From Prevotella sp. (GTDB lineage Bacteria > Bacteroidota > Bacteroidia > Bacteroidales > Dysgonomonadaceae): a stretch of DNA of 64,000 nt. The notes beneath the pieces were generated by a model that saw only the letters and a list, made by a program, of their open reading frames with translations, made no database searches and had not been told where the DNA came from. Location of the stretch: positions 96,001-160,000 of the forward strand of contig JAITVV010000092.1 in NCBI GenBank assembly GCA_031285625.1, read 5' to 3'. The first letter of the stretch is position 1, and each line of letters starts with the position of its first letter. The translations under genes and the position numbers were made by a program. This document shows positions 1 through 64,000 of the stretch, one piece after another.

Positions 1-522
1 GTTACTCACCGCTTAGACCGCCCTGTAAGTGGTATAGTTGTATTTGCAAAAACGAGCAAAGCTCTCAGCCGCCTGAACGAGATGTTTAAAAACAAAGAGA
101 TAGATAAGACTTATTGGGCAATTGTAAAGAACACACCAAAAGAAGCGGAAGGTACTCTGAAGCATTATCTGGTGAAAAATGAGAAACAGAATAAATCATA
201 TGCTTATGATACAGAAAAGTCAAACTCAAAACTGGCTATTCTTCACTACAAAATGATTGCTCATTCGGAGAAATACAATTTGCTGGAAATAGATCTGGAA
301 ACTGGGCGCCACCACCAGATACGTACTCAGTTGGCTAAAATGGGATGCCCTATCAAAGGTGATTTAAAGTATGGTGCAGAGAGATCCAATCCCGATGGGG
401 GTATCAGCCTGCACGCACGTAAAATATCATTTATACATCCTGTATCTAAAGAACGGATAAAAATTATTGCTCCATTACCAAAGGATAACTTATGGCAGGC
501 TTTAGAGAAAACAGTTAGTTAG
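1..522 (+). CDS. RluA-family RNA pseudouridine synthase (5'-truncated by window edge)
   Basis: Frame is open from base 1: VTHRLDRPVSG (HRLD catalytic motif), TGRHHQIR, GDLKYG, LHAR. Confidence 0.92.
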   Translation, partial: VTHRLDRPVSGIVVFAKTSKALSRLNEMFKNKEIDKTYWAIVKNTPKEAEGTLKHYLVKNEKQNKSYAYDTEKSNSKLAILHYKMIAHSEKYNLLEIDLETGRHHQIRTQLAKMGCPIKGDLKYGAERSNPDGGISLHARKISFIHPVSKERIKIIAPLPKDNLWQALEKTVS

Positions 523-1657
523 AACTTGGTTGTACTTTACCTGTAATAATATCTTCGACATAAGGACGTATTGTACTATAGCTTACATTATCAGGAAAAG
601 TTTTGTCAAACGTATAATGATTTTCACCTTTGGTCATAGTAAATTTATATTCACCCTTAGCCACCTCTGTAGATGGGATATATTCCATTGAAACAGAAGA
701 CTCTACTTCACCTTCTTTGTTCATCACATAGAATATATTCTTTATTATAGATTGATTTGAAGGTTCTTCATAACGTTCATAAGCAAAAACATCATTACCT
801 CCTACCTGAAACTGATCTATACAAAAGTTATTGGAAATACTACCAGATACTAACTGACCTGCTTTGTATGCATTATATAGTCTCGATTTATATGAATTAG
901 CCTGATCATATAATCCTAAAGCATTATTACACTGTACCAATTTTTCATATGAATAATAGTCATCAGGCATATTCTCAATAAGCTCTTCATACGCTTCTAC
1001 CGCTTTTGTATACCGTCCAAAATCAAACTCCATTTTCCCTATATTATACAGAACTGTAACAAGAAGTTCTTTGTCCTTAACAATCTTATTTTTAGCGATA
1101 TAAAATGCCTCCAAGGCATTTTTCATATCATCCTGCCCGGCATATATGGCTCCGATCATATAATATGCCTTTTCTGAAGGAGGATTTGATGACATTGCCT
1201 TTTTATAGTTCTGTTCAGCAAGACTAATATTATCCTGACCATAATAGATATCACCCATCCCGGTGTATGCATCAGCATAGTTGGGAGATGCATCGGCTGC
1301 CTTCTTAAAACTGGCTAGTGCCTGATCAGTGCTGCCATTAATACTCTGAACAGTTCCTTTCACATAATATGCCCTAGCACATTTTGCATTCTTCTGTACA
1401 GACAGATCTGCATACATGGAAGCATTGAGCATATCATTCAAATGCAAATATGATTCAGCAACATATGCCAGTTCATCAGCAGATAAACTACGCGGTTGAC
1501 TGGCATGCTGATCCACCACTTCCTGATAATACCCCTTATCAAACAGACTTTTAATGTCATCATTTGGCATAGTTACCTGTAAGCTAGTCGAAAATGATGA
1601 GATACTAAATAATAAAACCAATGCTATAAATACAACTCTTTTCATATGCATATTCAT
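515..1657 (-). CDS. Secreted tetratricopeptide-repeat protein
   Basis: Signal peptide (MKRVVFIALVLLFS), multiple TPR-like repeats (AYYVKG, AYTGMG, AYYMIG, VLYNIG); start placed at the ATG overlapping the corA stop. Confidence 0.8.
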   Translation of the reverse strand: MNMHMKRVVFIALVLLFSISSFSTSLQVTMPNDDIKSLFDKGYYQEVVDQHASQPRSLSADELAYVAESYLHLNDMLNASMYADLSVQKNAKCARAYYVKGTVQSINGSTDQALASFKKAADASPNYADAYTGMGDIYYGQDNISLAEQNYKKAMSSNPPSEKAYYMIGAIYAGQDDMKNALEAFYIAKNKIVKDKELLVTVLYNIGKMEFDFGRYTKAVEAYEELIENMPDDYYSYEKLVQCNNALGLYDQANSYKSRLYNAYKAGQLVSGSISNNFCIDQFQVGGNDVFAYERYEEPSNQSIIKNIFYVMNKEGEVESSVSMEYIPSTEVAKGEYKFTMTKGENHYTFDKTFPDNVSYSTIRPYVEDIITGKVQPSSN

Positions 1658-2733
1658 TAAAACCATTTTTGCTTCCTTATCCATAAATATGTGAATGCCG
1701 CAATTGCTGCCAATACCACCCATGCGACCAGGTATCCATATTTCCAGGCAGTTTCGGGCATAAGCTTAAAGTTCATTCCCCATACCCCTACCATAAACGT
1801 CAGAGGTATAAACATAGTTGAGACAATTGTCAAACGCTTAATTATCTCATTCATCTTCAAGTTATTGTTATTATAATATAAATCCAACAACGATGTCAGG
1901 GATTCATGAAATGATGCCAGATCGCCTAATGTAGTTCGCATACGGTCGTCAAAATCATTAAAATAAACTACATTCTCCTCTTTTATAAGCTTATTAGTGT
2001 TATGCAGCAGGTTAGTAAACTCTTCGCGTAGAGAAACGATAGAGCGTCTTATATGCATATAGTCGACACGGCACTCATGTAATAGCTTCAATATATCAAT
2101 AGAATCTTTACCCAGAATCAATTGATCTTCGACATTGGCCAATTCATCTTCGATATCCATTACTGTATTCACATTCGATATATTTACTGCATTCAATAAG
2201 ATATAGAGAAGAAAATCCGCACCTTTCTGACGTATGAGTATATTATTCTCTTCGATATTCTTTTTCACTTCATCAAAAGCCGGAACACTGCCTTCCTGAA
2301 AACTCACGATAAAATGGTCACCCAGAATAAATGCAACCTGCATATCATCGATATCAATCACATCCTTCTCCTGATAAAAAGCAGACATTAAAACGTAAGA
2401 AACCTTATCATATCCAACTGCTTTGACAACCTGCTGATCGGCAAGTAGATCTTTTACATCAAAGCTATGCAGGCCAAATTCCTTACAAATCCGATTTACC
2501 ACATTTGCATCGGAGATACCGGTTATCTTCACCCAGTTTACTTTTGTATTATCTATCTGATCTTTTATCGTTGATTGCAACTGGATATTCTTCACCTCTA
2601 CACGCATAGCATCATATTGAATCAACTCTATTGACATGGGGATATTCTTATCTCCGAAGTAAGTTGGTTTAGCTAACAGATAGTTATTACGGGCCGGGCT
2701 ATTTTTCGATTTTTTGGGTGTCCTTCTACTCAT
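1657..2733 (-). CDS. corA: Magnesium/cobalt transporter CorA
   Basis: C-terminal MNEIIKRLT...PLTFMVGVWGMNF (GMN signature) with two TM helices; start moved to MSRRTPKK. Confidence 0.92.
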   Translation of the reverse strand: MSRRTPKKSKNSPARNNYLLAKPTYFGDKNIPMSIELIQYDAMRVEVKNIQLQSTIKDQIDNTKVNWVKITGISDANVVNRICKEFGLHSFDVKDLLADQQVVKAVGYDKVSYVLMSAFYQEKDVIDIDDMQVAFILGDHFIVSFQEGSVPAFDEVKKNIEENNILIRQKGADFLLYILLNAVNISNVNTVMDIEDELANVEDQLILGKDSIDILKLLHECRVDYMHIRRSIVSLREEFTNLLHNTNKLIKEENVVYFNDFDDRMRTTLGDLASFHESLTSLLDLYYNNNNLKMNEIIKRLTIVSTMFIPLTFMVGVWGMNFKLMPETAWKYGYLVAWVVLAAIAAFTYLWIRKQKWF

Positions 2734-2875
2734 ATTTAATAAATATGATTTGTCTATATTTAAACTATACCAAAAGTAAGAATAAAATACTATATTTGTG
2801 CACTCTGGAATGGTATTTATTAACACTGCTACAGACTGACTGACTTAAAAAAACTTGATAATCTGAATTATACGA

Positions 2876-4507
2876 ATGAGCGATGTTCTTAACGTATTAA
2901 AAAGGAAGAAAATGCAATTCTTCTTTCTTTTTTATATATTACTCTTAGTGCCCATATTATGCCCGTTAGCTGAAAACTTTTCTTTCATCGATAAAATCGC
3001 TGTTTTCTTAGTTTGCGGATTGCTTTTTGCTTCCATTTGGACACTTTCCCTTTTTATCAGTTCTAAGTCTGAGAAAGTTATTTATTCTGTTATGTTAGCC
3101 ATCTCTATCATACCGGGATCGATATATCTGGCATACCTTCTGTTTGCAAATGTTATGCTGGAGCAAAATAGTGTCACCAGCCTTTTTGAAACAAATCCTG
3201 AAGAAAGTAAGGAATTTGTTGCGCATTATCTGAGTATATGGGTTATAGTCGGTGTTCTTGTATATGCAGCCATTCCCATCGTGATGGTGTGCACAATGAG
3301 ATCGTTCAGACCTTTGAAGATAAGGGAACATAAGACTTTGTTTATCTTTGGTATTATTACATTATTATCTATTGTTGGTATCAACAGGGTATCACGTTCT
3401 GTTTATTTCATCAACTTTTACAAAACATTTGTCAGTTATAAAATCCGTACCAGTGGTGAGGTCAAGGATATAAGAAAGCGGCAAACAGAACCTTATGAAG
3501 TAAAGATAAATCAACAGGATACCATACCACAGGTATTTGTTATTGTGATAGGTGAATCATTGAACAAACATCATATGTCATTGTATGGCTATCCACGAAA
3601 CACCAATCCTTTACTATCACAATATGGAGACAGCCTGGTAGTCTATCAGGACATAGTAGCACCACATGTACATACAATCCCTGTTATTCGTTCTTTATTA
3701 TCAATGTCAGATTATGAACACTCTGAGTACTTCTCCAAAAAACCATCGATGTATGAATTATTTAATCGTGCCGGATATGATACATACTTGATAAGCAACC
3801 AGGGATTTAGCGAAGAATTACGTTCCAGTTTCGATATCTTATTCTCACTGGCAGGTACAAAATATAATCTGGCTACATATAAGCAACATGATGATATTAT
3901 ACTTCCTGTTCTTGACAAAGTATTGAAAAAAGATAATAAAAAGAATAAACTTATTATTATTCATCTAATTGGAAATCATATGGCATACGAATTCAGGTAT
4001 CCCAAAGAATATATTGTTTTCAATAACAAGAAGGATGGATTAGTACCTGATGCACTTTACAGAGACGAAAAAGCAAAGAAAACAATAGACAGATATGATA
4101 ACTCCGTATTATATAATGACTCGATTATAAACAGCGTTATCCTTTCCCTTAAAGAGCTACAGGATCAGGATGCTGTAATGGTATACTTGTCTGACCATGG
4201 CGAAGAGTTATATGACTATCGTGATTTTGCAGGCCACGCCTATGAGAAAGTCTCTCCTACTATGAGTGAGATACCTTTCATGGTCTGGATATCTCCTTCT
4301 TTTCAAAAATACAGAACAGACCTCGTTTTTGACAAAACCCGCCCTTATTCTTCCGAAGACTTCATATATTCTATTTCTGACCTTGCAGGATTAAACTATT
4401 CCGATTATGATGATACAAGGAGCCTGTTCTCAACAAAATTTACTCCCCGTAAACGTTATGTCGGAGAAAAGACCTATGAAGAAATAAAGGAAAAGTTTGA
4501 GAAATAG
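2876..4507 (+). CDS. Phosphoethanolamine transferase (EptA/CptA family)
   Basis: N-terminal TM helices, VIGES, HLIGNH, YDNSVLYND, YLSDHGEE sulfatase-like motifs. Confidence 0.9.
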   Translation: MSDVLNVLKRKKMQFFFLFYILLLVPILCPLAENFSFIDKIAVFLVCGLLFASIWTLSLFISSKSEKVIYSVMLAISIIPGSIYLAYLLFANVMLEQNSVTSLFETNPEESKEFVAHYLSIWVIVGVLVYAAIPIVMVCTMRSFRPLKIREHKTLFIFGIITLLSIVGINRVSRSVYFINFYKTFVSYKIRTSGEVKDIRKRQTEPYEVKINQQDTIPQVFVIVIGESLNKHHMSLYGYPRNTNPLLSQYGDSLVVYQDIVAPHVHTIPVIRSLLSMSDYEHSEYFSKKPSMYELFNRAGYDTYLISNQGFSEELRSSFDILFSLAGTKYNLATYKQHDDIILPVLDKVLKKDNKKNKLIIIHLIGNHMAYEFRYPKEYIVFNNKKDGLVPDALYRDEKAKKTIDRYDNSVLYNDSIINSVILSLKELQDQDAVMVYLSDHGEELYDYRDFAGHAYEKVSPTMSEIPFMVWISPSFQKYRTDLVFDKTRPYSSEDFIYSISDLAGLNYSDYDDTRSLFSTKFTPRKRYVGEKTYEEIKEKFEK

Positions 4508-4804
4508 TTAAAAATCAATCGAAAACAATTTTTCTTTCATGCTAAAGGTTTTACCTTTGTTTATAGTCAATACTTAATTTAAATTAGGTAACACATATTG
4601 CGTATGAATATGTTATTAAAAATTAATTTAATTATCTGTATATAAGTGGTTTTATATAATATTGATGTACCAAAAGGTTACTATTAATAAAATGCATAAA
4701 AGCTGTTACCTTTGTCACTTTCTAATTATATTTAGCTAGAAACAAGCAGTTTATAAAACAGAGAAAATATATTATTAATTATTACCGATTACTTATATAA
4801 CCTT

Positions 4805-7800
4805 ATGATGAAGAAATCTGTACTTTTTCTTTTCATATCATTGGTTACTGTACCACTGATATTTGCCCAGGAAGCCCGGTTACTCCGATTCCCTTCCACC
4901 AATGGTTCCGAAGTTGTTTTCTCATATGCCGGAGACTTATATAAAGTCTCGATAAATGGCGGAGAAGCCAAACGCTTAACTTCACACATCGGATATGAGA
5001 TGTTTCCGAAGTTTGCTCCGGACGGAAACTCAATTGCATTTACGGGACAATATGATGGTAATACGGAAGTGTATACCATCCCTTCTGTTGGAGGTGAGCC
5101 TTTACGGATTACATACACCCCTACAAACAGCAGGGATGATATCGGCGACCGCATGGGGCCTAATAATATTGTTATGGGGTGGACTCCTGATGGCAAAAAT
5201 ATTGTATACAGGAACCGTATTAGCGACGGATTCTCAGGTCGTCTGTTCCTTGTAAATAATGAAGGCGGATTATCAAAGGGGCTACCATTGCCTGAAGGTG
5301 GATTCTGCAGTTACTCTCCGGATGGGAAGAAACTAGCTTACAATCGTGTAATGCGTGAATTCCGCACATGGAAATATTATAAAGGCGGGATGGCTGATGA
5401 TATCTGGATTTATGATCCGGCAGCAAAATCAGTAGAAAATATCACTAACAATGATGCACAAGATATTATGCCAATGTGGATTGGTGACGACATTTACTTT
5501 ATTTCCGATAGAGACCGTACAATGAATATCTTCGTATACAATACAACATCAAAACAGACATCTAAGGTTACTAATTTTACGGAATATGACGTAAAGTTTC
5601 CAAGTCACCATGGTAACATAATTGTTTTTGAAAACGGAGGCTATATATACAAGCTGGACGTCACCAATAAGCAGCCTGTAAAAATTAATATATCGCTTGC
5701 TTCAGATAATATCTATGCAAGAAGCGAGATTAAGAATGGAGAAAAGTACTTCAATGCAGCCAGCCTTTCACCTGATGGTGAACGGATAGTAGTAACAGCA
5801 CGTGGCGAGGTTTTTAACCTACCAGTAGATAAGGGTGTTACAAAAAATATTACCCGTTCGCCCGGAGCACATGACCGTGGTGCCGAATGGTCACCTGATG
5901 GCAAATATATCGCTTATATGTCTGATGCAACAGGAGAGACTGAACTTTATATGCAAGATGCAACAGGGTCCGATCCTGTACAACTGACAAAAAACAATGA
6001 TACCTATATCCGCTCTTTTCTGTGGAGCCCTGACTCTAAATCTATAGTATATACTGATCGTAAAAACAGAGTCAATTTATTAGATATCACCTCAAAGCAA
6101 AAAACAACATTGCTACAAGATCCTGTTGGAGAACCAAGAGGAGTTGTTTTCTCTCCGGATAGTAAATGGCTGACATATAGCCGCATGGGATCGAACGACT
6201 TCAATGTAGTATATGTATTCAATATTGCAGCAAAAAAAGAATATGCAATAACAGATAAATGGTATGAGTCTTATTCTCCGGCATTCAGTAAAGATGGAAA
6301 ATATCTGATATTCACTTCAGCGCGCGATTTTAATCCAATGTATGGATCAAAAGAATGGAATCATATCTATCAGGCTTCGAACGGAATATATTTAGCGCTT
6401 CTATCTAAAGACACACCGTCTCCATTCATGGAAAAAGATGCCGAAGTAAAAACAGGAGACTCCAAGAAAGCCGATGTACAGAAAAAGGACTCCACCAATA
6501 GTGTAAAAATCGACTTTGAAGGTATTGCGGATAGAATCATTAAATTACCTATTGCCACCGGATACTATTGGAGTTTCTATTCGGATGGTACGAAAGTATA
6601 TTATAATAAACAAGGGGCTGCAGCTGTCTTCGACCTCAAAACGCAAAAGGAAGAAACTATTGCAGACGGTGCATCGATACATATAAGTAATCATGATAAG
6701 AAAGCTATATTCGTTAAGAATAAACAACTATATGTTACGAATATACCTTCGGGCAAAACAGAGTTGAAAGATCCTGTTAATTTGTCCAATATGAAAATAA
6801 CAACAGACTATCCACAAGAATGGGCTCAGATATTCGATGAGGCATGGCGTGTTTACCGTGATGGTTTTTATGTAGAAAATATGCATGGTGTAGACTGGAA
6901 AGCCATTAAACAAAAATATTCAGTGTTACTACCCTATGTAAAAAACCGTTTAGATCTCAACTATATCATTGGTGAAATGATAGGCGAGCTAAATTGTGGT
7001 CATGCATACGTAAATCCGGGTGAGGTAGACCGTGCCGAAAGAATAAATACAGGTCTGCTAGGTGCTGAAATTTCAAGAGATAAGAGTGGATTCTTCAAGA
7101 TAGAAAAGATACTGCAAGGTGCATCATGGGATAAAAAACTTCGTTCTCCGCTGACTGAAGCCGGTATTGAAGCAAATGAAGGTGACTTTATTGTGGCAAT
7201 TGACGGAGTGCCTACCAACAGTGTAAAAGATATGTATTCGTTACTCACAGGAAAAGCTGGTGTACCAACGGAAATATCATTGAATAATAAAGCCCAGTTA
7301 GCCGGAGCCCGCAAAATAGTGATCAGCCCTATAGCTGAAGAGTATTCCCTTTATCATTACGAATGGGTACAGAATAATCTGAAAAAGGTAGAGAAGGCAT
7401 CCAATGGAAAAATCGGTTATATCTACATTCCTGATATGGGGCCGGAAGGCCTAAACGAGTTTGCCCGTTACTTCTATCCTCAGCTCGATAAGGAAGGGCT
7501 TATCATAGATGACCGCGCTAATGGTGGAGGCAATGTTTCGCCAATGATTCTTGAACGTCTGTCTCGCGAACCATACCGCCTGACTATGCGTCGTGGTTCT
7601 AATCGCATAGGTACAGTGCCGGATGCTGTGCAGGTAGGCCCTAAAGTATGTCTGATAAACAAATACTCTGCATCTGACGGAGACCTCTTCCCTTGGGGGT
7701 TCAGAGCTCTGGGACTTGGTAAACTTATCGGTACACGTACATGGGGAGGTATTGTCGGCATTTCAGGTTCTATGCCATTTATCGATGGAACGGATATCCG

Positions 7801-8014
7801 GGTACCATTCTTTACCAGCTATGATGCTAAAACAGGTCAATGGATTATAGAGAATCATGGTGTCGATCCTGATATCCTGATTGATAATGACCCTATAAAA
7901 GAATGGAATGGCGAAGATCAGCAATTAAACAGAGCCATCCAAGAAGTGATGAATGATCTGAAAAACAGACAACCATTAAAACCTGTGCCAGCACCAAGAG
8001 TATGGAATAAGTAG
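4805..8014 (+). CDS. Tricorn-like S41 peptidase
   Basis: Signal peptide, WD40/PD40 repeats (SPDG), PDZ-like region, IIDDRANGGG, SASDGD, RTWGG. Confidence 0.95.
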   Translation: MMKKSVLFLFISLVTVPLIFAQEARLLRFPSTNGSEVVFSYAGDLYKVSINGGEAKRLTSHIGYEMFPKFAPDGNSIAFTGQYDGNTEVYTIPSVGGEPLRITYTPTNSRDDIGDRMGPNNIVMGWTPDGKNIVYRNRISDGFSGRLFLVNNEGGLSKGLPLPEGGFCSYSPDGKKLAYNRVMREFRTWKYYKGGMADDIWIYDPAAKSVENITNNDAQDIMPMWIGDDIYFISDRDRTMNIFVYNTTSKQTSKVTNFTEYDVKFPSHHGNIIVFENGGYIYKLDVTNKQPVKINISLASDNIYARSEIKNGEKYFNAASLSPDGERIVVTARGEVFNLPVDKGVTKNITRSPGAHDRGAEWSPDGKYIAYMSDATGETELYMQDATGSDPVQLTKNNDTYIRSFLWSPDSKSIVYTDRKNRVNLLDITSKQKTTLLQDPVGEPRGVVFSPDSKWLTYSRMGSNDFNVVYVFNIAAKKEYAITDKWYESYSPAFSKDGKYLIFTSARDFNPMYGSKEWNHIYQASNGIYLALLSKDTPSPFMEKDAEVKTGDSKKADVQKKDSTNSVKIDFEGIADRIIKLPIATGYYWSFYSDGTKVYYNKQGAAAVFDLKTQKEETIADGASIHISNHDKKAIFVKNKQLYVTNIPSGKTELKDPVNLSNMKITTDYPQEWAQIFDEAWRVYRDGFYVENMHGVDWKAIKQKYSVLLPYVKNRLDLNYIIGEMIGELNCGHAYVNPGEVDRAERINTGLLGAEISRDKSGFFKIEKILQGASWDKKLRSPLTEAGIEANEGDFIVAIDGVPTNSVKDMYSLLTGKAGVPTEISLNNKAQLAGARKIVISPIAEEYSLYHYEWVQNNLKKVEKASNGKIGYIYIPDMGPEGLNEFARYFYPQLDKEGLIIDDRANGGGNVSPMILERLSREPYRLTMRRGSNRIGTVPDAVQVGPKVCLINKYSASDGDLFPWGFRALGLGKLIGTRTWGGIVGISGSMPFIDGTDIRVPFFTSYDAKTGQWIIENHGVDPDILIDNDPIKEWNGEDQQLNRAIQEVMNDLKNRQPLKPVPAPRVWNK

Positions 8015-8028
8015 TTAGATATAAACAC

Positions 8029-8062
8029 AATAAGGCTCACATTTCAGATGGGCCTTATTTTT
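8029..8062 (+). terminator. Intrinsic terminator after the tricorn gene
   Basis: AATAAGGCTCA...TGGGCCTTATT followed by T-run. Confidence 0.7.
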
Positions 8063-8073
8063 CCACCCTTTAG

Positions 8074-8149
8074 TTTGCGTAAAAAATACGCCAAATATTT
8101 TGCTAAATAAAAAACTATACCTATATTTGCGTAATAATTACGCAAATAT
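8074..8149 (+). promoter_or_regulatory. Paired NrtR-type operators overlapping a -7 promoter
   Basis: TTTGCGTAAAAAATACGCCAA (8074-8094) and the perfect palindrome ATATTTGCGTAAT-A-ATTACGCAAATAT (8123-8149); TATATTTG -7 box at 8122-8129; both sites are GT-N7-AC. Confidence 0.85.
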
Positions 8150-8167
8150 TATTTAAACTAAAGTATT

Positions 8168-9025
8168 ATGAGTCATTCAAGCAACAGAAATAAAAGAGTT
8201 GAAAGCGCTCAACAAACTCTGGACATAATAAAACAAGGGTTCTATATAGTAGATGATGAAAAGATAGATATATCGCATACTATTGAAGAATCAGTAAAGA
8301 AAACAACCCTATATATTCCCGAATATTTTGATAAAAGGCTAAGCTATATCGAAAAGGAAATATCAGAGCGGGGTTTTCAAACCAATATTACAGTTAAGAA
8401 CTGTACGGCAATGGAAGCTGCAGCGGAACTACTCTCCCAAGGGGGCAAAACAGGCTGCTTAAACTTTGCTTCTGCCAAAAATCCCGGTGGCGGCTTCCTC
8501 GGTGGAGCACAAGCACAAGAGGAAAGTCTGGCCAGAGCTTCGGCTCTATATCCGACACAAATGAAATATTTCAAAGAATTCTATGAATATAACCGGGCAC
8601 AAAATACATATCTATATTCCGATTACATGATTTACAGTCCTGACGTAATATTTTTCAAAGATGACAGGGATGACCTTCTAGCTAAGCCTTATGTATTGGA
8701 TATCCTTACCAGTCCTGCTGTAAATATTGGAGCAATGATCCAAAACAACAGACTGGATGAAAAGGATGAAGCCGAACAAACAATGATGAGCCGTATGGAT
8801 AAACTCTTGTCCATATTTGTATCACAAGAGGTAGATAACCTTATTCTTGGTGCATGGGGCTGTGGTGTATTTCGCAATCGTCCTGAAGATGTAGCACGTT
8901 ACTTCGCCCATTATTTACTTAATGAGGGCAAATATGCCAAATGCTTTAAGAATATCACTTTTGCGGTATTCGATACAGGCAAAAAGCAAGAAAATATAAA
9001 TGCCTTTACACAAACTTTCAAATAA
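8168..9025 (+). CDS. Bacterial-type poly(ADP-ribose) glycohydrolase (TIGR02452/DUF2263 macrodomain)
   Basis: LNFASAKNPGGGFLGGAQAQEESL (GGG-x-QEE PARG loop), ILGAWGCGVFRN. Confidence 0.92.
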   Translation: MSHSSNRNKRVESAQQTLDIIKQGFYIVDDEKIDISHTIEESVKKTTLYIPEYFDKRLSYIEKEISERGFQTNITVKNCTAMEAAAELLSQGGKTGCLNFASAKNPGGGFLGGAQAQEESLARASALYPTQMKYFKEFYEYNRAQNTYLYSDYMIYSPDVIFFKDDRDDLLAKPYVLDILTSPAVNIGAMIQNNRLDEKDEAEQTMMSRMDKLLSIFVSQEVDNLILGAWGCGVFRNRPEDVARYFAHYLLNEGKYAKCFKNITFAVFDTGKKQENINAFTQTFK

Positions 9026-9089
9026 CTCCTCTCCCACTGGCACGTTGAAATGCATCATATAGCATCTTTTCTGTCAGTGGGATTATTTC

Positions 9090-11234
9090 TTACTCATTCA
9101 GAGCATGCATTAACCGATACAGGCATATTAATAAATGAGCATCCTCGATCTGATCTATACTATTCATCAAATCATCAAAATTCACCCATACTAATTCTTT
9201 TGCAGGTCTGTCTAAACATACCACATAAGGATACACTTGTTCGGTAGTAATACCCACACTCGGAAAGTATTTTTCCCCCAATTTATAATATTGCTCTATC
9301 CTACTCTCTCCTATATGCATTTCAGAAATATATTGGTTCAGACAGGCCATATTCTCAATATCTTTTGGTAAACGCTTTGCTGGAACGGTAAGAATTGTGC
9401 TATTACCACTCAAAAGTTGAGGAACAGGTAAGTCCCTAATTTCTAATCCTATATATATCTGCTCTCCTTTTTCGTATACAGGGAGGGTTAGTAATGTGTT
9501 AGAGCTGACTTTTTCAGGATATACGTACTCCAATATGGAATGGCTTCCTGTAATATCCGTTTCAGCAAAATATCCCCTCCCAATCTTTAAAAATCCAGCT
9601 CGTTCATGGCTTTCAACGAAGACATTTTTCTTTATGGAAAGTAAGTCGGATGCGTTCGCAACAGGAGTAATGAAATCATTATATTGTATCTGGATCTTTT
9701 CTCCCAGCCATTTAGGCAACTGAACGTTTTGCTTATGGAGTAAGTGATAGATATTAAGTTCTAAGCGAGCCTCAACCAAAGTTCCAGTTTGAGCATTATT
9801 TAATAACTGTATTGCATCATATTGATGAATAAATCCTGATTCTTTAAATCCTGAAAAACCATTTTTGAGAACTCTTGATTTTAGTGGCATCTCTTTCAAT
9901 TCAATAAAGTTTGAGGATACCTTTTCGTTGATGCCTCCGGGAGAAGTATAATAATTCAGTGAATGTATTATAGAAGTATATGTATCTTTGCTTATACCAA
10001 ACCTTTCGGCTAAGACAGCTTCGATATTCTCTGTATTCCCAACTGTAATTCCTTCAGGGATATATCCGCTAAAGTATTTATTATCAATCACAGGACTATC
10101 TGTTTTTACATTTACCAAAGGACGCGGATAGCCATGCTTTGCCAAGACTATGATTTTATTTCCATCTTTATAATAAGGTATAAAATCGCTTACAGGATGA
10201 GGCCTCTCAGCAACATCATAAATATGTCCCGTCTCTGTATTCTTATAAGATATATAATTCAGATAGGGCAGTTCTGAAAGAGGTAGATGACGTACAAGTT
10301 GTACTTGTTTTCCGGCTTTAATCTTCTCTCCGGCAATTAAATAATTTGTAGGAGGGAAACCTATTTCCTGGCCCTTTATATCATATAATCTGAACTGATT
10401 TTTATACCTGTTACTTATTATCCACGAATTATATATTGGGGAGGACAGTATTACCCGCAAACCCAGATTTTGAAAAGATTCTTCGAATTCTCTTTGTGTG
10501 AGATATGCATATTCTTCCTGAAGCTCAATATCCCAATTTGCATAATAATCTTTTCTACGTATAAATTCTACAGCATCAGAATAGAATATTTGGAATAAAC
10601 GAGTCTTTTTATTTTGCGATTTTAGTTCTTTTATGGGGAAGCCTCTTTCTTGAAATGGAGCTAATGATCTGGCTGTCTTGGCAAACAATAACAATAAGTC
10701 ACAATCATTAGGCCTGCCCTCTCGATCTTCCAGAGACAATTCAATGACAACTTCCTGTTCTTCCGGCTTTACAAAGTCGCGTACAACCAGGATACCTCTT
10801 TCTTTCAGCAGGTCAACCTGGCGACGCAGGGTATTTAGCGCACGATTAGTGTCATAGCCATTGTAAGAAGTAATATGATGTATTGCAGAGCAATTAAAAA
10901 ATCCGTTTACAGAATTATCCTCAAAACTATCCAATTTCTCACCATCATCTATCCTGAAAGATAGATTGGGCAACTGGTAAGTCCTTTGAGCTATTTCTAC
11001 CATCTTAGGGTTAATATCTACTCCAATAATATTTAACTCAGGAAATAATTCAGCTAAGATGGCAGAGCTTGTACCCGATGCCATACCAACATCTACAATC
11101 GTATTTTCTTTTTCCGGCTCAAAAAATGTACTGGCAGAAGCCACTTTTTCTATGGATATGGCATCCATAGCATCCAGATATTGCTGATAACTTTGCTTAT
11201 CTCCCCTGTCTTGATCAGTATAGTTTGTATTCAT
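9090..11234 (-). CDS. Class I SAM methyltransferase fused to two degenerate Nudix-like domains
   Basis: IVDVGMASG motif I, IGVDIN; C-terminal YYTSPGGINE and YFPSVGITTEQ segments resemble ADP-ribose pyrophosphatases; start moved to MNTNY. Confidence 0.7.
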   Translation of the reverse strand: MNTNYTDQDRGDKQSYQQYLDAMDAISIEKVASASTFFEPEKENTIVDVGMASGTSSAILAELFPELNIIGVDINPKMVEIAQRTYQLPNLSFRIDDGEKLDSFEDNSVNGFFNCSAIHHITSYNGYDTNRALNTLRRQVDLLKERGILVVRDFVKPEEQEVVIELSLEDREGRPNDCDLLLLFAKTARSLAPFQERGFPIKELKSQNKKTRLFQIFYSDAVEFIRRKDYYANWDIELQEEYAYLTQREFEESFQNLGLRVILSSPIYNSWIISNRYKNQFRLYDIKGQEIGFPPTNYLIAGEKIKAGKQVQLVRHLPLSELPYLNYISYKNTETGHIYDVAERPHPVSDFIPYYKDGNKIIVLAKHGYPRPLVNVKTDSPVIDNKYFSGYIPEGITVGNTENIEAVLAERFGISKDTYTSIIHSLNYYTSPGGINEKVSSNFIELKEMPLKSRVLKNGFSGFKESGFIHQYDAIQLLNNAQTGTLVEARLELNIYHLLHKQNVQLPKWLGEKIQIQYNDFITPVANASDLLSIKKNVFVESHERAGFLKIGRGYFAETDITGSHSILEYVYPEKVSSNTLLTLPVYEKGEQIYIGLEIRDLPVPQLLSGNSTILTVPAKRLPKDIENMACLNQYISEMHIGESRIEQYYKLGEKYFPSVGITTEQVYPYVVCLDRPAKELVWVNFDDLMNSIDQIEDAHLLICLYRLMHALNE

Positions 11235-11389
11235 TGTATTATATCCATTAAAAAGTAACAAAAGTAACACATTTTATATGCTTTTTTACTGTTACTTTTT
11301 CCCTTTTATCAAATCAAGAGCTCTTTATATAAGACAATTTGCATTGGAAAAACTCTTTATACTCTGTAGTTTTAGGGCCGACTTTTTTT

Positions 11390-12124
11390 TCACTTATGAT
11401 AAGTCAAATTATCCAAATTATATTCTTCCCATGGAATAGCCAGCTTTATCGGAGAGGCAGTAATAAGATCAAGAACTATTTCACTTAAGTTTACCATTGT
11501 TACTACACCCAAATCATTTTTAGCTGCTATTTCGAGGAATATCCTCAGTTCAGATATATAGCTAGCAGCATATTCTTCTGTTTCTTGAGGTATGATATCA
11601 CCATAATTGGCCAAAAGGAGCTTAACTTCATTATCTGTCAGCCAATTTACCATACCATTTCCAAGATATGCATGCAAACTGCCAGACTCCGGAAAACGGA
11701 GTGCTTCCAAATATTTTAAAGCAACAGACTTATAATCCATTTTGTCAAAATCGACAAAATAGCTTAACAACCGTTTACCTAACCTGAAATGAGGAGTAAA
11801 TAAGGCGCATTCAGAAAAAACAATAAGTTGAATAATCCTACTCAGATCTTCAATAGCTTGTATATGTATATTTACAAAAGTATCCTGATTGGTAGCATGC
11901 TTATATATAGAATGAATCTTAAAACCGGCATCAAAATCCCTGCATAGTTTTAAAATATTCTCAATTCTGTGACCTCTATTTGTTACATTATCCCAAAGAA
12001 TGGACTTACCCAGACATGAATTAAAATAATGTTGAAGGATCCGGCCTTCCCCCATCAAGTCTGGCACTATTATATTGTGAAATTTTTTACTATCGAATAA
12101 ATGTAATGTATTGCAATCCCCCAT
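11390..12124 (-). CDS. Hypothetical protein
   Basis: 244-aa ORF, no recognised motif; TATATTTG -7 box just upstream. Confidence 0.6.
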   Translation of the reverse strand: MGDCNTLHLFDSKKFHNIIVPDLMGEGRILQHYFNSCLGKSILWDNVTNRGHRIENILKLCRDFDAGFKIHSIYKHATNQDTFVNIHIQAIEDLSRIIQLIVFSECALFTPHFRLGKRLLSYFVDFDKMDYKSVALKYLEALRFPESGSLHAYLGNGMVNWLTDNEVKLLLANYGDIIPQETEEYAASYISELRIFLEIAAKNDLGVVTMVNLSEIVLDLITASPIKLAIPWEEYNLDNLTYHK

Positions 12125-12161
12125 AATGTTTGATTATAATACAAATATACATTCTAGTTTA

Positions 12162-13175
12162 TTAGTTTACAAGCCAGTTACGAATAGTTAGCATTTTACC
12201 TTCAATCAATCTGTCTATTTCATCTACTGCTTTTTCGAAACGCTCGTCCCAATTTCCCATAATTTCTGTATAAGGGATATCATGTTCATTTAGTGTCTCA
12301 CGGTGTGATGCATCCAGCCTGTTCCGGCTTTCTTCATCCATTCGGGTTCCATCCTGAACAAACTTTACATCATTGCTTAGATATAAATACAAATTAGCTC
12401 TATTGGCATCATATACATGATTATCAAGCATTAAATCTTCGTTGAAAGTAAAACGTCCATATGATTTTGTAATATGAATATCCGTATCGATTATAATAAG
12501 CGGGGAATCTTTTATCTCTGATAACCGAATACGTTTGGCGTGCTCGTCAGCTACCAGATATAAATCGTTAATAGAGAAATCATTCGAATCGGCTATAATA
12601 TCCCTACCTGCCTCAAAAACAGCTATTGCATTATAATGCTTAGCCAATTTTCCGGTCAATACAGTTTTGCCTGTCGATTCGGTTCCCAAAATAACAACCT
12701 TGATAACCATATCAGGCTTTACAGCATCGGGAAGGTATTGCCAATAAGAAAACAGGTCGGAACGTATCTTAGATGCTGCAACCGGAACCATATTCCTTTC
12801 CATATCGAAAAGGATATGTTTTATTCCTATATATTCAGCTATATACTCCCCATAAGGCTCTGAGGTGATAACAGTTGCATAATCTGGAAAATATTCCTTA
12901 AAAACTTCTGTCCATTTCTTTGAAACGTCCCGTGATGATTCGGAAGAATTGGGCAAATCAGATTCTTTATAGTTGAAAGTAATAATTTCGATGTTAGGAA
13001 TATCAGCAAAAGTTTTCTCAATCCAGTTTTCACGAACTTTTGCCGGTATATTTTCCTTATCGCTTGCACAAACAAGTACAGATAAAAAGTCGACCTGTGT
13101 CAAAGCAAAGCGAATCATAGCTTCATGCCCTTTGTGAAAAGGCAGGAATTTACCAAATACAAAACCTTTATTCAT
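12162..13175 (-). CDS. nadR: NadR-like NMN adenylyltransferase / ribosylnicotinamide kinase (no HTH)
   Basis: FGKFLPFHKGH (HxGH), P-loop GTESTGKT, IIDTD, FVQDGTR; adjacent to pnuC. Confidence 0.88.
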   Translation of the reverse strand: MNKGFVFGKFLPFHKGHEAMIRFALTQVDFLSVLVCASDKENIPAKVRENWIEKTFADIPNIEIITFNYKESDLPNSSESSRDVSKKWTEVFKEYFPDYATVITSEPYGEYIAEYIGIKHILFDMERNMVPVAASKIRSDLFSYWQYLPDAVKPDMVIKVVILGTESTGKTVLTGKLAKHYNAIAVFEAGRDIIADSNDFSINDLYLVADEHAKRIRLSEIKDSPLIIIDTDIHITKSYGRFTFNEDLMLDNHVYDANRANLYLYLSNDVKFVQDGTRMDEESRNRLDASHRETLNEHDIPYTEIMGNWDERFEKAVDEIDRLIEGKMLTIRNWLVN

Positions 13176-13791
13176 TTGCCTGCTTTTTATACCAGTTATA
13201 CAATCCATAAGATGCAATAAATAGCAATACCAGATATTCCAATGCTATGAAATAGATGCCTTGCTGATAATACAGCACAATGCAAACGACATCATTTATC
13301 ACCCACAAAGCCCAATTCTCAAACTTCTTCTTAGCCAGCAGGATAGTGGCTACAATACTGATAACCATCACAAACGAGTCTGCATAAGGAAAAGCGGAAG
13401 CTTCTTTAAAATACTCAGGCAATGTAATATGTATGTTACCGATAAAATATCCGGTCAATACTGTTCCTGCTATGATAATCAGGGCAGTCAAGAACAGCCC
13501 TTTGGGTCTCAGCCTTGTAACTTTACTTTCTTCTTCTCCATATTTCCATCTGTACCACCCATATATCGAACTAAAGAAGAAAATAACCTGCAAAAACATA
13601 TTTGCATATAGCTGAACCTGAAAGAAAATGACAAATAAAAATAGTTCATTGACAATACCACTGGGCCATGTCAGTATATTTTCCCTTGATGCCCAATAAA
13701 CACACAACAAACCGAATACTGTACCTATCAGTTCAGCATAGCTAAGTGGGTAGCCCAGTATTTCGAGAAATATATTTTGTATGTCAAACAT
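13168..13791 (-). CDS. pnuC: Nicotinamide riboside transporter PnuC
   Basis: Multi-TM protein, LYANMFLQ, YGWYRW, ENWALW motifs; coupled to nadR. Confidence 0.9.
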   Translation of the reverse strand: MFDIQNIFLEILGYPLSYAELIGTVFGLLCVYWASRENILTWPSGIVNELFLFVIFFQVQLYANMFLQVIFFFSSIYGWYRWKYGEEESKVTRLRPKGLFLTALIIIAGTVLTGYFIGNIHITLPEYFKEASAFPYADSFVMVISIVATILLAKKKFENWALWVINDVVCIVLYYQQGIYFIALEYLVLLFIASYGLYNWYKKQANE

Positions 13792-13811
13792 ATGTTAGTC
13801 ATTAAGAAAAC

Positions 13812-13916
13812 TGTCATTCTGAATGCAATGAAGAATCTCGACCCTCCGGACACGAGAGTTTGGCTCCGCTTCGCTCTGCCGATTTTCAATTCACTTCGTT
13901 CAACATGACAAAGAGA
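13812..13916. repeat. REP-like hairpin repeat, long form (TGTCATTCTGAA...TTCAACATGACA)
   Basis: Near-identical to 18471-18576; terminal inverted repeats TGTCAT/ATGACA. Confidence 0.85.
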
Positions 13917-13917
13917 A

Positions 13918-15909
13918 CTACAACGTATACTTCAAAGATAAATAGAAATTCACCGGTGCTTGTACAAAATACTTCACTGTATTATCATAATCCACATAGG
14001 CATTATTGTAATACTTGGTGTTGGTAATATTGTTTACATAAGCATTCCATTCCATATGTTTGTAAGTATAGCCGATACGTGCATTCAATAATACATAACT
14101 ACCAATTGTTTCAGAATTTGCAAAGTCAATATATGACTTATCCTGATAACGCGCAGATAGTGATATATCAAATTTATCCTTTTGCCATACTACTTCCTGA
14201 TTTACAATAAACTTTGGAGTAAAAATAGGACTGAATTTCTCCCCCTGTTCCTTTATCCGGCTGTGGTTGTACGACGAATTATTGATAAATGCAAACATTG
14301 GAACAGGCTGATAACTGACAGACAATTCTGCTCCCGCCCTATAGCTTTTATCTACTTTATTGGTTAGTGCAAGCCCATTCGGCCCAAAATTACCGTTCAA
14401 TACAATTTCATCTTTGAAGTCCATATAATAAAGATTGGCAGCCAGATTAAGATTCCGGCTTCTGTATCTGAATCCCAATTCATTATCGACAACATATTCA
14501 GGCGAATCTATTACGATTTCAGGTTTTCCGTTTTCATCAACCGTAAGATTCTCATTTCCACCGAACATATCTGTGCGGGTAGGTTCCCTGCCAATACGCC
14601 CTATGCTGTAATATACCTCCATATTATGAGCAGGTTGGTAACTGATACCTGCTTTCGGATTAAAGAAATTCCAGTTTAACTTATCCAGAGGTACATCCCC
14701 TTTGTAATCGAAGTTCGCATGACGATATTGTATATCAGCATAAGCCGTGAAATTGCTGAAGTTATAATCTATCTTCGTATAAACACTAATCTCTTTTTTA
14801 TAGCCGGTATTGCGAAAGTCCTCCCCTGCTGTTCTTTCACTTCCGATGTGCCTGCGGTTGTAGGTATTGGCAAACACTCCTGTTGTCCATTTTACATTCT
14901 TCCAGCTATGGATATAATTAGAATACAGACCGAAAAGATTCGAGCGAAAGGCATAGTTATAGATCTCATCGGTGGAAGGAAGCCCTATGTAATTATTTAT
15001 ATCAAAATCGTAGTTGCCATTCAGATAAGTATAGTAAGCTGCTGATTGCAACAATGAGTTTTCGCCCAATCTGTATATATTATGCAATTGTATCATAGCT
15101 TGTGTAAATTCATCTTTTTCATCTTTGGTATTCGCATTTGTTCTCCTGTCTTTTCGGATAAGCGAGTCCGATACCCCCAGCCATGCCATATCATTCTGCT
15201 GATGTCCGGCAATAATATTCACTTTCCATACAGCTTTATCGGTAAACCAAGCCCCGCTTGCAAACAAAGACTGTGAATGATTTCCCGAATGATGTTTATA
15301 CCCATCCGAATATACTTCCGACAGCCGGGCATAGAATGCCTTGTTATTTACTTCTCCCGATTGTGTTTCTGCATAAGCCCTCAAGCTATTGTATGAACCA
15401 TACCCGATACCGAAAGTCGTCTGTGCCGGATTCCGCAAATTAGGTGAAAATAATTGCACACTTCCGGCATAACTGGCAACTCCGTTCTTGGTAGTACCTA
15501 TTCCCCGCTGTATCTGTACACGGTCGAGCGAATTGAATATATCGGGATAATTGGAGAAATAAGCGCCCTGGTCTTCGGGTTCATTCAGGGGAATACCATC
15601 CAGAGTGATGTTGATACGTGTCTGGTCCATTCCCCTCATTCTGAAATAAGAATAGCTCTGTGTGCTTCCTGCATCGGAATAAGCTGTTATTGAAGGTGTT
15701 TCCATCAGAATAAAGGATGGCTCCTGTCCTATCGATTTCACCTTTAATGTCTTCATTTCAATATTCTGATAGCTGACCGGAGTCGTCTTATTCGCCTGAT
15801 AAGTTACAACAACTTCCTGCAAGCCAATAGTATCAGGCTTGTTTATCTCCTGTGCACATATTATATGAACTAAAAAAGCGAAAGTAACGAGTAGTAATAT
15901 TCTGTACAT
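13918..15909 (-). CDS. TonB-dependent receptor (vitamin-uptake type; probable nicotinamide riboside/pyridine precursor)
   Basis: Signal peptide, LQEVVV TonB box, plug FRMRGMDQTRINITLDGIPLN, C-terminal LKYTL beta strand; upstream of pnuC-nadR. Confidence 0.88.
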   Translation of the reverse strand: MYRILLLVTFAFLVHIICAQEINKPDTIGLQEVVVTYQANKTTPVSYQNIEMKTLKVKSIGQEPSFILMETPSITAYSDAGSTQSYSYFRMRGMDQTRINITLDGIPLNEPEDQGAYFSNYPDIFNSLDRVQIQRGIGTTKNGVASYAGSVQLFSPNLRNPAQTTFGIGYGSYNSLRAYAETQSGEVNNKAFYARLSEVYSDGYKHHSGNHSQSLFASGAWFTDKAVWKVNIIAGHQQNDMAWLGVSDSLIRKDRRTNANTKDEKDEFTQAMIQLHNIYRLGENSLLQSAAYYTYLNGNYDFDINNYIGLPSTDEIYNYAFRSNLFGLYSNYIHSWKNVKWTTGVFANTYNRRHIGSERTAGEDFRNTGYKKEISVYTKIDYNFSNFTAYADIQYRHANFDYKGDVPLDKLNWNFFNPKAGISYQPAHNMEVYYSIGRIGREPTRTDMFGGNENLTVDENGKPEIVIDSPEYVVDNELGFRYRSRNLNLAANLYYMDFKDEIVLNGNFGPNGLALTNKVDKSYRAGAELSVSYQPVPMFAFINNSSYNHSRIKEQGEKFSPIFTPKFIVNQEVVWQKDKFDISLSARYQDKSYIDFANSETIGSYVLLNARIGYTYKHMEWNAYVNNITNTKYYNNAYVDYDNTVKYFVQAPVNFYLSLKYTL

Positions 15910-16017
15910 TTTTATAATAATTAACCGAAAGTTTTTAATAATATTTTCGAATTATAACATACTATTGCTGTTATAAATACAAAATAATAAATAGCTCTGC
16001 GAGCTTAATTTGAGGTG

Positions 16018-16025
16018 CAAAGATA
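16018..16025 (-). promoter_or_regulatory. Bacteroidota -7 promoter for TBDR-pnuC-nadR
   Basis: TATCTTTG on the minus strand about 110 bp upstream of the TBDR start. Confidence 0.55.
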
Positions 16026-16042
16026 ATTAATAATGAATATTA

Positions 16043-16122
16043 ACCCCTCCCGACTTCCCCAAAAGGGAGGTGAAAGATATATCGATTTAATCTCCCCTCC
16101 TTTTGGAGGGGTTGGGGGAGGT
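16043..16122. repeat. CCCCTCC/GGAGGGG-type REP-like palindromic repeat
   Basis: ACCCCTCCCGACTTCCCCAAAAGGGAGG ... CCCCTCCTTTTGGAGGGGTTGGGGGAGGT; GC-rich island overlapping the end of the PurA-like ORF. Confidence 0.7.
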
Positions 16123-17229
16123 GCTCCAATCAGGCCTGTCTTTCATTTCCACTCCATTCACCATTTGCAATAAATTACTATCACCCAGTTCTTTCAGAAA
16201 GGTATCCTTATCTTTCAGTTGGTCGAGGCAAGTGAATATGAGAAACTTATTACTGTCCGGATTGTATATCCTGTCGCAATTGATAGCATGTTCCACCAAT
16301 GAAGCATCAAAAGGAGCAGTGCGGAAAATACCCTGCCAGTCGTTTTCCTGATTTGATTCCGTTGTGGTATTTATAAGTTCTATCTGTTTGTTATCGGGAA
16401 AAGGTCCGTTGCCATGCCGTGTCTGATAACAACGGCTGATATAATAAGTATTGATTACCTCGTCTTTCAATGTACTCTTGCTAATAATTTCCATTGCATT
16501 TTGCGATGTGGTATTGCTTCTTGTCACATGAGGAAAGAAACCGAAGTGCTGGTCTAATAATATACCTTGCGATCCTTCAAATACAAAGTCTTTATACTTT
16601 GCTGCAATATCATCTATTGTTGCAACAGTTACAAAGCTTCTGTAAAATTCAAGGCTTTCTTCCCATGATTCCATTGCTATTTCCAATTCACTCTCATAAG
16701 TGATTTGAGAACTCATGTTCAATGTCTTTACCCTATCTTCATAATATCTTTTGATAAAGGACATTTTAGTTTCAAATACATACGGAGTTTTTAAATCGTT
16801 TGTGTAAAGGTTGAAGAAGTCTTCGTTTCGTTGTAAAGTTGTACCGAATCCAACCCCGCATGTACCATGTCCGGTAATCATAGACAAAGCCCTGTTGAAA
16901 GCTAAATCATAAGGTGTAGTAAGCATTGCCATTGGATGAACATAATATGCTTTTCTTTCTATTGCTAACAACTCAAGAGCTTTGTATTCATTCAGAAAAG
17001 CAATAGGAAAGACCGTGCAATGCTGGCTTATATAGGTTGATGCACCCTGAAATGCTCCAGCTCCGAACTGTGAGAATATATGCTTCTTTCCATCTGCAGA
17101 AATGGCCGTATGTCCGCATTGATGCCCTCCTGAAAAGCGAATGACAAGCGCTTCAGGGTGAGACAGGGAATGGACTGCCTGCCCTTTCCCTTCGTCTCCG
17201 AAACCTGTGCCTAATACTATGTTAATCAT
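16087..17229 (-). CDS. Divergent adenylosuccinate synthetase-like ligase (short PurA paralogue)
   Basis: GFGDEGKG, RFSGGHQCGHT, HGTCGVG, FEGSQGILLD, FPHVTRSNT, YQTRHGNGP; lacks the TTGRxR aspartate loop. Confidence 0.88.
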   Translation of the reverse strand: MINIVLGTGFGDEGKGQAVHSLSHPEALVIRFSGGHQCGHTAISADGKKHIFSQFGAGAFQGASTYISQHCTVFPIAFLNEYKALELLAIERKAYYVHPMAMLTTPYDLAFNRALSMITGHGTCGVGFGTTLQRNEDFFNLYTNDLKTPYVFETKMSFIKRYYEDRVKTLNMSSQITYESELEIAMESWEESLEFYRSFVTVATIDDIAAKYKDFVFEGSQGILLDQHFGFFPHVTRSNTTSQNAMEIISKSTLKDEVINTYYISRCYQTRHGNGPFPDNKQIELINTTTESNQENDWQGIFRTAPFDASLVEHAINCDRIYNPDSNKFLIFTCLDQLKDKDTFLKELGDSNLLQMVNGVEMKDRPDWSTSPNPSKRRGD

Positions 17230-17275
17230 AATTTTAAAAGAAATAGTAGATTACCTAAAAAATATTCATGTATTT

Positions 17276-17346
17276 TGTCATACTGAGTGCAACGAAGTAT
17301 CTCGACCCTATTGGACACGAGATGTTTCACTCCGTTCAACATGACA
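17276..17346. repeat. REP-like hairpin repeat, short form
   Basis: TGTCATACTGAGTGCAACGAAGTATCTCG...CGAGATGTTTCACTCCGTTCAACATGACA, similar to 44870-44939. Confidence 0.8.
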
Positions 17347-17350
17347 AACA

Positions 17351-18280
17351 CTATAATGTGATTACCGATGACCCGTTATTATACCTATCAGGAACAAGCG
17401 AATCTATTTTAGCAAGAGTGGTTGAGATATTCGAAGCAGTGGCATTGTCAAATGATTTTAGTATCTTATCCATATCCGCACCATTAATTACCGATACAGT
17501 TGTACCAATCAGTTCAGCAATATTATCACTGTCTTTCAAAACCAGAAACCGTTCGCCTAACAACTTTTTCCACTTATCTTCTATATAACTTGACTCATAG
17601 CTACCATCCTCCACATGAATATGGAATACATGGTATTTTTCCAATGCAGCATTATACAGTTGTTCTGCCGTATAATTAGCCGGAGTTTCTTTCATACCCA
17701 TCATATTTTGGATAAAGCGTCCGTTATAATCCGGATGAAAAGATTCGTCCCCAATAGTAAATAAAAAACCTTTCATCCCTCTTTTTTCGTATGCATCGGT
17801 AGATGTATGATATCCCGCCACATACCATGCCAATGGATATGATTCCATCGCCTGTCCTCCACCGCAACCTTCAATATAAATATCGGCAAGGCTATCTACC
17901 AGCTTAGTCGTTTCCTGTTCAAACTGTCCAATCTGTAATGGAACATTATCTGATATATGGTCTCCTATTGCACCGAAACATATCTGTGCATCATTTACCC
18001 CGTGCAGAATAAGTGTATCCATCATCTTCGGAAATTTGTTCTGTATCAGGTGATAAGGTATCTGACCCATAGAACCAGTTACATCTACAAATACCATAAC
18101 CGGTACACTATACGGATGGTCTGCAGAGTCTCGGCATTCACGCATCCCATTTTTCAGCAATGCCGGATTCATTGTATCTTTCAGCGAGTCTGAGAAAATC
18201 TGGTTTGCAGATTTTGAACCATAGTTACGGGCACTTGTTACTGCGTTGTACGTTCTTGATGAATAATGTCCTGTTCCCAT
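17351..18280 (-). CDS. von Willebrand A (MIDAS) domain protein
   Basis: VMVFVDVTGSMG (DxTGS), FGAIGDH, EGCGGGQAMESY, FLFTIGDE. Confidence 0.85.
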   Translation of the reverse strand: MGTGHYSSRTYNAVTSARNYGSKSANQIFSDSLKDTMNPALLKNGMRECRDSADHPYSVPVMVFVDVTGSMGQIPYHLIQNKFPKMMDTLILHGVNDAQICFGAIGDHISDNVPLQIGQFEQETTKLVDSLADIYIEGCGGGQAMESYPLAWYVAGYHTSTDAYEKRGMKGFLFTIGDESFHPDYNGRFIQNMMGMKETPANYTAEQLYNAALEKYHVFHIHVEDGSYESSYIEDKWKKLLGERFLVLKDSDNIAELIGTTVSVINGADMDKILKSFDNATASNISTTLAKIDSLVPDRYNNGSSVITL

Positions 18281-18332
18281 AATCTTTAATTTTTAGAAAG
18301 TTTGTAATCAGTTGAAAAGTCCTTAAATATAA

Positions 18333-18410
18333 TTTACGTATTATTTACGCAAACAAAGTAAGAAATAAATATTCAATCTAACAAATAAATTTGCGTATAT
18401 TTTACGCAAA
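18333..18410 (-). promoter_or_regulatory. Paired NrtR-type operators upstream of the vWA gene
   Basis: TTTACGTATTATTTACGCAAA (18333-18353) and TTTGCGTATATTTTACGCAAA (18390-18410). Confidence 0.85.
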
Positions 18411-18470
18411 TAAAAATAAATAATAGATTATGAGATAATTACAAATAAAAAATAAATTGTATCGAAAGTT

Positions 18471-18576
18471 TGTCATTCTGAATGTAATGAAGAATCCCGA
18501 CCCTCCGGGGCACGAGAGTTTGGCTCCGCTTCGCTCTGCCGATTTTCAATTCACTCCGTTCAACATGACAAAGAGA
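18471..18576. repeat. REP-like hairpin repeat, long form
   Basis: Near-identical to 13812-13916. Confidence 0.85.
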
Positions 18577-18630
18577 TAAATAAAAAAGCCCTTGAATTAT
18601 CAAAGGCTTCATTATCATATAGTAGTATTT

Positions 18631-19212
18631 CTATATCTTTTTCAGAAATTCACACAAAGCTTTTGTAGCTAAAGCACGGTGACTAATATTGTTTTTTACA
18701 TCCATACCCAATTGGGCGAATGTTTCAGTATATCCATCAGGTTGAAAGATAGGGTCATAACCAAAACCGGCGCTACCCTTTTCTTCTGTGATAATAACTC
18801 CTTCTATCTTCCCTTCAAACATATATTCTTTACCATCCAAAATCAGCGCAATCACAGAGCGGAATTGGGCTTTTCTGTTTGTAATGCCATCCAACTCTTT
18901 CAATAGCTTCTTCATATTGGCTTTAGCATCGTGGTCTCCACCTGCATAACGAGCCGAATATACACCCGGAGCACCATTGAGGGCATCTACTTCGAGTCCG
19001 GTATCATCACCGAAGCAGTCATAACCGTATTTCTCTTTAACATAGCAGGCTTTGATTAAAGCATTTTCCTCTAATGTCTCGCCCGGCTCTTCTATATCTT
19101 CGTAGCAACCAATATCTTTCAGGCTAAGTATATCGAAATTTTCTCCCACAACTTCTTTTACCTCTTCCAGTTTATGGGCATTGTTGGTAGCAAATACTAA
19201 TTTTCTTTTCAT
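18631..19212 (-). CDS. rdgB: dITP/XTP pyrophosphatase (RdgB/HAM1)
   Basis: [23 protein letters not shown] motifs. Confidence 0.95.
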
Positions 19213-20411
19213 TTCTCCTCCAATGAATTATAGGCTTCCAAAGCTTTTTCCAATACAGTAAGCGCCTTGCCTAAATCTTCCTTTTTCAGCACATAAGCTA
19301 TACGCACTTCGTTCTTACCCAGTCCGGGAGTTGTGTAAAAGCCAGATGCCGGAGCCATAAAAATAGTTTCTCCTTCATATTCAAAATCAGACAGACACCA
19401 TGCACAGAACTTATCAGCATCATCTACCGGTAGGCGCGCTACGGTATAGAAAGCACCCATCGGTATAGGTGAATACACCCCTGGAATACGATTCAGCCTG
19501 TCGATAAGGAATTTTCGCCTTTCCACATATTCCTCATACATATCCTGTATATATTCATGCGTCGCATCCAGTGAGGCTTCCGCAGCTATTTGACCGATAA
19601 GTGGCGGACTAAGACGAGCTTGGCATAACTTCATCACCGTTTTGCGAAGCTCTTTATTTTTTGTTATTAATGCACCGATACGGATACCGCACTCACTATA
19701 TCGCTTCGAAACGGAATCGATAAGCACAACATTTTCTTCTATTCCAACCAGATGGCAAGCTGAGACATAAGGAGAGTTGGTATATATAAAATCGCGGTAT
19801 ACTTCATCAGAAAACAGATATAAGTCGTATTTCTGCACCAGATGCTTAATCTGATTCATTTCTGCACGTGAGTATAAATAGCCTGTGGGGTTATTCGGAT
19901 TACAAATCAGAATACCTTTTGTGCGTTCATTGATAAGCGCTTCAAATTTTTCTACAGGTGGCAATGCAAAACCCTCTTCAATAGTAGATGATACGGTACG
20001 GATAACAGCTCCTGCCGATGCTGCAAATGCCATATAATTAGCGTAGGCCGGTTCGGGAACAATAATCTCATCACCCGGATCAAGACAAGCCAGGAAAGCA
20101 AAAAGAACAGCCTCAGAACCTCCCGTTGTTACAATTATATCATCCGGCGATACACTTATATTGTATTTTGTATAATAACCCACAAGTTTTTCCCGATAAG
20201 AACGGTAACCGTCACTCGGGCTATATTCCAATACTGTACGGTCTATATTTCGTATCGCGTCAAGGGCCTCCTCTGGAGTTGGCAGGTCTGGCTGACCTAT
20301 ATTCAGATGATATACTTTCAGTCCTCTTGCTTTTGCAGAGTCTGATAACGGAGCCAATTTCCTGATTGGAGAATTCGGCATATCTATTCCTCGTTGCGAA
20401 ATTTGTGGCAT
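19209..20411 (-). CDS. Class I PLP-dependent (aspartate-type) aminotransferase
   Basis: [32 protein letters not shown]. Confidence 0.93.
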
Positions 20412-20671
20412 AATAAAGATTATCTATTCTTATTAACAATAAGGCACAAATATACAAATAATAGGAATATATTAAGGTTTGAGCGGAAGAATAGATTTAT
20501 TTAATTGATATATAATCTAGAAAACATTAGATTGTTAAATATAAGAACAAAGTATACGTTTTTAACTCATACTTTTTTTATTTATAGCTTTTTGGAACAT
20601 TATATTTTATTTTTTTACTAATTTTGCAGGCTGAATTTGAATCGCTTATAATTAATTATTAAATATTGAAA

Positions 20672-21571
20672 ATGAAAGCATTTGTATTCCCTGGACAAGG
20701 GGCTCAATTTGTAGGAATGGGAAAAGACCTTTATGAAACATCTCCCGTAGCAAAAGAAATGTTTGAGAAGGCAAACGAAATTCTAGGATTTCGTATAACA
20801 GACCTGATGTTTGCCGGAACTGATGAAGATCTTCGTCAAACAAAAGTTACCCAACCTGCTATTTTTCTACATTCAGTAATTTTAGCTAAAACAATGGGTG
20901 AAGATTTCACACCGGAAATGGTTGCAGGTCACTCATTAGGTGAATTTTCAGCATTAGTTGCTGCTAACGCTTTATCTTTCGAAGACGGACTAAGACTAGT
21001 ATATAAACGTGCTTTGGCTATGCAGAAAGCATGTGAAATGAATCCTTCAACAATGGCTGCCGTACTTGGCTTACCTGATGCTAAAGTTGAAGAAATATGT
21101 GCTTCAATCAAGGATGAAGTTGTAGTTCCGGCAAACTATAATTGCCCCGGACAAGTGGTTATATCCGGTACCAATGCAGGTATCGATCTGGCTTGTGAAC
21201 TTCTTTTGGCCGCTGGAGCAAAACGTGCACTAAAACTAAAAGTAGGCGGTGCATTCCATTCCCCATTGATGGAACCTGCCAAAATAGAATTATCAGAAGC
21301 AATAAATACAACAATATTTGCTTTACCAACATGCCCTGTTTACCAAAATGTATCAACAGTTGGTGAGTCCGATCCTTTGACTATCAAGGCAAACCTGATT
21401 GCACAATTAACAGCTCCTGTAAAATGGACTCAATCGGTAGAACATATGGTGGCTGATGGCGCTACAGAGTTTATTGAACTTGGACCAGGAAATGTACTAC
21501 AAGGACTGGTAAAGAAAATAGCTCCACAAGTAGCTACCAGCGGAAAGCAACAACTTGTTAATTGCCTTTAA
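20672..21571 (+). CDS. fabD: Malonyl-CoA:ACP transacylase
   Basis: FPGQGAQ, GHSLGE, GAFHS. Confidence 0.96.
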   Translation: MKAFVFPGQGAQFVGMGKDLYETSPVAKEMFEKANEILGFRITDLMFAGTDEDLRQTKVTQPAIFLHSVILAKTMGEDFTPEMVAGHSLGEFSALVAANALSFEDGLRLVYKRALAMQKACEMNPSTMAAVLGLPDAKVEEICASIKDEVVVPANYNCPGQVVISGTNAGIDLACELLLAAGAKRALKLKVGGAFHSPLMEPAKIELSEAINTTIFALPTCPVYQNVSTVGESDPLTIKANLIAQLTAPVKWTQSVEHMVADGATEFIELGPGNVLQGLVKKIAPQVATSGKQQLVNCL

Positions 21572-21672
21572 GGTCGCAGACCTATTTATTGCTTTCATAT
21601 CTATAACAGCAATAGGGCGTTATGATTAAATAATGTTTCAGTAAATATTTCTTTTACTAAATTAGGGCTAAG

Positions 21673-22626
21673 ATGGCATTTTTTTCAGGAAACAAACAAG
21701 CTGACGATCAGGACGAGACGGCAAAAAACATCTTTCTGTTCGAGCTTGTTCAAAAGAATATCCTAGTAACGGGAGCTAACGGTCAGCTAGGTAGCGAGAT
21801 CCGGCGAATATCGGCAAATCATGAGAATAACTTTAAGTTTTTCTTCACAGATGTAGCTGAACTAGATATTACAGATCTACAGGCTATAGATCGTTTTATC
21901 AAAGAAAATAATATAAAATACATTATCAATTGTGCCGCGTATACAGCTGTAGACAAAGCTGAAGATGATGTAGACCTATGTTATAAAATTAATCGTGATG
22001 CTGCAAAAAATCTAGGTATCGCAGCTACAAATAACAATGCTAAAGTTATACATGTTTCTACGGACTATGTGTATGATGGAACAGCTAATAAGCCTTATGT
22101 AGAAACAGATGCTGTAAACCCTCAATCGATATATGGTAAATCCAAACTGGATGGAGAGAATGAGTTAACAAAAGCTTGTCCTGAAAGCATTATTATTCGC
22201 ACAGCCTGGTTGTATTCAATCTATGGGAACAACTTTGTAAAAACAATGATAAAGCTTGGAAAAGAACGTGACACATTAAATGTAATTGCTGACCAGACAG
22301 GTACTCCGACAAATGCAGCTGATCTGGCCCAGGCAATCATAAAAATCTTAGACTTTAGTGAAGCTAATAAATTTATACCCGGAATATATCATTATTCTAA
22401 TGAGGGTATTACCACATGGTATGATTTTACATTAGCAATACATAAAGATGCAGGTATTACATCCTGCAAAGTAAATTCAATCACTACAGATCAATATCCG
22501 ACTAAAGCAACCAGACCTAAGTATAGTGTATTAGAGAAAGCTAAAATAAAATCCACATTTAATCTTTCTATACCTAAATGGGAAGAAAGTTTAAACATTT
22601 GCATCAAAGAATTGTTATCAATATAA
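21673..22626 (+). CDS. rfbD: dTDP-4-dehydrorhamnose reductase
   Basis: GANGQLG, NCAAYTAVD, STDYVYDG, YGKSK. Confidence 0.95.
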   Translation: MAFFSGNKQADDQDETAKNIFLFELVQKNILVTGANGQLGSEIRRISANHENNFKFFFTDVAELDITDLQAIDRFIKENNIKYIINCAAYTAVDKAEDDVDLCYKINRDAAKNLGIAATNNNAKVIHVSTDYVYDGTANKPYVETDAVNPQSIYGKSKLDGENELTKACPESIIIRTAWLYSIYGNNFVKTMIKLGKERDTLNVIADQTGTPTNAADLAQAIIKILDFSEANKFIPGIYHYSNEGITTWYDFTLAIHKDAGITSCKVNSITTDQYPTKATRPKYSVLEKAKIKSTFNLSIPKWEESLNICIKELLSI

Positions 22627-22662
22627 CGTATTATAATTCACTCACAGCTATATTTTAGCGCA

Positions 22663-23217
22663 ATGAATAAGATTTATCTTTTCAATTTGATACTCTTTAC
22701 AACATTCGTTTCCTGCCAAAGCAAACAGGAGAATAATTTGAAAGCTCAATTAGGTACTTTGAATGTAGAACTTACCGAAACTTTTCTTAGCAGTAAAGCT
22801 GACAGTATCGACTTAACAGATGTTTTGAGACTTACTCAGAAAGAGTATGATGATTTACAGTTATCTAAAGTTAAAGGGCTGGAAGGTTATGAATTAAGTG
22901 ACCTGACCATGGGACAGGTATTATTGGATAATGCCAATGGTACAATACTCACAATACAGATTATCACAGATGGCGAGATTACTGAGTATCTTCTCAGTTA
23001 CGACAAAGACGGAAATTTGGTAGATAACCTTATTGTTGCCTATGAAGATATGGTAGAATATTATAGTGAAATATCTTCAAAAATAAATTCTGATTTAATT
23101 ACCGTACAAACGGTTAATTTTACCTATGGTGATGAAGATGGCAACCAGACTGAAGCTTCTGACACTGCTATTGCCAAATATCAAATCACACCGGAGTTTA
23201 AGTTTGTAATGAATTGA
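22663..23217 (+). CDS. Hypothetical lipoprotein
   Basis: Lipobox FVSC, acidic mature region. Confidence 0.7.
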   Translation: MNKIYLFNLILFTTFVSCQSKQENNLKAQLGTLNVELTETFLSSKADSIDLTDVLRLTQKEYDDLQLSKVKGLEGYELSDLTMGQVLLDNANGTILTIQIITDGEITEYLLSYDKDGNLVDNLIVAYEDMVEYYSEISSKINSDLITVQTVNFTYGDEDGNQTEASDTAIAKYQITPEFKFVMN

Positions 23218-23353
23218 AATTCCGTAATATTTAGCAAGATTAATAAAGATTTCTTGCAACACACTATTTTAAACAAAAGACAACAACACATAATCCAGAA
23301 TTAATACAATTGTATTAATTCTGGATTTTATCACAACGCTCAAAACCGTTAAA

Positions 23354-24523
23354 ATGAAGCAAAAACTTTTTTTTGTGGGTATCTTTATTTCGATACTCTT
23401 ACTTCCTTCTACTACGAAAGCACAGGTAACAATCGGATCTAATCTTACACCTAATACAGGGGCATTATTAGACTTGAAAGAAAATGCAAATAAAGATACA
23501 AATGCAAATAAAGGGTTATTACTACCACGCGTAATGTTAGAAGACATAGGGAATCTATACCCTATGTTTACGAATGGAGATCCCCTTTATACAGATACAG
23601 AAAAGGATCTGCATACCGGACTAATAGTATATAACCTTAAAGATGATCCTGCAAATGGATTATGCCCCGGGCCTTATGTATGGGAAAACTCTAGCTGGAA
23701 CAGACTATTAGAACCTTGTGAATATACTCCGCCGTCAACACTTACCATTGAGTGCCCGATAACAACACCTATTGTTTCCGGAACTAAAGGCGCAACAATG
23801 TCAGGGACAATAGTACCAATCCCGTACACAATCACGGGAGCCCTTCCTTATCAACTGACAGGTTCATCCGTAACATATAACGGATTGACTGCAACTGTAG
23901 CAGATCAGTCCTTAAGTTCTAATTCGGGTACCATTAATATCACTATTAGCGGCAATCCTACGAATGATACTGGTGGGCTTTATGAATGGTCTATACCTAT
24001 AGGGCAAGGACAAGCATCCTGTAAAGTAAACTTAAGTGTAACAACCCCTCCAATAGGCACTGATTGTGCCACAACTAACAGTCCTGGAGTAGCGCTTGTA
24101 TTCAGCTATAACAGCAAATGGTACGCGGTTAAAATAGGATCACTTAATGGAAATGCAGTTGCTGCACTAAATGAACACGACACAGAGGAATCTGCATTAA
24201 GGGATCCTGAAGGACTTCAGTTTTGTTCAAATCTATCCGGACCGAGATGTGTACCAGTATTTTCAAGGGATGGTGTTAGGTATAATACTCAATTCTTCAC
24301 TGTGAATTCGATTAGTAGCGAAAATAACGGAGTAGTTGCATTTAGTGGGTGTACACAATCTATGATAGCAAACCCTGGAGAAATGCTTAGTTATCAGAAT
24401 GCCACTATTCCTCCAATGGCTACATCCGGAAATCTCGGAGCTATAACAGTTAACGGTACATTATATCTAGGTTATGTTACCGGAGCTGGAGGTATATTGA
24501 CAACCAAAAGTATTATCTACTAA
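23354..24523 (+). CDS. Secreted protein of the QVTIGS...ALLDLKE...KGLLLPRV type
   Basis: Signal peptide, N-terminal motif common in Bacteroidota surface proteins, Thr/Gly/Cys-rich beta domains. Confidence 0.7.
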   Translation: MKQKLFFVGIFISILLLPSTTKAQVTIGSNLTPNTGALLDLKENANKDTNANKGLLLPRVMLEDIGNLYPMFTNGDPLYTDTEKDLHTGLIVYNLKDDPANGLCPGPYVWENSSWNRLLEPCEYTPPSTLTIECPITTPIVSGTKGATMSGTIVPIPYTITGALPYQLTGSSVTYNGLTATVADQSLSSNSGTINITISGNPTNDTGGLYEWSIPIGQGQASCKVNLSVTTPPIGTDCATTNSPGVALVFSYNSKWYAVKIGSLNGNAVAALNEHDTEESALRDPEGLQFCSNLSGPRCVPVFSRDGVRYNTQFFTVNSISSENNGVVAFSGCTQSMIANPGEMLSYQNATIPPMATSGNLGAITVNGTLYLGYVTGAGGILTTKSIIY

Positions 24524-24538
24524 GATATAGTATGAGGG

Positions 24539-24570
24539 AAATAGCCAGCTGATTACAGCAGGCTATTTTT
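24539..24570 (+). terminator. Intrinsic terminator
   Basis: AAATAGCCAGCTG...CAGCAGGCTATTTT. Confidence 0.65.
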
Positions 24571-24657
24571 ATATTCCGATCCATAATCATGTAAATACAG
24601 TATTAGGATTTATTCTCCTTTTTTTTTAGTATTTTTGCAGCTTATTAGAAAAATTCA

Positions 24658-26238
24658 ATGAGCGAACTCGAAAAAGAAATTCACAGAAGGCGTACATTTG
24701 CCATTATCAGTCACCCCGATGCAGGGAAAACGACCCTCACAGAAAAGTTATTATTATTCGGAGGTGCAATTCACGTTGCAGGAGCAGTAAAATCGAACAA
24801 GATAAAGAAAACAGCCACTTCGGACTGGATGGAGATAGAGAAACAACGTGGTATCTCTGTTGCTACGTCCGTTATGGGATTCGAATACGATGGCTACAAA
24901 ATAAACATTCTCGATACACCCGGTCACCAGGATTTTGCAGAAGATACGTATCGCACTCTTACTGCAGTAGATAGTGTAATTATAGCTGTCGACTCAGCGA
25001 AAGGTGTAGAGGCCCAAACACGTAAACTGATGGAAGTATGCCGCATGCGCCATACTCCGGTGATGATATTTGTAAACAAAATGGATAGAGAGGGGCGAGA
25101 CCCTTTCGAACTTCTTGACGAGCTGGAAGCAGAATTACAAATAAATGTACGTCCGCTAAGTTGGCCTATCGACAGCGGGCAACGCTTTAAAGGCGTTTAT
25201 AATATCTACCAGGAAAAGCTGGATCTATATACACCCAGCAAGCAAACAGTAACAGAATCTATCGGATTTAAGGATATAAACCACCCCGATCTGGAAAAAC
25301 ATATTGGAGTACCGCTTGCAGCCAAACTAAGGGAAGATATTGAATTGATAAATGGAGTATATTCGGATTTAGACATAGATGCTTATCTCAAAGGACAAGT
25401 TGCTCCGGTATTTTTTGGTTCTGCTTTAAACAATTTCGGAGTAAAGGAACTACTCGATTGTTTTGTACAGATTGCACCATCACCCCGGCCTATAGAGGCA
25501 GTAGAGCGTGTTGTGGAACCGGAAGAAGAAACATTCACAGGATTCATATTCAAGATACATGCCAATATGGACCCCAATCACCGCTCATGTATTGCTTTTG
25601 TAAAAATCTGCTCCGGTAAGTTTGAGCGAAATGTCAATTATAAGCATATGCGTTTAAACAGAACGATGAAGTTCTCCTCCCCCACTGCTTTTATGGCACA
25701 AAAGAAAGAAACAGTCGATGAAGCATATGCCGGAGATATAGTTGGTCTGCCTGACACCGGAAACTTCAAGATTGGTGATACACTTACCTCCGGGGAAGAC
25801 CTACACTTTAAAGGACTACCTAGCTTCTCTCCTGAAATGTTTAAATACATAGAAAACGCTGATCCAATGAAAGCTAAACAGCTTCAGAAAGGCATTGACC
25901 AACTTATGGATGAAGGTGTTGCCCAGTTATTTACAAATCAGTTTAACGGACGAAAGATTATTGGTACTGTAGGACAGTTACAATTTGAGGTAATTCAATA
26001 CCGTTTACTTCATGAATATGGCGCCCAATGTAGATGGGAACCAATTAATTTGTATAAAGCATGCTGGATTGAGAGTGAAAACAAACAACAGTTAGATGAT
26101 TTCAAAAAACGTAAAGCTCAATACATGGCAAGTGACAAAGAGGGACGAGACGTTTTTCTTGCTGATTCGAACTATGTGCTAATGATGGCTCAGCAGGATT
26201 TTAAAGATATAAAATTCCATTTCACTTCGGAGTTTTAG
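24658..26238 (+). CDS. prfC: Peptide chain release factor 3
   Basis: [36 protein letters not shown]. Confidence 0.97.
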
Positions 26239-26244
26239 CCTGAT

Positions 26245-27003
26245 ATGACAAATATACTCATCAACCCGGAATACAGTCAGCTAGAAGGTTTTATTACAAA
26301 TCTTCCGGTAACTTTTTCTCACGCAGGAGAGACAGTCTATTCGGGACGTAATATTATAAAATTATTTGACATACAAGGCCTTACTATAAATGTAAAGTCA
26401 TTTAAAAAACCAATATTTATCAATCAAATTGCCTATACAACTTTCAGAAATTCTAAAGCCAGACGTTCCTACGAATATGCATTAAAACTGGAAGAGAAAG
26501 GCTTTAATACTCCTGATCCGATAGCATATATTGAACAAAAAACATTAGGATTACTAAAACACAGCTTTTATATATCTGTAAATGAAAACTTTGATGGTAT
26601 TATGCAAGAGCTGAAAACCGGAAAAATCGAAGACCTGAAAGAGTTACTATATCACTTTGCCCGATACACAGCAAGATTACATGAAGAGCAAATATTGCAT
26701 TTAGACTATTCTTCAGGGAATATATTATATAAGACAGTAAAGGGCAATTACATCTTCTATCTGGTAGATTTGAACAGAATGATATTCGACAAACCTATCG
26801 ATATGGATACAGCATGCTTCAATTTCAGGCGGTTGTGGGGCAGTGATGAAATGATAAATGTATTTGTAGAAGAATATGCAAAATCGAGAGGTTTTGATAC
26901 TGCAACCTGCCTAAAGAAAACATTTGAATACAGAAAAAAATTTTGGGATACATTTACCAGAAAACATCCCGGATCCTCTCCATATTCTGGGCATGGTGAA
27001 TAG
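26245..27003 (+). CDS. Kdo/WaaP/InaA-family lipopolysaccharide kinase
   Basis: VKSFK, LHLDYSSGNIL, LVDLNR. Confidence 0.85.
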   Translation: MTNILINPEYSQLEGFITNLPVTFSHAGETVYSGRNIIKLFDIQGLTINVKSFKKPIFINQIAYTTFRNSKARRSYEYALKLEEKGFNTPDPIAYIEQKTLGLLKHSFYISVNENFDGIMQELKTGKIEDLKELLYHFARYTARLHEEQILHLDYSSGNILYKTVKGNYIFYLVDLNRMIFDKPIDMDTACFNFRRLWGSDEMINVFVEEYAKSRGFDTATCLKKTFEYRKKFWDTFTRKHPGSSPYSGHGE

Positions 27004-27149
27004 TGTGGCTTGATGAAATCCTGATGAATAAGGATAATATATCGATAAAATTATCTAATATAAGTATCAACTAACAATATGCAAAGTGACAGAACAAATT
27101 GAAATAAGCTGTTTACTTTGTCACTTTTGTCACTTTTAATTAAAATCAA

Positions 27150-27683
27150 ATGATGGATGCCAAAGTAACCCTTATCAAAGGTGATATAACAACTATAAAT
27201 GTTGATATCATTGTAAATGCTGCTAATTCGTCTTTGCTTGGCGGAGGTGGAGTAGATGGTGCTATACATCGCAAAGGTGGAGGGCAGATACTTGAAGAAT
27301 GTAAAGTTATCCGAAACAGGCAAGGCGGTTGTAAGACAGGGGAAGCCGTATACACAACAGCCGGATTACTACCTGCCAAGTATGTGATCCATACGGTTGG
27401 TCCTGTGTGGAATGGAGGAAGTAAAAATGAGAGAGAATCATTAGCTAATTGTTATATTAATTCTTTAAGGTTAGCCAATGAACTGAATGTAAAGACTATT
27501 GCTTTCCCTAATATAAGTACAGGAATTTATCATTTTCCCAAGAAAGAAGCTGCGGATATAGCTTTTCAAGCTGTTAATAGCTTTATGAATGGTGAAAATA
27601 AAACTCTGGTCGAGGTACAATTTGTTTGCTTTGATGATGAGAATTACAAATTATATGAGACTATTCTAGGTAAGAATCAGTAA
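27150..27683 (+). CDS. MacroD-type macrodomain O-acetyl-ADP-ribose deacetylase (YmdB-like)
   Basis: [40 protein letters not shown]. Confidence 0.93.
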
Positions 27684-28357
27684 ATCATCTTATAACCTAT
27701 ACCTCTGATGTTTATGATCTGTATTCTTGAATCGAAAGATAGCTTTTTTCTGAGTTTCACAATAAAGACATGGAGGCTGCGGGTATTGAAGAAACTGTCG
27801 TCACCCCATAGTTCCATTAGTACAGCTTTGTTTTCTACAATATTATTCTGATTGGAGCAAAGCCGTTCCAAAATTGCAGCTTCACGGTGAGAAAGGATTT
27901 CTGTTTTTTGAGAATGGACAAGTTTTTGCTGTATGGAATCGAAAGTGTACTCGCCTATCTGGTATATCTTATTTTGTGGTATCTCGTTTTGTACACGGTT
28001 TAGCAGAGCTTTTATACGAACGATAAGCTCATCCATTCCAAATGGTTTTTTCAAATAGTCATTTCCTCCTATTTCGAATCCTTGTACTACATCATCGGTT
28101 CTTGATTTGGCACTCAGGAACAGGATTGGTGTTTGCTTATCACTCTGGCGAATTAATTGAGCCATACTGAACCCATCCATCTTAGGCATCATAATATCTG
28201 CTACCACAATATCAGGTTTTATTTTGTGGAACATTTCCAAACCGATATATCCATTTTCGGCACATTCTACCGAAAACTCTCTTTTTTCAAGTGCGTCTTT
28301 AACGATCATCGATAAGGCAGGCTCATCTTCAACTAATAATACCTTTATTTTATTCAT
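27677..28357 (-). CDS. OmpR-family response regulator
   Basis: LVEDE, DIMMP, LSAK, KPF, winged-helix C-terminus (RGIGY). Confidence 0.95.
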
Positions 28358-29748
28358 TCTATAATTATTTTAAAACAAGTTCCCTTTCCTTCTGCACTTT
28401 CTACTTTTATTTCCCAACCATGTTTATCTACTATTGTTTTTACATATGATAATCCCAATCCGTAGCCTTTTACATCGTGGATATTACCAGTGGATACCCT
28501 GTAGAACTTATCAAAGATCTTGTCCAAAGAACTATTGGGAATTCCTATTCCATTATCAGTAATAGATATTATTGTTTTACTACCTGCCTGGTAAGCTGAT
28601 AACTTGATATTTACACTCTCTTTTGAATATTTAATGGCGTTTTCGATCAAGTTGCTGATCACATTCTCAAAGTGCAATTTATCGGCTTCTACGTTTAACC
28701 CCGTTGGTTCAACGTCAATTGTAAACGCAACAGGTTTGGAGGTATTTAATAAGAACTTATTTTTTTGATTCTCGAAAACTCTATCCAGCTCTATATCTTC
28801 AAATACAAGTTTCAGGTTTTTTCGTTCTTCAACCGACATTGTTAAGATTTGCTCTACCAATCTGTTGAGATACATTAATTGCTCACGCGAGATAGTCAGG
28901 TATTTATCGCGTTTTTCAGGATCGTCACCCATACCGAAATTTTGTAAAGCATCTACGGCAGCGTATGTTACTGATATTGGAGTCTTCAGTTCATGAGTCA
29001 TATTATTAATAAAGTCTCCCTTTATTTCATCTATGGTTTTCTGCCGTAATATTATCTTTATCAGATAAACATATGTAACGATAAGTAATATTACCATCAA
29101 TACAGATACAGTAACCAATCCCCACATATCTTTAAAAATATACCATTTAGGGTTATCCATATATAAAATATATGAGTGCATACCATCATTTATACTTTCT
29201 ATAGCATATTCTGCACTATTTTTTATATCAAAAGATATATGAGGAATTTGTGTCACCAGACTGTCTGTCTCTGTTACCCTGCATTGGATAATATGAGGCA
29301 TATTGAGTCCCTGAGCAGATAAGTCTGCAGTCAATATACTATCAAACCTTACTAAATCCAATGGTTGTATACTTTCCATAGCGGATAGAAACCCTCTTTT
29401 TAAATGAACGGTTATATATTGTAGATCTGCAAAAATGGAATCAGGATTATTTTCTCCACTCGTACTGTCTCTGGAAAAACTCATACTAAAAGATGCTTCA
29501 TCTTTATTTTTAGATGAATCTGTTTGTAATCCAGTATCTTCCTTCTCTTGGTTTTTCTTCGTTGACACCATCGCCATCCTTATAGATAGCTCTTTAAAAG
29601 TACTGCTTTCAATAGTATTGTTCACTACTGTTTCCATCTTTTGGTATTGCTGGTTGTGAAAATTTACAAGCCAGTAAGTCTGATAAGTACACACTGATAC
29701 TAATAGAATTAAGATGACAGTAGCGGTAAGTTTGAGACGAAATTTCAT
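28354..29748 (-). CDS. Sensor histidine kinase
   Basis: Two TM helices, THELKTP, NLIENAIKY, DNGIG, GYGLGL. Confidence 0.95.
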   Translation of the reverse strand: MKFRLKLTATVILILLVSVCTYQTYWLVNFHNQQYQKMETVVNNTIESSTFKELSIRMAMVSTKKNQEKEDTGLQTDSSKNKDEASFSMSFSRDSTSGENNPDSIFADLQYITVHLKRGFLSAMESIQPLDLVRFDSILTADLSAQGLNMPHIIQCRVTETDSLVTQIPHISFDIKNSAEYAIESINDGMHSYILYMDNPKWYIFKDMWGLVTVSVLMVILLIVTYVYLIKIILRQKTIDEIKGDFINNMTHELKTPISVTYAAVDALQNFGMGDDPEKRDKYLTISREQLMYLNRLVEQILTMSVEERKNLKLVFEDIELDRVFENQKNKFLLNTSKPVAFTIDVEPTGLNVEADKLHFENVISNLIENAIKYSKESVNIKLSAYQAGSKTIISITDNGIGIPNSSLDKIFDKFYRVSTGNIHDVKGYGLGLSYVKTIVDKHGWEIKVESAEGKGTCFKIIIE

Positions 29749-29950
29749 ATTTCTTTTTTATAGTTATGACAAAAGTAAGGAATCAGTTTGTAACAAAAAA
29801 TAGCGATAACACTAAATAACAGTACTTGTTTTTATTTTGATCGATATCTTTTTCACATTATTAATAACTAACAGAATGTTGAGAGATATACCTTATAGAA
29901 TTTTTCATTATCTTTGTCCACAATTTTTTAAGCAGATTATAATACACATT

Positions 29951-32900
29951 ATGAGTAAGCAGTTTTCAGAGTATAATCGATTTAACTTATCTGATATCAA
30001 TAAAGAGATATTAGAAAAATGGGACAAAGAAGGCATATTTCAGCAGAGTCTGGATATACGTGAAGGGGCTCCATCTTTCGTTTTCTACGAAGGACCTCCG
30101 TCAGCAAATGGCATGCCGGGTATTCACCATGTAATGGCAAGATCGGTTAAGGATATTTTCTGCCGTTATAAGACCATGAAAGGTTTCCTTGTTAACCGCA
30201 AGGCCGGATGGGATACTCATGGCTTACCTGTAGAGCTTGCTGTAGAAAAGAAACTGGGAATAACCAAAGAAGATATTGGTAAAAAAATATCTGTAAAAGA
30301 ATATAACGATGCCTGCCGCAAGGAGGTAATGAAATATACTGGAGAATGGGAAAATCTGACCCGTATTATGGGATACTGGGTAGATATGAATGATCCTTAT
30401 GTTACTTATGATAACCGTTATATAGAAACACTCTGGTTCTTACTGAAAGAATTATATAAAAAAGGGTATTTGTATAAAGGTTATACAATTCAACCTTATT
30501 CTCCTGCTGCAGGAACAGGATTAAGCACACATGAATTGAATATGCCAGGTGCATATCGTGATGTAAAAGATACAACTTGTGTAGCACAGTTTAAAATAAA
30601 GGATCCTAAGCCTGAAATGTCTCAATTTGGAGAAGCTTTCTTTTTGGCATGGACAACCACCCCGTGGACATTACCTTCAAATACAGCTTTAACTGTAGGA
30701 CCTGAAATAACATATGTTGCTGTACAATCGTACAATCCATACACAGGTAATAAGATAACTGCTGTAATGGCAAAATCACTTGTCTACAGTATGTTTAATG
30801 AGAAGGCTAAAGATTTGTCTTTAGAAGACTATAAAGCCGGAGATAAGCTGATCCCATATAAGATAGTAGGAGAATGGAAAGGCAACGAGTTGGCGGGAAT
30901 GGAATATGAGCAACTTATACCTTGGATGAATCCTGGAGAGGGAGCCTTCAAAGTGTTGGTTGGAGATTTTGTTACAACAGAAGATGGTACCGGTATAGTA
31001 CACACAGCTCCAACCTTTGGAGCAGATGATGCAAAAGTAGCCAAAGCAAATAATATTCCTGCACTTTTATTGTTGGACAAAGACGAAAACCTGCGTCCGA
31101 TGGTAGACCTTACCGGTAAATTTTTCAGATTGGAAGATCTGGATCCGGAATATGTAAAAAACAACGTTAATGTTGATTTATATAAAGAATATGCAGGCCG
31201 TTATGTGAAGAATGAATATGACGATACATTGCCTGCTGATGCATCCACTCTGGATATCGATCTAAGTGTGATGTTGAAACAGCAAAACAGGGCATTCAAA
31301 ATAGAACGTCATGTCCACAATTACCCACATTGTTGGCGTACAGACAAACCTGTATTATACTATCCTTTAGATAGCTGGTTTATAAAAACGACAGCGAGCC
31401 GTGAGCGTATGATGGAACTCAATAAAACCATCAACTGGAAGCCTGAATCGACTGGTACGGGACGTTTTGGTAAATGGCTCGAAAATTTACAGGACTGGAA
31501 TCTGAGCCGTAGCCGTTACTGGGGAACTCCTCTACCTATCTGGAGAACAGAAGATGGTAAAGAAGAAAAATGTATCGGTTCTATGAAAGAGCTTTATGCC
31601 GAAATACAAAAAGCAGGAGAAGCCGGAGTAATGAAGGAAATACCTTGGAATGATTTTGAAATAGGTAATCTGGATAAGGGCAATTATGAAAAGATAGATC
31701 TTCACCGTCCATATGTCGATGAAATCGTACTTGTTTCGGATTCGGGGCAGCCGATGATGCGTGAAAAGGATCTTATCGATGTTTGGTTCGACTCTGGAGC
31801 CATGCCTTTTGCTCAGGTCTTTTATCCAAATATAAGCGAAGAGGAGTTTTCAAAAGTCTATCCGGCCGATTTTATCGCAGAAGGAGTTGATCAGACACGT
31901 GGATGGTTCTTTACATTACATGCTATATCAACAATGTTTAAGGATAGCATCTCCTTTAAGAATGTTATCTCTAATGGACTTGTCTTAGATAAGAATGGCA
32001 ATAAAATGTCAAAGAGTAAAGGAAATGTTATAAACCCATTTGAAACGATCGAAAAATATGGTTCAGACCCTTTGCGCTGGTATATGATTACAAATGCATC
32101 GCCTTGGGATAACCTGAAATTCGACTTGGAAGGAGTAGAGGAAGTACGTCGTAAATTCTTTGGAACATTATATAATACATATTCGTTCTTTGCTCTATAT
32201 GCAAATGTAGATAATTTCTCTTTCGAGGAGGACTTGATACCTGTATCAGAACGTCCTGAGATAGACCGTTGGATAATATCATTGCTCAATACTCTGATAA
32301 AAGATGTGGATGAGTATTATAATACCTATGAGCCTACAAAGGCAGGACGTGCAATATCTGATTTTGTAAACGATAATCTGAGTAACTGGTATGTTCGTCT
32401 CAACAGAAAACGTTTCTGGGGAGGTGAGATGACTAAAGATAAACTATCTGCATATCAGACTCTATACATCTGTTTAGAAACGGTGGCTAAGCTAATGGCT
32501 CCAATATCGCCGTTTTATTCGGATAAATTATTCTGTGATCTGGTTGCAGTATCGGGTAGAGAAAAGGTGGCTTCGGTTCACTTAACAAATTATCCGGCGT
32601 ATGAACCATCTGTCGTGGATAAGTGTTTAGAGGAACGTATGCAAATTGCGCAGGATATATCTTCTGCTGTCTTAGCTCTTCGTCGTAAGACTAATATAAA
32701 GGTTCGCCAGCCATTGATGCAAATCATGATACCTGTGTTGAATGAACAACAAGGCAAGGATATAGATGCAGTTTGTGAACTTATACTGAATGAGGTTAAT
32801 GTTAAGGAATTGAAGTATGTAGATAATGCAATGGGTATCTTGGTTAAGAAGGTAAAACCCGACTTCAAGAAACTTGGACCTCGGTATGGTAAGATAATGA

Positions 32901-33361
32901 AACAACTTGCAGCTGAGGTACAAGGCATGGCTCAGGAGGCTATTGCTGCACTCGAGAAAGATGGTAATTACACTTTTGATATAGATGGACAATCAGCTAC
33001 TATCGAAATGGCTGATGTAGAGATCATATCGGAAGATATACCCGGATGGCTGGTAGCTAATGCCGGAAAACTTACAGTCGCCCTTGATGTAACAATTACG
33101 GATGACTTGAGGAAAGAAGGTATAGCCCGCGAGTTAGTAAACCGCATACAAAATATACGTAAATCGAGCGGATTTGAGATAACTGATAGAATAAATATAA
33201 AAATATCTGATCAGGAGCAGATAAGAGATACTATTTCAGAATACAAGGATTATATTGCTTCTCAGGTACTTGCAGATAAAGTTGAATTATCGGATACAGT
33301 TACGGGGCAGAATGTAGACATGGATGACTATATTTTACATATATCAGTAGAAAAAGTCTGA
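29951..33361 (+). CDS. ileS: Isoleucyl-tRNA synthetase (type 2)
   Basis: EGPPSANGMPGIHH, GWDTHGLPVE, WTTTPWT, KMSKS; start moved to MSKQF. Confidence 0.97.
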   Translation: MSKQFSEYNRFNLSDINKEILEKWDKEGIFQQSLDIREGAPSFVFYEGPPSANGMPGIHHVMARSVKDIFCRYKTMKGFLVNRKAGWDTHGLPVELAVEKKLGITKEDIGKKISVKEYNDACRKEVMKYTGEWENLTRIMGYWVDMNDPYVTYDNRYIETLWFLLKELYKKGYLYKGYTIQPYSPAAGTGLSTHELNMPGAYRDVKDTTCVAQFKIKDPKPEMSQFGEAFFLAWTTTPWTLPSNTALTVGPEITYVAVQSYNPYTGNKITAVMAKSLVYSMFNEKAKDLSLEDYKAGDKLIPYKIVGEWKGNELAGMEYEQLIPWMNPGEGAFKVLVGDFVTTEDGTGIVHTAPTFGADDAKVAKANNIPALLLLDKDENLRPMVDLTGKFFRLEDLDPEYVKNNVNVDLYKEYAGRYVKNEYDDTLPADASTLDIDLSVMLKQQNRAFKIERHVHNYPHCWRTDKPVLYYPLDSWFIKTTASRERMMELNKTINWKPESTGTGRFGKWLENLQDWNLSRSRYWGTPLPIWRTEDGKEEKCIGSMKELYAEIQKAGEAGVMKEIPWNDFEIGNLDKGNYEKIDLHRPYVDEIVLVSDSGQPMMREKDLIDVWFDSGAMPFAQVFYPNISEEEFSKVYPADFIAEGVDQTRGWFFTLHAISTMFKDSISFKNVISNGLVLDKNGNKMSKSKGNVINPFETIEKYGSDPLRWYMITNASPWDNLKFDLEGVEEVRRKFFGTLYNTYSFFALYANVDNFSFEEDLIPVSERPEIDRWIISLLNTLIKDVDEYYNTYEPTKAGRAISDFVNDNLSNWYVRLNRKRFWGGEMTKDKLSAYQTLYICLETVAKLMAPISPFYSDKLFCDLVAVSGREKVASVHLTNYPAYEPSVVDKCLEERMQIAQDISSAVLALRRKTNIKVRQPLMQIMIPVLNEQQGKDIDAVCELILNEVNVKELKYVDNAMGILVKKVKPDFKKLGPRYGKIMKQLAAEVQGMAQEAIAALEKDGNYTFDIDGQSATIEMADVEIISEDIPGWLVANAGKLTVALDVTITDDLRKEGIARELVNRIQNIRKSSGFEITDRINIKISDQEQIRDTISEYKDYIASQVLADKVELSDTVTGQNVDMDDYILHISVEKV

Positions 33362-33497
33362 CAAAAAGTATTATCTTTAAGAAAATAAGTAGCTGTAAAA
33401 TTTAATGCAACAGTATTTAATCATAACTAACATTGTTATTTTACATAAAAAATAGTAAATAGGTCTATGACCTAAAACAAGAATAAAAACTAACATT

Positions 33498-33878
33498 ATG
33501 GCAGAAAAAACAAGATATTCGGATGAGGAATTGAATGAATTCCGCGATATTATTCTAGAGAAGCTAAACAAGGCTAAAGTAGAATATGAAGAATTGAGAG
33601 CAGCTATAACAAATGCTGATGGTAATGATGTTACCGATACTTCTCCTACATTCAAAGTATTGGAAGAAGGTGCATCTACGTTATCGAAAGAGGAAGCCGG
33701 ACGTTTAGCTCAACGTCAGATGAAGTTTATTCAAAATTTACAATCGGCTCTTATTCGTATCGAGAACAAAACATATGGTATTTGCCGCGAAACAGGCAAG
33801 CTTATACCAAAAGAACGTTTACGTGCTGTACCTCATGCTACATTGAGTATAGAGGCTAAAAACAGCGGAGTAAAGTAA
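33498..33878 (+). CDS. DksA/TraR-family protein
   Basis: Coiled coil plus YGICRETGKLIPKERLRAVPHA; conserved ileS-dksA-lspA order. Confidence 0.9.
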   Translation: MAEKTRYSDEELNEFRDIILEKLNKAKVEYEELRAAITNADGNDVTDTSPTFKVLEEGASTLSKEEAGRLAQRQMKFIQNLQSALIRIENKTYGICRETGKLIPKERLRAVPHATLSIEAKNSGVK

Positions 33879-33973
33879 TGAATTAAAATATAATAAGGAA
33901 AAAGAAGAAAAAGCAATGGCATACAGCTCTGTTTTTTCTTCATTTTCTTTACGGGAATCAGTCAGGTAATTAT

Positions 33974-34612
33974 ATGAAGAAGAACAAAGGCCTAATTGCC
34001 ATATTTGTTATAATATTGATTTTAGTAATAGATCAGGTATCTAAAATCTGGGTAAAAACCAATATGTCATTATACGAAAGTATAGAAATAGTCAGTTGGT
34101 TCAAGATTTACTTTGTAGAGAACCCGGGTATGGCTTTTGGTCTTGAACTGGGAGAAGGAGGTTCTTTCGGAAAACTATTTCTATCGTTATTCCGCATAGT
34201 AGCAATAGGATTCATTGGCTATTACCTGTATTCTCTTGTTAAGAAAGGGTACAAAACCGGCTATATTGTGTGTATCGCCTTAATTCTGGCCGGTGCTTTC
34301 GGCAATATTATAGATAGTGTTTTCTATGGTGAAATATTTTCTGCCAGTTATGCAGGACATGTTGCATCTTTGGTTCCATTAGGAGAAGGATATGCCGGAT
34401 GGTTGCATGGAAAAGTTGTAGATATGCTTTATTTCCCCCTTATTGAGAGTACTTTCCCAACTTGGGTTCCTGTATGGGGTGGACAAAATTTTGTATTCTT
34501 TAGCGCCATATTCAACATTGCTGATTCGGCAATAACCGTAGGTATTTTTATTCTTCTTATTTTTTATCGTAAGACATTAGCACTATCTTTGGAGAAAAAA
34601 GATAAAGCCTGA
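33974..34612 (+). CDS. lspA: Lipoprotein signal peptidase
   Basis: DQVSK, NPGMAFG, GNIID, VVDM, FNIAD. Confidence 0.95.
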   Translation: MKKNKGLIAIFVIILILVIDQVSKIWVKTNMSLYESIEIVSWFKIYFVENPGMAFGLELGEGGSFGKLFLSLFRIVAIGFIGYYLYSLVKKGYKTGYIVCIALILAGAFGNIIDSVFYGEIFSASYAGHVASLVPLGEGYAGWLHGKVVDMLYFPLIESTFPTWVPVWGGQNFVFFSAIFNIADSAITVGIFILLIFYRKTLALSLEKKDKA

Positions 34613-34614
34613 TT

Positions 34615-35523
34615 ATGCTGCGTCCTATCATCTATATTATTATAACTACAATTGCACTGCTCAGTTCTTGTAGCAGGAGACCGGGTTATGTGATACCCGA
34701 AAAGAAGATGATGGAAGTACTTTACGATATCCGCCTGACACAATCTATTTATCTCAATGATCCTCAATTTAAGTCTGATGAGAAGAAGGATGCCTTGGTT
34801 GCAGGAGTTCTTGAGAAACACAAAATAACACAGGTGGAACTGGATTCATCACTCCTTTGGTATTCGGACAATATACAAGCTTATTCTGAGATTAATGACA
34901 GTGTAGCCGCACGCCTAAGAGCTAGAAATGAAGCACTGATGTCTTCACGTATTGTTCAGAACACAAAGGGACGGCAAAGATTTGATCTGGTAATTCCAAC
35001 CTATTATTATCTGGATAAGTATACTCCGACATTATCCTTTAATATCGATTCTTCAAAGATTAAGGGAATTAAGAATATTTCGGCATTCAACTTTAAATTT
35101 GATGTACAAGGATTGAATGATCTCCAGAAAGCTGAAGCTGCAGTTTTCTTTACCTATAAAGATACGTTGATTAGAAAAGTTATTCCAATTGATAGGAATG
35201 AACAATACTCATTATCTAAGCCACAGTTACCGGATAGTTTGCTGAATAATATTTCCGGATATGTTCATATAAGGAATAATACAGGAATTTCTTCCGGGGT
35301 TATATTGTATAACATGAGTTATATTGATTCTGTATCAGTTTCCCCAGCAACTCAAAGTAATCCAACTGAATCCCGTAGACCCGCCGATCGCAGGCCTGAA
35401 GTTGAACTAAGAGAGTCAAAAGTTGAAGAGGTGAAAACTGAACAATCTACATCAGAGCAGACTGTTAAACCTGCTGGTCAGGCTTCGAAAAGCCCTGTAT
35501 TGAGGGGTAAAAGACCCAGATAA
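34615..35523 (+). CDS. DUF4296-domain lipoprotein
   Basis: Lipobox LSSC, VIPEKKMMEVLYD...LDSSLLWY; usual position after lspA. Confidence 0.8.
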   Translation: MLRPIIYIIITTIALLSSCSRRPGYVIPEKKMMEVLYDIRLTQSIYLNDPQFKSDEKKDALVAGVLEKHKITQVELDSSLLWYSDNIQAYSEINDSVAARLRARNEALMSSRIVQNTKGRQRFDLVIPTYYYLDKYTPTLSFNIDSSKIKGIKNISAFNFKFDVQGLNDLQKAEAAVFFTYKDTLIRKVIPIDRNEQYSLSKPQLPDSLLNNISGYVHIRNNTGISSGVILYNMSYIDSVSVSPATQSNPTESRRPADRRPEVELRESKVEEVKTEQSTSEQTVKPAGQASKSPVLRGKRPR

Positions 35524-35530
35524 CATCGAT

Positions 35531-35815
35531 ATGAAACGTTATTATTCCCACTATACATACATATATCCGGATATCTTTCTGAAAAACTGCATAATTGAAA
35601 TGGATGATAAACATAGGATCATCCATATTTTTCAATTTAAAAAAGAGGTTGAGAAAACAGAATTTTATTCTGGCCTTTTATTATTCCTTCCAGAAGGAAC
35701 CGACCTAAGTGAAGACATGTTTACTAAAATAAAAGGTGCTGATTTTAAATCGGTAGATATGAATATTTCCTCAGATAACAGCTATTATTTCATACATAGA
35801 GAAGATTTATACTAG
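35531..35815 (+). CDS. Hypothetical protein
   Basis: 94-aa ORF in operon position. Confidence 0.6.
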   Translation: MKRYYSHYTYIYPDIFLKNCIIEMDDKHRIIHIFQFKKEVEKTEFYSGLLLFLPEGTDLSEDMFTKIKGADFKSVDMNISSDNSYYFIHREDLY

Positions 35816-35872
35816 CGATTATTCATCACCAAATGAGTGATAAAAAACATTAAGGTTACTGTTGTTTCCATA

Positions 35873-36139
35873 TTATATTTTCCACCAAATATCATACATT
35901 TCATCAATAGCTTTTGAAGACGATTCTTCCTTAATTTTCATCAATTCTTCATAAACAACTTTTTTAGCATTATCTATCGTATCTCCAGTCACAATATATT
36001 CACCATGTCCCAGAATAAAGTCAGCACGATATTCACCACCGGATGAAGAGATGAAAACTTCTATTATTCCTCTCTTTTTAGGCAATTCAGGAGAATCCGG
36101 AAGATTGCCATAACCAAACAATCTAGTAAATAATCCCAT
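35873..36139 (-). CDS. Hypothetical protein (last gene of the nrtR operon)
   Basis: 88-aa ORF 4 bp after the previous stop. Confidence 0.55.
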   Translation of the reverse strand: MGLFTRLFGYGNLPDSPELPKKRGIIEVFISSSGGEYRADFILGHGEYIVTGDTIDNAKKVVYEELMKIKEESSSKAIDEMYDIWWKI

Positions 36140-36143
36140 AATA

Positions 36144-36554
36144 CTAATTCATAAATTTCATAACACAAAAGCTTGCCTCATCTGTTTTACTTCTGTCAAA
36201 ACCGTCTCCGAAAAATACCTTTACAATCTCTATCCGTCCAATAATCTGATTATTAAATTCTTCCAAATCCTCAGCCGGAACCCATAATTCATTATGCATA
36301 AATCCTCCAACATTATGAACTTCATATTTTTGCAGATAATCTGCTGGCAAGTCAAATTTTGTAACTATACCACAATAGCCCGAAAACTCGTCTTTTGTAT
36401 TCCATTTTTCAGCAATCTGCTCTGCATAATCCTGATTAAGCACCGGATAGAAGATCGGCTGCCACTCTAAACGGGGAGGAAATCCTTTGAAATTCAGATC
36501 TATAATCAATTGTAGTTCTTTGAGTCCTATAGGACGATATAATGTTGTTTTCAT
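36144..36554 (-). CDS. Conserved small protein associated with ADP-ribosylglycohydrolases (possible ART-like fold)
   Basis: TLYRPIG...FPPRLEWQPIFYPV...HNELWVPAEDLEEFN; start moved to MKTT. Confidence 0.7.
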   Translation of the reverse strand: MKTTLYRPIGLKELQLIIDLNFKGFPPRLEWQPIFYPVLNQDYAEQIAEKWNTKDEFSGYCGIVTKFDLPADYLQKYEVHNVGGFMHNELWVPAEDLEEFNNQIIGRIEIVKVFFGDGFDRSKTDEASFCVMKFMN

Positions 36555-36555
36555 T

Positions 36556-37428
36556 TTATTCTTTCCATTTATCCACCATTTCATAAACAAGTGGTGCTAT
36601 ATCCAAATAATTAAATTTCTCTATAAATTCTACAGGAATCATATCAACCCCCTTCAAAGTCCCGGTTATCTGCCCGAACATAGAACAAACGGTATCCGTA
36701 TCACCACCTAGTTTTATCAAATCGGTAATGATGGTTTTAAAGTCGGATTCATTTATCTTTTGCGCTGCAAAAATAGCCAGGGGAACAGAATCGACTACAT
36801 AACCTGTTGATTTATAAATCTTCCCGATTTCAGAGATTGATAAGTCCTTCAATTTACCCATCTCAATCAGGCGGTCTCTAACCCGTGTATCAGGTATCTT
36901 TTCTACTACAAAATCTATCAGATTATTATCTCCAGTCCATGCTTCAATTATGGATGCTTTTATTGCGTAATAAATTGCTAATGCACCACAATAAGCTTCA
37001 TCGTTACGATGTGTGATTGTACATATATCCTTAATCTTCAGTCTAGTTGCATATTTCTTAAAAGCCAGAGGAGCAATCCGCATAGCAGCGCCATTACCTC
37101 CAGCATATTCGCCCGAACGGCCAACTATTGCCCAATGTCCTCCCACCTGTAATTCGCGCAACGCTTTTAGAGTACTGGAGCCTAATCCAATAAGCTTCCC
37201 GCTGTTATACCAATTCAGGAAACGTTCAGCTACTTTTTCAGGCCTGATTTCGATATCATCACCTATAGCCTCACAGGTTGCCAAAGTCAATTGAGTATCA
37301 TCAGAAACTGCCCAGTTGAAATCAAAACCGACATTCAGTACATAGTCGATATTCTCATACCGGAAGCCAAGTGCATCGCCTATAGCCCCGGCAATAAGGC
37401 AACCTTCGAGCCTTTGTTTTATGTTCAT
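36556..37428 (-). CDS. ADP-ribosylglycohydrolase (DraG/ARH family)
   Basis: GDALG, SDDT, GNGAAMRIAP, GGDTDT. Confidence 0.93.
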   Translation of the reverse strand: MNIKQRLEGCLIAGAIGDALGFRYENIDYVLNVGFDFNWAVSDDTQLTLATCEAIGDDIEIRPEKVAERFLNWYNSGKLIGLGSSTLKALRELQVGGHWAIVGRSGEYAGGNGAAMRIAPLAFKKYATRLKIKDICTITHRNDEAYCGALAIYYAIKASIIEAWTGDNNLIDFVVEKIPDTRVRDRLIEMGKLKDLSISEIGKIYKSTGYVVDSVPLAIFAAQKINESDFKTIITDLIKLGGDTDTVCSMFGQITGTLKGVDMIPVEFIEKFNYLDIAPLVYEMVDKWKE

Positions 37429-37431
37429 TTT

Positions 37432-37974
37432 CTATTCTGATATATACTTTGAGTCTACAAAATCTGTCAGCCAGACACCATTATCCGATACAAAAAATTC
37501 AATACCATTACGATGCATTTGTCCCGACAAGATAGTGAGAATTACCGGACGTCCGTGACGAGAGCCAACTTTATGTGCCGTCTCTTTATCCTTACTCAGG
37601 TGTACATGCTGACGGCTGGCTTTCCTTATCCCATTCTCCATAATAGATGCGTAGAAACGGTCTGCCGTACCATGATACAGATATTCGGGTGGTTCCACAG
37701 GGCTTAAAGCTAAATCTATATCAACAGAGTGTCCCTGATTGGCTCGTATTCTTGTTTTATCTTCGTTGAAGGAATAACGCTTCTTATCGTTAGTCGCTAC
37801 TATTTCTTCCAACTCATTCATTGTGAAACTGACTCTGTGTTTACTACATTTTTCAATTAGTTCATGTACATTTACCCAACCATTTGGGTCTAGTTCAATA
37901 CCTATTTTTTGAGGTTCATGCCTTAGTATAAGGCTTAAGAATTTACCTATTCTTTTTTTATGTTGTTCTGTCAT
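37432..37974 (-). CDS. kptA: RNA 2'-phosphotransferase Tpt1/KptA
   Basis: LSLILRH, KKRY, IRANQGHS, LYHGT, RQHVHLS, NGVWL. Confidence 0.95.
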   Translation of the reverse strand: MTEQHKKRIGKFLSLILRHEPQKIGIELDPNGWVNVHELIEKCSKHRVSFTMNELEEIVATNDKKRYSFNEDKTRIRANQGHSVDIDLALSPVEPPEYLYHGTADRFYASIMENGIRKASRQHVHLSKDKETAHKVGSRHGRPVILTILSGQMHRNGIEFFVSDNGVWLTDFVDSKYISE

Positions 37975-37994
37975 TTGTGTTTATTATTATAAAA

Positions 37995-38909
37995 TTAATC
38001 AAAGTAAAAAGTATCTGTACTTTCTACTGAATTTAGCCACTCTTGCGGTATGGTTTCATCCGGGGCATAAAGTATCACAATACTGCCTACCATCGCACAA
38101 ATAGTGTCCCTGTCTCCCAATGCCGAGACTGCACGCCAGAGAGCATCTTCAAAGTTATCGAGATGATTGGCAGCGCACCAGATGGCAATAGGCACCGTAT
38201 CCTGAGAGGTCAGCTTAATGCCATTACCAAGAATGGAAACCACTGTATCTATACGGTATGTTCCGGGAATATGCATCGCTTTTCTTATTTTAGACTTTGT
38301 GTCACTGTCTTCTAACTGGTCATATACTTCCTTAATAAAAGCCTCAGCAGAAAGTTGAGTATTTGTTAACCTGAGATTCAACGCAAGAGAAGCTGCATAA
38401 GCAATAGCCGTAGCCCCTACCCTAGCTTCAAGGTTGAAATGTGTAACTAATGCTGATTTAGCTACTTCTGATTTCAGCCACTTCAAATCATTATAGAAAT
38501 ATGCACCCAAAGGAGCAGTCCGCATAGCCGCGCCGTTACCCATAGAGCCCTGTCCATCGAATACACTGGCTGATACTTCCTGCCAGGGTTGCCCCTCGCC
38601 TATTTCTCGCAAAATCTTATGAGCCGTTCCACCATATCCACGGTTGATATCTTTTCGGTAATTACTTGCAAACTGTTTTGCCAGCATATCCTGATTGACT
38701 TCACCATTAGCAACCAGATTATTTAATACGGCTATAGCCATTACAGTATCGTCCGTATATTCCCATTTAGTATAGGGAGGTACAATGCGGTTATCTATAT
38801 AATTGTTTACAGTATCCAAATCTCCGAAAAAGCTATCCCCAAAGGCATCGCCAATAGATAATCCCAACAGAGATTTCTTTGCATATTCTATATTTAATTT
38901 CTTTGTCAT
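37995..38909 (-). CDS. ADP-ribosylglycohydrolase (DraG/ARH family)
   Basis: GDAFG, YTDDT, GNGAAMR, GDRDT. Confidence 0.93.
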   Translation of the reverse strand: MTKKLNIEYAKKSLLGLSIGDAFGDSFFGDLDTVNNYIDNRIVPPYTKWEYTDDTVMAIAVLNNLVANGEVNQDMLAKQFASNYRKDINRGYGGTAHKILREIGEGQPWQEVSASVFDGQGSMGNGAAMRTAPLGAYFYNDLKWLKSEVAKSALVTHFNLEARVGATAIAYAASLALNLRLTNTQLSAEAFIKEVYDQLEDSDTKSKIRKAMHIPGTYRIDTVVSILGNGIKLTSQDTVPIAIWCAANHLDNFEDALWRAVSALGDRDTICAMVGSIVILYAPDETIPQEWLNSVESTDTFYFD

Positions 38910-39389
38910 TTAATCAAAATCGTAGATATAGACATCTATATCATTTTTTACTAATGTTTTTTCAATTAGCGGCTCTACTTTTTCCCACTTGCCACCTGCC
39001 AGACCACACCCAATACGGGGCATATGTACGCTGGCGCGTAATTGTTTTGCTCCCTCAGCCAGTTTTTCGAGGCAGGACTCAATAGCTTCATATCTTATAG
39101 GTACTCCCGTACTTCTCCCTGTTTTGGTTCCACGCTGGCCAATCATATTCGCTACGTAAATATACGGTTCTACCTGCACAATCTGTATATTTCCCAATGC
39201 AAAATTGTTTTCTGCACGTTCCCTGTGCCATAAGCGGAATGCTTTTTCCGGTTCGGGCCAGCGTTTAGATATGGCTAAAACAAAGCCTTTTCCCCAACCG
39301 CCTATATCATTGCTTATATGAGCTATTATCTTTGTTCCGCTGGCTTGCGGGGAAGTAGCATCACCTTTTAGGTATGTTATCTTTTTCAT
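38910..39389 (-). CDS. SCO6735/TARG1/DarG-class macrodomain
   Basis: KGDATSP, IIAHISNDIGGWGKGFV, NMIGQRG, MPRIGCGLAGGKW. Confidence 0.9.
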   Translation of the reverse strand: MKKITYLKGDATSPQASGTKIIAHISNDIGGWGKGFVLAISKRWPEPEKAFRLWHRERAENNFALGNIQIVQVEPYIYVANMIGQRGTKTGRSTGVPIRYEAIESCLEKLAEGAKQLRASVHMPRIGCGLAGGKWEKVEPLIEKTLVKNDIDVYIYDFD

Positions 39390-39406
39390 TTTAGTATCAT
39401 TTTTCT

Positions 39407-39997
39407 TTAATCCATCCCTAGCCGCTTCATTATTTCCTCCGATATAGGATAAACCTTTTCTTTCGGTAACAACTCTTTCGCTTTATCATGTCGACCGTCT
39501 AAGCGTAATTTATATATCTTATTTGCCAAAGGGGAATAGTCCTTAATATCCACAATCCATTCTTCGTTATATTCCTGTATCAAATGACGGCTGATACCCA
39601 CTTGTATAGAGCGGTAATCCATCTTTTGTCCCCTGATAGAACGTTCAGGGTCCCATTGTACATGCACCTTTGCCTGGTCAAACATTTCGCGCCAGACATC
39701 ACCATTAGCATACACCCGATGTGAAGGATGTGTTAATACAGCCTGAGAAAGAGCATATTCCCACGCCGAACGTTTGATTCTTACTGCCAGAATATACTCC
39801 TGTCCTGACTTTTGTCCGTAACCGCTGCGTTCCATCATCCACAAGAACGAAGGTTTTATCCATGTCATGCGGGTGTATGAAAATGGCGGTACAAACCGTT
39901 TATTTTCTATTGCGGGTTTTCCTATTGCTTCTCTGTAAGCCTGATAGACAATAATTGTATCCCTGTCGTAATCGGCTCTTATTTCATATTGTTTCAT
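39407..39997 (-). CDS. DUF4291-domain protein
   Basis: EIRADYD...VYQAY, RMTWIKPSFLWMMERSG, VQWDPER, RSIQVG. Confidence 0.9.
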   Translation of the reverse strand: MKQYEIRADYDRDTIIVYQAYREAIGKPAIENKRFVPPFSYTRMTWIKPSFLWMMERSGYGQKSGQEYILAVRIKRSAWEYALSQAVLTHPSHRVYANGDVWREMFDQAKVHVQWDPERSIRGQKMDYRSIQVGISRHLIQEYNEEWIVDIKDYSPLANKIYKLRLDGRHDKAKELLPKEKVYPISEEIMKRLGMD

Positions 39998-40952
39998 TGT
40001 ATTTCTTTTCTAATCTGTCACATAAATCCATTATGTCATCTTTGCGGGCTAACTGGTCTATCCATTTTTGAGGAATGGCATCGAAACCATATAACAGACC
40101 GGCAAGCCCTCCGGCAATAGCGGCTGTAGTATCCGTGTCGCTACCCAGATTAACTGCTCTGAGCACTGTCCCCTCATATGTATCTTCTTTAAAGAGGCAC
40201 CACAAAGCTGCTTCGAGACTGTGAACCACATAGCCCGACGATGCTATTTCCGATTCAGGATATTCATATATTGGCTTTATCTCATATCCTCCAACAGGAT
40301 TTAGTAAAATCCGGTGGAATTTATTTATCTCATTATCGGAACAAATAGGGTTATTATGTAAAAAGTTATTTACTATTTCCTTTGTATTTTCAAAGGCTTT
40401 GAACTTATCATGCATCTTAATCAGTCGCAGCCCAAACTCTATATAGATAAAGCAGGCCAGCACAGACCTGATATGTCCATGGGTAAGGGAGGATACATCC
40501 TGTATATGCCTGAAACGTTCTGCGATATCCATATGCTGCACATAAAACAGTAAAGGCATAATGCGCATTAGTGAACCGTTTCCATTATCGGCTTCCTCGC
40601 GGCCACCTGCCATAACAGGATTTATATCTTTCATCAACTGATATATAGCCCTCGATGTAGCAACCCCAACATCAAAAACCTCTCCATGAGGTGTCCAGTA
40701 ATTATCTTCGTACCATGATACAAAGCGCATCCCCATATCTTTCAGGTTATAACCTCTGGTCAGACTTTCAGCCAGGCAAAAAGTCAAAGAGCTATCGTCC
40801 GACCATGTGCCTGCAGGCTGGTTATGCGTTCCATAGGCAAGCATATCTGTAACGGGATTTTCTTTCAGATAATCCCTATTTCTGAATTCGACAGGTACAC
40901 CTAAAGCATCGCCAACGGCTACGCCGAATAAAGCGCTATATATTAGTTTCAT
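39984..40952 (-). CDS. ADP-ribosylglycohydrolase (DraG/ARH family)
   Basis: GDALGVPVEF, WSDDS, NGNGSLMRI, GSDTDT; start moved to MKLIY. Confidence 0.94.
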   Translation of the reverse strand: MKLIYSALFGVAVGDALGVPVEFRNRDYLKENPVTDMLAYGTHNQPAGTWSDDSSLTFCLAESLTRGYNLKDMGMRFVSWYEDNYWTPHGEVFDVGVATSRAIYQLMKDINPVMAGGREEADNGNGSLMRIMPLLFYVQHMDIAERFRHIQDVSSLTHGHIRSVLACFIYIEFGLRLIKMHDKFKAFENTKEIVNNFLHNNPICSDNEINKFHRILLNPVGGYEIKPIYEYPESEIASSGYVVHSLEAALWCLFKEDTYEGTVLRAVNLGSDTDTTAAIAGGLAGLLYGFDAIPQKWIDQLARKDDIMDLCDRLEKKYNETI

Positions 40953-41712
40953 AATCAGATAATTTAATTGTATGGTATACCCATTCTTTAGAAGAATCCA
41001 AAAGTGATACAAGCAACAACTTCTTATTCTTAATCAGAGATATTGAACTTCTCTGAGATAATAGTTGTTTGTCGGATTCAAGTTCTAATACAAGTTCAGG
41101 TTCTCTTTTCTGCATATTAAAATTATAAATCGCATTTGAAGAGAATATGAATAAACAATTTTCCAAAGGAGATTCTGCAACCCCAGCAATCTGAAAGCTG
41201 CAAAAATCATTCAGCAGGATTAATTCATCAGTTTTTTTCAGATAACAATAATATTCGTATTCGTTTATATTATCACTCTTGTAAAGGCAAGAATAAAAAA
41301 TGATTCCAAGAAAACTCTCAGGGATAAAAGAAATCCAATTTAATCTTCTTTCTGTATAATTCCCCGAATATATCATTTCCATTTTTCCTGAATCCATATC
41401 AACAAAAACAATCTGGTTACCTTTTTCCACTAGAGAGAAATAACATGTTTTTGAATCTATTGACCATGGATAGTTTGAAATTGCTCTTATATAGTCTCCC
41501 TTATTATGTTCCCAAACAGTTTCATTTGATTCTGTATTTATTATTTTGCCATAATAAAAAGCATCTCCAAATCTGTATTCTCCCATATAAGTTAAGCCTA
41601 ACCGATATTTTTTATCAAGAGACACATAGTTATCTTTTCCATAATATTTAGGTATGCATCCATTAAGTACCTGATAATCGGCTTCTGTTATAGCATCTAT
41701 TTTAAGCTTCAT
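40936..41712 (-). CDS. Hypothetical protein (possible beta-propeller fragment)
   Basis: 258-aa AT-rich ORF inside the operon. Confidence 0.6.
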   Translation of the reverse strand: MKLKIDAITEADYQVLNGCIPKYYGKDNYVSLDKKYRLGLTYMGEYRFGDAFYYGKIINTESNETVWEHNKGDYIRAISNYPWSIDSKTCYFSLVEKGNQIVFVDMDSGKMEMIYSGNYTERRLNWISFIPESFLGIIFYSCLYKSDNINEYEYYCYLKKTDELILLNDFCSFQIAGVAESPLENCLFIFSSNAIYNFNMQKREPELVLELESDKQLLSQRSSISLIKNKKLLLVSLLDSSKEWVYHTIKLSDYETNI

Positions 41713-41727
41713 GATTTTTTGGAAAAA

Positions 41728-42279
41728 TTATCCACAATTCTTTTTTAATTTGTCTCGTACCTCCATTAAGGCAAAGCCTAACAGATTTGTCCCTTTCCAC
41801 AAATATGGATTATTTACATTTTCGTTTTCTTCACTTAACCCTATGCCCCATATCCGGTCGAGAGGGCTGGCTTCAACAAGAACTTTATTTCCTGTATCCA
41901 ACAAAAAAGACTTCATCTCTTCATTCTGAGAGAATTTATAGAAGTTACCTTCCTCAACAATACCGGATTGGTATTTTTTCCATTCAGTCAGGTCAAAGTT
42001 TCTGACTTTCTTTCCTAAAATCTGGACTTCGGCAGGAGATTCAGTAGAAAGTATCTCCCGGCAAATATCCTTGTCTCCGAATAATTCTGCTTTTTTAGCC
42101 ATCATCCAGTGCTCAGTTGTCAGATAACACACATTATCTACAGCAAAAGGTGAATATGTCCATTGGCTAAGACATGCTCCGGTTACAGTAGTACCTTTCT
42201 CCGGCTTCCAGAAGAAAAGGTACTCTATTACCTCTGTATTTAGTTTATCGTAAAGCCAATTGATGTTATATGTTTTCAT
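41728..42279 (-). CDS. NADAR-family protein
   Basis: LSQW, TEHWMMAKKA, LVEASPLDRIWGIG, GTNLLG. Confidence 0.93.
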   Translation of the reverse strand: MKTYNINWLYDKLNTEVIEYLFFWKPEKGTTVTGACLSQWTYSPFAVDNVCYLTTEHWMMAKKAELFGDKDICREILSTESPAEVQILGKKVRNFDLTEWKKYQSGIVEEGNFYKFSQNEEMKSFLLDTGNKVLVEASPLDRIWGIGLSEENENVNNPYLWKGTNLLGFALMEVRDKLKKNCG

Positions 42280-42832
42280 TATTCAGTTTATCCCTTATCT
42301 CCATTAATGCAAAGCCTAATAGATTCGAACCTTTCCATAGACGGGGATTCTCGGCATGTTCATCATCCTGCGCCATTCCTATTCCCCATATTTTATCTAC
42401 GGGACTGGCTTCAACCAATACCCTGTCTTTTGTATTCAGCAAAAATTCTTTCAGACCGGCATGTTGCGAGAACTTATGATAATTCCCTTCACAAACGATA
42501 TCAAAACAGTTTTCACCCCATACTTTCGGGTCAAAATTCTTGACTTTCCTTCCCAGTTTTTTAGCTTCGGCTGGAGATTTTGCTTGTAAGATTTGTTCTA
42601 TCATTTCTTTATCAAATAATTCTGCTTTCTTAGCCATCATCCAATGTTCGGCAGTGGCATATGTCACGCCATCTACCGTGAAAGCACTCTGCCACCACTG
42701 GCTAAAGCATGATTTTGTTACTGAGCCGTCTTTTGACACGGCATGTCCCCAGAATAGAAGATATTTAGCACTTTCTTTTTTCTCAACTTTATTTAGTAGC
42801 CAGTTTATGTTGTAGGTTGTATATTTTTCCAT
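42266..42832 (-). CDS. NADAR-family protein
   Basis: FSQWW, TAEHWMMAKKA, LVEASPVDKIWGIG, GSNLLG. Confidence 0.94.
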   Translation of the reverse strand: MEKYTTYNINWLLNKVEKKESAKYLLFWGHAVSKDGSVTKSCFSQWWQSAFTVDGVTYATAEHWMMAKKAELFDKEMIEQILQAKSPAEAKKLGRKVKNFDPKVWGENCFDIVCEGNYHKFSQHAGLKEFLLNTKDRVLVEASPVDKIWGIGMAQDDEHAENPRLWKGSNLLGFALMEIRDKLNNENI

Positions 42833-42869
42833 TGTTTTTTTATTTTATATAATTATTTTCTTTTTACTG

Positions 42870-43097
42870 TGCGCAATCAAAGATTGCTTACCTTCCTTTT
42901 GCCCAAAGCCGCAAAAGGAAGCAAAAACGCTTTGGTGGCACACCCTCTCAGACGACCCCTTACAGGCTCACGGACTAAATCGAAAGAACTTGCCTTTCAG
43001 GCTTCGGACAACTTTCAATTTTACGTCCGTTTTACCTGAGGGGTACCCCGTCTGTCGGGTTAACGCCACTGAGAGCAAAGCCGCGACAAGAAAGGGT
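42870..43097. repeat. GC-rich nested-hairpin intergenic element
   Basis: CTTCCTTTTGC/GCAAAAGGAAG hairpin, then nested pairs GTGGC/GCCAC, CAGACG/CGTCTG, CCCCT..CAGG/CCTGAGGGG, ACGGAC/GTCCGT. Confidence 0.55.
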
Positions 43098-43114
43098 ATT
43101 AATTTCAAATTTCT

Positions 43115-44005
43115 TTATATACTTAGTTGCACAAATTCTTTTATAAAGTTTTTATCCAGTGTCTCGCGCCAGGTTCGCATAGAGTGAAAAGCATCCGTTT
43201 CGGAAAGCATCAGATAATTCAATACATTCTGATTTACGTTAGCATCACTCCGAAGCCTGACTCCCGAACCGCTGACATCACCCAAAGCACAGATTGCCGT
43301 TTTCTTGGCCAGACTGATGTCTATATACGAACCAGCCTGCTTGGTATCGAACATATAAGGTGGATAGTAATTCTTATATTTCCCATTTATAGTCTTTACT
43401 TTATCGGTACATATATGATAAAAACTTGTCACCTTAATACCATGTATCTCAGGGATAATAAATACTGAATCGGGATTTATGCCTGCATGAGTAACCTCCA
43501 GTGATTCCAGCATAGATACAAATTCTATTAGCCGGGAGAATATCCAGTTCACGTGTTTATTTTTTTCATTTTCAGGGAGTAAACCGATTGCCTTGTTTAA
43601 CGGAATACACTTATATCCGGATTTATAAACCAGTTGATTCCCTTCAAAATCAAGATTAGATGGTATATACTGCATAAAGTGGCTGAAAGACTGCGCATTA
43701 AAATTACTCTTAGCCAAAAATATGATTTTATCATAGTTCACCTTGGACTTCTTAAGCAAATCAACATCACCTTCCCACCTATGGACCAGATAATTGGAAC
43801 GGAATATTCCCGATTCATCCCGAAACTCGTAACCTCTCTCAAAATCCGTTTTCAGATTATTAAGATGGGTAAAAGCCAAGACAGCATCTTTATCTTTATT
43901 TACATCCGGGTGAAGATTTTTTGCTAAAATCTTATAATCCGCGTGGTCTTTACAAATGTCAGGATACCAGTTTGTAGATAATATTCTATTGATGTAGTTG
44001 TTCAT
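43115..44005 (-). CDS. Minimal J-domain (HPD) fused to a degenerate protein-kinase-like domain
   Basis: YKILAKNLHPDVN...AFTHLN; WIFSRLIE...VTHAGINPDSVFI (catalytic-loop-like, no Asp at the HxD position). Confidence 0.7.
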   Translation of the reverse strand: MNNYINRILSTNWYPDICKDHADYKILAKNLHPDVNKDKDAVLAFTHLNNLKTDFERGYEFRDESGIFRSNYLVHRWEGDVDLLKKSKVNYDKIIFLAKSNFNAQSFSHFMQYIPSNLDFEGNQLVYKSGYKCIPLNKAIGLLPENEKNKHVNWIFSRLIEFVSMLESLEVTHAGINPDSVFIIPEIHGIKVTSFYHICTDKVKTINGKYKNYYPPYMFDTKQAGSYIDISLAKKTAICALGDVSGSGVRLRSDANVNQNVLNYLMLSETDAFHSMRTWRETLDKNFIKEFVQLSI

Positions 44006-44048
44006 AAGTTTGGTTGTTAATGATTAAAATAATATATCTATGAGGGAT

Positions 44049-44076
44049 GAGATTCTTCACTTCGTTCAGAATGACA
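44049..44076. repeat. Half copy of the REP-like repeat
   Basis: GAGATTCTTCACTTCGTTCAGAATGACA. Confidence 0.7.
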
Positions 44077-44099
44077 AAACAATAGATACATATTCTCCA

Positions 44100-44801
44100 T
44101 TACAATTCAAAGTAAAATCCATCTTTCGACAATTTCTCATATTTCTCTTTGTCGAAACTATACAGTTTTGGTGCCCTGTTTGGCGCTCCGCTTAGAAACT
44201 CATTTTTATCAATCAGAAGACCGAAGCTCAGCATTTTCTTTCTGAAATTGCGTCTGTCCATCTTTGTTTGTAGAACGGTTTCGTAGAGTTGATGCAGCTC
44301 AGGCAAAGTAAATTCCTCCGGTAACAGTTCAAAACCAATAGGCTGATATTTTATTTTCCCTTTTAGTCTTTCAATTGCCATTTTCAGAATTTCCTGATGG
44401 TCAAAAGCCAAGTCAGGAACTTCTGAAAGAGGAAACCATTTTATATTAGCCGTATCCGTTCCTGCCTGCGCATCATAATCGGATAGTTTAACTAATGCAT
44501 AATAGGCAATACTCACCACCCGGTAACGGGGGTCACGCTCTACTGCCGAAAAAGTGTAAAGCTGCTCCATAAATAAATCAGACAGACAAGTCTCTTCCAA
44601 TAATTTACGTCGAGCACAGGTTTCTGCATCTTCATTCATATCAAGGAATCCACCAGGCAGTGCCCATCTGCCTTTATAGGGCTCAATACCCCTCTCAATC
44701 AACAGTATTTTCAATTCTCCTTCATCGAATCCGAATATAACACAGTCAGTCGTCACTGCCGGTCTCGGATATTCATAAATGTAACTTCCCGGTTGTTCCA
44801 T
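44100..44801 (-). CDS. nrtR: Nudix-related transcriptional regulator NrtR
   Basis: YPRPAVTTDCVIF, WALPGGF, degenerate Nudix box (RRKLLEETCL), RDPR, AFDH, wHTH FTLPEL...DRRNFRKK. Confidence 0.93.
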   Translation of the reverse strand: MEQPGSYIYEYPRPAVTTDCVIFGFDEGELKILLIERGIEPYKGRWALPGGFLDMNEDAETCARRKLLEETCLSDLFMEQLYTFSAVERDPRYRVVSIAYYALVKLSDYDAQAGTDTANIKWFPLSEVPDLAFDHQEILKMAIERLKGKIKYQPIGFELLPEEFTLPELHQLYETVLQTKMDRRNFRKKMLSFGLLIDKNEFLSGAPNRAPKLYSFDKEKYEKLSKDGFYFEL

Positions 44802-44869
44802 ATTTTTTATTTCAAAATTCTAAGTTGTAAAAAGAGGTTTAATTAAAAATATCAGAGTATTATCTTCTT

Positions 44870-44939
44870 TGTCATTCTGAATGTAATGAAGAATCTCGAC
44901 CCTCCGGACATGAGATGTTTCACTACGTTCAACATGACA
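44870..44939. repeat. REP-like hairpin repeat, short form
   Basis: TGTCATTCTGAATGTAATGAAGAATCTCG...GAGATGTTTCACTACGTTCAACATGACA, in the nrtR 5' leader. Confidence 0.85.
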
Positions 44940-44979
44940 AAGAGAAAAAATTACTTTTGAGGCTCTTACCATCCTATAG

Positions 44980-45052
44980 TTAGCGTAATTTTTACGCAAA
45001 TATATATGGTTATTTTTTATCTGCAAAATATTTGGCGTAATTTTTACGCAAA
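44980..45052 (-). promoter_or_regulatory. Paired NrtR-type operators and -7 promoter of the nrtR operon
   Basis: TTAGCGTAATTTTTACGCAAA (44980-45000) and TTGGCGTAATTTTTACGCAAA (45032-45052); TATATTTG on minus at 44997-45004. Confidence 0.88.
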
Positions 45053-45060
45053 CTACAAAA

Positions 45061-46083
45061 TTATTCTTGATTATTATATAGTTCTTTAGCCAAACGAAAT
45101 TTCCAACCAAAAAAATCGACCAAAGACTGAGGAGATAATACCTTTATGCTATTAGCAAAGCCGAAAATCTCCCGTTGTAATTCCTGATTAATCACAACCT
45201 CTATTTCAAATACAATGGAACCATCTTCGTTTTCTTTGACAACCTTCTGGCTTTTGTGGAAAGGCTTTGTCCTTATATAGGGAGCGTTTTGCTTATCTGC
45301 CCAGAAACGTACGACTTCCGCCTCCTGATTCAATGTTTTTGTAACACCTATAACATTATCGAAGAAAGTGGTTGTGTCGAATATTGTATTTTCATGGTAT
45401 GGTTCGTTTTCGGCAATATCCAGGCTATGAATCCTATCCAAAGCCAGATTCATAAGCATAGGTGTTCCTTTTTTTACTCCGAATACAAACCAGCGGTTAC
45501 GATACTCTTTCAGCAGGTAAGGATAAAAAATAAATGTAGAGGCCGAACGTGCTTTAAACGAACGGTATTTCATTTCCAGCGATTGCTTATTGGCAATAGC
45601 ATGATAGATTGCATCGAGGTAATCCAGTCCCTTCAGGCTTTCATTCTTCTCAAAATCGATAACAGGTACGGTTTTCTGTTTAGCAGAAGTTACATGGTCT
45701 TCGAGACGGCTAACAATATCGTCCATCCCCGTGAAATAAGAAAAACTTTTGAATTGCCTAAGTACCTCAACAGCTTCTGACATTACTTTGAGGTCTTGCT
45801 CCGACAAAGGTGTATTTGTTATACTATAGTCCTCATCTTCATAGGTGTAATACTTATTATCGTAGACAATAATAGGTGCGTTATACCCTAGTTTTTCACT
45901 GCGCATCATCTGTATATCCATTTGCACGGTGCGCTTGCTGATTCCTTTATCAATACCTTCGTATTCATACAAGGCATCCGAACAGGCATCAATCAGGTCT
46001 TCGAGTGTCCATCTACGGTACTTGTTTCGCAGGCAGGTGTCTATTGTTTTATAGCGTATCAGTGCGTTTCTGTTTGCTGGCAT
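45061..46083 (-). CDS. WYL-domain transcriptional regulator (HTH-WYL-WCX)
   Basis: N-terminal HTH (ISKRTVQMDIQMMR), PYLLKEYRNRWFVFG, LALDRI, PFHKSQ, VLSPQSL. Confidence 0.93.
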   Translation of the reverse strand: MPANRNALIRYKTIDTCLRNKYRRWTLEDLIDACSDALYEYEGIDKGISKRTVQMDIQMMRSEKLGYNAPIIVYDNKYYTYEDEDYSITNTPLSEQDLKVMSEAVEVLRQFKSFSYFTGMDDIVSRLEDHVTSAKQKTVPVIDFEKNESLKGLDYLDAIYHAIANKQSLEMKYRSFKARSASTFIFYPYLLKEYRNRWFVFGVKKGTPMLMNLALDRIHSLDIAENEPYHENTIFDTTTFFDNVIGVTKTLNQEAEVVRFWADKQNAPYIRTKPFHKSQKVVKENEDGSIVFEIEVVINQELQREIFGFANSIKVLSPQSLVDFFGWKFRLAKELYNNQE

Positions 46084-46085
46084 AG

Positions 46086-46451
46086 TTATTCATATTTACT
46101 ATATTTCTTAATCCATCCGTCATCACCAAGCAGTTCACCTGCAAGCCCGTCACTTTCATCAACCAGATTATGAAAGACTTCTTTTTCACCGAGATAACCG
46201 ACTAAATACTCTTCATTTTGCTCAAATAACGTTAATGTATTAAATAGCTGATTATCTATAGTATCCATAATAACACGATGTAAAATTGATTTTGCATTCT
46301 CGTCCAATTGAGAAATAAAAGTATGCAGTTTAAGGCTATTGGCATCCTTCATCTTTCCCTCTATAATCCTATTATATTTGTCAATTGTCCTATCTCTTAC
46401 ATTTTCAATAAGCAGCTCTCCAAAAGTATTTAGTTTATCATTTGCTTTCAT
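46086..46451 (-). CDS. Hypothetical protein (immunity-protein-like)
   Basis: 121 aa, acidic; VRDRTID...DGLAGEL..DDGWIKKYS. Confidence 0.6.
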   Translation of the reverse strand: MKANDKLNTFGELLIENVRDRTIDKYNRIIEGKMKDANSLKLHTFISQLDENAKSILHRVIMDTIDNQLFNTLTLFEQNEEYLVGYLGEKEVFHNLVDESDGLAGELLGDDGWIKKYSKYE

Positions 46452-46502
46452 AATCTTATTTCTTTTTCTCCCAAATCTTTTTTATTATACTATTCATAGT
46501 TT

Positions 46503-47105
<603 letters not shown>

Positions 47106-47130
47106 TCAAAAATAGAGAAAAATATTCAGG

Positions 47131-47150
47131 TTGCGCAAATGAATTGCGTT
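47131..47150 (-). promoter_or_regulatory. Candidate WYL-regulator site
   Basis: Minus-strand AACGCAATTCATTTGCGCAA, matching the site at 54037-54056. Confidence 0.55.
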
Positions 47151-47186
47151 ATATTTTAATATTCTGTAATAGGCTTGCAAAAAAAT

Positions 47187-47216
47187 AAAAAGGGTATCCA
47201 GTCGGATACCCTTTTT
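47187..47216 (-). terminator. Intrinsic terminator after the spondin gene
   Basis: AAAAAGGGTATCC-AGTC-GGATACCCTTTTT perfect hairpin. Confidence 0.85.
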
Positions 47217-47236
47217 GAACAACTTATTAAATAACC

Positions 47237-48490
47237 TTATTTAATAGTAACTTTAATCGTGTTAGCTACAGTCGGTATAGGGAAAGTATTATCGACTTTC
47301 TTTATCACAGCATCTTCAACTTGTGATGTACCCCCAAATAAAGACTGACCATTACCGGCACCCGGATACTGGCTAACAGCTGTACCATCATCGAACAGTA
47401 CTGTCTTACTGGTTAAGTCTCCTTTATAGCTAGCCAAAATCGATTCCTCATTAGCATAGAACCAGTCGTTACCATATCCAAACATCGTAACATATGCAAT
47501 CTTATCTCCATCCCATGCCTTGAATTTAACTTCAGCACTTTTTCCCGGGTTAATCGGTTCTGAATTAGCTACGAATAAATATCTTACATTAGACATTCCC
47601 GAAAGAGCGGATTTCAGTTTAGATTCGTCTCCATTTTGAGCAAGTTCTTTAAGACCAATATTAGCATCTTTCTTATCAAGTTGATAAATTGGATTAACAT
47701 CACCTGTATAAACAACTACCAAAACAGGAGAAAGAGTGGTAATAATACCAGTCATCTCACTAACCATATCTCCTAATGGTTGATTATTTCCATTTTCAGC
47801 AAGTGCTGTAAGTTGGGCAGATGATTTTTCGTCTCCTTTGAAGAATGGCTCTCTTTTGACATATTCACCTCCCAACATATTAGACACAACCCATACTCCA
47901 GAAGATAGTGGAGTTTCATTAATTGTACCATTACTGTTATTTTTGATAGTAAGCGTAAATTCTGAAGTAACAGCATCGTAAGTTAAGTTTAGCTTTACAA
48001 GATCTGATGCCGGACGATATAAATTGCCTTGAGCATCCTGCGTCTCTACTTTCTTTATCGTACCATCTTCAGGATCGCCAGGATGAGCGATACCAGATCC
48101 CGGTTGTTTATTTATTCTGGTACCATTGTCCCATAAATGAATTTGTGATGACACATCTCCAGTACGGGCTTTTCCGTCTCCATCAAATAATTCTACTCCC
48201 GGATTTTCAGGTGCAAAAAATAAATCATTGGAGTAACCATACATTGTAGCAAACATCAGACGTTGCCCTTTTCCAGCATGAAATTTGATATCTACCGAGT
48301 TACCCGGAAGTATACCGTCAAATTTACCACTTTGGACAAACTCTTTAAGAACCACTTTATTCTCAAATGTAATAGTGGATTCCAAATCATAATAATCATC
48401 AGCATCGTCATCATCGCTACAAGAGCTGAACGACAAACCAGTAATTAATAGCACTGTTAAAAATGCAATTGATAAAAATTTCTTTTTCAT
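47237..48490 (-). CDS. Spondin_N-domain lipoprotein
   Basis: Lipobox FSSC, two repeats of FATMYGYSNDLFF / YVTMFGYGNDWFY and WDNGT / FDDGT. Confidence 0.85.
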   Translation of the reverse strand: MKKKFLSIAFLTVLLITGLSFSSCSDDDDADDYYDLESTITFENKVVLKEFVQSGKFDGILPGNSVDIKFHAGKGQRLMFATMYGYSNDLFFAPENPGVELFDGDGKARTGDVSSQIHLWDNGTRINKQPGSGIAHPGDPEDGTIKKVETQDAQGNLYRPASDLVKLNLTYDAVTSEFTLTIKNNSNGTINETPLSSGVWVVSNMLGGEYVKREPFFKGDEKSSAQLTALAENGNNQPLGDMVSEMTGIITTLSPVLVVVYTGDVNPIYQLDKKDANIGLKELAQNGDESKLKSALSGMSNVRYLFVANSEPINPGKSAEVKFKAWDGDKIAYVTMFGYGNDWFYANEESILASYKGDLTSKTVLFDDGTAVSQYPGAGNGQSLFGGTSQVEDAVIKKVDNTFPIPTVANTIKVTIK

Positions 48491-48727
48491 AAGATCTTAA
48501 TTTTTTTTGTGAAATGTATTAAATGGACATTTATTCATACCCTATATAACAAGTGCTATTTTTCAAAAGTTGAGTGATTTTATAGCAAAAAGTGACAAAT
48601 TAACGTTCAATAAGTAATTTTAGAATTAAAACTCGATTTTTTCTTAAAAAACTCATCATTCATAACATATTTTTAAATCAATTTAACACCAATAGAAATT
48701 TACATTAAAGGCTTTTCGAATGATAGA

Positions 48728-48759
48728 TTTGATTTGGCTAAAAAATCTTTATATCTTTG
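48728..48759 (+). promoter_or_regulatory. Bacteroidota -33/-7 promoter of the RNA ligase operon
   Basis: TTTG (48728-48731), 20-bp spacer, TATCTTTG (48752-48759). Confidence 0.6.
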
Positions 48760-48788
48760 TTCATATTATTTATAACTGTTTATAATTG

Positions 48789-48866
48789 ATGTCATGTAAT
48801 TGTTTAGGATACATACCGGGAGCCTTCCCGGAGATTGGAGACCGCAAGCTGTAACTTGTAGGTCTT
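48789..48866 (+). promoter_or_regulatory. Putative leader peptide (21 aa) with attenuator hairpins
   Basis: uORF 48789-48854 MSCNCLGYIPGAFPEIGDRKL; hairpins CCGGGA/TCCCGG and AGACCGCAAG/CTTGTAGGTCT, with the stop codon in the second loop. Confidence 0.4.
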
Positions 48867-48904
48867 AGCTATTGTATTCTATATTCATTAAAAACAATTA
48901 CATA

Positions 48905-49603
48905 ATGTTATCACAAAAATATGGTCGCACATACCATTTTCCGTTTTCGCCCGGAACTACAAGCGACGACCGAATCAATCATACATACTGGGATGATATC
49001 CAACAGATAAAAACCCTTATTCATACAGAGAAACTGGATGGCGAAAATAACTGTCTTAATCAGTTCGGGGTATTTGCACGTTCGCATGCAGCACCTACAA
49101 CCTCAGCCTGGACAACCCAGCTGCGTGAACGGTGGGAGCTGATAAAACGCGACTTAGGAGAAATCGAACTTTTTGGAGAAAATCTGTATGCAGTGCATTC
49201 TATTGAATATAAACAGATAGAATCCTACTATTACATATTTGCAGTCCGTTGTCTCGATAAATGGTTATCATGGGAAGAGGTAAAATTCTATGCTGCAATG
49301 TTTGATCTTCCTACTGTACCCGAAATTGCAGCTCATTCAGTAAACAATCTCACAAAAGATAGTCTGGAGAAGCAGATTATAGCATTGGCTAATGAACCCA
49401 GCATATTTGGCTCTATTGACACTCAGACTGAAGAAGATTGTACACGGGAAGGCATTGTTACACGAAACGCAGAGGAATATGCAGCAAAAGATTTTGCCCA
49501 CAATGTATTCAAATATGTAAGAAAAGGACATGTAAAAACAGGAGAGCATTGGACCCGTAACTGGAAACGGGCTCAGCTTATTTGGGAAAGGGGAAAAATA
49601 TGA
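48905..49603 (+). CDS. ATP-dependent RNA ligase family protein
   Basis: Motif I TEKLDGEN, FGENLYA, motif IV EGIV, motif V FKYVR; start moved to MLSQKYGRT. Confidence 0.88.
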   Translation: MLSQKYGRTYHFPFSPGTTSDDRINHTYWDDIQQIKTLIHTEKLDGENNCLNQFGVFARSHAAPTTSAWTTQLRERWELIKRDLGEIELFGENLYAVHSIEYKQIESYYYIFAVRCLDKWLSWEEVKFYAAMFDLPTVPEIAAHSVNNLTKDSLEKQIIALANEPSIFGSIDTQTEEDCTREGIVTRNAEEYAAKDFAHNVFKYVRKGHVKTGEHWTRNWKRAQLIWERGKI

Positions 49604-49813
49604 AGAATGATACACGAATAAACGGAATTATATCCCCCCAAAATTATCTAATATAAAGATCGTAAACTATAAGTCATAAAAGAAAAAGTAACAATAAAAA
49701 ACAAGTAAAATAGTGTCACCTTTGTCACTTTTTAACATAAATCACATTGATTACTATATGTTTAAATATTTTAAGAAAGGTGTCACTTTTTTATATATGA
49801 TAAAATATAAATT

Positions 49814-50932
49814 ATGGAAAAGATTTGGAAACTGACACAAGATAAAAATTGGGATGCATTGGAAAAGCAATTCCAATGGGTAAATGATATGAGTAATGTA
49901 CCACAACATAAAATACATCACGGAGAAGGTAATGTTGCCAAACATACACAAATGGTATTGGACGAGCTCATCAAACTTCCCCAATACAATACATTATCAG
50001 AGCAAGATAAAGAAATATTATGGGTTAGTGCTTTGTTGCATGATGTGGAAAAACGATCTACATCACAGGACGATGGATTTGGTAAGGTTTCGGCAAACGG
50101 ACATGCGCGCAGAGGAGAATATACAACACGTACTATTCTTTTCAGGGATATCCCTACCCCATTTCATATCCGTGAAAAAATAGCTTCATTGGTACGCTTT
50201 CATGGATTACCATTATGGTTATTAGAAAAAGTAGAGCCGGCAAAAAAAATACATGAAGTATCGTTAAGGCTTGACACCTCACAATTAAAAACGCTTGCAG
50301 AAGCAGATGCAAAAGGAAGAATATGTGAAGATCTGCCTCAATTGATGGAATCATTGGAATTATTTGAATTGTTCTGTAAAGAGCAAGGTTGTTGGGGTAA
50401 AGCTTTAGAATTTGAGACACCCAATGCAAGGTTTCAGTATTTTAACTCGATAGACGGATATATAGGATATGTTCCTTTCGACGATTTTAAGAGTGAAGTC
50501 ACAATACTTTCCGGATTACCGGGCATGGGAAAAGATCATTACATTCAATCCTTAAAAACTGATATTCCGGTAATAAGCCTTGATGCTATCCGCCGCAAAC
50601 ATAAACTAAGCCCGACAGACAGGTCTGCCACAGGGTGGGTAGTACAAACGGCCAAAGAGCAAGCTCGCGAATACCTTCGCAAAGGACAAAATTTTATATG
50701 GAATGCAACTAATATTACACGACTTATGCGGCAGCAACTAGTCGATTTGTTTACATTATACGACGCAAAAGTAAATATCGTTTATCTGGAAAAGCCATAT
50801 GATAAATGGCGTACTCAAAATCGTAATCGTGAGTACCCATTACCTGAAAACGTATTGAATAAGATGCTATATAAATTGGAAATACCTCAACTCGTAGAAG
50901 CACACGACGTGAAATATATTATAGAAGAGTAG
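49814..50932 (+). CDS. HD-Pnk end-healing enzyme (HD phosphoesterase + polynucleotide kinase)
   Basis: HHGEG..HT, LLHDVEK, ADAKGR, P-loop GLPGMGKD, SLDAIR, WNATN. Confidence 0.85.
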   Translation: MEKIWKLTQDKNWDALEKQFQWVNDMSNVPQHKIHHGEGNVAKHTQMVLDELIKLPQYNTLSEQDKEILWVSALLHDVEKRSTSQDDGFGKVSANGHARRGEYTTRTILFRDIPTPFHIREKIASLVRFHGLPLWLLEKVEPAKKIHEVSLRLDTSQLKTLAEADAKGRICEDLPQLMESLELFELFCKEQGCWGKALEFETPNARFQYFNSIDGYIGYVPFDDFKSEVTILSGLPGMGKDHYIQSLKTDIPVISLDAIRRKHKLSPTDRSATGWVVQTAKEQAREYLRKGQNFIWNATNITRLMRQQLVDLFTLYDAKVNIVYLEKPYDKWRTQNRNREYPLPENVLNKMLYKLEIPQLVEAHDVKYIIEE

Positions 50933-50943
50933 TCAAGAATTAC

Positions 50944-50987
50944 TAATATAATTTAAGGTGTTGCTTATGTTTCGCCTTAAATTATAT
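50944..50987 (+). terminator. Hairpin after HD-Pnk
   Basis: AATATAATTTAAGGTG...CGCCTTAAATTATATT. Confidence 0.55.
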
Positions 50988-51068
50988 TCAATATCCATCT
51001 ATTTTTCGTACGTTTGCTAATATAAGAAATGAACAGGTCTACTTCCTTAACTTTTTATCTAAGCAATA

Positions 51069-52025
51069 ATGTCAATCTTTACTATACTCGTTATAATATT
51101 CATTATAGTACCTATTATTAAAAGCATATTTAAGCATTATAATGAACAAAAGCCGCATTCTACCGGCTATAATTGGGGGAAATTATATTCAGCAAGACTT
51201 CGTTCGATATTAAGTTCCTATAATAATTTACGAGATGAGGAGATTATTGACAGTGCCATCGGATTTTATCTTTTTAGTTATAATGACGACACGAATGAAT
51301 TCATCTTCATACAAGAAGAAGATATCGCTATTATAAATCATTTTACTTATATGCAACTTATAAGCTATAATATCAGGAACACACGGGATTACAATATCAT
51401 TATAGATCTAAAAACGACTGTACCTAATAAGACACATATTTCCATCGAATGCTTTAATAGAGAAATTGCTCTGAAAAAGATACCATACTTAACATCAAGC
51501 CCTTCTGAATTTGATAATTTATATCAAATTGAAAAAGAGAAAGTAGAAGAAGTAGAATACATACTTCAGGAAATTCTTGAAAAACGTGGTAATACTGAAC
51601 AACCTCCAGTATATAAGGAAGAGGCTATAACTAATGAGGTTCCTATATATACTATCCCTATACCCGTAGAAGATGAAGTTCAGGTAATTGATGTCAAAGA
51701 AGAAATCATTCCGACAGAAATAGAGGAGGATGTTCCAGTATTGGGCGAACTAGTAACGGAAGAGGAAGAGCTTTTATACGAAACTCCATATTATGAAACT
51801 TCTCAACTTGAAGAATTAGTTACCAAGCAATCTGATAAAGAGGATAAGATACCAGTAACAGAAGAAAGCAGTGGTGAGATTGAAGTATCTTTATCTGATA
51901 TCGATGACTATTCCCGGGGGAAATTTCTGGATTGGGAAATACAGTCGGCAGTAGGTGACGCAAAAATAAAAGGACAGAAATCGATCTATCTCAGTGCCGA
52001 ACAATTAGAGAAACTAAAATCGTAA
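51069..52025 (+). CDS. Membrane-anchored hypothetical protein with an acidic C-terminal region
   Basis: N-terminal TM helix, Glu-rich linker. Confidence 0.7.
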   Translation: MSIFTILVIIFIIVPIIKSIFKHYNEQKPHSTGYNWGKLYSARLRSILSSYNNLRDEEIIDSAIGFYLFSYNDDTNEFIFIQEEDIAIINHFTYMQLISYNIRNTRDYNIIIDLKTTVPNKTHISIECFNREIALKKIPYLTSSPSEFDNLYQIEKEKVEEVEYILQEILEKRGNTEQPPVYKEEAITNEVPIYTIPIPVEDEVQVIDVKEEIIPTEIEEDVPVLGELVTEEEELLYETPYYETSQLEELVTKQSDKEDKIPVTEESSGEIEVSLSDIDDYSRGKFLDWEIQSAVGDAKIKGQKSIYLSAEQLEKLKS

Positions 52026-52113
52026 ATAATAAACATTTTAAAGAGAAAACCGTTTATAAATAAGTTCTGTAATACAATATAACAGAAATTATTACTTTAT
52101 AAACAATTTAATT

Positions 52114-52473
52114 ATGTACAAATTAATTCTAAGCTTGCTAACAATGACCTTATTTTTAGGTGCATGCAGCAGCTCACAAAAAAACACCGATTCAGAAAAT
52201 GTAGAAACCCTGGTAATAGCATCACAGCAAGGTGATTGTGTAGGTGTAGCGCCTATGGAATGTTTTCTTGTAAAAAAAGATGGGCAAACCGAATGGGAGT
52301 TCTTTTATAACAATATAGAGGGTTTTAATTACGAACCTGGAAACGAATATGTAATAGAGGTAAAAACCGAAAAGATAGAAACTCCTGCTGCTGATCAATC
52401 ATCTTTAAAATATACTTTAGTGAAAGAAGTATCGAAGACACAAAAGACATCAGAAAATTTGCCTGTCAAATAA
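52114..52473 (+). CDS. DUF4377-domain lipoprotein
   Basis: LGAC lipobox, CVGVAPMECF, IEGFNYEPGNEY, ADQSSLKY. Confidence 0.88.
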   Translation: MYKLILSLLTMTLFLGACSSSQKNTDSENVETLVIASQQGDCVGVAPMECFLVKKDGQTEWEFFYNNIEGFNYEPGNEYVIEVKTEKIETPAADQSSLKYTLVKEVSKTQKTSENLPVK

Positions 52474-52544
52474 ATACTTTCAATGAGATAAATAGAATAA
52501 AGCTTACATGAATTTATGTAAGCCTTATCTTTTAAATTAGTAAG

Positions 52545-53870
52545 TTATTCAAATAAAAATGGTTTGACTAACTCCAGTTTTGCTCTTTGCTCTTCAAAAA
52601 AGAATTTGTCATCACCAAAGGCTGGTTTCAACTGATTAAACCACGTTGCCTTCGAATCATATTGAGCAAAGAAAGGAATATCCACCCATTTAGGATTTCT
52701 TCCCTGTATAAAGCGTAGAACGAATATCTTCTCCCCTCTTACTTCTTGTACACCCAAGACTTGTATTTTCCCCGCATGGTCACTCATACTTGGACCTCTA
52801 ACTGTCCGGCAAAGACCGCTAACCTTACGGTATGCACGGCGGAAAATCTGCCAACACCTGTCTAAAGGTAATTCAAAATAATGTTTGGCACCCGTATCCC
52901 GAGCTATAAACATATAATAAGGTATGCATCCCAAATCAACCTGCTTTCGCCACATTTCAGCCCAAAGTTCAGGCTTGTCATTTATATTTCTCAGCAATGG
53001 CGATTGGGTACGTATCTGTGCACCTGTATTACGAATACGCATAATAGCCTGCTTCACCGCATCAGTAGATAGTTCCCTTGGATGATTAAAATGTGCCTGC
53101 ACCGACAGATTCTTACCAGCTTTGGTTATATCTTCAAACAGACGGATTACATCATCACTGTCTTTATCGGTCAAATACCTGTATGGCCAGTATGCCAAAG
53201 ATTTTGTACCGATACGGATAGAACGGATATGGCTGAATTCAGGTCCGAGCAAAGGCTTTATATATGCCTCAAGTGTAGCTGCATTCATTACCATCGGGTC
53301 GCCTCCGGTAAATAGTATATCTGTCACCTCTTTGTGCAATCGCAGGTATTTGAGCAATAGATCCGCCTCTTTCATGGCAAACTTAAGTTCACTCATACCC
53401 GAAAATTGTGGCCAACGGAAACAAAATGTACAAAACGCATGGCAGGTCTGTCCCTGGCTGGGAAAAAATAATACTGTTTCAGGATACTTGTGCTGTATCC
53501 CCTTCAACTTGATCTCACCTAAATAAGGTACATTATGTTCCTGTCCTGCAGGATTGGGATTCAGAGCCATACGTATCTGTTGTACTTTCTTGGCTATAGT
53601 TTCCTTATCCGCATTCTCATCTAACAACTTTTCAATAGCCGTATAATGCCTCTTTTCCAACATCCCTTGTCGTGGAAAATTCAACGTAAAGATAGGATCA
53701 GACTCTACATTTGTCCAATCAATCAGTTCATCTACCACATAGCTGTTTGTTTTAAATGGAAGAACTCTTCCTACAACATCTATGTCTTTTATCATCTCTT
53801 CTGTAAGAGATAAAATCTGTGGAATTGTACGGTAGTTATGTAACGCGTACGATATAATTTGCTTACTCAT
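52545..53870 (-). CDS. KamA-family radical SAM protein
   Basis: QHKYPETVL, CHAFCTFC (CxxxCxxC), TGGDP, HFNHPRE; start moved to MSKQII. Confidence 0.9.
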   Translation of the reverse strand: MSKQIISYALHNYRTIPQILSLTEEMIKDIDVVGRVLPFKTNSYVVDELIDWTNVESDPIFTLNFPRQGMLEKRHYTAIEKLLDENADKETIAKKVQQIRMALNPNPAGQEHNVPYLGEIKLKGIQHKYPETVLFFPSQGQTCHAFCTFCFRWPQFSGMSELKFAMKEADLLLKYLRLHKEVTDILFTGGDPMVMNAATLEAYIKPLLGPEFSHIRSIRIGTKSLAYWPYRYLTDKDSDDVIRLFEDITKAGKNLSVQAHFNHPRELSTDAVKQAIMRIRNTGAQIRTQSPLLRNINDKPELWAEMWRKQVDLGCIPYYMFIARDTGAKHYFELPLDRCWQIFRRAYRKVSGLCRTVRGPSMSDHAGKIQVLGVQEVRGEKIFVLRFIQGRNPKWVDIPFFAQYDSKATWFNQLKPAFGDDKFFFEEQRAKLELVKPFLFE

Positions 53871-54036
53871 AGTTATAAAATTTCGAAGGGCATTTGATCT
53901 CCATCCATACAATATACTAAAAATGTGTCACATATACAAAATACGTACCTTAGCGCACACATTTTTTTAAAGTATTATAACATTTACCCCCCTCTATCGG
54001 GCATTTTTTTTCTTTTTATGCCAAAATAGTTATAGG

Positions 54037-54073
54037 TACGCAAAAAAACTGCGCAATCACTATATTATATTTG
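54037..54073 (+). promoter_or_regulatory. Candidate WYL-regulator site and -7 promoter of the hen1-rnl-pnkp1 operon
   Basis: TACGCAAAAAAACTGCGCAA (54037-54056), TATATTTG (54066-54073). Confidence 0.6.
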
Positions 54074-54101
54074 TACCAATATTAGAAATAAGATAGAAAT
54101 T

Positions 54102-55412
54102 ATGATCTTAAAAATTAGAAGCAAAAACGATTATTTGCTTGATATTCTTTTCAAGAACCCGAACACAGACTATGGATTGTATTTCAAGACTTTAAAGAAT
54201 GGTCAGATAGTAGGAAATGCGGTTAACAAACATTACTATGAGGTAGTTTTTCAGGATACTAAATACAGTTATCTGCCTGAAGAAAGCAACCAGATAGACT
54301 ATCAAAGCTATTGCACACCATTATCTGTATTGCACATATGCAATGAGCTTTTTACACATATACTAAAAAGTAAAGACGAGTTTTCTCAAAAACCAATTAC
54401 GTGGCTTGACATTACACAAGGTAAAGCCGATACAGAAAATTGTATAATTGAAATACCTTCTTTTTATATTGACTCCAACTGGTTTCGAAACGAACGTTTT
54501 CTACCTTCAAAGTATTTTGATGGGGTAAAGGTCGAACAACAAACAAACCGCATCTTTAAGTTGACAATTACTGCAAAATCTGTTTTTGAAGCATTCAATT
54601 TACTGGCTTTGGTCGCATTGTTTACTCATGTTACAAATGAATATAGAATACATACTTATATAGATGATCAATTGGCCCAGAAATATGGACGAATATTGAC
54701 CAATATTGAAAATGTTCCATATTTTGTTTTCTACCTGTTCATTATGAAGGCTGTGAAATCCGAAAGTCAGTTTAAGGAACTGAAACCTTTATTCGAGAAA
54801 TATCTTGAAGGAAACGGATTGATAGCTAATCTGGTATTAAAAGGTACATACCTGCAGCGTATTCATTATATAGTTAATCAGCTAGAACTGGATATACCAA
54901 TTCTGGATATTGGATGTGGAGAATTCACCTACTATAAAAAGATGATGGCTAAGGAATTTAAAGCACCATATTATGCTGTAGATCAAGATAGCCAATTTGA
55001 ACGATTGAGTGAGAATATTGCACGAAGGTATGAGGAAGACAATCTGATATTCTACAATTCATTAGAACAGTTTACATCTGACGAACAGGTAAATATTCTT
55101 TTGACCGAAGTTATTGAGCATAATCCAAGGGAAGAAGCCGATATATTGATAAAGAAGGCTTTATCATTTAATTTCAACAAATTATTAATTACCACCCCAA
55201 ATGTGGAGTTCAATCAATTTTACAATATGGAGAGTGAGTTTCGCCACGACGATCATCAGTTTGAACTTACCCAAAAAGAATTTGAAGAACTAATAGAGAG
55301 TTGTATCTGGAACATGGAAAATCCGGAACAATATAAAGTAGCGTTTTTTCAATTAGGTGATAGTCTAAATGACATTCAGCCAACACAAGGATGTGTAATC
55401 AGAAAACAATAA
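54102..55412 (+). CDS. hen1: Hen1-type RNA 2'-O-methyltransferase of a Pnkp1-Rnl-Hen1 system
   Basis: N-terminal ligase-activating-like region (KNP), ILDIGCGE, EVIEH, ITTPNVEFN, FRHDDHQFE, PTQG. Confidence 0.85.
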   Translation: MILKIRSKNDYLLDILFKNPNTDYGLYFKTLKNGQIVGNAVNKHYYEVVFQDTKYSYLPEESNQIDYQSYCTPLSVLHICNELFTHILKSKDEFSQKPITWLDITQGKADTENCIIEIPSFYIDSNWFRNERFLPSKYFDGVKVEQQTNRIFKLTITAKSVFEAFNLLALVALFTHVTNEYRIHTYIDDQLAQKYGRILTNIENVPYFVFYLFIMKAVKSESQFKELKPLFEKYLEGNGLIANLVLKGTYLQRIHYIVNQLELDIPILDIGCGEFTYYKKMMAKEFKAPYYAVDQDSQFERLSENIARRYEEDNLIFYNSLEQFTSDEQVNILLTEVIEHNPREEADILIKKALSFNFNKLLITTPNVEFNQFYNMESEFRHDDHQFELTQKEFEELIESCIWNMENPEQYKVAFFQLGDSLNDIQPTQGCVIRKQ

Positions 55413-55441
55413 TCAGTTAATAGTTATCAAACGATATAATT

Positions 55442-56626
55442 ATGGAAGATTTAAAACGATTAAAAAATAGAATTGACTGGTTTTGTGAAAACAAAGTGAA
55501 TGCTTTTTCACCTACCATATCACCGGCTCCAAAATCGATTGAACGAAACGAGATAGAGAGTATATATGAAGGTATCCGTTACTTCTTTGAAAATGGAGTA
55601 CAGGAGATAGTGATACAAAAGAAATATATGGGCTCTTACTGTGATATATATTTAAATAAGAATCTGGAAGATACCTATTTCGTTAGCCGAAACGGGCATA
55701 AAATAGATCATATTGACTTGATTGCAGCAGTAGAAGCCTGTAGAGAATTGCACAGCCGTATCGACTGGACTGATACTGACATGCTCATTATCCAATCGGA
55801 ACTTATGCCTTGGAGTGCTTTAGGTAAAGGACTGATTGAAAATGAATTTGAAGGCTATCTGAATGTACACCAAAACCACTGCAACCATCTGACTCAATCG
55901 GATATATATGAGAAAATCTCAAAAGTAAAGGCTTCTCAACCTTACATAGACTTTATTGAGGATAAGAACAAACTTTCTCTCAAGGAATTGAGAGAAAGGT
56001 ATCCTCATCATATTATCCGCCAGTATGAATCTGTAGCCGATTTTAATATACTGGATATGGAAGTGTATAAAACAAGTATCGATATATACGAAAAACAGAT
56101 CAATCATTTTGGCAAAAAAGATTCTATACACTTCAAGCCGTTCAATATTCTGAAAAAAGTATTTAAAGACGGCTCTGAACTGATAGTGAACGACAACCTA
56201 AGTTATAGAGAAGTAAATAATGATGAATGTCTGAACTTGTACATACGCAACGAAGAGGAATTTAACCAGTCAGTAGAAGAGATATACAAGTGGTTTGTAA
56301 CCCTGGAGCAAAATATGGAAGAAGGTATTGTAATCAAACCCCGTCAGGCGTTTATCAGAAATATGCCTCCTGCATTCAAAGTAAGAAACAATAAGTATCT
56401 TACAATGATATACGGAGTAAATTTTCATGAACAATATGATTACTATCTTTATAAACGTAAGATCGACCGTAAACTGGAATGCTCCATTAATGACTGGATG
56501 ATCAATTGGGAGTTGCTGAAAGTGAAATACAAAGATATCAGCAAAGAAAACTACCTGTTGAAGAACCTTGTTTTCGACCGCATTATGGGAGAGAGGGTTG
56601 AAGCTGGATTGGATATGAGATTATAA
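55442..56626 (+). CDS. Stand-alone RNA ligase of the bacterial Pnkp ligase-domain type (Rnl)
   Basis: FSPTISPA, motif I QKKYMGS, ELMPWS, EEGIVIKP, KVRN..YL.MIYG, terminal DMRL. Confidence 0.88.
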   Translation: MEDLKRLKNRIDWFCENKVNAFSPTISPAPKSIERNEIESIYEGIRYFFENGVQEIVIQKKYMGSYCDIYLNKNLEDTYFVSRNGHKIDHIDLIAAVEACRELHSRIDWTDTDMLIIQSELMPWSALGKGLIENEFEGYLNVHQNHCNHLTQSDIYEKISKVKASQPYIDFIEDKNKLSLKELRERYPHHIIRQYESVADFNILDMEVYKTSIDIYEKQINHFGKKDSIHFKPFNILKKVFKDGSELIVNDNLSYREVNNDECLNLYIRNEEEFNQSVEEIYKWFVTLEQNMEEGIVIKPRQAFIRNMPPAFKVRNNKYLTMIYGVNFHEQYDYYLYKRKIDRKLECSINDWMINWELLKVKYKDISKENYLLKNLVFDRIMGERVEAGLDMRL

Positions 56627-56783
56627 GAATGAACTTGTACAAATTGCTGGGTATGTCTGAATATTTTTATGGAGATTCTATTGAAATAGATATTATAAAA
56701 ACAGACAAAACGAAAACAAGATTTTTGAATTAATCTTTACATACTTTATAAGCAAAAATTAAGTAAGACATAAGTATATAACA

Positions 56784-57698
56784 ATGAAAAAAAACTCCAA
56801 AATATTAATATTAATCGGTGCTCCCGGATCGGGTAAATCCACTTTCGCAAAGTATTTTATCCGCACCGAAGAAAATTGGATGCGTCTTTGCCGTGATGAT
56901 TTTCGCATGATGCATTTTACATATGCTAATTTATCTCCACGCGATGAAGGTTTGATTACCGACATGCTGGATGTATCTATAGAAGCATTACTAAAGAAAA
57001 GATGTAATGTGCTGATAGATGCTACTCACTGCAGAGCAGAATATCTGAACCACTATATAGAAAAATTTAACCATCTGGCAGATATATCTTTCAAAGTATT
57101 TGAAGCCGATGCCGAAGAAATAGCCGAACGCTGTGATAAACGTAATAAGGAAACGGGCAAATATATTCCGGCGAATGTGCAAAAACGCTATATAAAAGAA
57201 CTGGAAGAGTTGAAAAAGACATTTGATCTCTCAACCCGTCCTAAGATTGATAAAAGAGTAAAAATAGCAGAGCAGAATACAACCCTACCTAAAGCTGTTA
57301 TTTGTGACCTTGACGGAACGCTTGCCCTTATGGATGATCGTAATCCATTTGATGCATCCCATAGTGATAAAGATGAATTAAATAAACCGGTAGCAAATAC
57401 ATTAAAAGCTTTAGCGAAAGATGGTTACCAGATACTTTTGGTTTCAGGTAGGGAAGATAAGTTCAGAGAACCGACTAAGCGTTTTCTTGAAATCCATAAC
57501 ATTCCTTATCATCAACTTTGGATGCGCCAAAGCAAGGATTATAGAAAAGATTCGATAATAAAAAAAGAAATATTCGACGCTGAAATAAAGGATAAATATT
57601 ATATCGATTTAGTACTTGACGACAGAGACCAGGTGGTAGAAATGTGGCGTAAAGAGTTAAAGTTAAATTGCTTTCAGGTGAATTATGGGAATTTTTAA
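56784..57698 (+). CDS. T4-PseT-like polynucleotide 5'-kinase/3'-phosphatase (Pnkp1)
   Basis: GAPGSGKS, RDDFR, HAD DLDGT, SGR, DDRDQVV. Confidence 0.9.
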   Translation: MKKNSKILILIGAPGSGKSTFAKYFIRTEENWMRLCRDDFRMMHFTYANLSPRDEGLITDMLDVSIEALLKKRCNVLIDATHCRAEYLNHYIEKFNHLADISFKVFEADAEEIAERCDKRNKETGKYIPANVQKRYIKELEELKKTFDLSTRPKIDKRVKIAEQNTTLPKAVICDLDGTLALMDDRNPFDASHSDKDELNKPVANTLKALAKDGYQILLVSGREDKFREPTKRFLEIHNIPYHQLWMRQSKDYRKDSIIKKEIFDAEIKDKYYIDLVLDDRDQVVEMWRKELKLNCFQVNYGNF

Positions 57699-58352
57699 AG
57701 CATACCATGTATGCTTACATAATATCCAGTTTGCTTTTGTCTTTTTCGAAGAGAAAAGTATAGCCATATTCACCAAGCCTTTTCTGTGCATCAATCATAT
57801 CTTCTGATGATTTTGTGAGAATCAAAGTAGAAATGATTACAGGATGATCTACATCTTGTAGGTAAGGTTGAAAATAACCGATAGGTACATCAAATCCCAG
57901 ATACTCGGACTAAAACTGATTGCTCATTCCAAGGCTCTATATTTTCAGGTCTTTCCTTTATTACTCTGTTATGATATATATCTAATTGATCCAATAATGA
58001 AGAAAGAATGTATTAAGAAAACAATGTTCGGATTCTGTTCCAATGAAAGTATTATTATCATCAAACGATCGAATTTAATCATTATCCCCAACATGAACCC
58101 GTACAAGATATACTTGTTATGATAGGCCGTCACTTCAATATAGATCCCTTGTTGAAACAATGGACAAAAAGTAAGTCAACAGCTTCTGTTTTACATTTTG
58201 TTGATTTAATGATTAATAAAGATTATAAACAGATTAGCTCATACCCCAATGTTCAAATGGAAAGTAGGATTGATATATGGCTTAAAAAGGCTGATACTAA
58301 AATACATTTTATGGCTGAAAGTCGATATAGAGATAGCATATGCTACATATAA
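57697..58352. pseudogene. Probable degraded gene fragments
   Basis: Minus-strand protein-like segments (…PYLQDVDHPVIISTLILTK…HTWYA*) broken by stops/frameshifts; short plus-strand fragment at 58119-58352. Confidence 0.3.
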
Positions 58353-58455
58353 GAATATAGATACAGGCTTTCATACATAGATATTAACAATCCAAATTGT
58401 TATACAAGTAATACTGAATATCCTACCTTTGTTATATTAACTAAATAGTAGAATT

Positions 58456-58755
58456 ATGGTCTTAATACAAATAAATTTTGACTTTCCGGTAGAAATGATG
58501 GGTGACGCTCTCACTATAGGAGCTAAAGAATTGGCAGAAAGTATTAATAATGAGCCTGGTTTTGTTTCCAAAATATGGATAGAAAATGTTAAAACTGAAG
58601 AGAGTGGTGGAATCTATATTTTTAAAGATATGGAGTCTGCTGAAAAATATGCAGCGATGCACTCTAAACGAGTTGAGGCTATGGGTGCAAAAAATATTGT
58701 ATGCAAATTCTTTAATGTGAACGAGCCTTTATCTCGAATTAATCACGGAATATAA
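58456..58755 (+). CDS. YdhR-family putative monooxygenase
   Basis: LAESINNEPGFVSKIWIEN..EESGGIYIF...NEPLSRINHG. Confidence 0.88.
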   Translation: MVLIQINFDFPVEMMGDALTIGAKELAESINNEPGFVSKIWIENVKTEESGGIYIFKDMESAEKYAAMHSKRVEAMGAKNIVCKFFNVNEPLSRINHGI

Positions 58756-58758
58756 TAT

Positions 58759-58973
58759 ACAAGTAAGGTAACAGGCGAGAAGAGACTTGCCTTGCGGCTA
58801 TCGGACGTTCTTACCCCCAGGAGGCAGTGAACCGGCATTCGACATCTCAGGGAGACTTGCGCATTGTGCTTTGCCCTGTCGGTTTTCAACCCGACTTCGC
58901 GGAATCGGTTGCCCGAATCTAAGCTACCTTAGGCCCATTATCGAAGTAACCCTTCTCTACGACACTTACTTGT
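58759..58973 (-). ncRNA. Putative Y-RNA-like ncRNA (about 215 nt)
   Basis: Own TATCTTTG -7 box (58981-58988); ends pair (ACAAGUAAG/CUUACUUGU; GAGAAGGG/CUCUUCUC) around GUGUCGUAG; GCAA tetraloop hairpins on this strand; 5' end shared with 63933-64000. Confidence 0.7.
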
Positions 58974-59000
58974 TATTGTGCAAAGATAGTAAAAAAGAAC

Positions 59001-59189
59001 TTATCGGAAAGACTTCCTCTTCTGAATGGCTCCGGCAACAAGCATCACTAGCCCAAGGCCTGTAGTAAATCCCTGAAAGAAAGCAATTGCTGATATCGTA
59101 TGGTCCGGCGATAAATATTTTAAGATGAAAGACACAGATATTAGAAATAATCCCAAGCTTATTTTCTTATTCAAATTTATGTTTTTCAT
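59001..59189 (-). CDS. Small two-TM membrane protein
   Basis: 62 aa, two hydrophobic helices, TATATTTG box upstream. Confidence 0.55.
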   Translation of the reverse strand: MKNINLNKKISLGLFLISVSFILKYLSPDHTISAIAFFQGFTTGLGLVMLVAGAIQKRKSFR

Positions 59190-59223
59190 GATATGTCATT
59201 TTTATTATATACAAATATAATAA

Positions 59224-61980
59224 CTATCTCCATTTGTTCACTTGTTCCGATGTATTATCATCCGTAAAATTTGCCGAAAGGGCTTTCATTCTGGCCTCTA
59301 ACAGTTGTTTTCTACCTTCAATTGTACGTGTATAAATAAGGTCGCATGGACCAACAAGTTCGAGCCATTGCTGAGAGAAATATTGAGCAAGTTTTTTATT
59401 CCTACCCAAGATCTCAGGTACTGCATGGTAGTCGCGCCGGATTTGTTCTGCAAAGAATTTACTTTTACGTACGATTATATAACGTGGATTTTCAATGACA
59501 TTAACAATTTCTTGCAATGTATCGATAAATACAGCTTGCTCAAAAGTACTTCCTCCATCGAGATAACAATAAATGGCTCCAGCTTCATCAGAATATGCAA
59601 TAACCTTTAGGTTTGCAGGATTAGTAATTATTGTGCCTTGCTTGATTAATGACTTGAGCAACACATTTCCTATTTGTTGAATATCTTTAGAAATATCCCT
59701 GAATTTTATATATAGTTTTAGTGTCTTATAAGTTTGCCTGCCACACATAAATAATCCTGTAAGGGCAGTAAGAAGAATAAAGAAATAGAAATCTTTTGGG
59801 GTTCGCAATGCCTTTATATTGTGTATCAATGATTCAAGAGTCTGAGAAGCAAAAGCTGTAAGTAACAATAGAAGATCGGCTCCAAGATACTTTATCGTCC
59901 GCATCATGTATAGTTGTTTTAGCTTTGGGTATTCGCCCCCTTTTTCGCTATAGAACGGGATCTTTATCTCCTCTACAATTTGTACCCCTCCGGCAATAGC
60001 TTTTGCCCATCTTTCATTTAGGGTGCATCGGTCTCCGGCATTCGTTAATGTAACAAGATTAATTCCTCTGATTGTTTCCTCATTGTATGAATCCCTATGT
60101 ATATTAAGGCGTTGCAATCCATTTTCAATTGTCGGTTCCTCATAGTTTGATAATCCGACAAAGCTTCGAAAACGTCTTCTCATTACTTCCAGGTCGCTAC
60201 CTCCATCTTCCATTGTAGGATCGAGGCAGACAAGATGCCATATATTACTTGTTTTGGATGGATTATCTTTTTGTGTTCTTATTGCACGTCCCCGCATTTG
60301 ATTGGAAAGTACAAAAGATCCTACAAAACTAGCTAAAATCAGACTATTGATTGCCGGAGCATCCCATCCTTCTCCCAACAGGGATTTAGTACCGATAAGA
60401 ATCTCGATCTCCCCTTCCTGAAATAGTTGTGTTATGATTTGTACCAGTTTATTTTTAAGAGTTGCATTTGATTTGATAATCCTGTATCCATCTATATACT
60501 CATATGTGAGCGGATCCAGTTCTGTCATGCCGTGTATGATGCATAATTCATGGAAACGACTAATTGCATCAATAGGTATGATTGTTATTGAACCTGTGAG
60601 TACTCCGAGTTTTTTATTATCATTGTTATATTTACGTAGATGTTCGAATATGGGAATCACCCCAATCTTGCTTAACTCAATGTCTACATTGTCTTTATTG
60701 AGGCATTCACTTCGTATATAATCTGACAAAATAACCATGCGCAAATCAGATTGTAAATGGCTATGTTCAAAATCAACAATCTCTTTTATGCTATTCATCT
60801 TTCCATTACTGGAAATAAGAAGCTTATTGATGCGCTGATTATAAAGCATGTTCACTCTGTTGCGTTCGAGTACTCCATATCGTCTTAATTGATTCATCAA
60901 GGCTTCCTTTTCTTCTTCAAACTCTTCAAAGAGTTCTTTCTCCTGAAAAAGAAAGAAGTTAAGTAATATTTCAATACGTTCATAGAGCAATTCTGGAATA
61001 TCTACTTTGGGTATATCATTTCCCTCATATCCACTTACTATTCTTAAGTGGATAACGGGAATCTCGATATTATTTGCATGCAGGAATATAATACATGATG
61101 TGTATATAGGTAAATTATCATAAATCCAGTCCAGATACTTTTCCGGCTCATTCCATGCAGGGATACTTGCCATTGCATTAATCAAAGTCTCCGAATGGGA
61201 TAGCTTCTGATAAAGATCATTCATGTCTTTTCGAAACTTATTTATCTTTCGGTATTCTTCTTCAGTAGGCATTGAAAAGTAAATATGATCCTGATGAGGG
61301 CACAGATCGCCTTCGATAATTAGTTCCGGAATGGAAATTTCTGTGTCGATACTACCATTCAGGTCGAGGTAGCGTCTCCATTCAGTATAGCTGACATCAT
61401 AGGGTGGAGTGGCCGTAAGACCAACGACAAAGGGATCTAATTGTTCTTTAACCTTTATGAGAGTATGCCACCATTCATTCATCAGATGATGTGCTTCATC
61501 AACAACAATTGTCCCTATTCCTACACTTTTTAGTCCTTTAACGATAGATACCAGAGTGGATTTATTATGAGCTTTGGCTTTGATCGGTTTAGGTTCAGAA
61601 TTTTCATCTTCCGGTTCTTCATCTTCTGCTTGTATTTGTCCGCTACATGATGAGTGTAAGCCTTGATACGTCACTACAGTTATGAATGCAGGCTTGCGGA
61701 TATCGGTTGATATCCATTCGGGAGTGATATGTGTATCTAAGAATAGTTCACAAAAACGTTGTATCCATTGGTTCCGGATGGTTAAAGACGGGGCTAGTAT
61801 TAAAGTCGCTTTATTGATGCGTATTGCTACTTCTAGTCCTAATACTGTTTTACCTGATCCTGGAGGTGCGATAACATGCAAATGCCTGTCTTCCATATGG
61901 AAGTCTAATTCATCCAATACTTTTTGTTGGTATTTTCTCCAGGGATATTTAAATTTTGTATTGGATGGAAAGGTTTTCAT
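59224..61980 (-). CDS. SF2 DEAH-box helicase (ResIII-like) with C-terminal membrane segments
   Basis: APPGSGKT, VDEAHH, GLTATPP, LLGEGWD, QMRGRAIR; two hydrophobic helices near the C-terminus. Confidence 0.88.
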   Translation of the reverse strand: MKTFPSNTKFKYPWRKYQQKVLDELDFHMEDRHLHVIAPPGSGKTVLGLEVAIRINKATLILAPSLTIRNQWIQRFCELFLDTHITPEWISTDIRKPAFITVVTYQGLHSSCSGQIQAEDEEPEDENSEPKPIKAKAHNKSTLVSIVKGLKSVGIGTIVVDEAHHLMNEWWHTLIKVKEQLDPFVVGLTATPPYDVSYTEWRRYLDLNGSIDTEISIPELIIEGDLCPHQDHIYFSMPTEEEYRKINKFRKDMNDLYQKLSHSETLINAMASIPAWNEPEKYLDWIYDNLPIYTSCIIFLHANNIEIPVIHLRIVSGYEGNDIPKVDIPELLYERIEILLNFFLFQEKELFEEFEEEKEALMNQLRRYGVLERNRVNMLYNQRINKLLISSNGKMNSIKEIVDFEHSHLQSDLRMVILSDYIRSECLNKDNVDIELSKIGVIPIFEHLRKYNNDNKKLGVLTGSITIIPIDAISRFHELCIIHGMTELDPLTYEYIDGYRIIKSNATLKNKLVQIITQLFQEGEIEILIGTKSLLGEGWDAPAINSLILASFVGSFVLSNQMRGRAIRTQKDNPSKTSNIWHLVCLDPTMEDGGSDLEVMRRRFRSFVGLSNYEEPTIENGLQRLNIHRDSYNEETIRGINLVTLTNAGDRCTLNERWAKAIAGGVQIVEEIKIPFYSEKGGEYPKLKQLYMMRTIKYLGADLLLLLTAFASQTLESLIHNIKALRTPKDFYFFILLTALTGLFMCGRQTYKTLKLYIKFRDISKDIQQIGNVLLKSLIKQGTIITNPANLKVIAYSDEAGAIYCYLDGGSTFEQAVFIDTLQEIVNVIENPRYIIVRKSKFFAEQIRRDYHAVPEILGRNKKLAQYFSQQWLELVGPCDLIYTRTIEGRKQLLEARMKALSANFTDDNTSEQVNKWR

Positions 61981-62398
61981 TTGTATTGTTTGAGTAATAA
62001 ATCACAAAGATAATTGAAAAAAGGAATAACTCCTTGTTATCCCTTTAGTCTCTATCTTTTAAAATTCTCCATCCTGGTTGGGAATACATTACTTCCATTA
62101 TGAAAAGCAAAGGGGATTCTATACTCAGCAACTGGGTTATCAACGTAAAGGGATGAATAAACGTTTCCGGGAACGTTTTAATCATGAAGAAACCTTTATA
62201 TTTACCAGGAAGGATAATTTTGATTATGCCTATAAGTGTGTCAATTATTATTGGCATGATGACACAAAAGAAGATGTTGATTTACGTAAAAATTCAAACA
62301 TGATTTTATAGATAAATATATTGAAGGTGCAAGTTTTATGATGCCGGACTATTAAGTGTCTGATAAATTATTGTACTTTTAAAAGAAATTATAATCAT

Positions 62399-63151
62399 AT
62401 GAGAGAAAAGAGGGATTTAAATCTGGCAGTACTGATTGATGCAGATAATGTACCGTATTCTAATATAAAAGGTATGCTGGATGAAATAGCCAAAATAGGT
62501 GTACCAACAATAAAACGTATTTATGGAGATTGGACAAAGCCAACAGTTTCGGGATGGAAGCAGCCGTTACTGGAGCATGCAATCACTCCGATACAACAAT
62601 ATAGCTACACTACGGGAAAAAATGCGACCGATTCTGCAATGATTATTGATGCCATGGATATTCTGCATAGTGACAAAGTAGATGGATTCTGTCTGGTTTC
62701 CAGTGATAGTGACTTTACCCGACTGGCAGTAAGACTCAGGGAATCTGGTATGCAGGTGATCGGTATAGGAGAGAAAAAGACGCCGAATCCATTCATTGTA
62801 GCCTGTGATAAGTTCATCTATATTGAAATTATCGGTGATTCTGAGGATCAGCAGGATACAACAACTTCTGCAACAAAGAAAGATAAAGAAAAGAATATAG
62901 AGCCTGTAAATAAAAAACTTATCAATCTGTTAAAGAGCACAGTGCGTGATCTTGCCGACGATGACGGCTGGGCCTATCTGGGAGATATAGGTAATCTCAT
63001 TATTAAAAAGCGCCCCGATTTTGATTCCCGTAACTATGGTTTCTCCAAGCTTGCAGCTTTAGTAAAGGCGCAAAAGAAGGTATTTGAGATAGATGAACGA
63101 AAGACTGAAAAAGGACACTCGCAATTGGTATATGTGAAAATTAAGGAGTAG
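62399..63151 (+). CDS. NYN (LabA/DUF88) ribonuclease with OST-HTH/LOTUS domain
   Basis: VLIDADN, GKNATD, IDAMD, SSDSDF; C-terminal PDFDSRNYGFSKL. Confidence 0.92.
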   Translation: MREKRDLNLAVLIDADNVPYSNIKGMLDEIAKIGVPTIKRIYGDWTKPTVSGWKQPLLEHAITPIQQYSYTTGKNATDSAMIIDAMDILHSDKVDGFCLVSSDSDFTRLAVRLRESGMQVIGIGEKKTPNPFIVACDKFIYIEIIGDSEDQQDTTTSATKKDKEKNIEPVNKKLINLLKSTVRDLADDDGWAYLGDIGNLIIKKRPDFDSRNYGFSKLAALVKAQKKVFEIDERKTEKGHSQLVYVKIKE

Positions 63152-63152
63152 C

Positions 63153-63848
63153 TCAACCTGCTCCATTTATACAATAAAGCAGGATTTTTCCCTCTTTATT
63201 CTTTCGTATATAATATATTTCAGAAAATTCGGTGATACTTTCTTTTGGGTCTCCACTGTTATAGCTCAAATGATAATTTGAAATATACTCTCCTTGGTAT
63301 TCCTCTCCGGTAAAGAGATGGATAGAGTGTATATAGCCATCGGATGTTTTTAGGGTCGGATTATATGCCTTGTCTTTTATTGCTTTATCAAAATCATATT
63401 TAACTAATAATTGTATAAACTCCTTATCAAAGATTTTACTTGCATTCTCAATAAAGTCCTCTCTATAGAATTTACCATCTTTGCTATTAGCTAGTGCCAC
63501 CTGTTCATCAGTATAATCCGGCGCATAAACTTTAAATCGAAAAACATCCCCAAATAAGGGATATTGTACCATGTCGGCCAGTTTATGATAATCTTTTTTT
63601 AAGAGGTTCTTTTTGAACTCTTTCCAAAAACTGATTTGTTCTTCAGCACTCATTATTTCTGTGGAAGTCATCTCCTTATAAGGATCGTCCTGAATATCTT
63701 TCCGTATAGTAGTTTCGGATATTATAGAATCAGTCAATGATACCACTGAGTCAATTTTTTCAACGGGAGCTGCTTTACTTGTATTGCTCGTACATGAAAA
63801 ACAAATCGCTGAAAATAGTATGAAAGAGAAATAAATCAGTTTGTTCAT
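63153..63848 (-). CDS. Hypothetical lipoprotein
   Basis: Lipobox CFSC; FWKEFK..LADMVQYPL. Confidence 0.7.
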   Translation of the reverse strand: MNKLIYFSFILFSAICFSCTSNTSKAAPVEKIDSVVSLTDSIISETTIRKDIQDDPYKEMTSTEIMSAEEQISFWKEFKKNLLKKDYHKLADMVQYPLFGDVFRFKVYAPDYTDEQVALANSKDGKFYREDFIENASKIFDKEFIQLLVKYDFDKAIKDKAYNPTLKTSDGYIHSIHLFTGEEYQGEYISNYHLSYNSGDPKESITEFSEIYYIRKNKEGKILLYCINGAG

Positions 63849-63883
63849 ATGTTTGTAAAGTATGTCTGTATAAAGATAGATAA

Positions 63884-63918
63884 AATCAGAGCTGAAATAT
63901 TACATTTCAACTCTGATT
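63884..63918 (-). terminator. Hairpin terminator downstream of the small Y-like RNA
   Basis: AATCAGAGCTGAAAT / ATTTCAACTCTGATT inverted repeat. Confidence 0.65.
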
Positions 63919-63932
63919 ATTAAAAAAATCTT

Positions 63933-64000
63933 GTGAAGTAACTATCACAAAGAGGCTAGCAAATTTTAAGTCCGAAGGAACTCTATGCTACGACACTCAC
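63933..64000 (-). ncRNA. Second, minimal Y-RNA-like ncRNA (5' end may extend past the window)
   Basis: GUGAGUGUCGUAGCAUAGAGUUCCUUCG...CUCUUUGUGAUAGUUACUUCAC; same end-pairing architecture as 58759-58973. Confidence 0.55.

What the first reader, a model, noticed from the sequence alone, without database searches (positions are those of the whole stretch)
8074..45052. Three paired GT-N7-AC operators unite scattered loci into one NrtR regulon
Seen: six 21-bp palindromes (consensus TTTGCGTA-N5-TACGCAAA) in pairs at 8074/8126, 18333/18390 and 44980/45032 (offsets 52, 57, 52 bp). The 8071-8146 region and the reverse complement of 44980-45055 are alike even in the spacer, and in both the gene-proximal box overlaps a TATATTTG -7 element. 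Established: NrtR repressors bind GT-N7-AC palindromes and are released by ADP-ribose; the NrtR here has a degenerate Nudix box (RK in place of RE), consistent with a sensor. Inference: PARG, the vWA-PurA-like cluster and the 13-gene eraser operon are co-induced by ADP-ribose; 52 bp (about 5 helical turns) suggests cooperative binding or looping.
Basis: partly seen in the sequence, partly recalled or inferred. Interest (0 to 1): 0.8.

Follow-up and report, generated by a model that had tools for sequence, protein, structure and literature searches.

The report
Twin NrtR operators bracketing three promoters
Three promoters in this Dysgonomonas-like genome each carry two copies of a near-perfect 21-bp palindrome that is very probably the binding site of a neighbouring NrtR repressor, so that NAD-precursor uptake genes and a large set of ADP-ribose-removing enzymes appear to be switched on together.

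Summary
Six boxes (TTTGCGTA-N5-TACGCAAA, 0-1 mismatch) lie at the stated coordinates in three pairs. They are the only sites of that quality in the 4.84-Mb genome: no site has 2 mismatches, and the 21 sites with 3 are broken or lie inside genes.

Each pair brackets a Bacteroidota-type promoter. The distal box ends 4-5 nt before a TTTG (-33). The proximal box overlaps or directly follows the -7 element and covers the predicted start site.

The same twin arrangement (offsets 51-57 bp) precedes nrtR orthologues or their operons in 28 of 78 related loci; a reversed-pattern control gave 0 pairs. Those operons encode classical NAD salvage (prs-nadV-nadE, pncB-pncA-nadE) or ADP-ribosylglycohydrolase systems. 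The regulator has Nudix and NrtR winged-helix domains, and its four paralogues in this genome sit in carbohydrate loci.

The reading "one NrtR regulon" is therefore well supported, though without binding data. ADP-ribose as inducer is inferred. The five-helical-turn looping idea is weakened, because spacing follows promoter geometry and a 55-57 bp class exists. Nudix-regulated ADP-ribose-hydrolase systems were predicted in print in 2022, but I found no description of the operators.

The parts
8074..8094 (.). distal operator box of the PARG promoter (1 mismatch)
8099..8102 (+). TTTG, candidate -33 element, 19 nt before the -7 element
   Evidence: the -33 consensus and its spacing are recalled, not read in a paper
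8122..8129 (+). TATATTTG, -7 element (TAnnTTTG); its TTTG is the first four bases of the proximal box
   Evidence: consensus from passages of PMC4747536 and PMC9723704
8126..8146 (.). proximal operator box of the PARG promoter (perfect); the predicted start site near 8134 lies inside it
   Evidence: start site inferred from the -12 to -5 position of the -7 box
8168..9025 (+). bacterial-type poly(ADP-ribose) glycohydrolase, single gene, convergent with the methyltransferase gene
   Evidence: PARG_cat_microb, E 1.3e-49; TIGR02452
18390..18410 (.). distal operator box of the second operon (perfect)
18382..18385 (-). TTTG, candidate -33 element, 4 nt after the distal box
18354..18360 (-). TACTTTG, imperfect -7 element ending directly before the proximal box (the 55-57 bp class)
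18333..18353 (.). proximal operator box of the second operon (1 mismatch)
17351..18280 (-). 309-aa protein with a vWA fold and a DxTGS metal-site motif; first gene behind the boxes
   Evidence: no Pfam hit; AlphaFold model pLDDT 88; Foldseek integrin I-domains, E about 1e-6; 83% orthologue behind a 57-bp box pair in L009
16087..17229 (-). adenylosuccinate-synthetase-like protein (380 aa, below the purA family cut-offs)
13918..15909 (-). TonB-dependent receptor
13168..13791 (-). PnuC nicotinamide riboside transporter
12162..13217 (-). NadR-like NMN adenylyltransferase / ribosylnicotinamide kinase
11390..12124 (-). 244-aa protein of no known family
9090..11270 (-). 726-aa protein with an N-terminal SAM methyltransferase domain; last gene of the second operon; conserved in relatives
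45032..45052 (.). distal operator box of the nrtR promoter (1 mismatch), 9 nt after the stop of the WYL gene
45024..45027 (-). TTTG, candidate -33 element, 19 nt before the -7 element
44997..45004 (-). TATATTTG, -7 element overlapping the proximal box
44980..45000 (.). proximal operator box of the nrtR promoter (1 mismatch)
44856..44950 (-). copy of a dispersed REP/MITE-like repeat inside the nrtR leader; it moves the boxes to 179 nt before the ATG, against about 24-40 nt in most relatives
44100..44801 (-). nrtR: Nudix-like domain plus NrtR winged-helix domain, degenerate Nudix box (RK)
35873..44005 (-). twelve further ORFs on the same strand behind nrtR: unknown 296 aa, NADAR x2, unknown 258 aa, ADP-ribosylglycohydrolase x3, DUF4291, macrodomain, Tpt1/KptA, unknown 148 aa and 88 aa
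   Evidence: co-transcription is inferred

Best explanation
The six palindromes are operators of the NrtR-family repressor encoded at 44100-44801.

Placement. One dimer sits on a box that ends 4-5 nt before the -33 TTTG. A second dimer sits on a box that overlaps or directly follows the -7 element and covers the predicted start site. Together they clamp the core promoter and keep RNA polymerase off.

Targets. Three promoters are held this way:
- the single-gene PARG promoter;
- an operon starting with a vWA-fold protein and a PurA-like protein, followed by a TonB receptor, pnuC, a nadR-like gene and a large methyltransferase;
- the promoter of nrtR itself, which heads twelve further ORFs rich in ADP-ribose hydrolases (2 NADAR, 3 ADP-ribosylglycohydrolases, a macrodomain, Tpt1/KptA, DUF4291).

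Signal (inferred). When ADP-ribose or a close derivative accumulates, it binds the catalytically degenerate Nudix domain. This would happen when NAD is consumed or ADP-ribose adducts are cleaved. The repressor then leaves the DNA, and NAD-precursor uptake and the ADP-ribose-removing enzymes rise together with the repressor.

Shown here: the sites, their uniqueness in the genome, the promoter geometry, conservation in relatives, and the domain make-up of the regulator.

Inferred: binding, repression, the identity of the effector, and co-transcription of the long operons.
For: 1. The sites are a distinct population. There are 6 at 0-1 mismatch and none at 2. Of the 21 at 3 mismatches, 19 break the GT/AC core and 2 lie inside long open frames.

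2. The regulator has NUDIX and NrtR_WHD domains. Its best solved relatives are BtAraR (E 3.6e-53) and Shewanella NrtR (1e-32).

3. The box has the same layout as the DNA in the BtAraR complex: GCGT-N7-ACGC here against GTGT-N7-ACAC there (PMC4666351, section 15). The contact residues D, R, N and K of the recognition helix are kept (DRRNFRKK).

4. The twin boxes are conserved. 19 of 78 related loci have a pair within 400 nt before the nrtR orthologue, and 9 more have one elsewhere. Seven of those 9 head an operon that contains nrtR. Offsets are 51-57 bp. The reversed-pattern control gave 0 pairs.

5. Genes behind the pairs in relatives fit the family's biology: prs-nadV-nadE-x-nrtR in Sphingobacterium; nrtR-pncB-pncA-nadE in L014 and L017; ARG, phosphatase, vWA, PP2C, NADAR, NMNAT-NADAR and TonB-receptor/NadR-like genes in Bacteroidaceae and Prevotellaceae.

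6. Protein and site vary together. The four Sphingobacterium loci have G in place of the helix arginine equivalent to BtAraR Arg180, and have A at box position 5 in 16 of 16 half-sites. All other loci have C or T there. This is one lineage, so one event.

7. Pocket residues are conserved. R37, R89 and H135 are present in 80 of 80 orthologues. R92, the equivalent of Shewanella NrtR Arg98 that binds ADP-ribose and is Gly in arabinose-sensing BtAraR, is present in 78 of 80.

8. On a quick tree the window's NrtR lies in a well-supported clade (SH-aLRT 98) of 14 rows together with the Sphingobacterium NAD-salvage regulators.

9. The four paralogues in this genome sit in arabinose, xylose, GH3 and sulfatase contexts.

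10. Release of NrtR from DNA by ADP-ribose was shown for the Shewanella protein (PMC2330246, passages) and for MsNrtR (PMC6800001, passages).
Against: - There are no binding, footprint, start-site or expression data. The public RNA runs were uninformative.
- 50 of 78 related loci showed no pair with this pattern. Their motif may differ or the sites may be absent.
- The NCBIfam equivalog for the ADPR-responsive repressor scores 170 bits against a cut-off of 400.
- The closest solved relative is a sugar sensor, not an ADP-ribose sensor.
- Two phosphate contacts of Shewanella NrtR are not kept: Asn43 is Ile39 here, and Lys76 is Glu70.
- 61 of 80 orthologues keep an intact RE in the Nudix box. The clade is therefore not uniformly a pure sensor.
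- A paralogue on contig C86 has boxes of its own with the same GCGT-N7-ACGC core, so cross-talk cannot be excluded.
- Co-transcription of the long operons is unverified. A 10-bp hairpin follows the PurA-like gene. Repeat copies fill two gaps. A 282-nt structured gap lies inside the nrtR operon.
Confidence: 0.75

Rival explanations
1. The repressor and operators are as described, but the natural inducer is not free ADP-ribose. It would be another NAD-related molecule, such as phospho-ADP-ribose, ADP-ribose 1''-2'' cyclic phosphate made by Tpt1/KptA, O-acetyl-ADP-ribose, NaAD or NAD(P), or ribose 5-phosphate.
For: Several dinucleotides besides ADP-ribose released Shewanella NrtR in vitro (PMC2330246, passages). 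Two of that protein's phosphate contacts are not conserved here. The operon encodes Tpt1/KptA and enzymes that act on varied ADP-ribose adducts. The nearest solved relative senses a pentose through the same R/R/H triad.
Against: Arg92, the equivalent of the ADP-ribose-binding Arg98 and a Gly in the sugar sensor, is kept in 78 of 80 orthologues. An aromatic-rich N-terminal YxYxYP stretch is also conserved. The regulated genes make or consume ADP-ribose-type compounds.
Confidence: 0.2
2. The 52-bp centre-to-centre distance is selected for helical phasing. The two dimers would then contact each other on one face of the DNA (looping or a tetramer), and this cooperativity would be the essence of repression.
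For: 52 bp is the commonest offset, found in 14 of the 32 pairs tabulated (9 of the 19 pairs directly upstream of nrtR), and it is close to five turns. Tandem sites giving two shifted complexes are known for Shewanella NrtR and BtAraR.
Against: A second class with offsets of 55-57 bp, about 5.4 turns and nearly the opposite face, includes this window's second operon and its orthologue in L009. The 3-4 nt difference is a shift of the proximal box relative to the -7 element. The distal box keeps a fixed distance to the -33 TTG in 26 of 32 pairs. BtAraR tandem sites are separated by 3 or 42 nt, which is a different geometry.
Confidence: 0.25
3. The boxes are bound by a different protein. Candidates are the WYL-domain regulator encoded directly upstream (45061-46083) or the NrtR-family paralogue on contig C86, whose own boxes share the GCGT-N7-ACGC core.
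For: The WYL gene ends 9 nt before the distal box. The C86 paralogue has three similar boxes before its own gene, two of them 53 bp apart.
Against: Across relatives the boxes follow nrtR, not WYL. A WYL homologue was found by tblastn in 4 of 80 related loci (L008, L020, L031, L064), and no box lies beside any of them. The protein-site co-variation involves the NrtR helix. The C86 boxes differ in the flanks and in the bases next to the core, and score 4-5 mismatches to this motif.
Confidence: 0.05
4. The palindromes are not protein sites. They would be structural elements, either small terminator hairpins or a dispersed repeat.
For: The simple terminator scan flags the distal boxes, since each gives a short stem followed by T-rich sequence. 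A real dispersed repeat is abundant in the same intergenic regions.
Against: The stems have only 5-9 pairs with AT-rich loops, and terminator-like hits are no more frequent than in shuffles. There are only six copies in the genome, always in promoter-bracketing pairs. In relatives the bases are conserved as a palindrome with invariant G6 (122 of 122 half-sites) and T7 (120 of 122), while the loop varies.
Confidence: 0.03

Closest known systems
NrtR regulons of NAD metabolism (Rodionov et al. [quoted passage not shown]
   Same: The regulator is a Nudix-like domain plus a winged helix. The operators are 21-bp palindromes with a GT-N7-AC core. The regulator is autoregulated. Targets include pnuC-nadR. 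Tandem sites occur. An ADP-ribosylglycohydrolase target was already predicted for Streptomyces.
   Different: The regulon here is dominated by ADP-ribose-removing enzymes: PARG, 3 ARH, a macrodomain, 2 NADAR and Tpt1. Every promoter carries two boxes in a fixed bracket around a Bacteroidota -33/-7 promoter. For Bacteroidetes, that paper lists pentose regulons plus the NAD regulon of Cytophaga hutchinsonii (passages seen; its supplementary tables could not be seen).
Bacteroides thetaiotaomicron AraR (BT0354; Chang et al. 2015, PMC4666351)
   Same: It is the closest solved structure (E 3.6e-53). It has the same GNGT-N7-ACNC operator layout, recognition-helix contacts D, R, N and K, tandem operators, and an impaired Nudix box.
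   Different: AraR senses L-arabinose in a pocket whose nucleotide cleft is filled, and has Gly89 where this protein has Arg92. Its tandem sites are 3 or 42 nt apart. Its core is GTGT rather than GCGT. It sits in a sugar-catabolic context. This genome has its own AraR-context paralogue on contig C61.
ARG-centred systems predicted to counter viral ADP-ribosylation (Iyer, Burroughs, Anantharaman, Aravind 2022, PMC9503650, section 3.8)
   Same: ADP-ribosylglycohydrolases sit with Macro, NADAR and vWA proteins under a predicted negative one-component regulator with a Nudix sensor that responds to ADP-ribose. The proposed logic is the same: off by default, induced by released ADP-ribose.
   Different: In the section read, that paper gives no operator sequences. 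It names Actinobacteria, Planctomycetes and Proteobacteria, and describes Nudix and WYL regulators as mutually exclusive. Here both genes are adjacent, no phosphatase domain was found in the window's operons, NAD-precursor uptake genes are co-regulated, and a Tpt1/KptA (ART-fold) gene sits inside the operon.

Membership tests
NrtR family of Nudix-related transcriptional regulators | N-terminal Nudix-like domain fused to the family's C-terminal winged helix-turn-helix domain | tested here: met
   Pfam NUDIX (E 5.3e-18) and NrtR_WHD (E 4e-23); alignments to BtAraR and Shewanella NrtR over both domains
NrtR family of Nudix-related transcriptional regulators | 21-bp palindromic operators with a GT-N7-AC core in front of the regulator gene and its targets | tested here: met
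   (G6 in 122 of 122 half-sites, T7 in 120 of 122)
NrtR family of Nudix-related transcriptional regulators | genomic linkage to NAD metabolism genes | tested here: met
   pnuC and a nadR-like gene in the second operon; orthologues head prs-nadV-nadE or pncB-pncA-nadE operons
NrtR family of Nudix-related transcriptional regulators | DNA binding relieved by ADP-ribose | not testable with these tools
   Only pocket conservation could be examined: R37, R89, H135 and R92 are kept, while the equivalents of Asn43 and Lys76 are not
NCBIfam NF050029 (ADPR-responsive transcriptional repressor, equivalog) | score at or above the curated cut-off of 400 bits | tested here: not met
   170.4 bits, E 4.6e-50. 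It is a relative of that equivalog, not a member by the curated cut-off.
ARG-centred anti-ADP-ribosylation systems (Iyer et al. 2022) | ADP-ribosylglycohydrolase gene(s) without a coupled ADP-ribosyltransferase or sirtuin | tested here: inconclusive
   Three ARG genes and no classical ART or sirtuin by Pfam, but Tpt1/KptA lies in the operon. That Tpt1/KptA is an ART-fold enzyme is recalled and from passages of PMC9503650.
ARG-centred anti-ADP-ribosylation systems (Iyer et al. 2022) | one-component negative regulator with a Nudix or a WYL sensor (described as mutually exclusive) | tested here: met
   The Nudix regulator is present. A WYL regulator gene is also directly adjacent, which departs from the stated exclusivity.
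ARG-centred anti-ADP-ribosylation systems (Iyer et al. 2022) | coupled phosphatase (rhodanese-phosphatase, calcineurin-like, HD or HAD), in a little over 55% of systems | tested here: not met
   No phosphatase domain in the window's three units. Relatives have one: DSP-type phosphatase fused to ARG in L035 and L048, PP2C in L036, L040 and L042, HD in L083.
ARG-centred anti-ADP-ribosylation systems (Iyer et al. 2022) | accessory vWA chaperone, Macro and NADAR genes | tested here: met
   vWA fold; Macro and two NADAR genes

The most novel reading that the evidence does not exclude
A single ADP-ribose-sensing repressor runs a dedicated ADP-ribosylation stress response in Bacteroidota. It would derepress nearly every known class of ADP-ribose eraser (PARG, ARH, macrodomain, NADAR, plus Tpt1 and DUF4291) together with TonB-dependent uptake and salvage of NAD precursors. 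The cell would then repair ADP-ribosylated protein, DNA and RNA and refill NAD after attack by phage or toxin ADP-ribosyltransferases or NADases. Repression would work through a phylum-specific twin-operator clamp on the -33 and -7 promoter elements. The regulon would have grown by copying the nrtR promoter in front of PARG.
Probability: 0.4. Interest if true: 0.7.

Novelty: new variant of a known kind. Interest (0 to 1): 0.5.

Why it matters
Predicted bacterial systems against ADP-ribosylation so far lack any defined regulatory DNA. This locus offers a small, clean, testable regulon: three promoters, six nearly identical operators and one repressor.

If the reading holds, it links NAD-precursor uptake to reversal of ADP-ribosylation. 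It gives a reporter for intracellular ADP-ribose in Bacteroidota. It also shows how an NrtR repressor is fitted to the unusual -33/-7 promoter of this phylum.

The same motif and geometry can be used to find such regulons in gut Bacteroidales. There the orthologous regulator heads ARG-phosphatase-vWA operons.

Tried and rejected
- Sigma-70 promoter and terminator scans over both operons. Counts equal those of shuffles, and the promoter type does not fit this phylum.
- Single-box search at up to 2 mismatches in 41 genomes of the family. Other genomes had 0-5 matches against 0-8 for the control, so one box alone is not diagnostic. Only the paired arrangement is.
- Rfam on the whole window and on the 282-nt gap: no match.
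- Public sequencing runs. One RNA run held 6% of the sampled words and one run of unknown kind held 47%. Both are kept as contigs from relatives about 90-97% alike and break at the repeats. They give no information on start sites, expression or regulation.
- Profile-profile comparison of the 309-aa protein with vWA proteins of relatives. Only the metal-site motif aligned (probability 2.8%), because the profiles were too shallow. The question was settled by fold instead.
- Protein atlas look-up for the same protein: a weak vWA lead only (0.83).
- Huang et al. 2009 (PMC2896262) is not held. The ADP-ribose contacts of Shewanella NrtR were therefore taken from the comparison in PMC4666351.
- Earlier notes of this scan: none for this genome.
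- The careful tree search did not finish, so the quick tree was used.
- Literature searches for NrtR with NADAR, PARG, macrodomain, glycohydrolase, Tpt1, Dysgonomonas, anti-phage, Bacteroidetes/Bacteroidota or palindrome found no description of these operators or of this regulon in Bacteroidota. RegPrecise and the papers' supplementary tables could not be consulted and may hold related predictions.

Full report
**1. The observation**

A search with TTTGCGTA-N5-TACGCAAA finds 8126 and 18390 as perfect matches and 8074, 18333, 44980 and 45032 with one mismatch each. A seventh match at 56736 has 3 mismatches. The expectation for the window at up to 3 mismatches is 0.35, and 0 of 100 shuffles reached 7.

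The window is contig C37:96001-160000 of a 4.84-Mb assembly of 96 contigs that is 94% complete. Over the whole genome the sites fall into mismatch classes 0:2, 1:4, 2:0, 3:21 and 4:225. The six therefore form a separate population.

Among all sites with up to 4 mismatches, the only pairs 21-120 bp apart are these three plus one pair of two 4-mismatch sites on C14. The reversed pattern gave no site below 2 mismatches and 2 pairs. Of the 21 three-mismatch sites, 19 break the GT/AC core and the other 2 lie inside open frames of 1706 and 343 codons.

**2. What lies around the boxes**

Pfam and NCBIfam give the following.

- 44100-44801(-) is an NrtR-family regulator (NUDIX plus NrtR_WHD).
- Behind it on the same strand lie twelve ORFs: unknown 296 aa, NADAR, NADAR, unknown 258 aa, ADP-ribosylglycohydrolase, DUF4291, macrodomain, ADP-ribosylglycohydrolase, Tpt1/KptA, ADP-ribosylglycohydrolase, unknown 148 aa and unknown 88 aa.
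- 8168-9025(+) is a bacterial-type PARG.
- The third unit, 18280 down to 9090(-), holds a 309-aa protein, a PurA-like protein, a TonB-dependent receptor, PnuC, a NadR-like NMN adenylyltransferase/kinase, an unknown 244-aa protein and a 726-aa protein with a methyltransferase domain.

It matters, because pnuC-nadR is a classical NrtR target (PMC2330246, passages).

The 309-aa protein has no Pfam hit even at E 5. An AlphaFold model from a 39-sequence alignment has pLDDT 88. It matches integrin I and I-like domains (Foldseek E about 1e-6, probability 1.00), and the protein carries a DxTGS motif. The label 'vWA' therefore holds by fold.

**3. Promoter geometry**

Both 52-bp pairs enclose TTTG-N19-TATATTTG: 8099-8129 on the plus strand and 45027-44997 on the minus strand.

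TAnnTTTG is the Bacteroides and flavobacterial sigma-A -7 box, placed at -12 to -5 (passages of PMC4747536 and PMC9723704). The -33 TTTG and its 19-21 nt spacing are recalled, not read. On that basis the starts fall near 8134 and 44992, inside the proximal boxes.

I lined up 32 pairs, 3 from the window and 29 from relatives.

- TAnnTTTG begins 4 nt before the proximal box in 20 pairs, all with offsets of 51-54 bp.
- It begins 8 nt before the box in 2 pairs.
- It is inexact in 10 pairs. Nine of them belong to the 55-57 bp class, in which a TTTG sits 3-4 nt before the box; these include the window's second operon (TACTTTG, then the box). The tenth, L039 (52 bp), lacks only the TA before the box's own TTTG.
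- The first TTG after the distal box starts 4 or 5 nt behind it in 26 of 32 pairs.

The spacing is therefore explained by one box abutting the -33 element and the other covering the -7 element and the start site. It is not restricted to whole helical turns.

The PARG and nrtR promoters are 62 of 76 identical, and their spacers 20 of 31 (chance 9.1, sd 2.6). In relatives PARG lies inside the nrtR operon (L011, L012, L015). The window's PARG promoter therefore looks like a copy of the nrtR promoter.

**4. Conservation**

A search of species-representative genomes with the regulator returned 80 loci, the closest from Dysgonomonas and other Bacteroidales at 73-80% identity.

Of the 78 loci with at least 300 nt upstream, 19 have a pair within 400 nt before the orthologue's start. 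A pair here means each box has up to 4 mismatches and the offset is 45-65 bp. The offsets are 51 (4 pairs), 52 (9), 53 (2), 54 (1) and 56 (3). Ten loci have a pair elsewhere, one of which also has an upstream pair, giving 28 of 78 loci in all. 32 of 78 have at least one box with up to 3 mismatches upstream. The reversed pattern gave no pair in any locus. The other 50 loci showed no pair with this pattern.

In most relatives the proximal box starts 23-40 nt before the ATG. In the window it is 179 nt, because a copy of a dispersed repeat sits in the leader.

tblastn with the window's proteins and Pfam on downstream ORFs show what follows the pairs. Pfam was run on 73 of 104 downstream ORFs from 25 loci. 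Left out beforehand were the nrtR ORFs themselves, ORFs already identified by tblastn, and three near-duplicate loci.

- Sphingobacterium: prs-like, nadV, nadE, an unknown gene, nrtR.
- L014 and L017: nrtR-pncB-pncA-nadE.
- Dysgonomonas group: nrtR-NADAR-ARH-DUF4291-Macro-PARG-Tpt1 in varying order.
- Bacteroidaceae, Prevotellaceae and Rikenellaceae: nrtR with ARG (sometimes fused to a dual-specificity-type phosphatase), vWA, PP2C, DUF1810, NADAR, NMNAT-NADAR fusions, and in L042 a TonB receptor with a NadR-like gene.
- L009: a 57-bp pair precedes the orthologue (83%) of the vWA-fold gene, followed by PurA-like, NADAR and methyltransferase genes.

**5. Which protein binds**

The genome encodes four more NrtR-family proteins at 32-42% identity. 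By their neighbours they belong to arabinose (C61), xylose (C35), GH3 (C86) and sulfatase (C91) loci. This agrees with the pentose regulators described for Bacteroidetes (PMC2330246, PMC3878776).

On a quick maximum-likelihood tree of 84 proteins, the four paralogues lie on long branches outside the orthologue group. The support values are SH-aLRT, and the careful search did not finish. The window's protein falls in a clade of 14 with support 98. That clade holds 8 regulators linked to ADP-ribose genes and the 4 Sphingobacterium NAD-salvage regulators.

The box layout GCGT-N7-ACGC matches the GTGT-N7-ACAC seen in the BtAraR-DNA crystal. The helix residues that contact DNA there are kept here as DRRNFRKK: Asp178, Arg180, Asn181 and Lys184 are unchanged, and Lys179 is Arg.

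Over 61 boxes (122 half-sites) the consensus is TTTGCGTAA(A/T), with G6 in 122 of 122 and T7 in 120 of 122. Position 5 is C in 86, T in 20 and A in 16. All 16 A's come from the four Sphingobacterium loci, whose helix has Gly in place of the Arg180 equivalent. That is one lineage and so one event, but it is the kind of co-variation expected if this helix reads these boxes.

The C86 paralogue has three boxes of its own with the same core but different flanks. Cross-talk cannot be excluded.

**6. The effector**

This part is inferred. ADP-ribose released Shewanella NrtR and MsNrtR from DNA in vitro (passages).

Using the residue comparison in PMC4666351 (section 14) and the alignments:

- The sugar-binding triad (R37, R89, H135) is invariant in 80 of 80 orthologues.
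- R92 is present in 78 of 80. It aligns with Shewanella NrtR Arg98, which binds ADP-ribose and is Gly in the arabinose sensor.
- The equivalents of Asn43 and Lys76 are Ile39 and Glu70 here.
- 61 of 80 orthologues keep RE in the Nudix box, 10 have RI, and 9, including the window, have RK.

The pocket thus looks nucleotide-competent and is shared by regulators of NAD salvage and regulators of ADP-ribose hydrolases. The exact ligand remains open.

**7. What is known**

Rodionov et al. 2008 defined the family, the 21-bp GT-N7-AC motif, tandem sites in Shewanella and an nrtR1-draG unit in Streptomyces. Chang et al. 2015 described tandem AraR sites 3 or 42 nt apart.

Iyer et al. 2022 (section 3.8, read in full) predicted ARG-centred systems with vWA, Macro, NADAR and phosphatases under a Nudix- or WYL-sensor repressor induced by ADP-ribose. 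They proposed a role against viral ADP-ribosylation. The regulatory idea is therefore in print.

What I did not find in print is the operator sequence, the fixed twin bracket on the Bacteroidota promoter, the joint control of TonB-receptor/pnuC/nadR genes with the erasers, or this clade in Bacteroidota. Supplementary files and RegPrecise could not be seen.

PADLOC recognises only the NADAR proteins (candidate family PDC-M42C), the macrodomain (DarG-like) and the WYL protein.

**8. Verdict**

The finding is a real and well-supported regulon prediction. It is a new variant of a known kind rather than a new kind of system. Repression by promoter clamping is the most likely mechanism. ADP-ribose-type induction is plausible but untested, and the five-turn looping argument is not needed.

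Open points are co-transcription of the long operons and any role of the adjacent WYL regulator. A hairpin at 16068-16044, repeat copies in two gaps and a 282-nt structured gap bear on co-transcription.

Noticed in passing
window 44856-44950, 18465-18580, 17230-17350, 13792-13917, 44040-44080: A dispersed palindromic REP/MITE-like repeat with ends TTTGTCAT...ATGACAAA fills several intergenic gaps of the regulated operons and the nrtR leader. It gives 85 BLAST segments on 33 contigs of this genome and none in the 80 related loci.
   Followed up: partly
window 42833-43114 (minus strand): The 282-nt G+C-richer gap between the 296-aa ORF and the first NADAR gene folds into a long stable structure (-95 kcal/mol, z -5.15, 0 of 200 shuffles as good). 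It has no Rfam match. 106 nt recur at 86% identity on contig C52. It may be a structured RNA or a remnant of a mobile element inside the operon.
   Followed up: partly
window 45061-46083 (minus strand): A WYL/WCX-domain regulator gene ends 9 nt before the distal nrtR box. Iyer et al. 2022 describe Nudix and WYL regulators of ARG systems as mutually exclusive, yet here both are adjacent. WYL homologues also lie near nrtR homologues in L008, L020, L031 and L064.
   Followed up: partly
genome contig C86:43850-44025 (locus L116, about 5850-6025): An NrtR-family paralogue next to GH3 glycosidase genes has three boxes of its own (GTGCGT...ACGCA) at -174, -121 and -81, with offsets of 53 and 40 bp. 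Twin operators about 53 bp apart may be a wider habit of the family in this phylum.
   Followed up: partly
window 16087-18280 and locus L009 14420-16564: A vWA-fold protein and a shortened PurA-like protein form a conserved pair behind the boxes. The vWA-like family is large (1592 proteins at E up to 1e-5). Its nearest atlas clusters are about half viral by the few members with a record.
   Followed up: partly
loci L040 8376-9440 and L055 8370-9431: Fusion proteins of a cytidylyltransferase-like (NMNAT-type) domain with NADAR head the nrtR operon behind twin boxes in two Bacteroidaceae/Prevotella genomes.
   Followed up: no
loci L008 and L011, about 7360-8760; window 48872-49603: In two Dysgonomonas relatives a Tpt1/KptA gene and an RNA ligase gene lie side by side just before nrtR. 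In the window the RNA ligase gene lies 4 kb away from nrtR and Tpt1 is inside the operon. This hints at an RNA-end repair theme.
   Followed up: no
window 18354-18361: The -7 region of the second operon reads TACTTTGT. This also fits the TAnnTTGY box ascribed to an alternative sigma factor in Flavobacterium psychrophilum (PMC9723704, passage). That promoter might use a different sigma factor from the other two.
   Followed up: no
window 46503-47096 and 4805-8014: A CbrC-type colicin E2 tolerance protein (above the NCBIfam cut-off) lies two genes before the WYL regulator. A tricorn-type protease gene ends just before the PARG promoter.
   Followed up: no

Follow-up and report, generated by a model that had tools for sequence, protein, structure and literature searches.

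The window, a 64,000-nucleotide stretch of DNA from Prevotella sp. (GCA_031285625.1 JAITVV010000092.1:96001-160000), carries genes for a vWA protein, a PurA-like enzyme (PurAL) and a J-domain pseudokinase (JK), together with an nrtR gene and three pairs of palindromic operators. The three protein genes had been picked out from the sequence alone, and all were confirmed as open-reading frames on the minus strand at the positions given here.

8075-8093 and 8127-8145: operator pair 1, a palindrome before PARG; with the PARG gene it spans 8075-9025 (+ strand)
8168-9025, + strand: microbial-type PARG gene, after operator pair 1
12162-15909, - strand: genes downstream of PurAL, encoding a TonB-dependent receptor, PnuC and a NadR-like enzyme (nicotinamide riboside salvage)
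16087-17229, - strand: PurAL gene, 380 aa, a PurA-family paralogue with the P-loop GDEGKG, His40 and Gln221 kept
17351-18280, - strand: vWA gene, 309 aa, vWA-fold protein whose MIDAS-type motif is complete and whose N-terminal Met-Gly is invariant; it comes first behind operator pair 2
18334-18352 and 18391-18409, no strand: operator pair 2, whose sites precede the vWA start by 54 and 111 bp
35873-42832, - strand: rest of the nrtR-led row, with two NADAR genes, a beta-propeller-like unknown, three ADP-ribosylglycohydrolases, DUF4291, Macro, KptA/Tpt1 and two small unknowns
43115-44005, - strand: JK gene, 296 aa, a J domain with invariant HPD and a kinase fold without the catalytic Asp
44100-44801, - strand: nrtR, with a Nudix domain and an NrtR winged-helix domain
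44981-44999 and 45033-45051, no strand: operator pair 3, upstream of nrtR-JK

Operators and gene layout

All six operator sites, arranged as three pairs of the palindrome TTGCGTA-N5-TACGCAA, lie in the window. A search of the window with TTGCGTA-W5-TACGCAA at three or fewer mismatches returned 6 sites against 0.33 expected, a number reached in 0 of 100 shuffles, and the same six were the only sites in the whole 4.84-Mb genome at two or fewer mismatches. The nrtR product matched NrtR_WHD (4e-23) and NUDIX (5.3e-18), and the window thus has the composition of an NrtR regulon, a Nudix and winged-helix repressor whose targets are preceded by palindromic operators. The sequence-only reading had placed vWA-PurAL and nrtR-JK under shared operators, and palindrome pairs were indeed found before both, with vWA-PurAL and JK 26 kb apart in this genome. 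JK starts 94 bp after nrtR. A terminator-like hairpin at 18610-18585 ends the Ham1 unit upstream of vWA, and another at 16068-16044 lies between PurAL and the TonB-dependent receptor, PnuC and NadR-like genes, which have no operator of their own.

The vWA protein and the J-domain pseudokinase

The vWA protein had no match in Pfam, NCBIfam or PADLOC, the vWA family profile retrieved no solved vWA structure by sequence, and the protein falls outside the curated vWA sequence models. Its identification came from an AlphaFold2 model (pLDDT 89.9), which has the alpha/beta Rossmann-like fold of vWF A and integrin I domains and which, in a Foldseek search of the PDB, matched integrin beta I-like, SpaC and vWF A3 structures with E-values of 1e-6 to 1e-5, prob 1.00 and TMq of 0.4-0.5. 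The MIDAS-type residues, D66-x-T68-x-S70 (D66-V-T68-G-S70) with T159 and D178, are invariant in all 30 aligned relatives, and by the secondary structure of the model they fall on the beta1, alpha3-alpha4 and beta4 loops of a predicted MIDAS. M1 and G2 are also invariant (30/30 sequences), and matches begin at profile position 1 and residue 1 in nearly all of the best 150 cluster representatives.

As a single sequence, JK scored under the Pfam cut-offs for DnaJ (18.3 versus 27.8 bits) and Kinase-like (18.2 versus 25). The JK family profile matched J domains (2ys8, E 1.9e-7; 6jmg, E 4.6e-6) and kinase C-lobes (8qcw, E 8.8e-6), and the JK model (pLDDT 93.9) matched the DNAJB1-PKA chimera and the ASK1 and IRAK4 kinases in Foldseek. 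All 21 sequences have H32, P33 and D34, as in a J domain, and the catalytic loop of the same 21 reads H-x-G, not H-R-D; no N-lobe Lys is invariant among them, and the Bacteroidota forms have S-F-Y in place of DFG. Judged from these residues, JK is a pseudokinase, with the kinase fold but not the residues of an active kinase. The intact HPD motif is the one feature that suggests DnaK recruitment by JK; the scaffold that vWA and JK had been proposed to form is hypothetical. Taken with the vWA result, profile and model therefore uphold what had been called from the sequence, a vWA protein and a J-domain/kinase-like protein, the latter now seen to be without the catalytic Asp.

PurAL is a remodelled PurA paralogue

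PurAL matched PF00709 in Pfam (E 3.3e-44), as its initial description as PurA-like had it, and possesses the P-loop and catalytic residues of the adenylosuccinate synthetase family, with G11, D12, G14, K15, G16, H40, Q221 and T236 invariant in 30 of 30 sequences. In E. coli PurA, the catalytic residues are Asp13 and His41 and the base-binding residue is Gln224, corresponding to D12, H40 and Q221 of PurAL; the ligands of the IMP 5′-phosphate are N38, T129 and R143, and the aspartate loop is T-T-G-R-x-R-R. In PurAL, Q37 and C124 stand at the equivalents of N38 and T129, the residue at the equivalent of R143 varies, the aspartate loop retains a single arginine of three, and the C-terminus is shorter than that of PurA, while the phosphotransfer residues are intact in the alignment to E. 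coli PurA (1cg3). The remodelled 5′-phosphate and aspartate sites are compatible with a substrate other than IMP, without singling one out; the re-amination of inosine-containing ADPR/NAD derivatives proposed at the outset would be a candidate activity. A putative base-specificity motif (GTP versus ATP), T-C-L-D with D336, aligns ambiguously, with MAFFT shifting it by 3-4 residues.

That PurAL is the housekeeping purA orthologue, acting on IMP, Asp and GTP, is ruled out by the equivalog score (132.6 bits versus an NCBIfam PurA cut-off of 402), by the remodelled sites and by a separate canonical purA in the genome (contig C52), which has 31% identity to PurAL. PurZ of the 2-aminoadenine pathway was also rejected (NF038379, 48.1 bits versus a cut-off of 300), and no DatZ or MazZ partner of PurAL was seen. 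Since no PurB-like lyase is linked to PurAL, a PurA-like two-step amination would stop at the adduct.

Conservation of the cassette in bacteria and phages

In 80 bacterial loci carrying vWA, PurAL follows vWA in 76; three of the remaining four reach a contig edge, and one (L042) is truly without PurAL. JK lies upstream in 32 of the 80, ending within 250 bp of vWA on the same strand in 29 of these 32, and an unrelated small coiled-coil protein of ~110 aa replaces it in 33. Whichever of the two is present, it ends a few bases from the vWA start in most loci. A genome-wide search for JK in genomes of the small-protein type found none in 10 of 10 tested (positive control 5/5). Because JK is dispensable, the invariant core of the cassette is vWA plus PurAL. 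On the vWA tree, the third-partner label required 12 changes against a mean of 60.9 for shuffled labels, with 0 of 200 shuffles as low, and viral and bacterial rows were interleaved (11 changes).

The three families had been said to occur together beside NrtR in other phyla, and the gene neighbourhoods bore this out. A contiguous JK-vWA-PurAL cassette adjoins nrtR in Actinomycetota (Micromonospora), a Saccharibacteria MAG and Bacteroidota; in Micromonospora and the Saccharibacteria MAG the unit consists of nrtR-JK-vWA-PurAL alone. Of the 80 bacterial loci, 40, from several phyla, have nrtR at most 10 kb away. The closest relative (L004) has vWA-PurAL-NADAR-MTase and then JK-nrtR, all in 6.6 kb. 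The operator motif is present in 29 of the 80 loci; of the 25 that have both NrtR and the small protein, 24 carry it. It precedes vWA in L004 and L005, and in L017 (Niastella) and L020 it precedes JK. No WYL homologue was found among the 80. The cassette also occurs in bacteria without any ARG gene. A sample of 301 Bacteroidota genomes yielded vWA in 9, and JK in full length in none but the genome studied here, making the cassette a rare module in that sample.

The vWA protein has relatives in 464 contigs of IMG/VR and in 219 records of cultured phages, of which 200 are Mycobacterium phages; lytic phages are among the carriers. For 80 viral contigs, 8 kb was fetched on each side of the cassette. 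PurAL follows vWA in 78 of them, with JK upstream in 53 and the small coiled-coil protein instead in 23. Only two of these loci have the operator motif, and 77 have no NrtR or ADP-ribose genes within 8 kb on either side; the link to ADP-ribose may be a bacterial add-on. The commonest phage neighbours are of RNA-repair type, R2K.2 ATP-grasp (32/80 contigs) and HAD_SAK_2 (27/80). The pair is located 3 kb from NMN adenylyltransferase/Nudix and phosphoribosyltransferase-like genes in Rhizobium phage RHph_Y65 and beside a NADAR gene in Vibrio phage phiKT1024. The occurrence of the cassette as a common element of phages, with vWA and PurAL as its core, is new. In the literature searched, neither a description of the triad nor an assigned function was found, in agreement with what had been said at the outset.

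Relation to known systems

Proteins with vWA domains act as adaptors in pairs and triads, as in MoxR-vWA and in TerY, a vWA protein with a kinase and a phosphatase; such pairs and triads were reportedly described by Kaur et al. in 2020. The cassette resembles these in that a MIDAS vWA protein is coupled with a P-loop NTPase, a kinase-fold protein or both, but its NTPase is a PurA-fold ligase, not AAA+, it has no PP2C, and, unlike in the TerY triad, its kinase fold appears catalytically dead by sequence and carries a J domain. In GAK/auxilin, a J domain is likewise joined to a kinase fold, and the GAK J domain brings Hsp70 for disassembly. The J domain of JK, however, is N-terminal, and its kinase fold is without the HRD aspartate and the conserved ATP lysine. 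The DNAJB1-PKA chimera (PDB 8fe2, 4wb7), the top Foldseek match of JK, has the same two folds in one chain; JK shares no sequence kinship with it or with GAK/auxilin beyond the domains. As for PurA and phage PurZ, PurAL has in common with them PF00709, the P-loop, the catalytic Asp and His and the Gln, but a vWA gene accompanies it in every case, and its scores lie far under their equivalog cut-offs.

Among the closest described systems are those centred on ADP-ribosylglycohydrolases under NrtR or WYL control, which Iyer, Burroughs, Anantharaman and Aravind (2022, PMC9503650, section 3.8) predict to act against viral ADP-ribosylation. Their repressor of Nudix-wHTH type, their ARG genes, the accessory Macro and NADAR genes and the vWA protein, proposed there as a chaperone, all have counterparts in the window; no rhodanese-type phosphatase was seen here. 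The main text of that article has no mention of PurA, adenylosuccinate, DnaJ, J domain, Hsp70, pseudokinase or a kinase-like protein, and unlike the systems it covers, the cassette can also occur on its own, in phages and in ARG-free bacteria. A PurA paralogue in ADP-ribosylation-tied operons also accompanies the ART-like Lmac_3114 (bioRxiv 10.1101/2024.07.30.605764), with a NUDIX gene too in the P. aeruginosa example. The partners there are a DarT-like ART and an AAA protein, and that preprint mentions neither vWA/von Willebrand nor a J-kinase.

Proposed function and alternatives

Our preferred explanation, to which we assign about an even chance, is a mobile phage and bacterial cassette with a core of vWA and PurAL ligase, an interchangeable third partner, control by NrtR and a ligation mechanism of the purine type. 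We infer that an NTP-dependent purine-type ligase, a MIDAS protein and a DnaK-recruiting adaptor together answer ADP-ribose or NAD turnover. The third partner would be either JK or the unrelated small coiled-coil protein, and in this genome the cassette was probably split by rearrangement, with JK kept behind nrtR and vWA-PurAL moved 26 kb away. ADP-ribose is described as releasing characterised NrtR repressors from DNA (PMC2330246), and the Bacteroidota NrtR-family members AraR and XylR as responding to sugars, not ADP-ribose. The cassette halves and PARG would be derepressed when the NrtR effector accumulates, ADP-ribose in the characterised proteins, and because both halves and PARG share an NrtR-type operator pair, joint derepression with NADAR, Macro, ARH and KptA would be expected. 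PurAL would then use NTP to phosphorylate the lactam oxygen of a purine-type substrate other than plain IMP and exchange the phosphorylated oxygen for an amine other than free aspartate. The MIDAS of the vWA protein may hold an acidic or phosphorylated ligand, either the enzyme itself or a modified client, and JK, through its HPD motif, may pass the assembly to DnaK. Since roughly half of the cassettes have no JK, the core activity must be possible without DnaK recruitment.

The phage distribution would also suit a nucleotide or NAD-pool tool that rebuilds adenine nucleotides or NAD compounds after host NAD+ depletion or deamination, with bacterial copies domesticated under NrtR. The hundreds of IMG/VR and cultured-phage records, the NAD-type neighbours in RHph_Y65 and phiKT1024 and the position of vWA-PurAL before PnuC-NadR in the window all speak for it, and a phage-encoded PnuC-NadR pair is described as the NARP3 NAD+ restoring pathway (PMC13464706). 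We nevertheless consider it unlikely: PurAL does not keep the IMP 5′-phosphate and aspartate ligands, no PurB is linked, vWA and JK are left without a role, and the top phage neighbours are RNA-repair-type rather than NAD genes. Rather unlikely, too, is a chaperone set in which vWA, JK and host DnaK remodel ADP-ribosylated proteins for hydrolases and PurAL is a non-metabolic, NTP-driven switch or partner. Here the vWA "peptide-binding chaperones" predicted in the NrtR/WYL-regulated systems (PMC9503650), the intact HPD of JK and the close spacing of JK or the small protein to vWA speak for it, but a mere switch would not need the catalytic Asp, His and base-binding Gln that all 30 PurAL sequences keep, and most phage cassettes have no ADP-ribosylhydrolase within 8 kb on either side.

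A patchy, transfer-prone spread (9/301 Bacteroidota genomes) and a location amid ADP-ribose conflict genes behind a repressor would be expected of an abortive-infection or toxic effector, with PurAL making a toxic nucleotide analogue or draining GTP/IMP upon ADP-ribose build-up. Such an effector is improbable in our estimation; no PADLOC-DB 2.0 model matched vWA, JK or PurAL, and since lytic phages carry the same cassette, a host-killing role is argued against. Hardly credible is mere coincidence, with a purine-synthesis paralogue of the ordinary kind and two neighbours unrelated to it lying near similar AT-rich palindromes. The 26-kb separation in this genome and nothing else speaks for it. 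Against it stand the conserved adjacency (76/80 bacterial loci, 78/80 viral loci) and the six operator sites, at 0.33 expected, with none elsewhere in 4.84 Mb.

It is also conceivable, if quite improbable, that PurAL is not a small-molecule enzyme and instead ligates a purine nucleotide through C6 to a protein amine, much as PurA attaches IMP to the aspartate amino group. The likeliest amine would be the invariant N-terminal Met-Gly of the obligate vWA partner, and loading or unloading of the conjugate would fall to JK or the small coiled-coil protein. If true, phages and ADP-ribose-sensing bacterial islands would be using a new type of protein-nucleotide conjugation.

Gene organization and predicted NrtR control of the module

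The sequence-only reading of this DNA had proposed a co-regulated module under NrtR made up of a vWA-domain protein (vWA), a PurA-like protein (PurAL) and a J-domain pseudokinase (JK), and all three open-reading frames were found where it had placed them, on the minus strand. They are given here with nrtR and other genes in or near the same units.

Features in the window (position, strand, description)
8075-9025, plus: operator pair directly preceding a lone microbial-type PARG gene
9090-11270, minus: unnamed gene, 726 aa, N-terminal methyltransferase domain; recurs after NADAR in L004, the closest related locus
11390-12124, minus: unnamed gene in or beside the regulon
16087-17229, minus: PurAL, 380 aa; Pfam Adenylsucc_synt, E 3.3e-44
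17351-18280, minus: vWA, 309 aa; zero matches in Pfam, NCBIfam and PADLOC
35873-36139, minus: unnamed gene in or beside the regulon
36144-36590, minus: unnamed gene, 148 aa; homologues in 20 of the best 80 of at least 579 bacterial loci
39407-39997, minus: DUF4291 gene in the nrtR gene row
40936-41712, minus: unnamed gene, 258 aa; beta-propeller look, ESM Atlas structure with TM 0.66 to DPPIV_N
43115-44005, minus: JK, 296 aa; DnaJ and Kinase-like Pfam matches, both sub-threshold
44100-44801, minus: nrtR, the gene preceding JK; NUDIX plus NrtR winged helix, a clear call
45061-46083, minus: WYL/WCX-domain regulator; gene end 10 bp from the outer nrtR operator

The palindrome TTGCGTA-N5-TACGCAA is present in intergenic DNA in two copies upstream of vWA and two upstream of nrtR. 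A scan of the window gave six sites against 0.33 expected, a number reached in 0 of 100 shuffles, and these form three pairs with a within-pair spacing of 52-57 bp (8075/8127, 18334/18391 and 44981/45033); in the whole 4.84 Mb assembly, no further sites were found with up to two mismatches. The regulon is predicted to consist of three units, all inside 37 kb. Downstream of JK runs a row of ADP-ribose-processing genes encoding two NADAR proteins, three ADP-ribosylglycohydrolases, DUF4291, Macro and KptA/Tpt1, and the effector of characterised NrtR proteins is ADP-ribose (PMC2330246). No homologue of the WYL regulator was found in the best 80 of at least 579 related bacterial loci, and we therefore assign the palindrome to NrtR rather than to WYL. 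The two regulators adjoin in the window, unlike the systems treated by Iyer et al. 2022 (PMC9503650), where Nudix and WYL regulators are described as mutually exclusive.

A terminator-like hairpin between the upstream Ham1 gene and the vWA promoter region closes off Ham1, so that vWA and PurAL certainly lie behind the operators. A second such hairpin separates PurAL from a TonB-dependent receptor gene, which is followed in the same direction by genes for PnuC and a NadR-like enzyme. As the gene just upstream of vWA, Ham1/RdgB was considered as a lead towards inosine nucleotides and set aside, since it belongs to a separate, hairpin-closed unit and recurs in 0 of the best 80 bacterial loci.

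A vWA-PurAL core with an exchangeable third gene

The vWA family of the cassette spans five or more bacterial phyla and hundreds of phage genomes, with 1592 proteins matching at E ≤ 1e-3 among 2273 candidates scored and, among 1.84 billion cluster representatives at 50% identity, 2364 matching at E ≤ 1e-3 and 978 at E ≤ 1e-30. A search for fused forms gave no relatives longer than vWA, which is weak evidence. A scan with one genome per species gave at least 579 bacterial loci, and the counts that follow refer to the best 80 of these. PurAL follows vWA in 76 of the best 80; in three of the four loci lacking it the contig end cuts the row, and one (L042) is truly without PurAL. JK is present in 32 of the best 80, and 29 of these 32 have it on the same strand as vWA, ending at most 250 bp before that gene. 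A further 33 of the best 80 carry a small coiled-coil protein instead of JK directly upstream of vWA, and 15 of the best 80 have neither.

Small coiled-coil protein (position, description)
L047:9657-9998, with 32 other bacterial and 23 viral loci: directly upstream of vWA, in the place of JK

This protein of ~110 aa carries the motif SL-x-RNN-x-x-IR-x-DRA, has no Pfam or PHROG family and no significant PDB match (best E 0.063), and shows no likeness to JK (hhalign probability 0.2). JK was not found genome-wide in any of ten genomes searched of the kinds without JK; the same search was positive in five of five controls. In a 161-row tree of vWA, the third-partner label changes 12 times, compared with a mean of 60.9 after shuffling (0 of 200 shuffles as low), and the third partner thus follows the vWA tree. 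These locus counts and the distribution of the third partner define a core of vWA and PurAL with an exchangeable third gene.

In L004, from a Bacteroidales MAG (83% identity), vWA, PurAL, NADAR and the methyltransferase are followed on the opposite strand by JK and nrtR, all within 6.6 kb, and we conclude that a local rearrangement produced the 26 kb split in this genome. Ten Micromonospora loci and a single Saccharibacteria MAG have the unit reduced to nrtR-JK-vWA-PurAL, and nrtR is divergent from the vWA-PurAL pair in three MAGs, one of Acidimicrobiales and two of Acetobacteraceae. Chryseobacterium and Flavobacterium hold the cassette inside long nrtR-led rows with NADAR, 2OG-Fe(II) oxygenase, Macro, PARG, DUF4291, Sir2, ARH, KptA and phosphoesterase genes. 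NADAR is the commonest ADP-ribose gene adjoining the cassette (22 of the best 80 loci), and it also does so in L004 and in a Vibrio phage. Within Bacteroidota the module is rare and patchy: among 301 genomes sampled, vWA was found in nine and a full-length JK in this genome only, the other 22 JK matches being weak and short, mostly to the J-domain part, at E 2e-7 or worse.

An nrtR gene lies within 10 kb of the cassette in 40 of the best 80 of at least 579 loci, corresponding to 13 of the 32 JK-type loci, 25 of the 33 small-protein-type loci and 2 of the other 15. The operator motif was found in 29 of the best 80, including 24 of the 25 small-protein-type loci with nrtR. It immediately precedes vWA in L004 and L005 and JK in Niastella (L017) and L020, the latter two without a nearby nrtR.

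The cassette in phages

A vWA relative is encoded on 464 IMG/VR contigs, of which the best 80 contain PurAL in 78, JK in 53, the small protein in 23 and an NrtR-like gene in only three, with the operator motif weakly present in two. Among 50,697 cultured phage records, 219 match, including 200 Mycobacterium, 10 Rhizobium and 6 Vibrio phages. The co-occurrence of the three families claimed by the sequence-only reading is confirmed and extended to a contiguous cassette in bacteria and phages. The pairing of vWA and PurAL is obligate and the third partner exchangeable; NrtR-type control is found in bacteria and free-standing copies in phages.

In Mycobacterium phage Bread, the three genes are gp257 ("serine/threonine kinase"), gp258 ("hypothetical protein") and gp259 ("PurA-like adenylosuccinate synthetase"), with the terminase gene and one for a polynucleotide kinase close by. 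The gp257 protein contains HPD, its catalytic loop reads H-G-A, and its match to the JK profile has E 3.5e-51. The vWA-PurAL pair lies near a NADAR gene in Vibrio phage phiKT1024, and its neighbours in Rhizobium phage RHph_Y65 include an NMN adenylyltransferase/Nudix gene and one that is phosphoribosyltransferase-like. Neither the small-protein nor the JK profile matched the genes that precede vWA in the Rhizobium and Vibrio phages. The PHROG families of the cassette are 2971 (unknown function), 3043 (kinase) and 1211. Viral and bacterial rows interleave on the vWA tree (11 changes), which indicates repeated transfer.

One large group of viral contigs has further recurrent neighbours, namely an R2K.2 ATP-grasp gene that often follows the cassette (32 of the best 80 of 464 contigs) and an HAD_SAK_2 gene that often precedes it (27 of the best 80), together with ligase and exoribonuclease genes. 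Between vWA and PurAL, viral contigs carry insertions of GIY-YIG/NUMOD homing endonuclease genes.

Example viral loci with such neighbours
L091:7433-8188
L112:5784-6374
L145:9597-10340

The 80 bacterial loci lack counterparts of these phage neighbours, and in this genome the one match is marginal, made by an unnamed cluster of the phage set and lying elsewhere in the genome (E 7.6e-4); R2K.2 ATP-grasp, HAD_SAK_2 and the others do not belong to the module.

Sequence and structure of the three proteins

In PurAL, residues G11, D12, G14, K15 and G16 of the P-loop, along with H40, Q221 and T236, are invariant in 30 of 30 sequences and align with Asp13, His41, Gln224 and Thr239 of E. coli PurA. In the E. 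coli enzyme, Asp13 and His41 are catalytic, and N38, T129 and R143 bind the 5′-phosphate of IMP; at the latter three positions PurAL has Q37, C124 and a variable residue. It retains one alone of the aspartate-loop arginines, and its C-terminal segment is ~40 residues shorter than that of the genome's own canonical PurA, which is encoded on another contig and is 31% identical. Assignment as PurA or PurZ was rejected on NCBIfam scores of 132.6 bits (cut-off 402) and 48.1 bits (cut-off 300), respectively. The alignment around T-C-L-D, a possible base-specificity motif for GTP or ATP with an invariant D336, is ambiguous.

No solved vWA domain was found with the sequence profile of the vWA family alone. 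An AlphaFold2 model built from 32 relatives (pLDDT 89.9) matched integrin beta I-like domains, a pilus adhesin vWA domain and vWF A3 in Foldseek (E ~1e-6, probability 1.00), and the residues D66-x-T68-x-S70, T159 and D178, invariant in 30 of 30 sequences, fit a complete MIDAS. A JK profile of 21 relatives matched both solved J domains (2ys8, E 1.9e-7) and kinase C-lobes (8qcw, E 8.8e-6), and the JK model (pLDDT 93.9) is nearest to a DNAJB1-PKA chimera and the ASK1 and IRAK4 kinases. His-Pro-Asp is invariant in the JK relatives, H-x-G replaces H-R-D in the catalytic loop and none of the N-lobe lysines is conserved; JK is a J domain on a pseudokinase. The three proteins have intact P-loop/ligase, MIDAS and HPD motifs.

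Proposed function and relation to known systems

In the mechanism that we infer, PurAL would carry out PurA-type chemistry, using an NTP to phosphorylate a lactam oxygen that an amine then displaces, probably on a substrate whose 5′ end is unlike that of IMP and with an amine other than free aspartate. The vWA MIDAS may bind an acidic or phosphorylated group, and JK would recruit DnaK. In bacteria, the set would be switched on when ADP-ribose accumulates, along with the PARG, Macro, ARH, NADAR and KptA genes. Re-amination of hypoxanthine forms of ADP-ribose or NAD, the reaction suggested by the sequence-only reading, would fit the opened 5′-phosphate site, and nothing else speaks for it. NADAR removes ADP-ribose from guanine bases; since it is also the commonest ADP-ribose neighbour, guanine-type substrates are an equally good guess.

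Iyer et al. 2022 (PMC9503650) described NrtR/WYL-controlled ARG systems with vWA chaperones predicted to undo viral ADP-ribosylation; no PurA-like, J-domain or kinase-like partner is mentioned in the text of that paper. A 2024 preprint (bioRxiv 10.1101/2024.07.30.605764) reported DUF4291 as ART-like and a predicted atypical ADP-ribosyltransferase. If so, the nrtR row has a writer plus erasers and would depart from the "erasers only" scheme of Iyer et al. 2022. The same preprint found adenylosuccinate-synthetase genes in 60% of the neighbourhoods of another DarT-like ART family, which independently hints at a role of PurA paralogues in ADP-ribosylation systems; it mentions neither vWA nor JK.

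No description of the triad was found in the literature searched, and to that extent the module is undescribed; it is real, widely distributed, mobile and easily tested. It combines three activities not known to cooperate, a predicted purine-C6 ligase, a metal-dependent adhesion-type domain and a predicted Hsp70 recruiter, and the bacterial cassette is tied to a regulator of the ADP-ribose-sensing type, next to erasers of ADP-ribosylation. Its chemistry could provide both a new step in the phage-host conflict over NAD and ADP-ribose and a new reaction of the PurA fold. Because the vWA family occurs in some 200 sequenced Mycobacterium smegmatis phages of cluster C, a harmless laboratory system for testing the cassette is ready to hand.

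Repeats in and beside the units

Hairpin repeats of the form CCTCC-(A/T)4-GGAGGGG occupy the last PurAL codons and the DNA that follows (window 16044-16110), and the C-terminal tail of PurAL, SPNPSKRRGD, which is unconserved in relatives, may derive from this element. A short repeated element with the core TTGTCAT-KY-TGAACG-N-AGTGAA has 50 copies in the genome. Five of these are in the window (13890, 17326, 18550, 44056 and 44919), all in intergenic spacers of NrtR-controlled units, with the vWA/PurAL and nrtR/JK spacers each holding the element.

Follow-up and report, generated by a model that had tools for sequence, protein, structure and literature searches.

A candidate large subclass of Y RNA linked to rsr in Bacteroidota carries a short stretch resembling 23S rRNA

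What is a structured RNA of 215 nt that lies near the gene for a Ro60 protein, among genes for RNA repair, and does not look like a tRNA? Mimicry of tRNA is what bacterial Y RNAs are known for. We consider this question for a non-coding RNA gene at positions 58759-58973, minus strand, of the window, by which we mean the whole 64,000-nt stretch of DNA that was analyzed (positions 96001-160000 of contig C37 in a 4.84-Mb assembly of 96 contigs). A sequence-only reading had proposed a Y RNA subclass with a large, non-tRNA-like effector domain, at coordinates and on a strand that our rereading of the sequence confirms. The subclass proposal is supported by a stem shared with seven other RNAs in the rsr area, by the neighboring repair genes, by co-occurrence with TROVE proteins, and by the lack of an Rfam family. 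The description of the domain was also right and can be made sharper, as the domain opens with a replica of helix 69 of 23S rRNA and the adjoining junction. We consider it probable that this RNA is a Y RNA that partners Rsr, representing a new large subclass whose handle is a replica of rRNA and not of tRNA.

Upstream of the RNA lies the box UAUCUUUG (TAnnTTTG; 58981-58988, minus strand), which we take to be a Bacteroidota -7 promoter element. A promoter had been placed here before, and we find that 7 nt separate the box from the first base of the RNA at 58973. Boxes of the TAnnTTTG type also occur upstream of stand-alone copies of the RNA in other loci (L004-L007, L023, and L029), and a run of U follows the 3' strand of the terminal stem P1 in most relatives. 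The next gene, of the ydhR family, converges on the RNA. Contigs from four RNA-library runs in three studies cover parts of 58500-59272; one of them, 153 nt long, falls wholly within the 215-nt RNA, and the others extend into the flanks. These contigs carry no end, strand, or level information, and they neither show nor exclude expression.

Searches against Rfam 15 gave no match at gathering score in the 64-kb window, either to 6S, which had been named as a possible alternative identity, or to any other family. The sole matches with E ≤ 10 in positions 58400-59400, to mir-71, SMAD5-AS1_3, and STnc410, are weak and unrelated. The absence of a T arm claimed from the sequence holds as well: ARAGORN finds no tRNA here, and the RNA has no match to YrlA (RF02553; gathering score 69 bits) or to tRNA even at E ≤ 10. 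Its paralogs, described below, score 27-39 bits at most with the YrlA model, and two of them appear as subthreshold YrlA matches (35.2 and 34.3 bits). A tmRNA match in locus L024 (17 bits, gathering score 47), spanning a relative of the 215-nt RNA and its neighbor, was treated as noise.

The rsr gene lies 5.0 kb upstream of the 215-nt RNA on the same strand, so that the anticipated linkage to Ro60 is present. PMC4201824 places bacterial Y RNAs on the strand of rsr and no more than a few kb from it; the distance in the window genome is slightly above the 4-kb limit that the YrlA survey in that paper used. The rsr product, a 504-aa protein, contains a TROVE domain (6.5e-31) and a Ro60 vWA domain that scores 27.4 bits, slightly below the cutoff of 27.7; it is a Ro60/Rsr ortholog. 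The RNA-repair genes expected from the sequence-only reading surround the 215-nt RNA and rsr (Hen1, Pnkp ligase, Pnkp kinase-phosphatase, and RlaP), and the surroundings of rsr further include genes for a 918-aa helicase, a NYN-LOTUS protein, and an FkbM-type methyltransferase.

According to PMC4201824, the ends of bacterial Y RNAs pair with each other and the 5' strand contains the motif GNCGAAN0-1G. The ends of the 215-nt RNA also pair, and its 5' strand contains GUCGUAG (58957-58963, minus strand), a variant of that motif and the presumed site of Ro60 contact. Written as GNCGUAG, it agrees with the published motif at six of seven positions, with U replacing the first A. Moreover, the first ~30 nt of the RNA recur on C37, on the same strand. 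When we scanned the genome with a pattern for this 5' element, we obtained 10 matches, eight of which are stem-bearing RNAs on the minus strand of C37; the two others, on contigs C33 and C91, are in other contexts and were taken as chance. All eight RNAs thus lie on one contig and on the strand of rsr. Besides the 215-nt RNA they comprise a short, YrlB-like paralog of ~75 nt (63922-64000), which lies directly behind rsr, starts ~10 nt past its stop codon, and crosses the window end by 3-4 nt; a head-to-tail array of five (C37 ~164340-165030); and a single RNA (C37 ~186460-186612). A match of 22 in 28 positions without gaps had been noted between the 215-nt RNA and this short paralog at the window end (63922-64000), and it holds exactly. 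All eight carry GYCGUAG, in the form of GUCGUAG or GCCGUAG, and the stem, the bulged U, this motif, and the sequence UACUUCG are common to the 215-nt RNA and its seven paralogs.

To see how far this RNA extends beyond the window genome, we combined several searches. A BLAST search of 170 genomes of the family finds it in five, including the window's own, all of them in the same genus. Their five sequences, with a structure curated by hand, gave a covariance model, R1, which matches the window copy with 263 bits. With R1, stem-bearing RNAs appear in 8 of 35 genus genomes, at four to seven per genome, and the large class (above 180 bits) in five of these eight. The linkage to TROVE that was to be expected of Y RNAs is evident at this level, since the 8 of 35 genus genomes that have stem RNAs are exactly those that have TROVE proteins, the other 27 having neither. 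In an order-wide sample of about one genome per genus, chosen with stricter filters, R1 had matches in only 2 of 151, one of them the genome of the window. An exact-pattern scan that combined the Y stem element, UACUUCG, and the distal motif GGTTCACTGCC, without any 23S-like letters, yielded 15 named genome loci: nine in Chryseobacterium, one each in Niastella, a Chitinophagaceae strain, and a Saprospiraceae MAG, and three in Dysgonomonas, whose copies are identical to copies in the genus genomes (L028 to G009, L031 to G023, and L033 to G016). The genus of the window is therefore probably Dysgonomonas. A complementary pattern, made of the Y stem and the 23S-like motif described below with nothing from the distal core, yielded 14 metagenome loci, 13 of them with a full-length R1 match (85-172 bits) and the 14th cut by the end of the locus; among phage contigs this pattern had no match. 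Together, the searches place large-class homologs in four genus genomes besides the window's own, at 15 named genome loci, and at 14 metagenome loci, and the relatives measure 202-313 nt.

The association with rsr extends to these relatives. We found rsr within the 8-kb locus in 11 of the 15 named genome loci, often less than 1.5 kb away, and inside the locus DNA in 6 of the 14 metagenome loci, the remainder of which have little upstream flank. In L023 and L029, where both genes are readable, the large-class RNA comes immediately behind rsr, in the same orientation, and opens an array of stem RNAs. A Pnkp-type phosphatase adjoins the array in L029, and the Chryseobacterium loci contain rsr and the array with no repair genes within 8 kb. 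Outside Dysgonomonas, rsr is the only protein gene that is a conserved neighbor across orders; the others, which include a 280-aa open reading frame with no Pfam match, an HTH protein, a glyoxalase, and a sulfate permease, are not conserved. Judged by its sequence, then, the RNA has the stem, the rsr linkage, and the co-occurrence of a Y RNA, and, having no Rfam score and neither a T nor a D arm, it is not a YrlA proper.

Folded by itself, the 215-nt RNA is unremarkable (-67.6 kcal/mol, compared with -64.0 ± 4.7 for shuffled sequences; z = -0.78, with 47 of 200 shuffles folding as well), and the case for its structure therefore rests on comparison. We used the model to align 30 matches, which comprise 27 distinct sequences; the alignment was fitted to its own curated structure and so favors that structure. 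Standard pairs fill 93.2% of its cells, compared with 35-45% after the 3' partners are displaced by one to three columns. Across the distinct sequences, double (compensatory) changes occur in 29 of 57 pairs, compared with 13.1 ± 2.0 in column shuffles, and none of 500 shuffles matched that number. As an independent view, RNAalifold applied to a MAFFT alignment of 26 sequences recovered helices P1, P2, P5, P6, P8, P9, and P10, with double changes in 23 of 48 consensus pairs; P3, P4, P7, and P11 were not returned from this alignment.

The putative Ro60-binding stem consists of P1 and P2. P1 pairs ACAAGUAAG-U(bulge)-GU (58962-58973; this and the following positions are on the minus strand) with ACCUUACUUGU (58759-58769), and P2 pairs GAGAAGGG (58950-58957) with CUCUUCUC (58777-58784). 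Double changes are seen in 9 of 11 P1 pairs and 5 of 8 P2 pairs, or 14 of 19 together, and 96-97% of cells are paired; RNAalifold finds both helices independently. The terminal stem ACAAGUAAG/CUUACUUGU of the sequence-only reading is thus present and continues with a G-C and a U-A pair past the bulged U, and its second stem, GAGAAGGG/CUCUUCUC, and the element UUACUUCG directly after it (58942-58949) are likewise in place. This element is common to all paralogs, and it ends in the bases that make up the 5' strand of a helix-69-like hairpin, P3, which has three to four pairs and no covariation.

Beyond the stem extends a distal domain of ~165 nt, for which covariation indicates a conserved multihelix fold. 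Three of the hairpins that had been read from the sequence are maintained among relatives by compensatory changes: P5 (UCGG-GCAA-CCGA, with a GNRA loop; 58905-58916), with double changes in three of four pairs; P6 (GUCGG-GUUGAAAA-CCGAC; 58878-58895), with double changes in two of five pairs, each in 12 of 27 sequences; and P11 (GCC-GCAA-GGC; 58789-58798), with double changes in three of three pairs, which is missing from the copy in genome G035. Two other proposed pairings did not survive comparison. The hairpin CUAAG-GUAG-CUUAG (P4; 58919-58932) occurs only in Dysgonomonas, its inner A-U pair being formed in just 4 of 27 distinct sequences, and CAGGG/CCCUG is not kept among relatives; in its place they keep P8, GUCUC-CCU-GAGAU (58844-58856), four pairs of which are retained in 26-27 of 27 sequences and which is longer in some relatives (e.g., L027 and L042). 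P7 (58861-58869) is a hairpin of varying length with double changes in all three modeled pairs. The most conserved part is the P9/P10 core, GUUCAC-UGCC...GGGGUA-AGAAC (58807-58832). P9 appeared invariant in the first sequence set because the search pattern had forced its motif; a double change from U-A to C-G occurs in 7 of 27 sequences, all from the second set and all found without forcing the motif.

The first 20-45 nt of the distal domain repeat a part of 23S rRNA, namely the 3' strand of helix 69, sometimes its loop, and then CCUAAGGUAGCG. Because the window's own assembly contains no 23S gene, we used the 23S genes of genus relatives for comparison. In the window copy the stretch AUAAUGGGCCUAAGGUAGC (58923-58941, minus strand) is identical to 23S at 17 of 19 positions, including an exact run of 11. 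The copy in G016 matches at 18 of 19 positions, the copy in G035 contains an exact match of 27 nt, and identity among relatives spans 19-33 nt of the same 23S stretch, continuing into GCGAAAYUC in three copies. The 23S stretch is itself identical across the four 23S genes compared. In the structure line of the Rfam LSU model, the matched stretch takes in the loop of a hairpin with six pairs together with its 3' strand, after which come a C(UAA)G turn, GUAGC, and the closing G of a bulged hairpin; we take these to be helix 69, the junction that follows it, and helix 71, at about E. coli positions 1906-1962. In the Y-like RNA, P5 occupies the site of the helix-71 hairpin, flanked by the same G and C with which 23S closes its bulged hairpin.

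We assessed whether such a match could be due to chance or to the searches in several ways. In a set of 17 sequences found with no 23S letters in the search pattern, the best local alignment of the module to the whole 23S falls on this same stretch in 16, and its score was reached by none of 200 shuffles in 15 of those and by 4 of 200 in one. Within this set CCUAAGGU is present in 17 of 17 sequences, CCUAAGGUAGC in 16, and AACGGUCCUAAGGUAGCG in 11. When the L029 copy was compared with the complete genomes of two relatives, only the 23S genes were matched (four and five copies; 30 nt at 97%, E = 5e-7); beyond these, no match was better than an E value of about 3. As a control, 46 stem-bearing RNAs were drawn from all the loci with a heuristic that overlooked part of the class. 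All 11 large-class RNAs among them matched the 23S stretch and none of the 35 other paralogs did; 11 of these 35 contain a near-exact copy of 14-20 nt from the D arm of a tRNA-Ile gene. The copied RNA is thus tRNA in the short paralogs and rRNA in the large one. The window copy is the least rRNA-like of the class: beyond its 17 of 19 identities, its best 23S alignment is a 17-mer elsewhere, which argues against the reading that we favor.

The full helix-69 loop is present in 7 of 27 distinct sequences. Among them are one from a Dysgonomonas genome, one from a Chitinophagaceae strain, and several from metagenome contigs, which argues against a single recent gene conversion, and separate lineages retain or approach the exact loop. 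In 26 of 27 sequences, which span four orders, CCUAAGGUAGC shows no change at all; it is mostly unpaired in every model, and such conservation points to recognition. As far as sequence comparison can tell, the likeness to 23S consists of a short near-exact stretch and a local topology, without collinearity to 23S. The Rfam LSU model does not score the 215-nt RNA, and we rejected a 23S gene fragment or pseudogene as an explanation given this lack of an LSU match, the limitation of identity to 19-33 nt, and the covariation of the remainder as a fold of its own.

These observations led us to consider how the RNA could work. In the reading that we favor, Rsr would bind the stem, as it does in other Y RNAs, and the rRNA replica would serve as a handle attracting whatever recognizes the helix 69-71 part of the 50S interface. 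Candidates for such a recognizer would be modification, assembly, splitting, or recycling factors that bind helix 69 or helix 71; alternatively, it could be the decoding region of the 30S subunit, which helix 69 touches. By means of this handle, Rsr and an associated exonuclease might be brought to ribosome-related substrates, in a mode that we think parallels that of the tRNA-like module of YrlA. Several features of the RNA weigh against this reading: the one-base departure from the published motif, the large size, the few sequences with a whole helix-69 loop, the lack of covariation in P3 and the long-range helix that competes with it, the missing LSU score, the ordinary single-sequence fold energy, and the lack of any conserved protein neighbor besides rsr outside Dysgonomonas.

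Comparison with characterized systems shows what is shared and what is new. Like YrlA of Salmonella, Mycobacterium, and others, the 215-nt RNA lies beside rsr on the same strand with several paralogs per locus, pairs its ends, holds a G-N-C-G-purine-rich motif in the 5' strand, and has a distal module that copies an RNA of the translation apparatus. The module copied differs, being 23S rRNA here and the D and T arms of tRNA in YrlA, as do the motif (GNCGUAG here) and the size, 202-313 nt in the large class compared with about 114 model positions; moreover, the 215-nt RNA carries the P9/P10 core and the GNRA hairpins in addition. The mimicry of tRNA by YrlA is good enough for modification by TruB and DusA, as stated in PMC4201824. 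The same paper describes how Rsr is held to PNPase through a Y RNA in Deinococcus; in Yrn1 of Deinococcus radiodurans, the stem holds Rsr and the distal part a second component, a mode that we presume to be alike here. Yrn1 has a T-arm-like element that the 215-nt RNA lacks, and we found no sequence similarity between the two. The short paralog of ~75 nt resembles the short hairpin type of YrlB and Yrn2 and has the same stem as the 215-nt RNA, which adds a domain of ~165 nt. Mimics of rRNA also occur in the leaders of ribosomal-protein mRNAs (the subject of a review cited in PMC8058203), where a nonribosomal RNA reproduces a piece of rRNA and may similarly be recognized by an rRNA-binding factor; those, however, are cis-acting mRNA elements that mimic by shape, whereas the large-class RNA stands alone, is near-exact over up to 33 nt, and is joined to a putative Ro60-binding stem. 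In the portions of the literature available to us, we found no Bacteroidota Y RNA and no Y RNA with an rRNA-like module, and the 254 YrlA species counted in PMC4201824 may include Bacteroidota.

Other explanations of the locus must be weighed against this one. The RNA could be an independent ribozyme, regulator, or mobile-element RNA that merely stands beside rsr and is no partner of Ro60. Its distance of 5 kb from rsr in the window genome and its own promoter box would fit such an RNA, as would its length, about double that of known Y RNAs; the characterized ones measure 80-130 nt in PMC4201824, a range that excludes the 215 nt of the window copy and the 202-313 nt of the class and that describes known members, not function. 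Nevertheless, the RNA shares stem, bulge, GYCGUAG, and UACUUCG with seven paralogs, one of them only ~10 nt behind the rsr stop codon, it co-occurs strictly with TROVE, and in other orders it is the first array member right after rsr. Nor does the locus contain a reverse transcriptase, a transposase, or a downstream gene that it might regulate, the ydhR-family gene being convergent. We regard a role unrelated to Ro60 as very improbable. It is also conceivable, though in our estimation unlikely, that the RNA is a Y RNA whose 23S-like stretch is a relic or a building block with no functional mimicry, and that the effector binds P9/P10 or another part. The most invariant part of the module is indeed the P9/P10 core (GGUAAGAACG in 17 of 17 sequences), which has no counterpart in rRNA, and the helix-69 loop is dispensable in most lineages. 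In addition, RNAalifold favors a long-range helix of four pairs between CGGU of the 23S-like stretch and a distant RCCG before P9, which competes with hairpin P3 and would undo it; the changes in this helix are mostly one-sided. A mere relic, however, would not readily account for the exact retention of the mostly unpaired CCUAAGGUAGC in 26 of 27 sequences across four orders, or for independent lineages that keep or approach the exact helix-69 loop.

The replica might instead function as a decoy or sentinel and not as a tether. Nucleases or toxins that attack 23S would then cut or bind the replica, and this attack would free or activate Rsr and the neighboring Hen1 and Pnkp enzymes. Such a role would suit Dysgonomonas, where the RNA lies inside a repair island (Hen1, Pnkp ligase, Pnkp kinase-phosphatase, RlaP, NYN-LOTUS protein, and helicase), as well as L029 with its Pnkp-type phosphatase beside the array, and it would fit arrays that hold both tRNA-like and rRNA-like replicas. 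The signal of another rsr-linked repair operon is damaged tRNAs, as PMC7790460 reports. The Chryseobacterium loci, however, speak against a decoy by having rsr and the array with no repair genes nearby, as does the helix-69 loop, which is often shortened and whole in only the seven sequences mentioned. We also know of no toxin that targets the conserved 23S stretch, and we give this explanation a low probability.

If the Y RNA reading with an rRNA handle is true, a second, independent type of mimicry exists on the same putative Ro60-binding stem, one that copies a universally conserved element of the 23S subunit interface. This would suggest a general design principle for Y RNA modules, the copying of an RNA that serves in translation. 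It would also hint that Ro60 particles can be aimed at the ribosome, linking Ro60 to ribosome surveillance in a targeting mode that would be new for any Ro60 particle, and the 23S-like stretch would offer a concrete bait for the effector. Y RNAs would then reach twice the accepted size, arrays of four to seven different Y RNAs per rsr gene would be possible in one phylum, and current Rfam models would capture none of these Bacteroidota Y RNAs. A bolder form of this idea, which we offer as speculative and rather doubtful, is that the rsr arrays of Bacteroidota constitute a panel of replicas of translation RNAs, with tRNA arms in the short members and the helix 69-71 interface element of 23S rRNA in the large one, and that the helix-69 member docks the Ro60 particle for delivery to ribosomes. 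In the 70S ribosome, real helix 69 lies at the decoding face of the 30S subunit. The docking site might accordingly be this face on 30S subunits that are free or damaged, or a factor that grips helix 69, and Ro60 would be delivered to ribosomes together with exonuclease or repair partners.

A further resemblance to 23S was seen in the window copy, where P6 has an exact match of 14 nt to another 23S hairpin loop. We regard this match as chance or lineage specific: the 23S rRNAs of Chryseobacterium and Chitinophagaceae differ at the loop in question, and their Y RNAs do not follow.

The large RNA (window 58759-58973, minus strand) is not the only Y-like RNA on its contig, C37. An array of five Y-like RNAs, arranged head to tail on the minus strand, lies 4.3 kb past the window end, at about 164340-165030 of the contig (about 5340-6040 of L001, the source-genome locus that includes DNA past the window end). 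The five are different RNAs of 117-138 nt that have a stem in common and differ in their distal modules. Two members contain a T-arm-like hairpin, GGUUCGA, two have D-arm-like elements, and one matches YrlA below threshold, with T and D arms present.

Genes associated with RNA repair occur on both sides of the large RNA. A Hen1/Pnkp RNA-repair cassette occupies window positions 54102-57698 on the plus strand, and in it Pnkp is split into two separate proteins, one carrying the ligase domain (55442-56626, plus strand) and the other the kinase-phosphatase (56784-57698, plus strand). Genes for an FkbM-family methyltransferase and an RlaP nucleotidyltransferase (L001 2905-4904, plus strand) adjoin the Ro60 ortholog gene, rsr, in a divergent arrangement. 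A TROVE family match was also present in the genome of Bacteroides thetaiotaomicron, which served as a control genome in the TROVE search.

Immediately upstream of the large RNA, in both the source genome and its genus relative G016, is a gene for a ResIII/DEAD-type helicase (918 aa; window 59224-61980, minus strand). A gene for an NYN-LOTUS protein lies at 62399-63151 on the plus strand, and in two other genomes of the genus, G009 and G023, this gene is the divergent neighbor of the large RNA. Either protein could be a lineage-specific partner of the RNA. Between the helicase gene and the large RNA is a hydrophobic 62-aa ORF (59001-59189, minus strand) that had no Pfam match; in G016, only about 36 nt separate the end of the helicase match from the large RNA, which is too short for this ORF.

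The 96-contig assembly of the source genome lacks a 23S rRNA gene; therefore, all rRNA comparisons were made with relatives. In the P6 hairpin of the large RNA (window 58878-58895, minus strand), the 14-nt sequence AGUCGGGUUGAAAA is exactly identical to a hairpin loop in the 23S rRNA of the genus (G032 23S gene, 1658-1671), distinct from the main replica site. We rejected this identity as rRNA mimicry and consider it probably due to chance because the match is not present in Chryseobacterium or Chitinophagaceae. Likeness to a tRNA was seen in Chryseobacterium, where nine loci (L021, L022, L024-L026, L030, L032, L034, and L035) have an array RNA of about 150 nt immediately after the large RNA. 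Over a 19-nt stretch, this RNA differs by 0 or 1 base from a tRNA-Ile gene in its D arm; a search against one rRNA operon gave E values of about 5e-6 or 1e-3.
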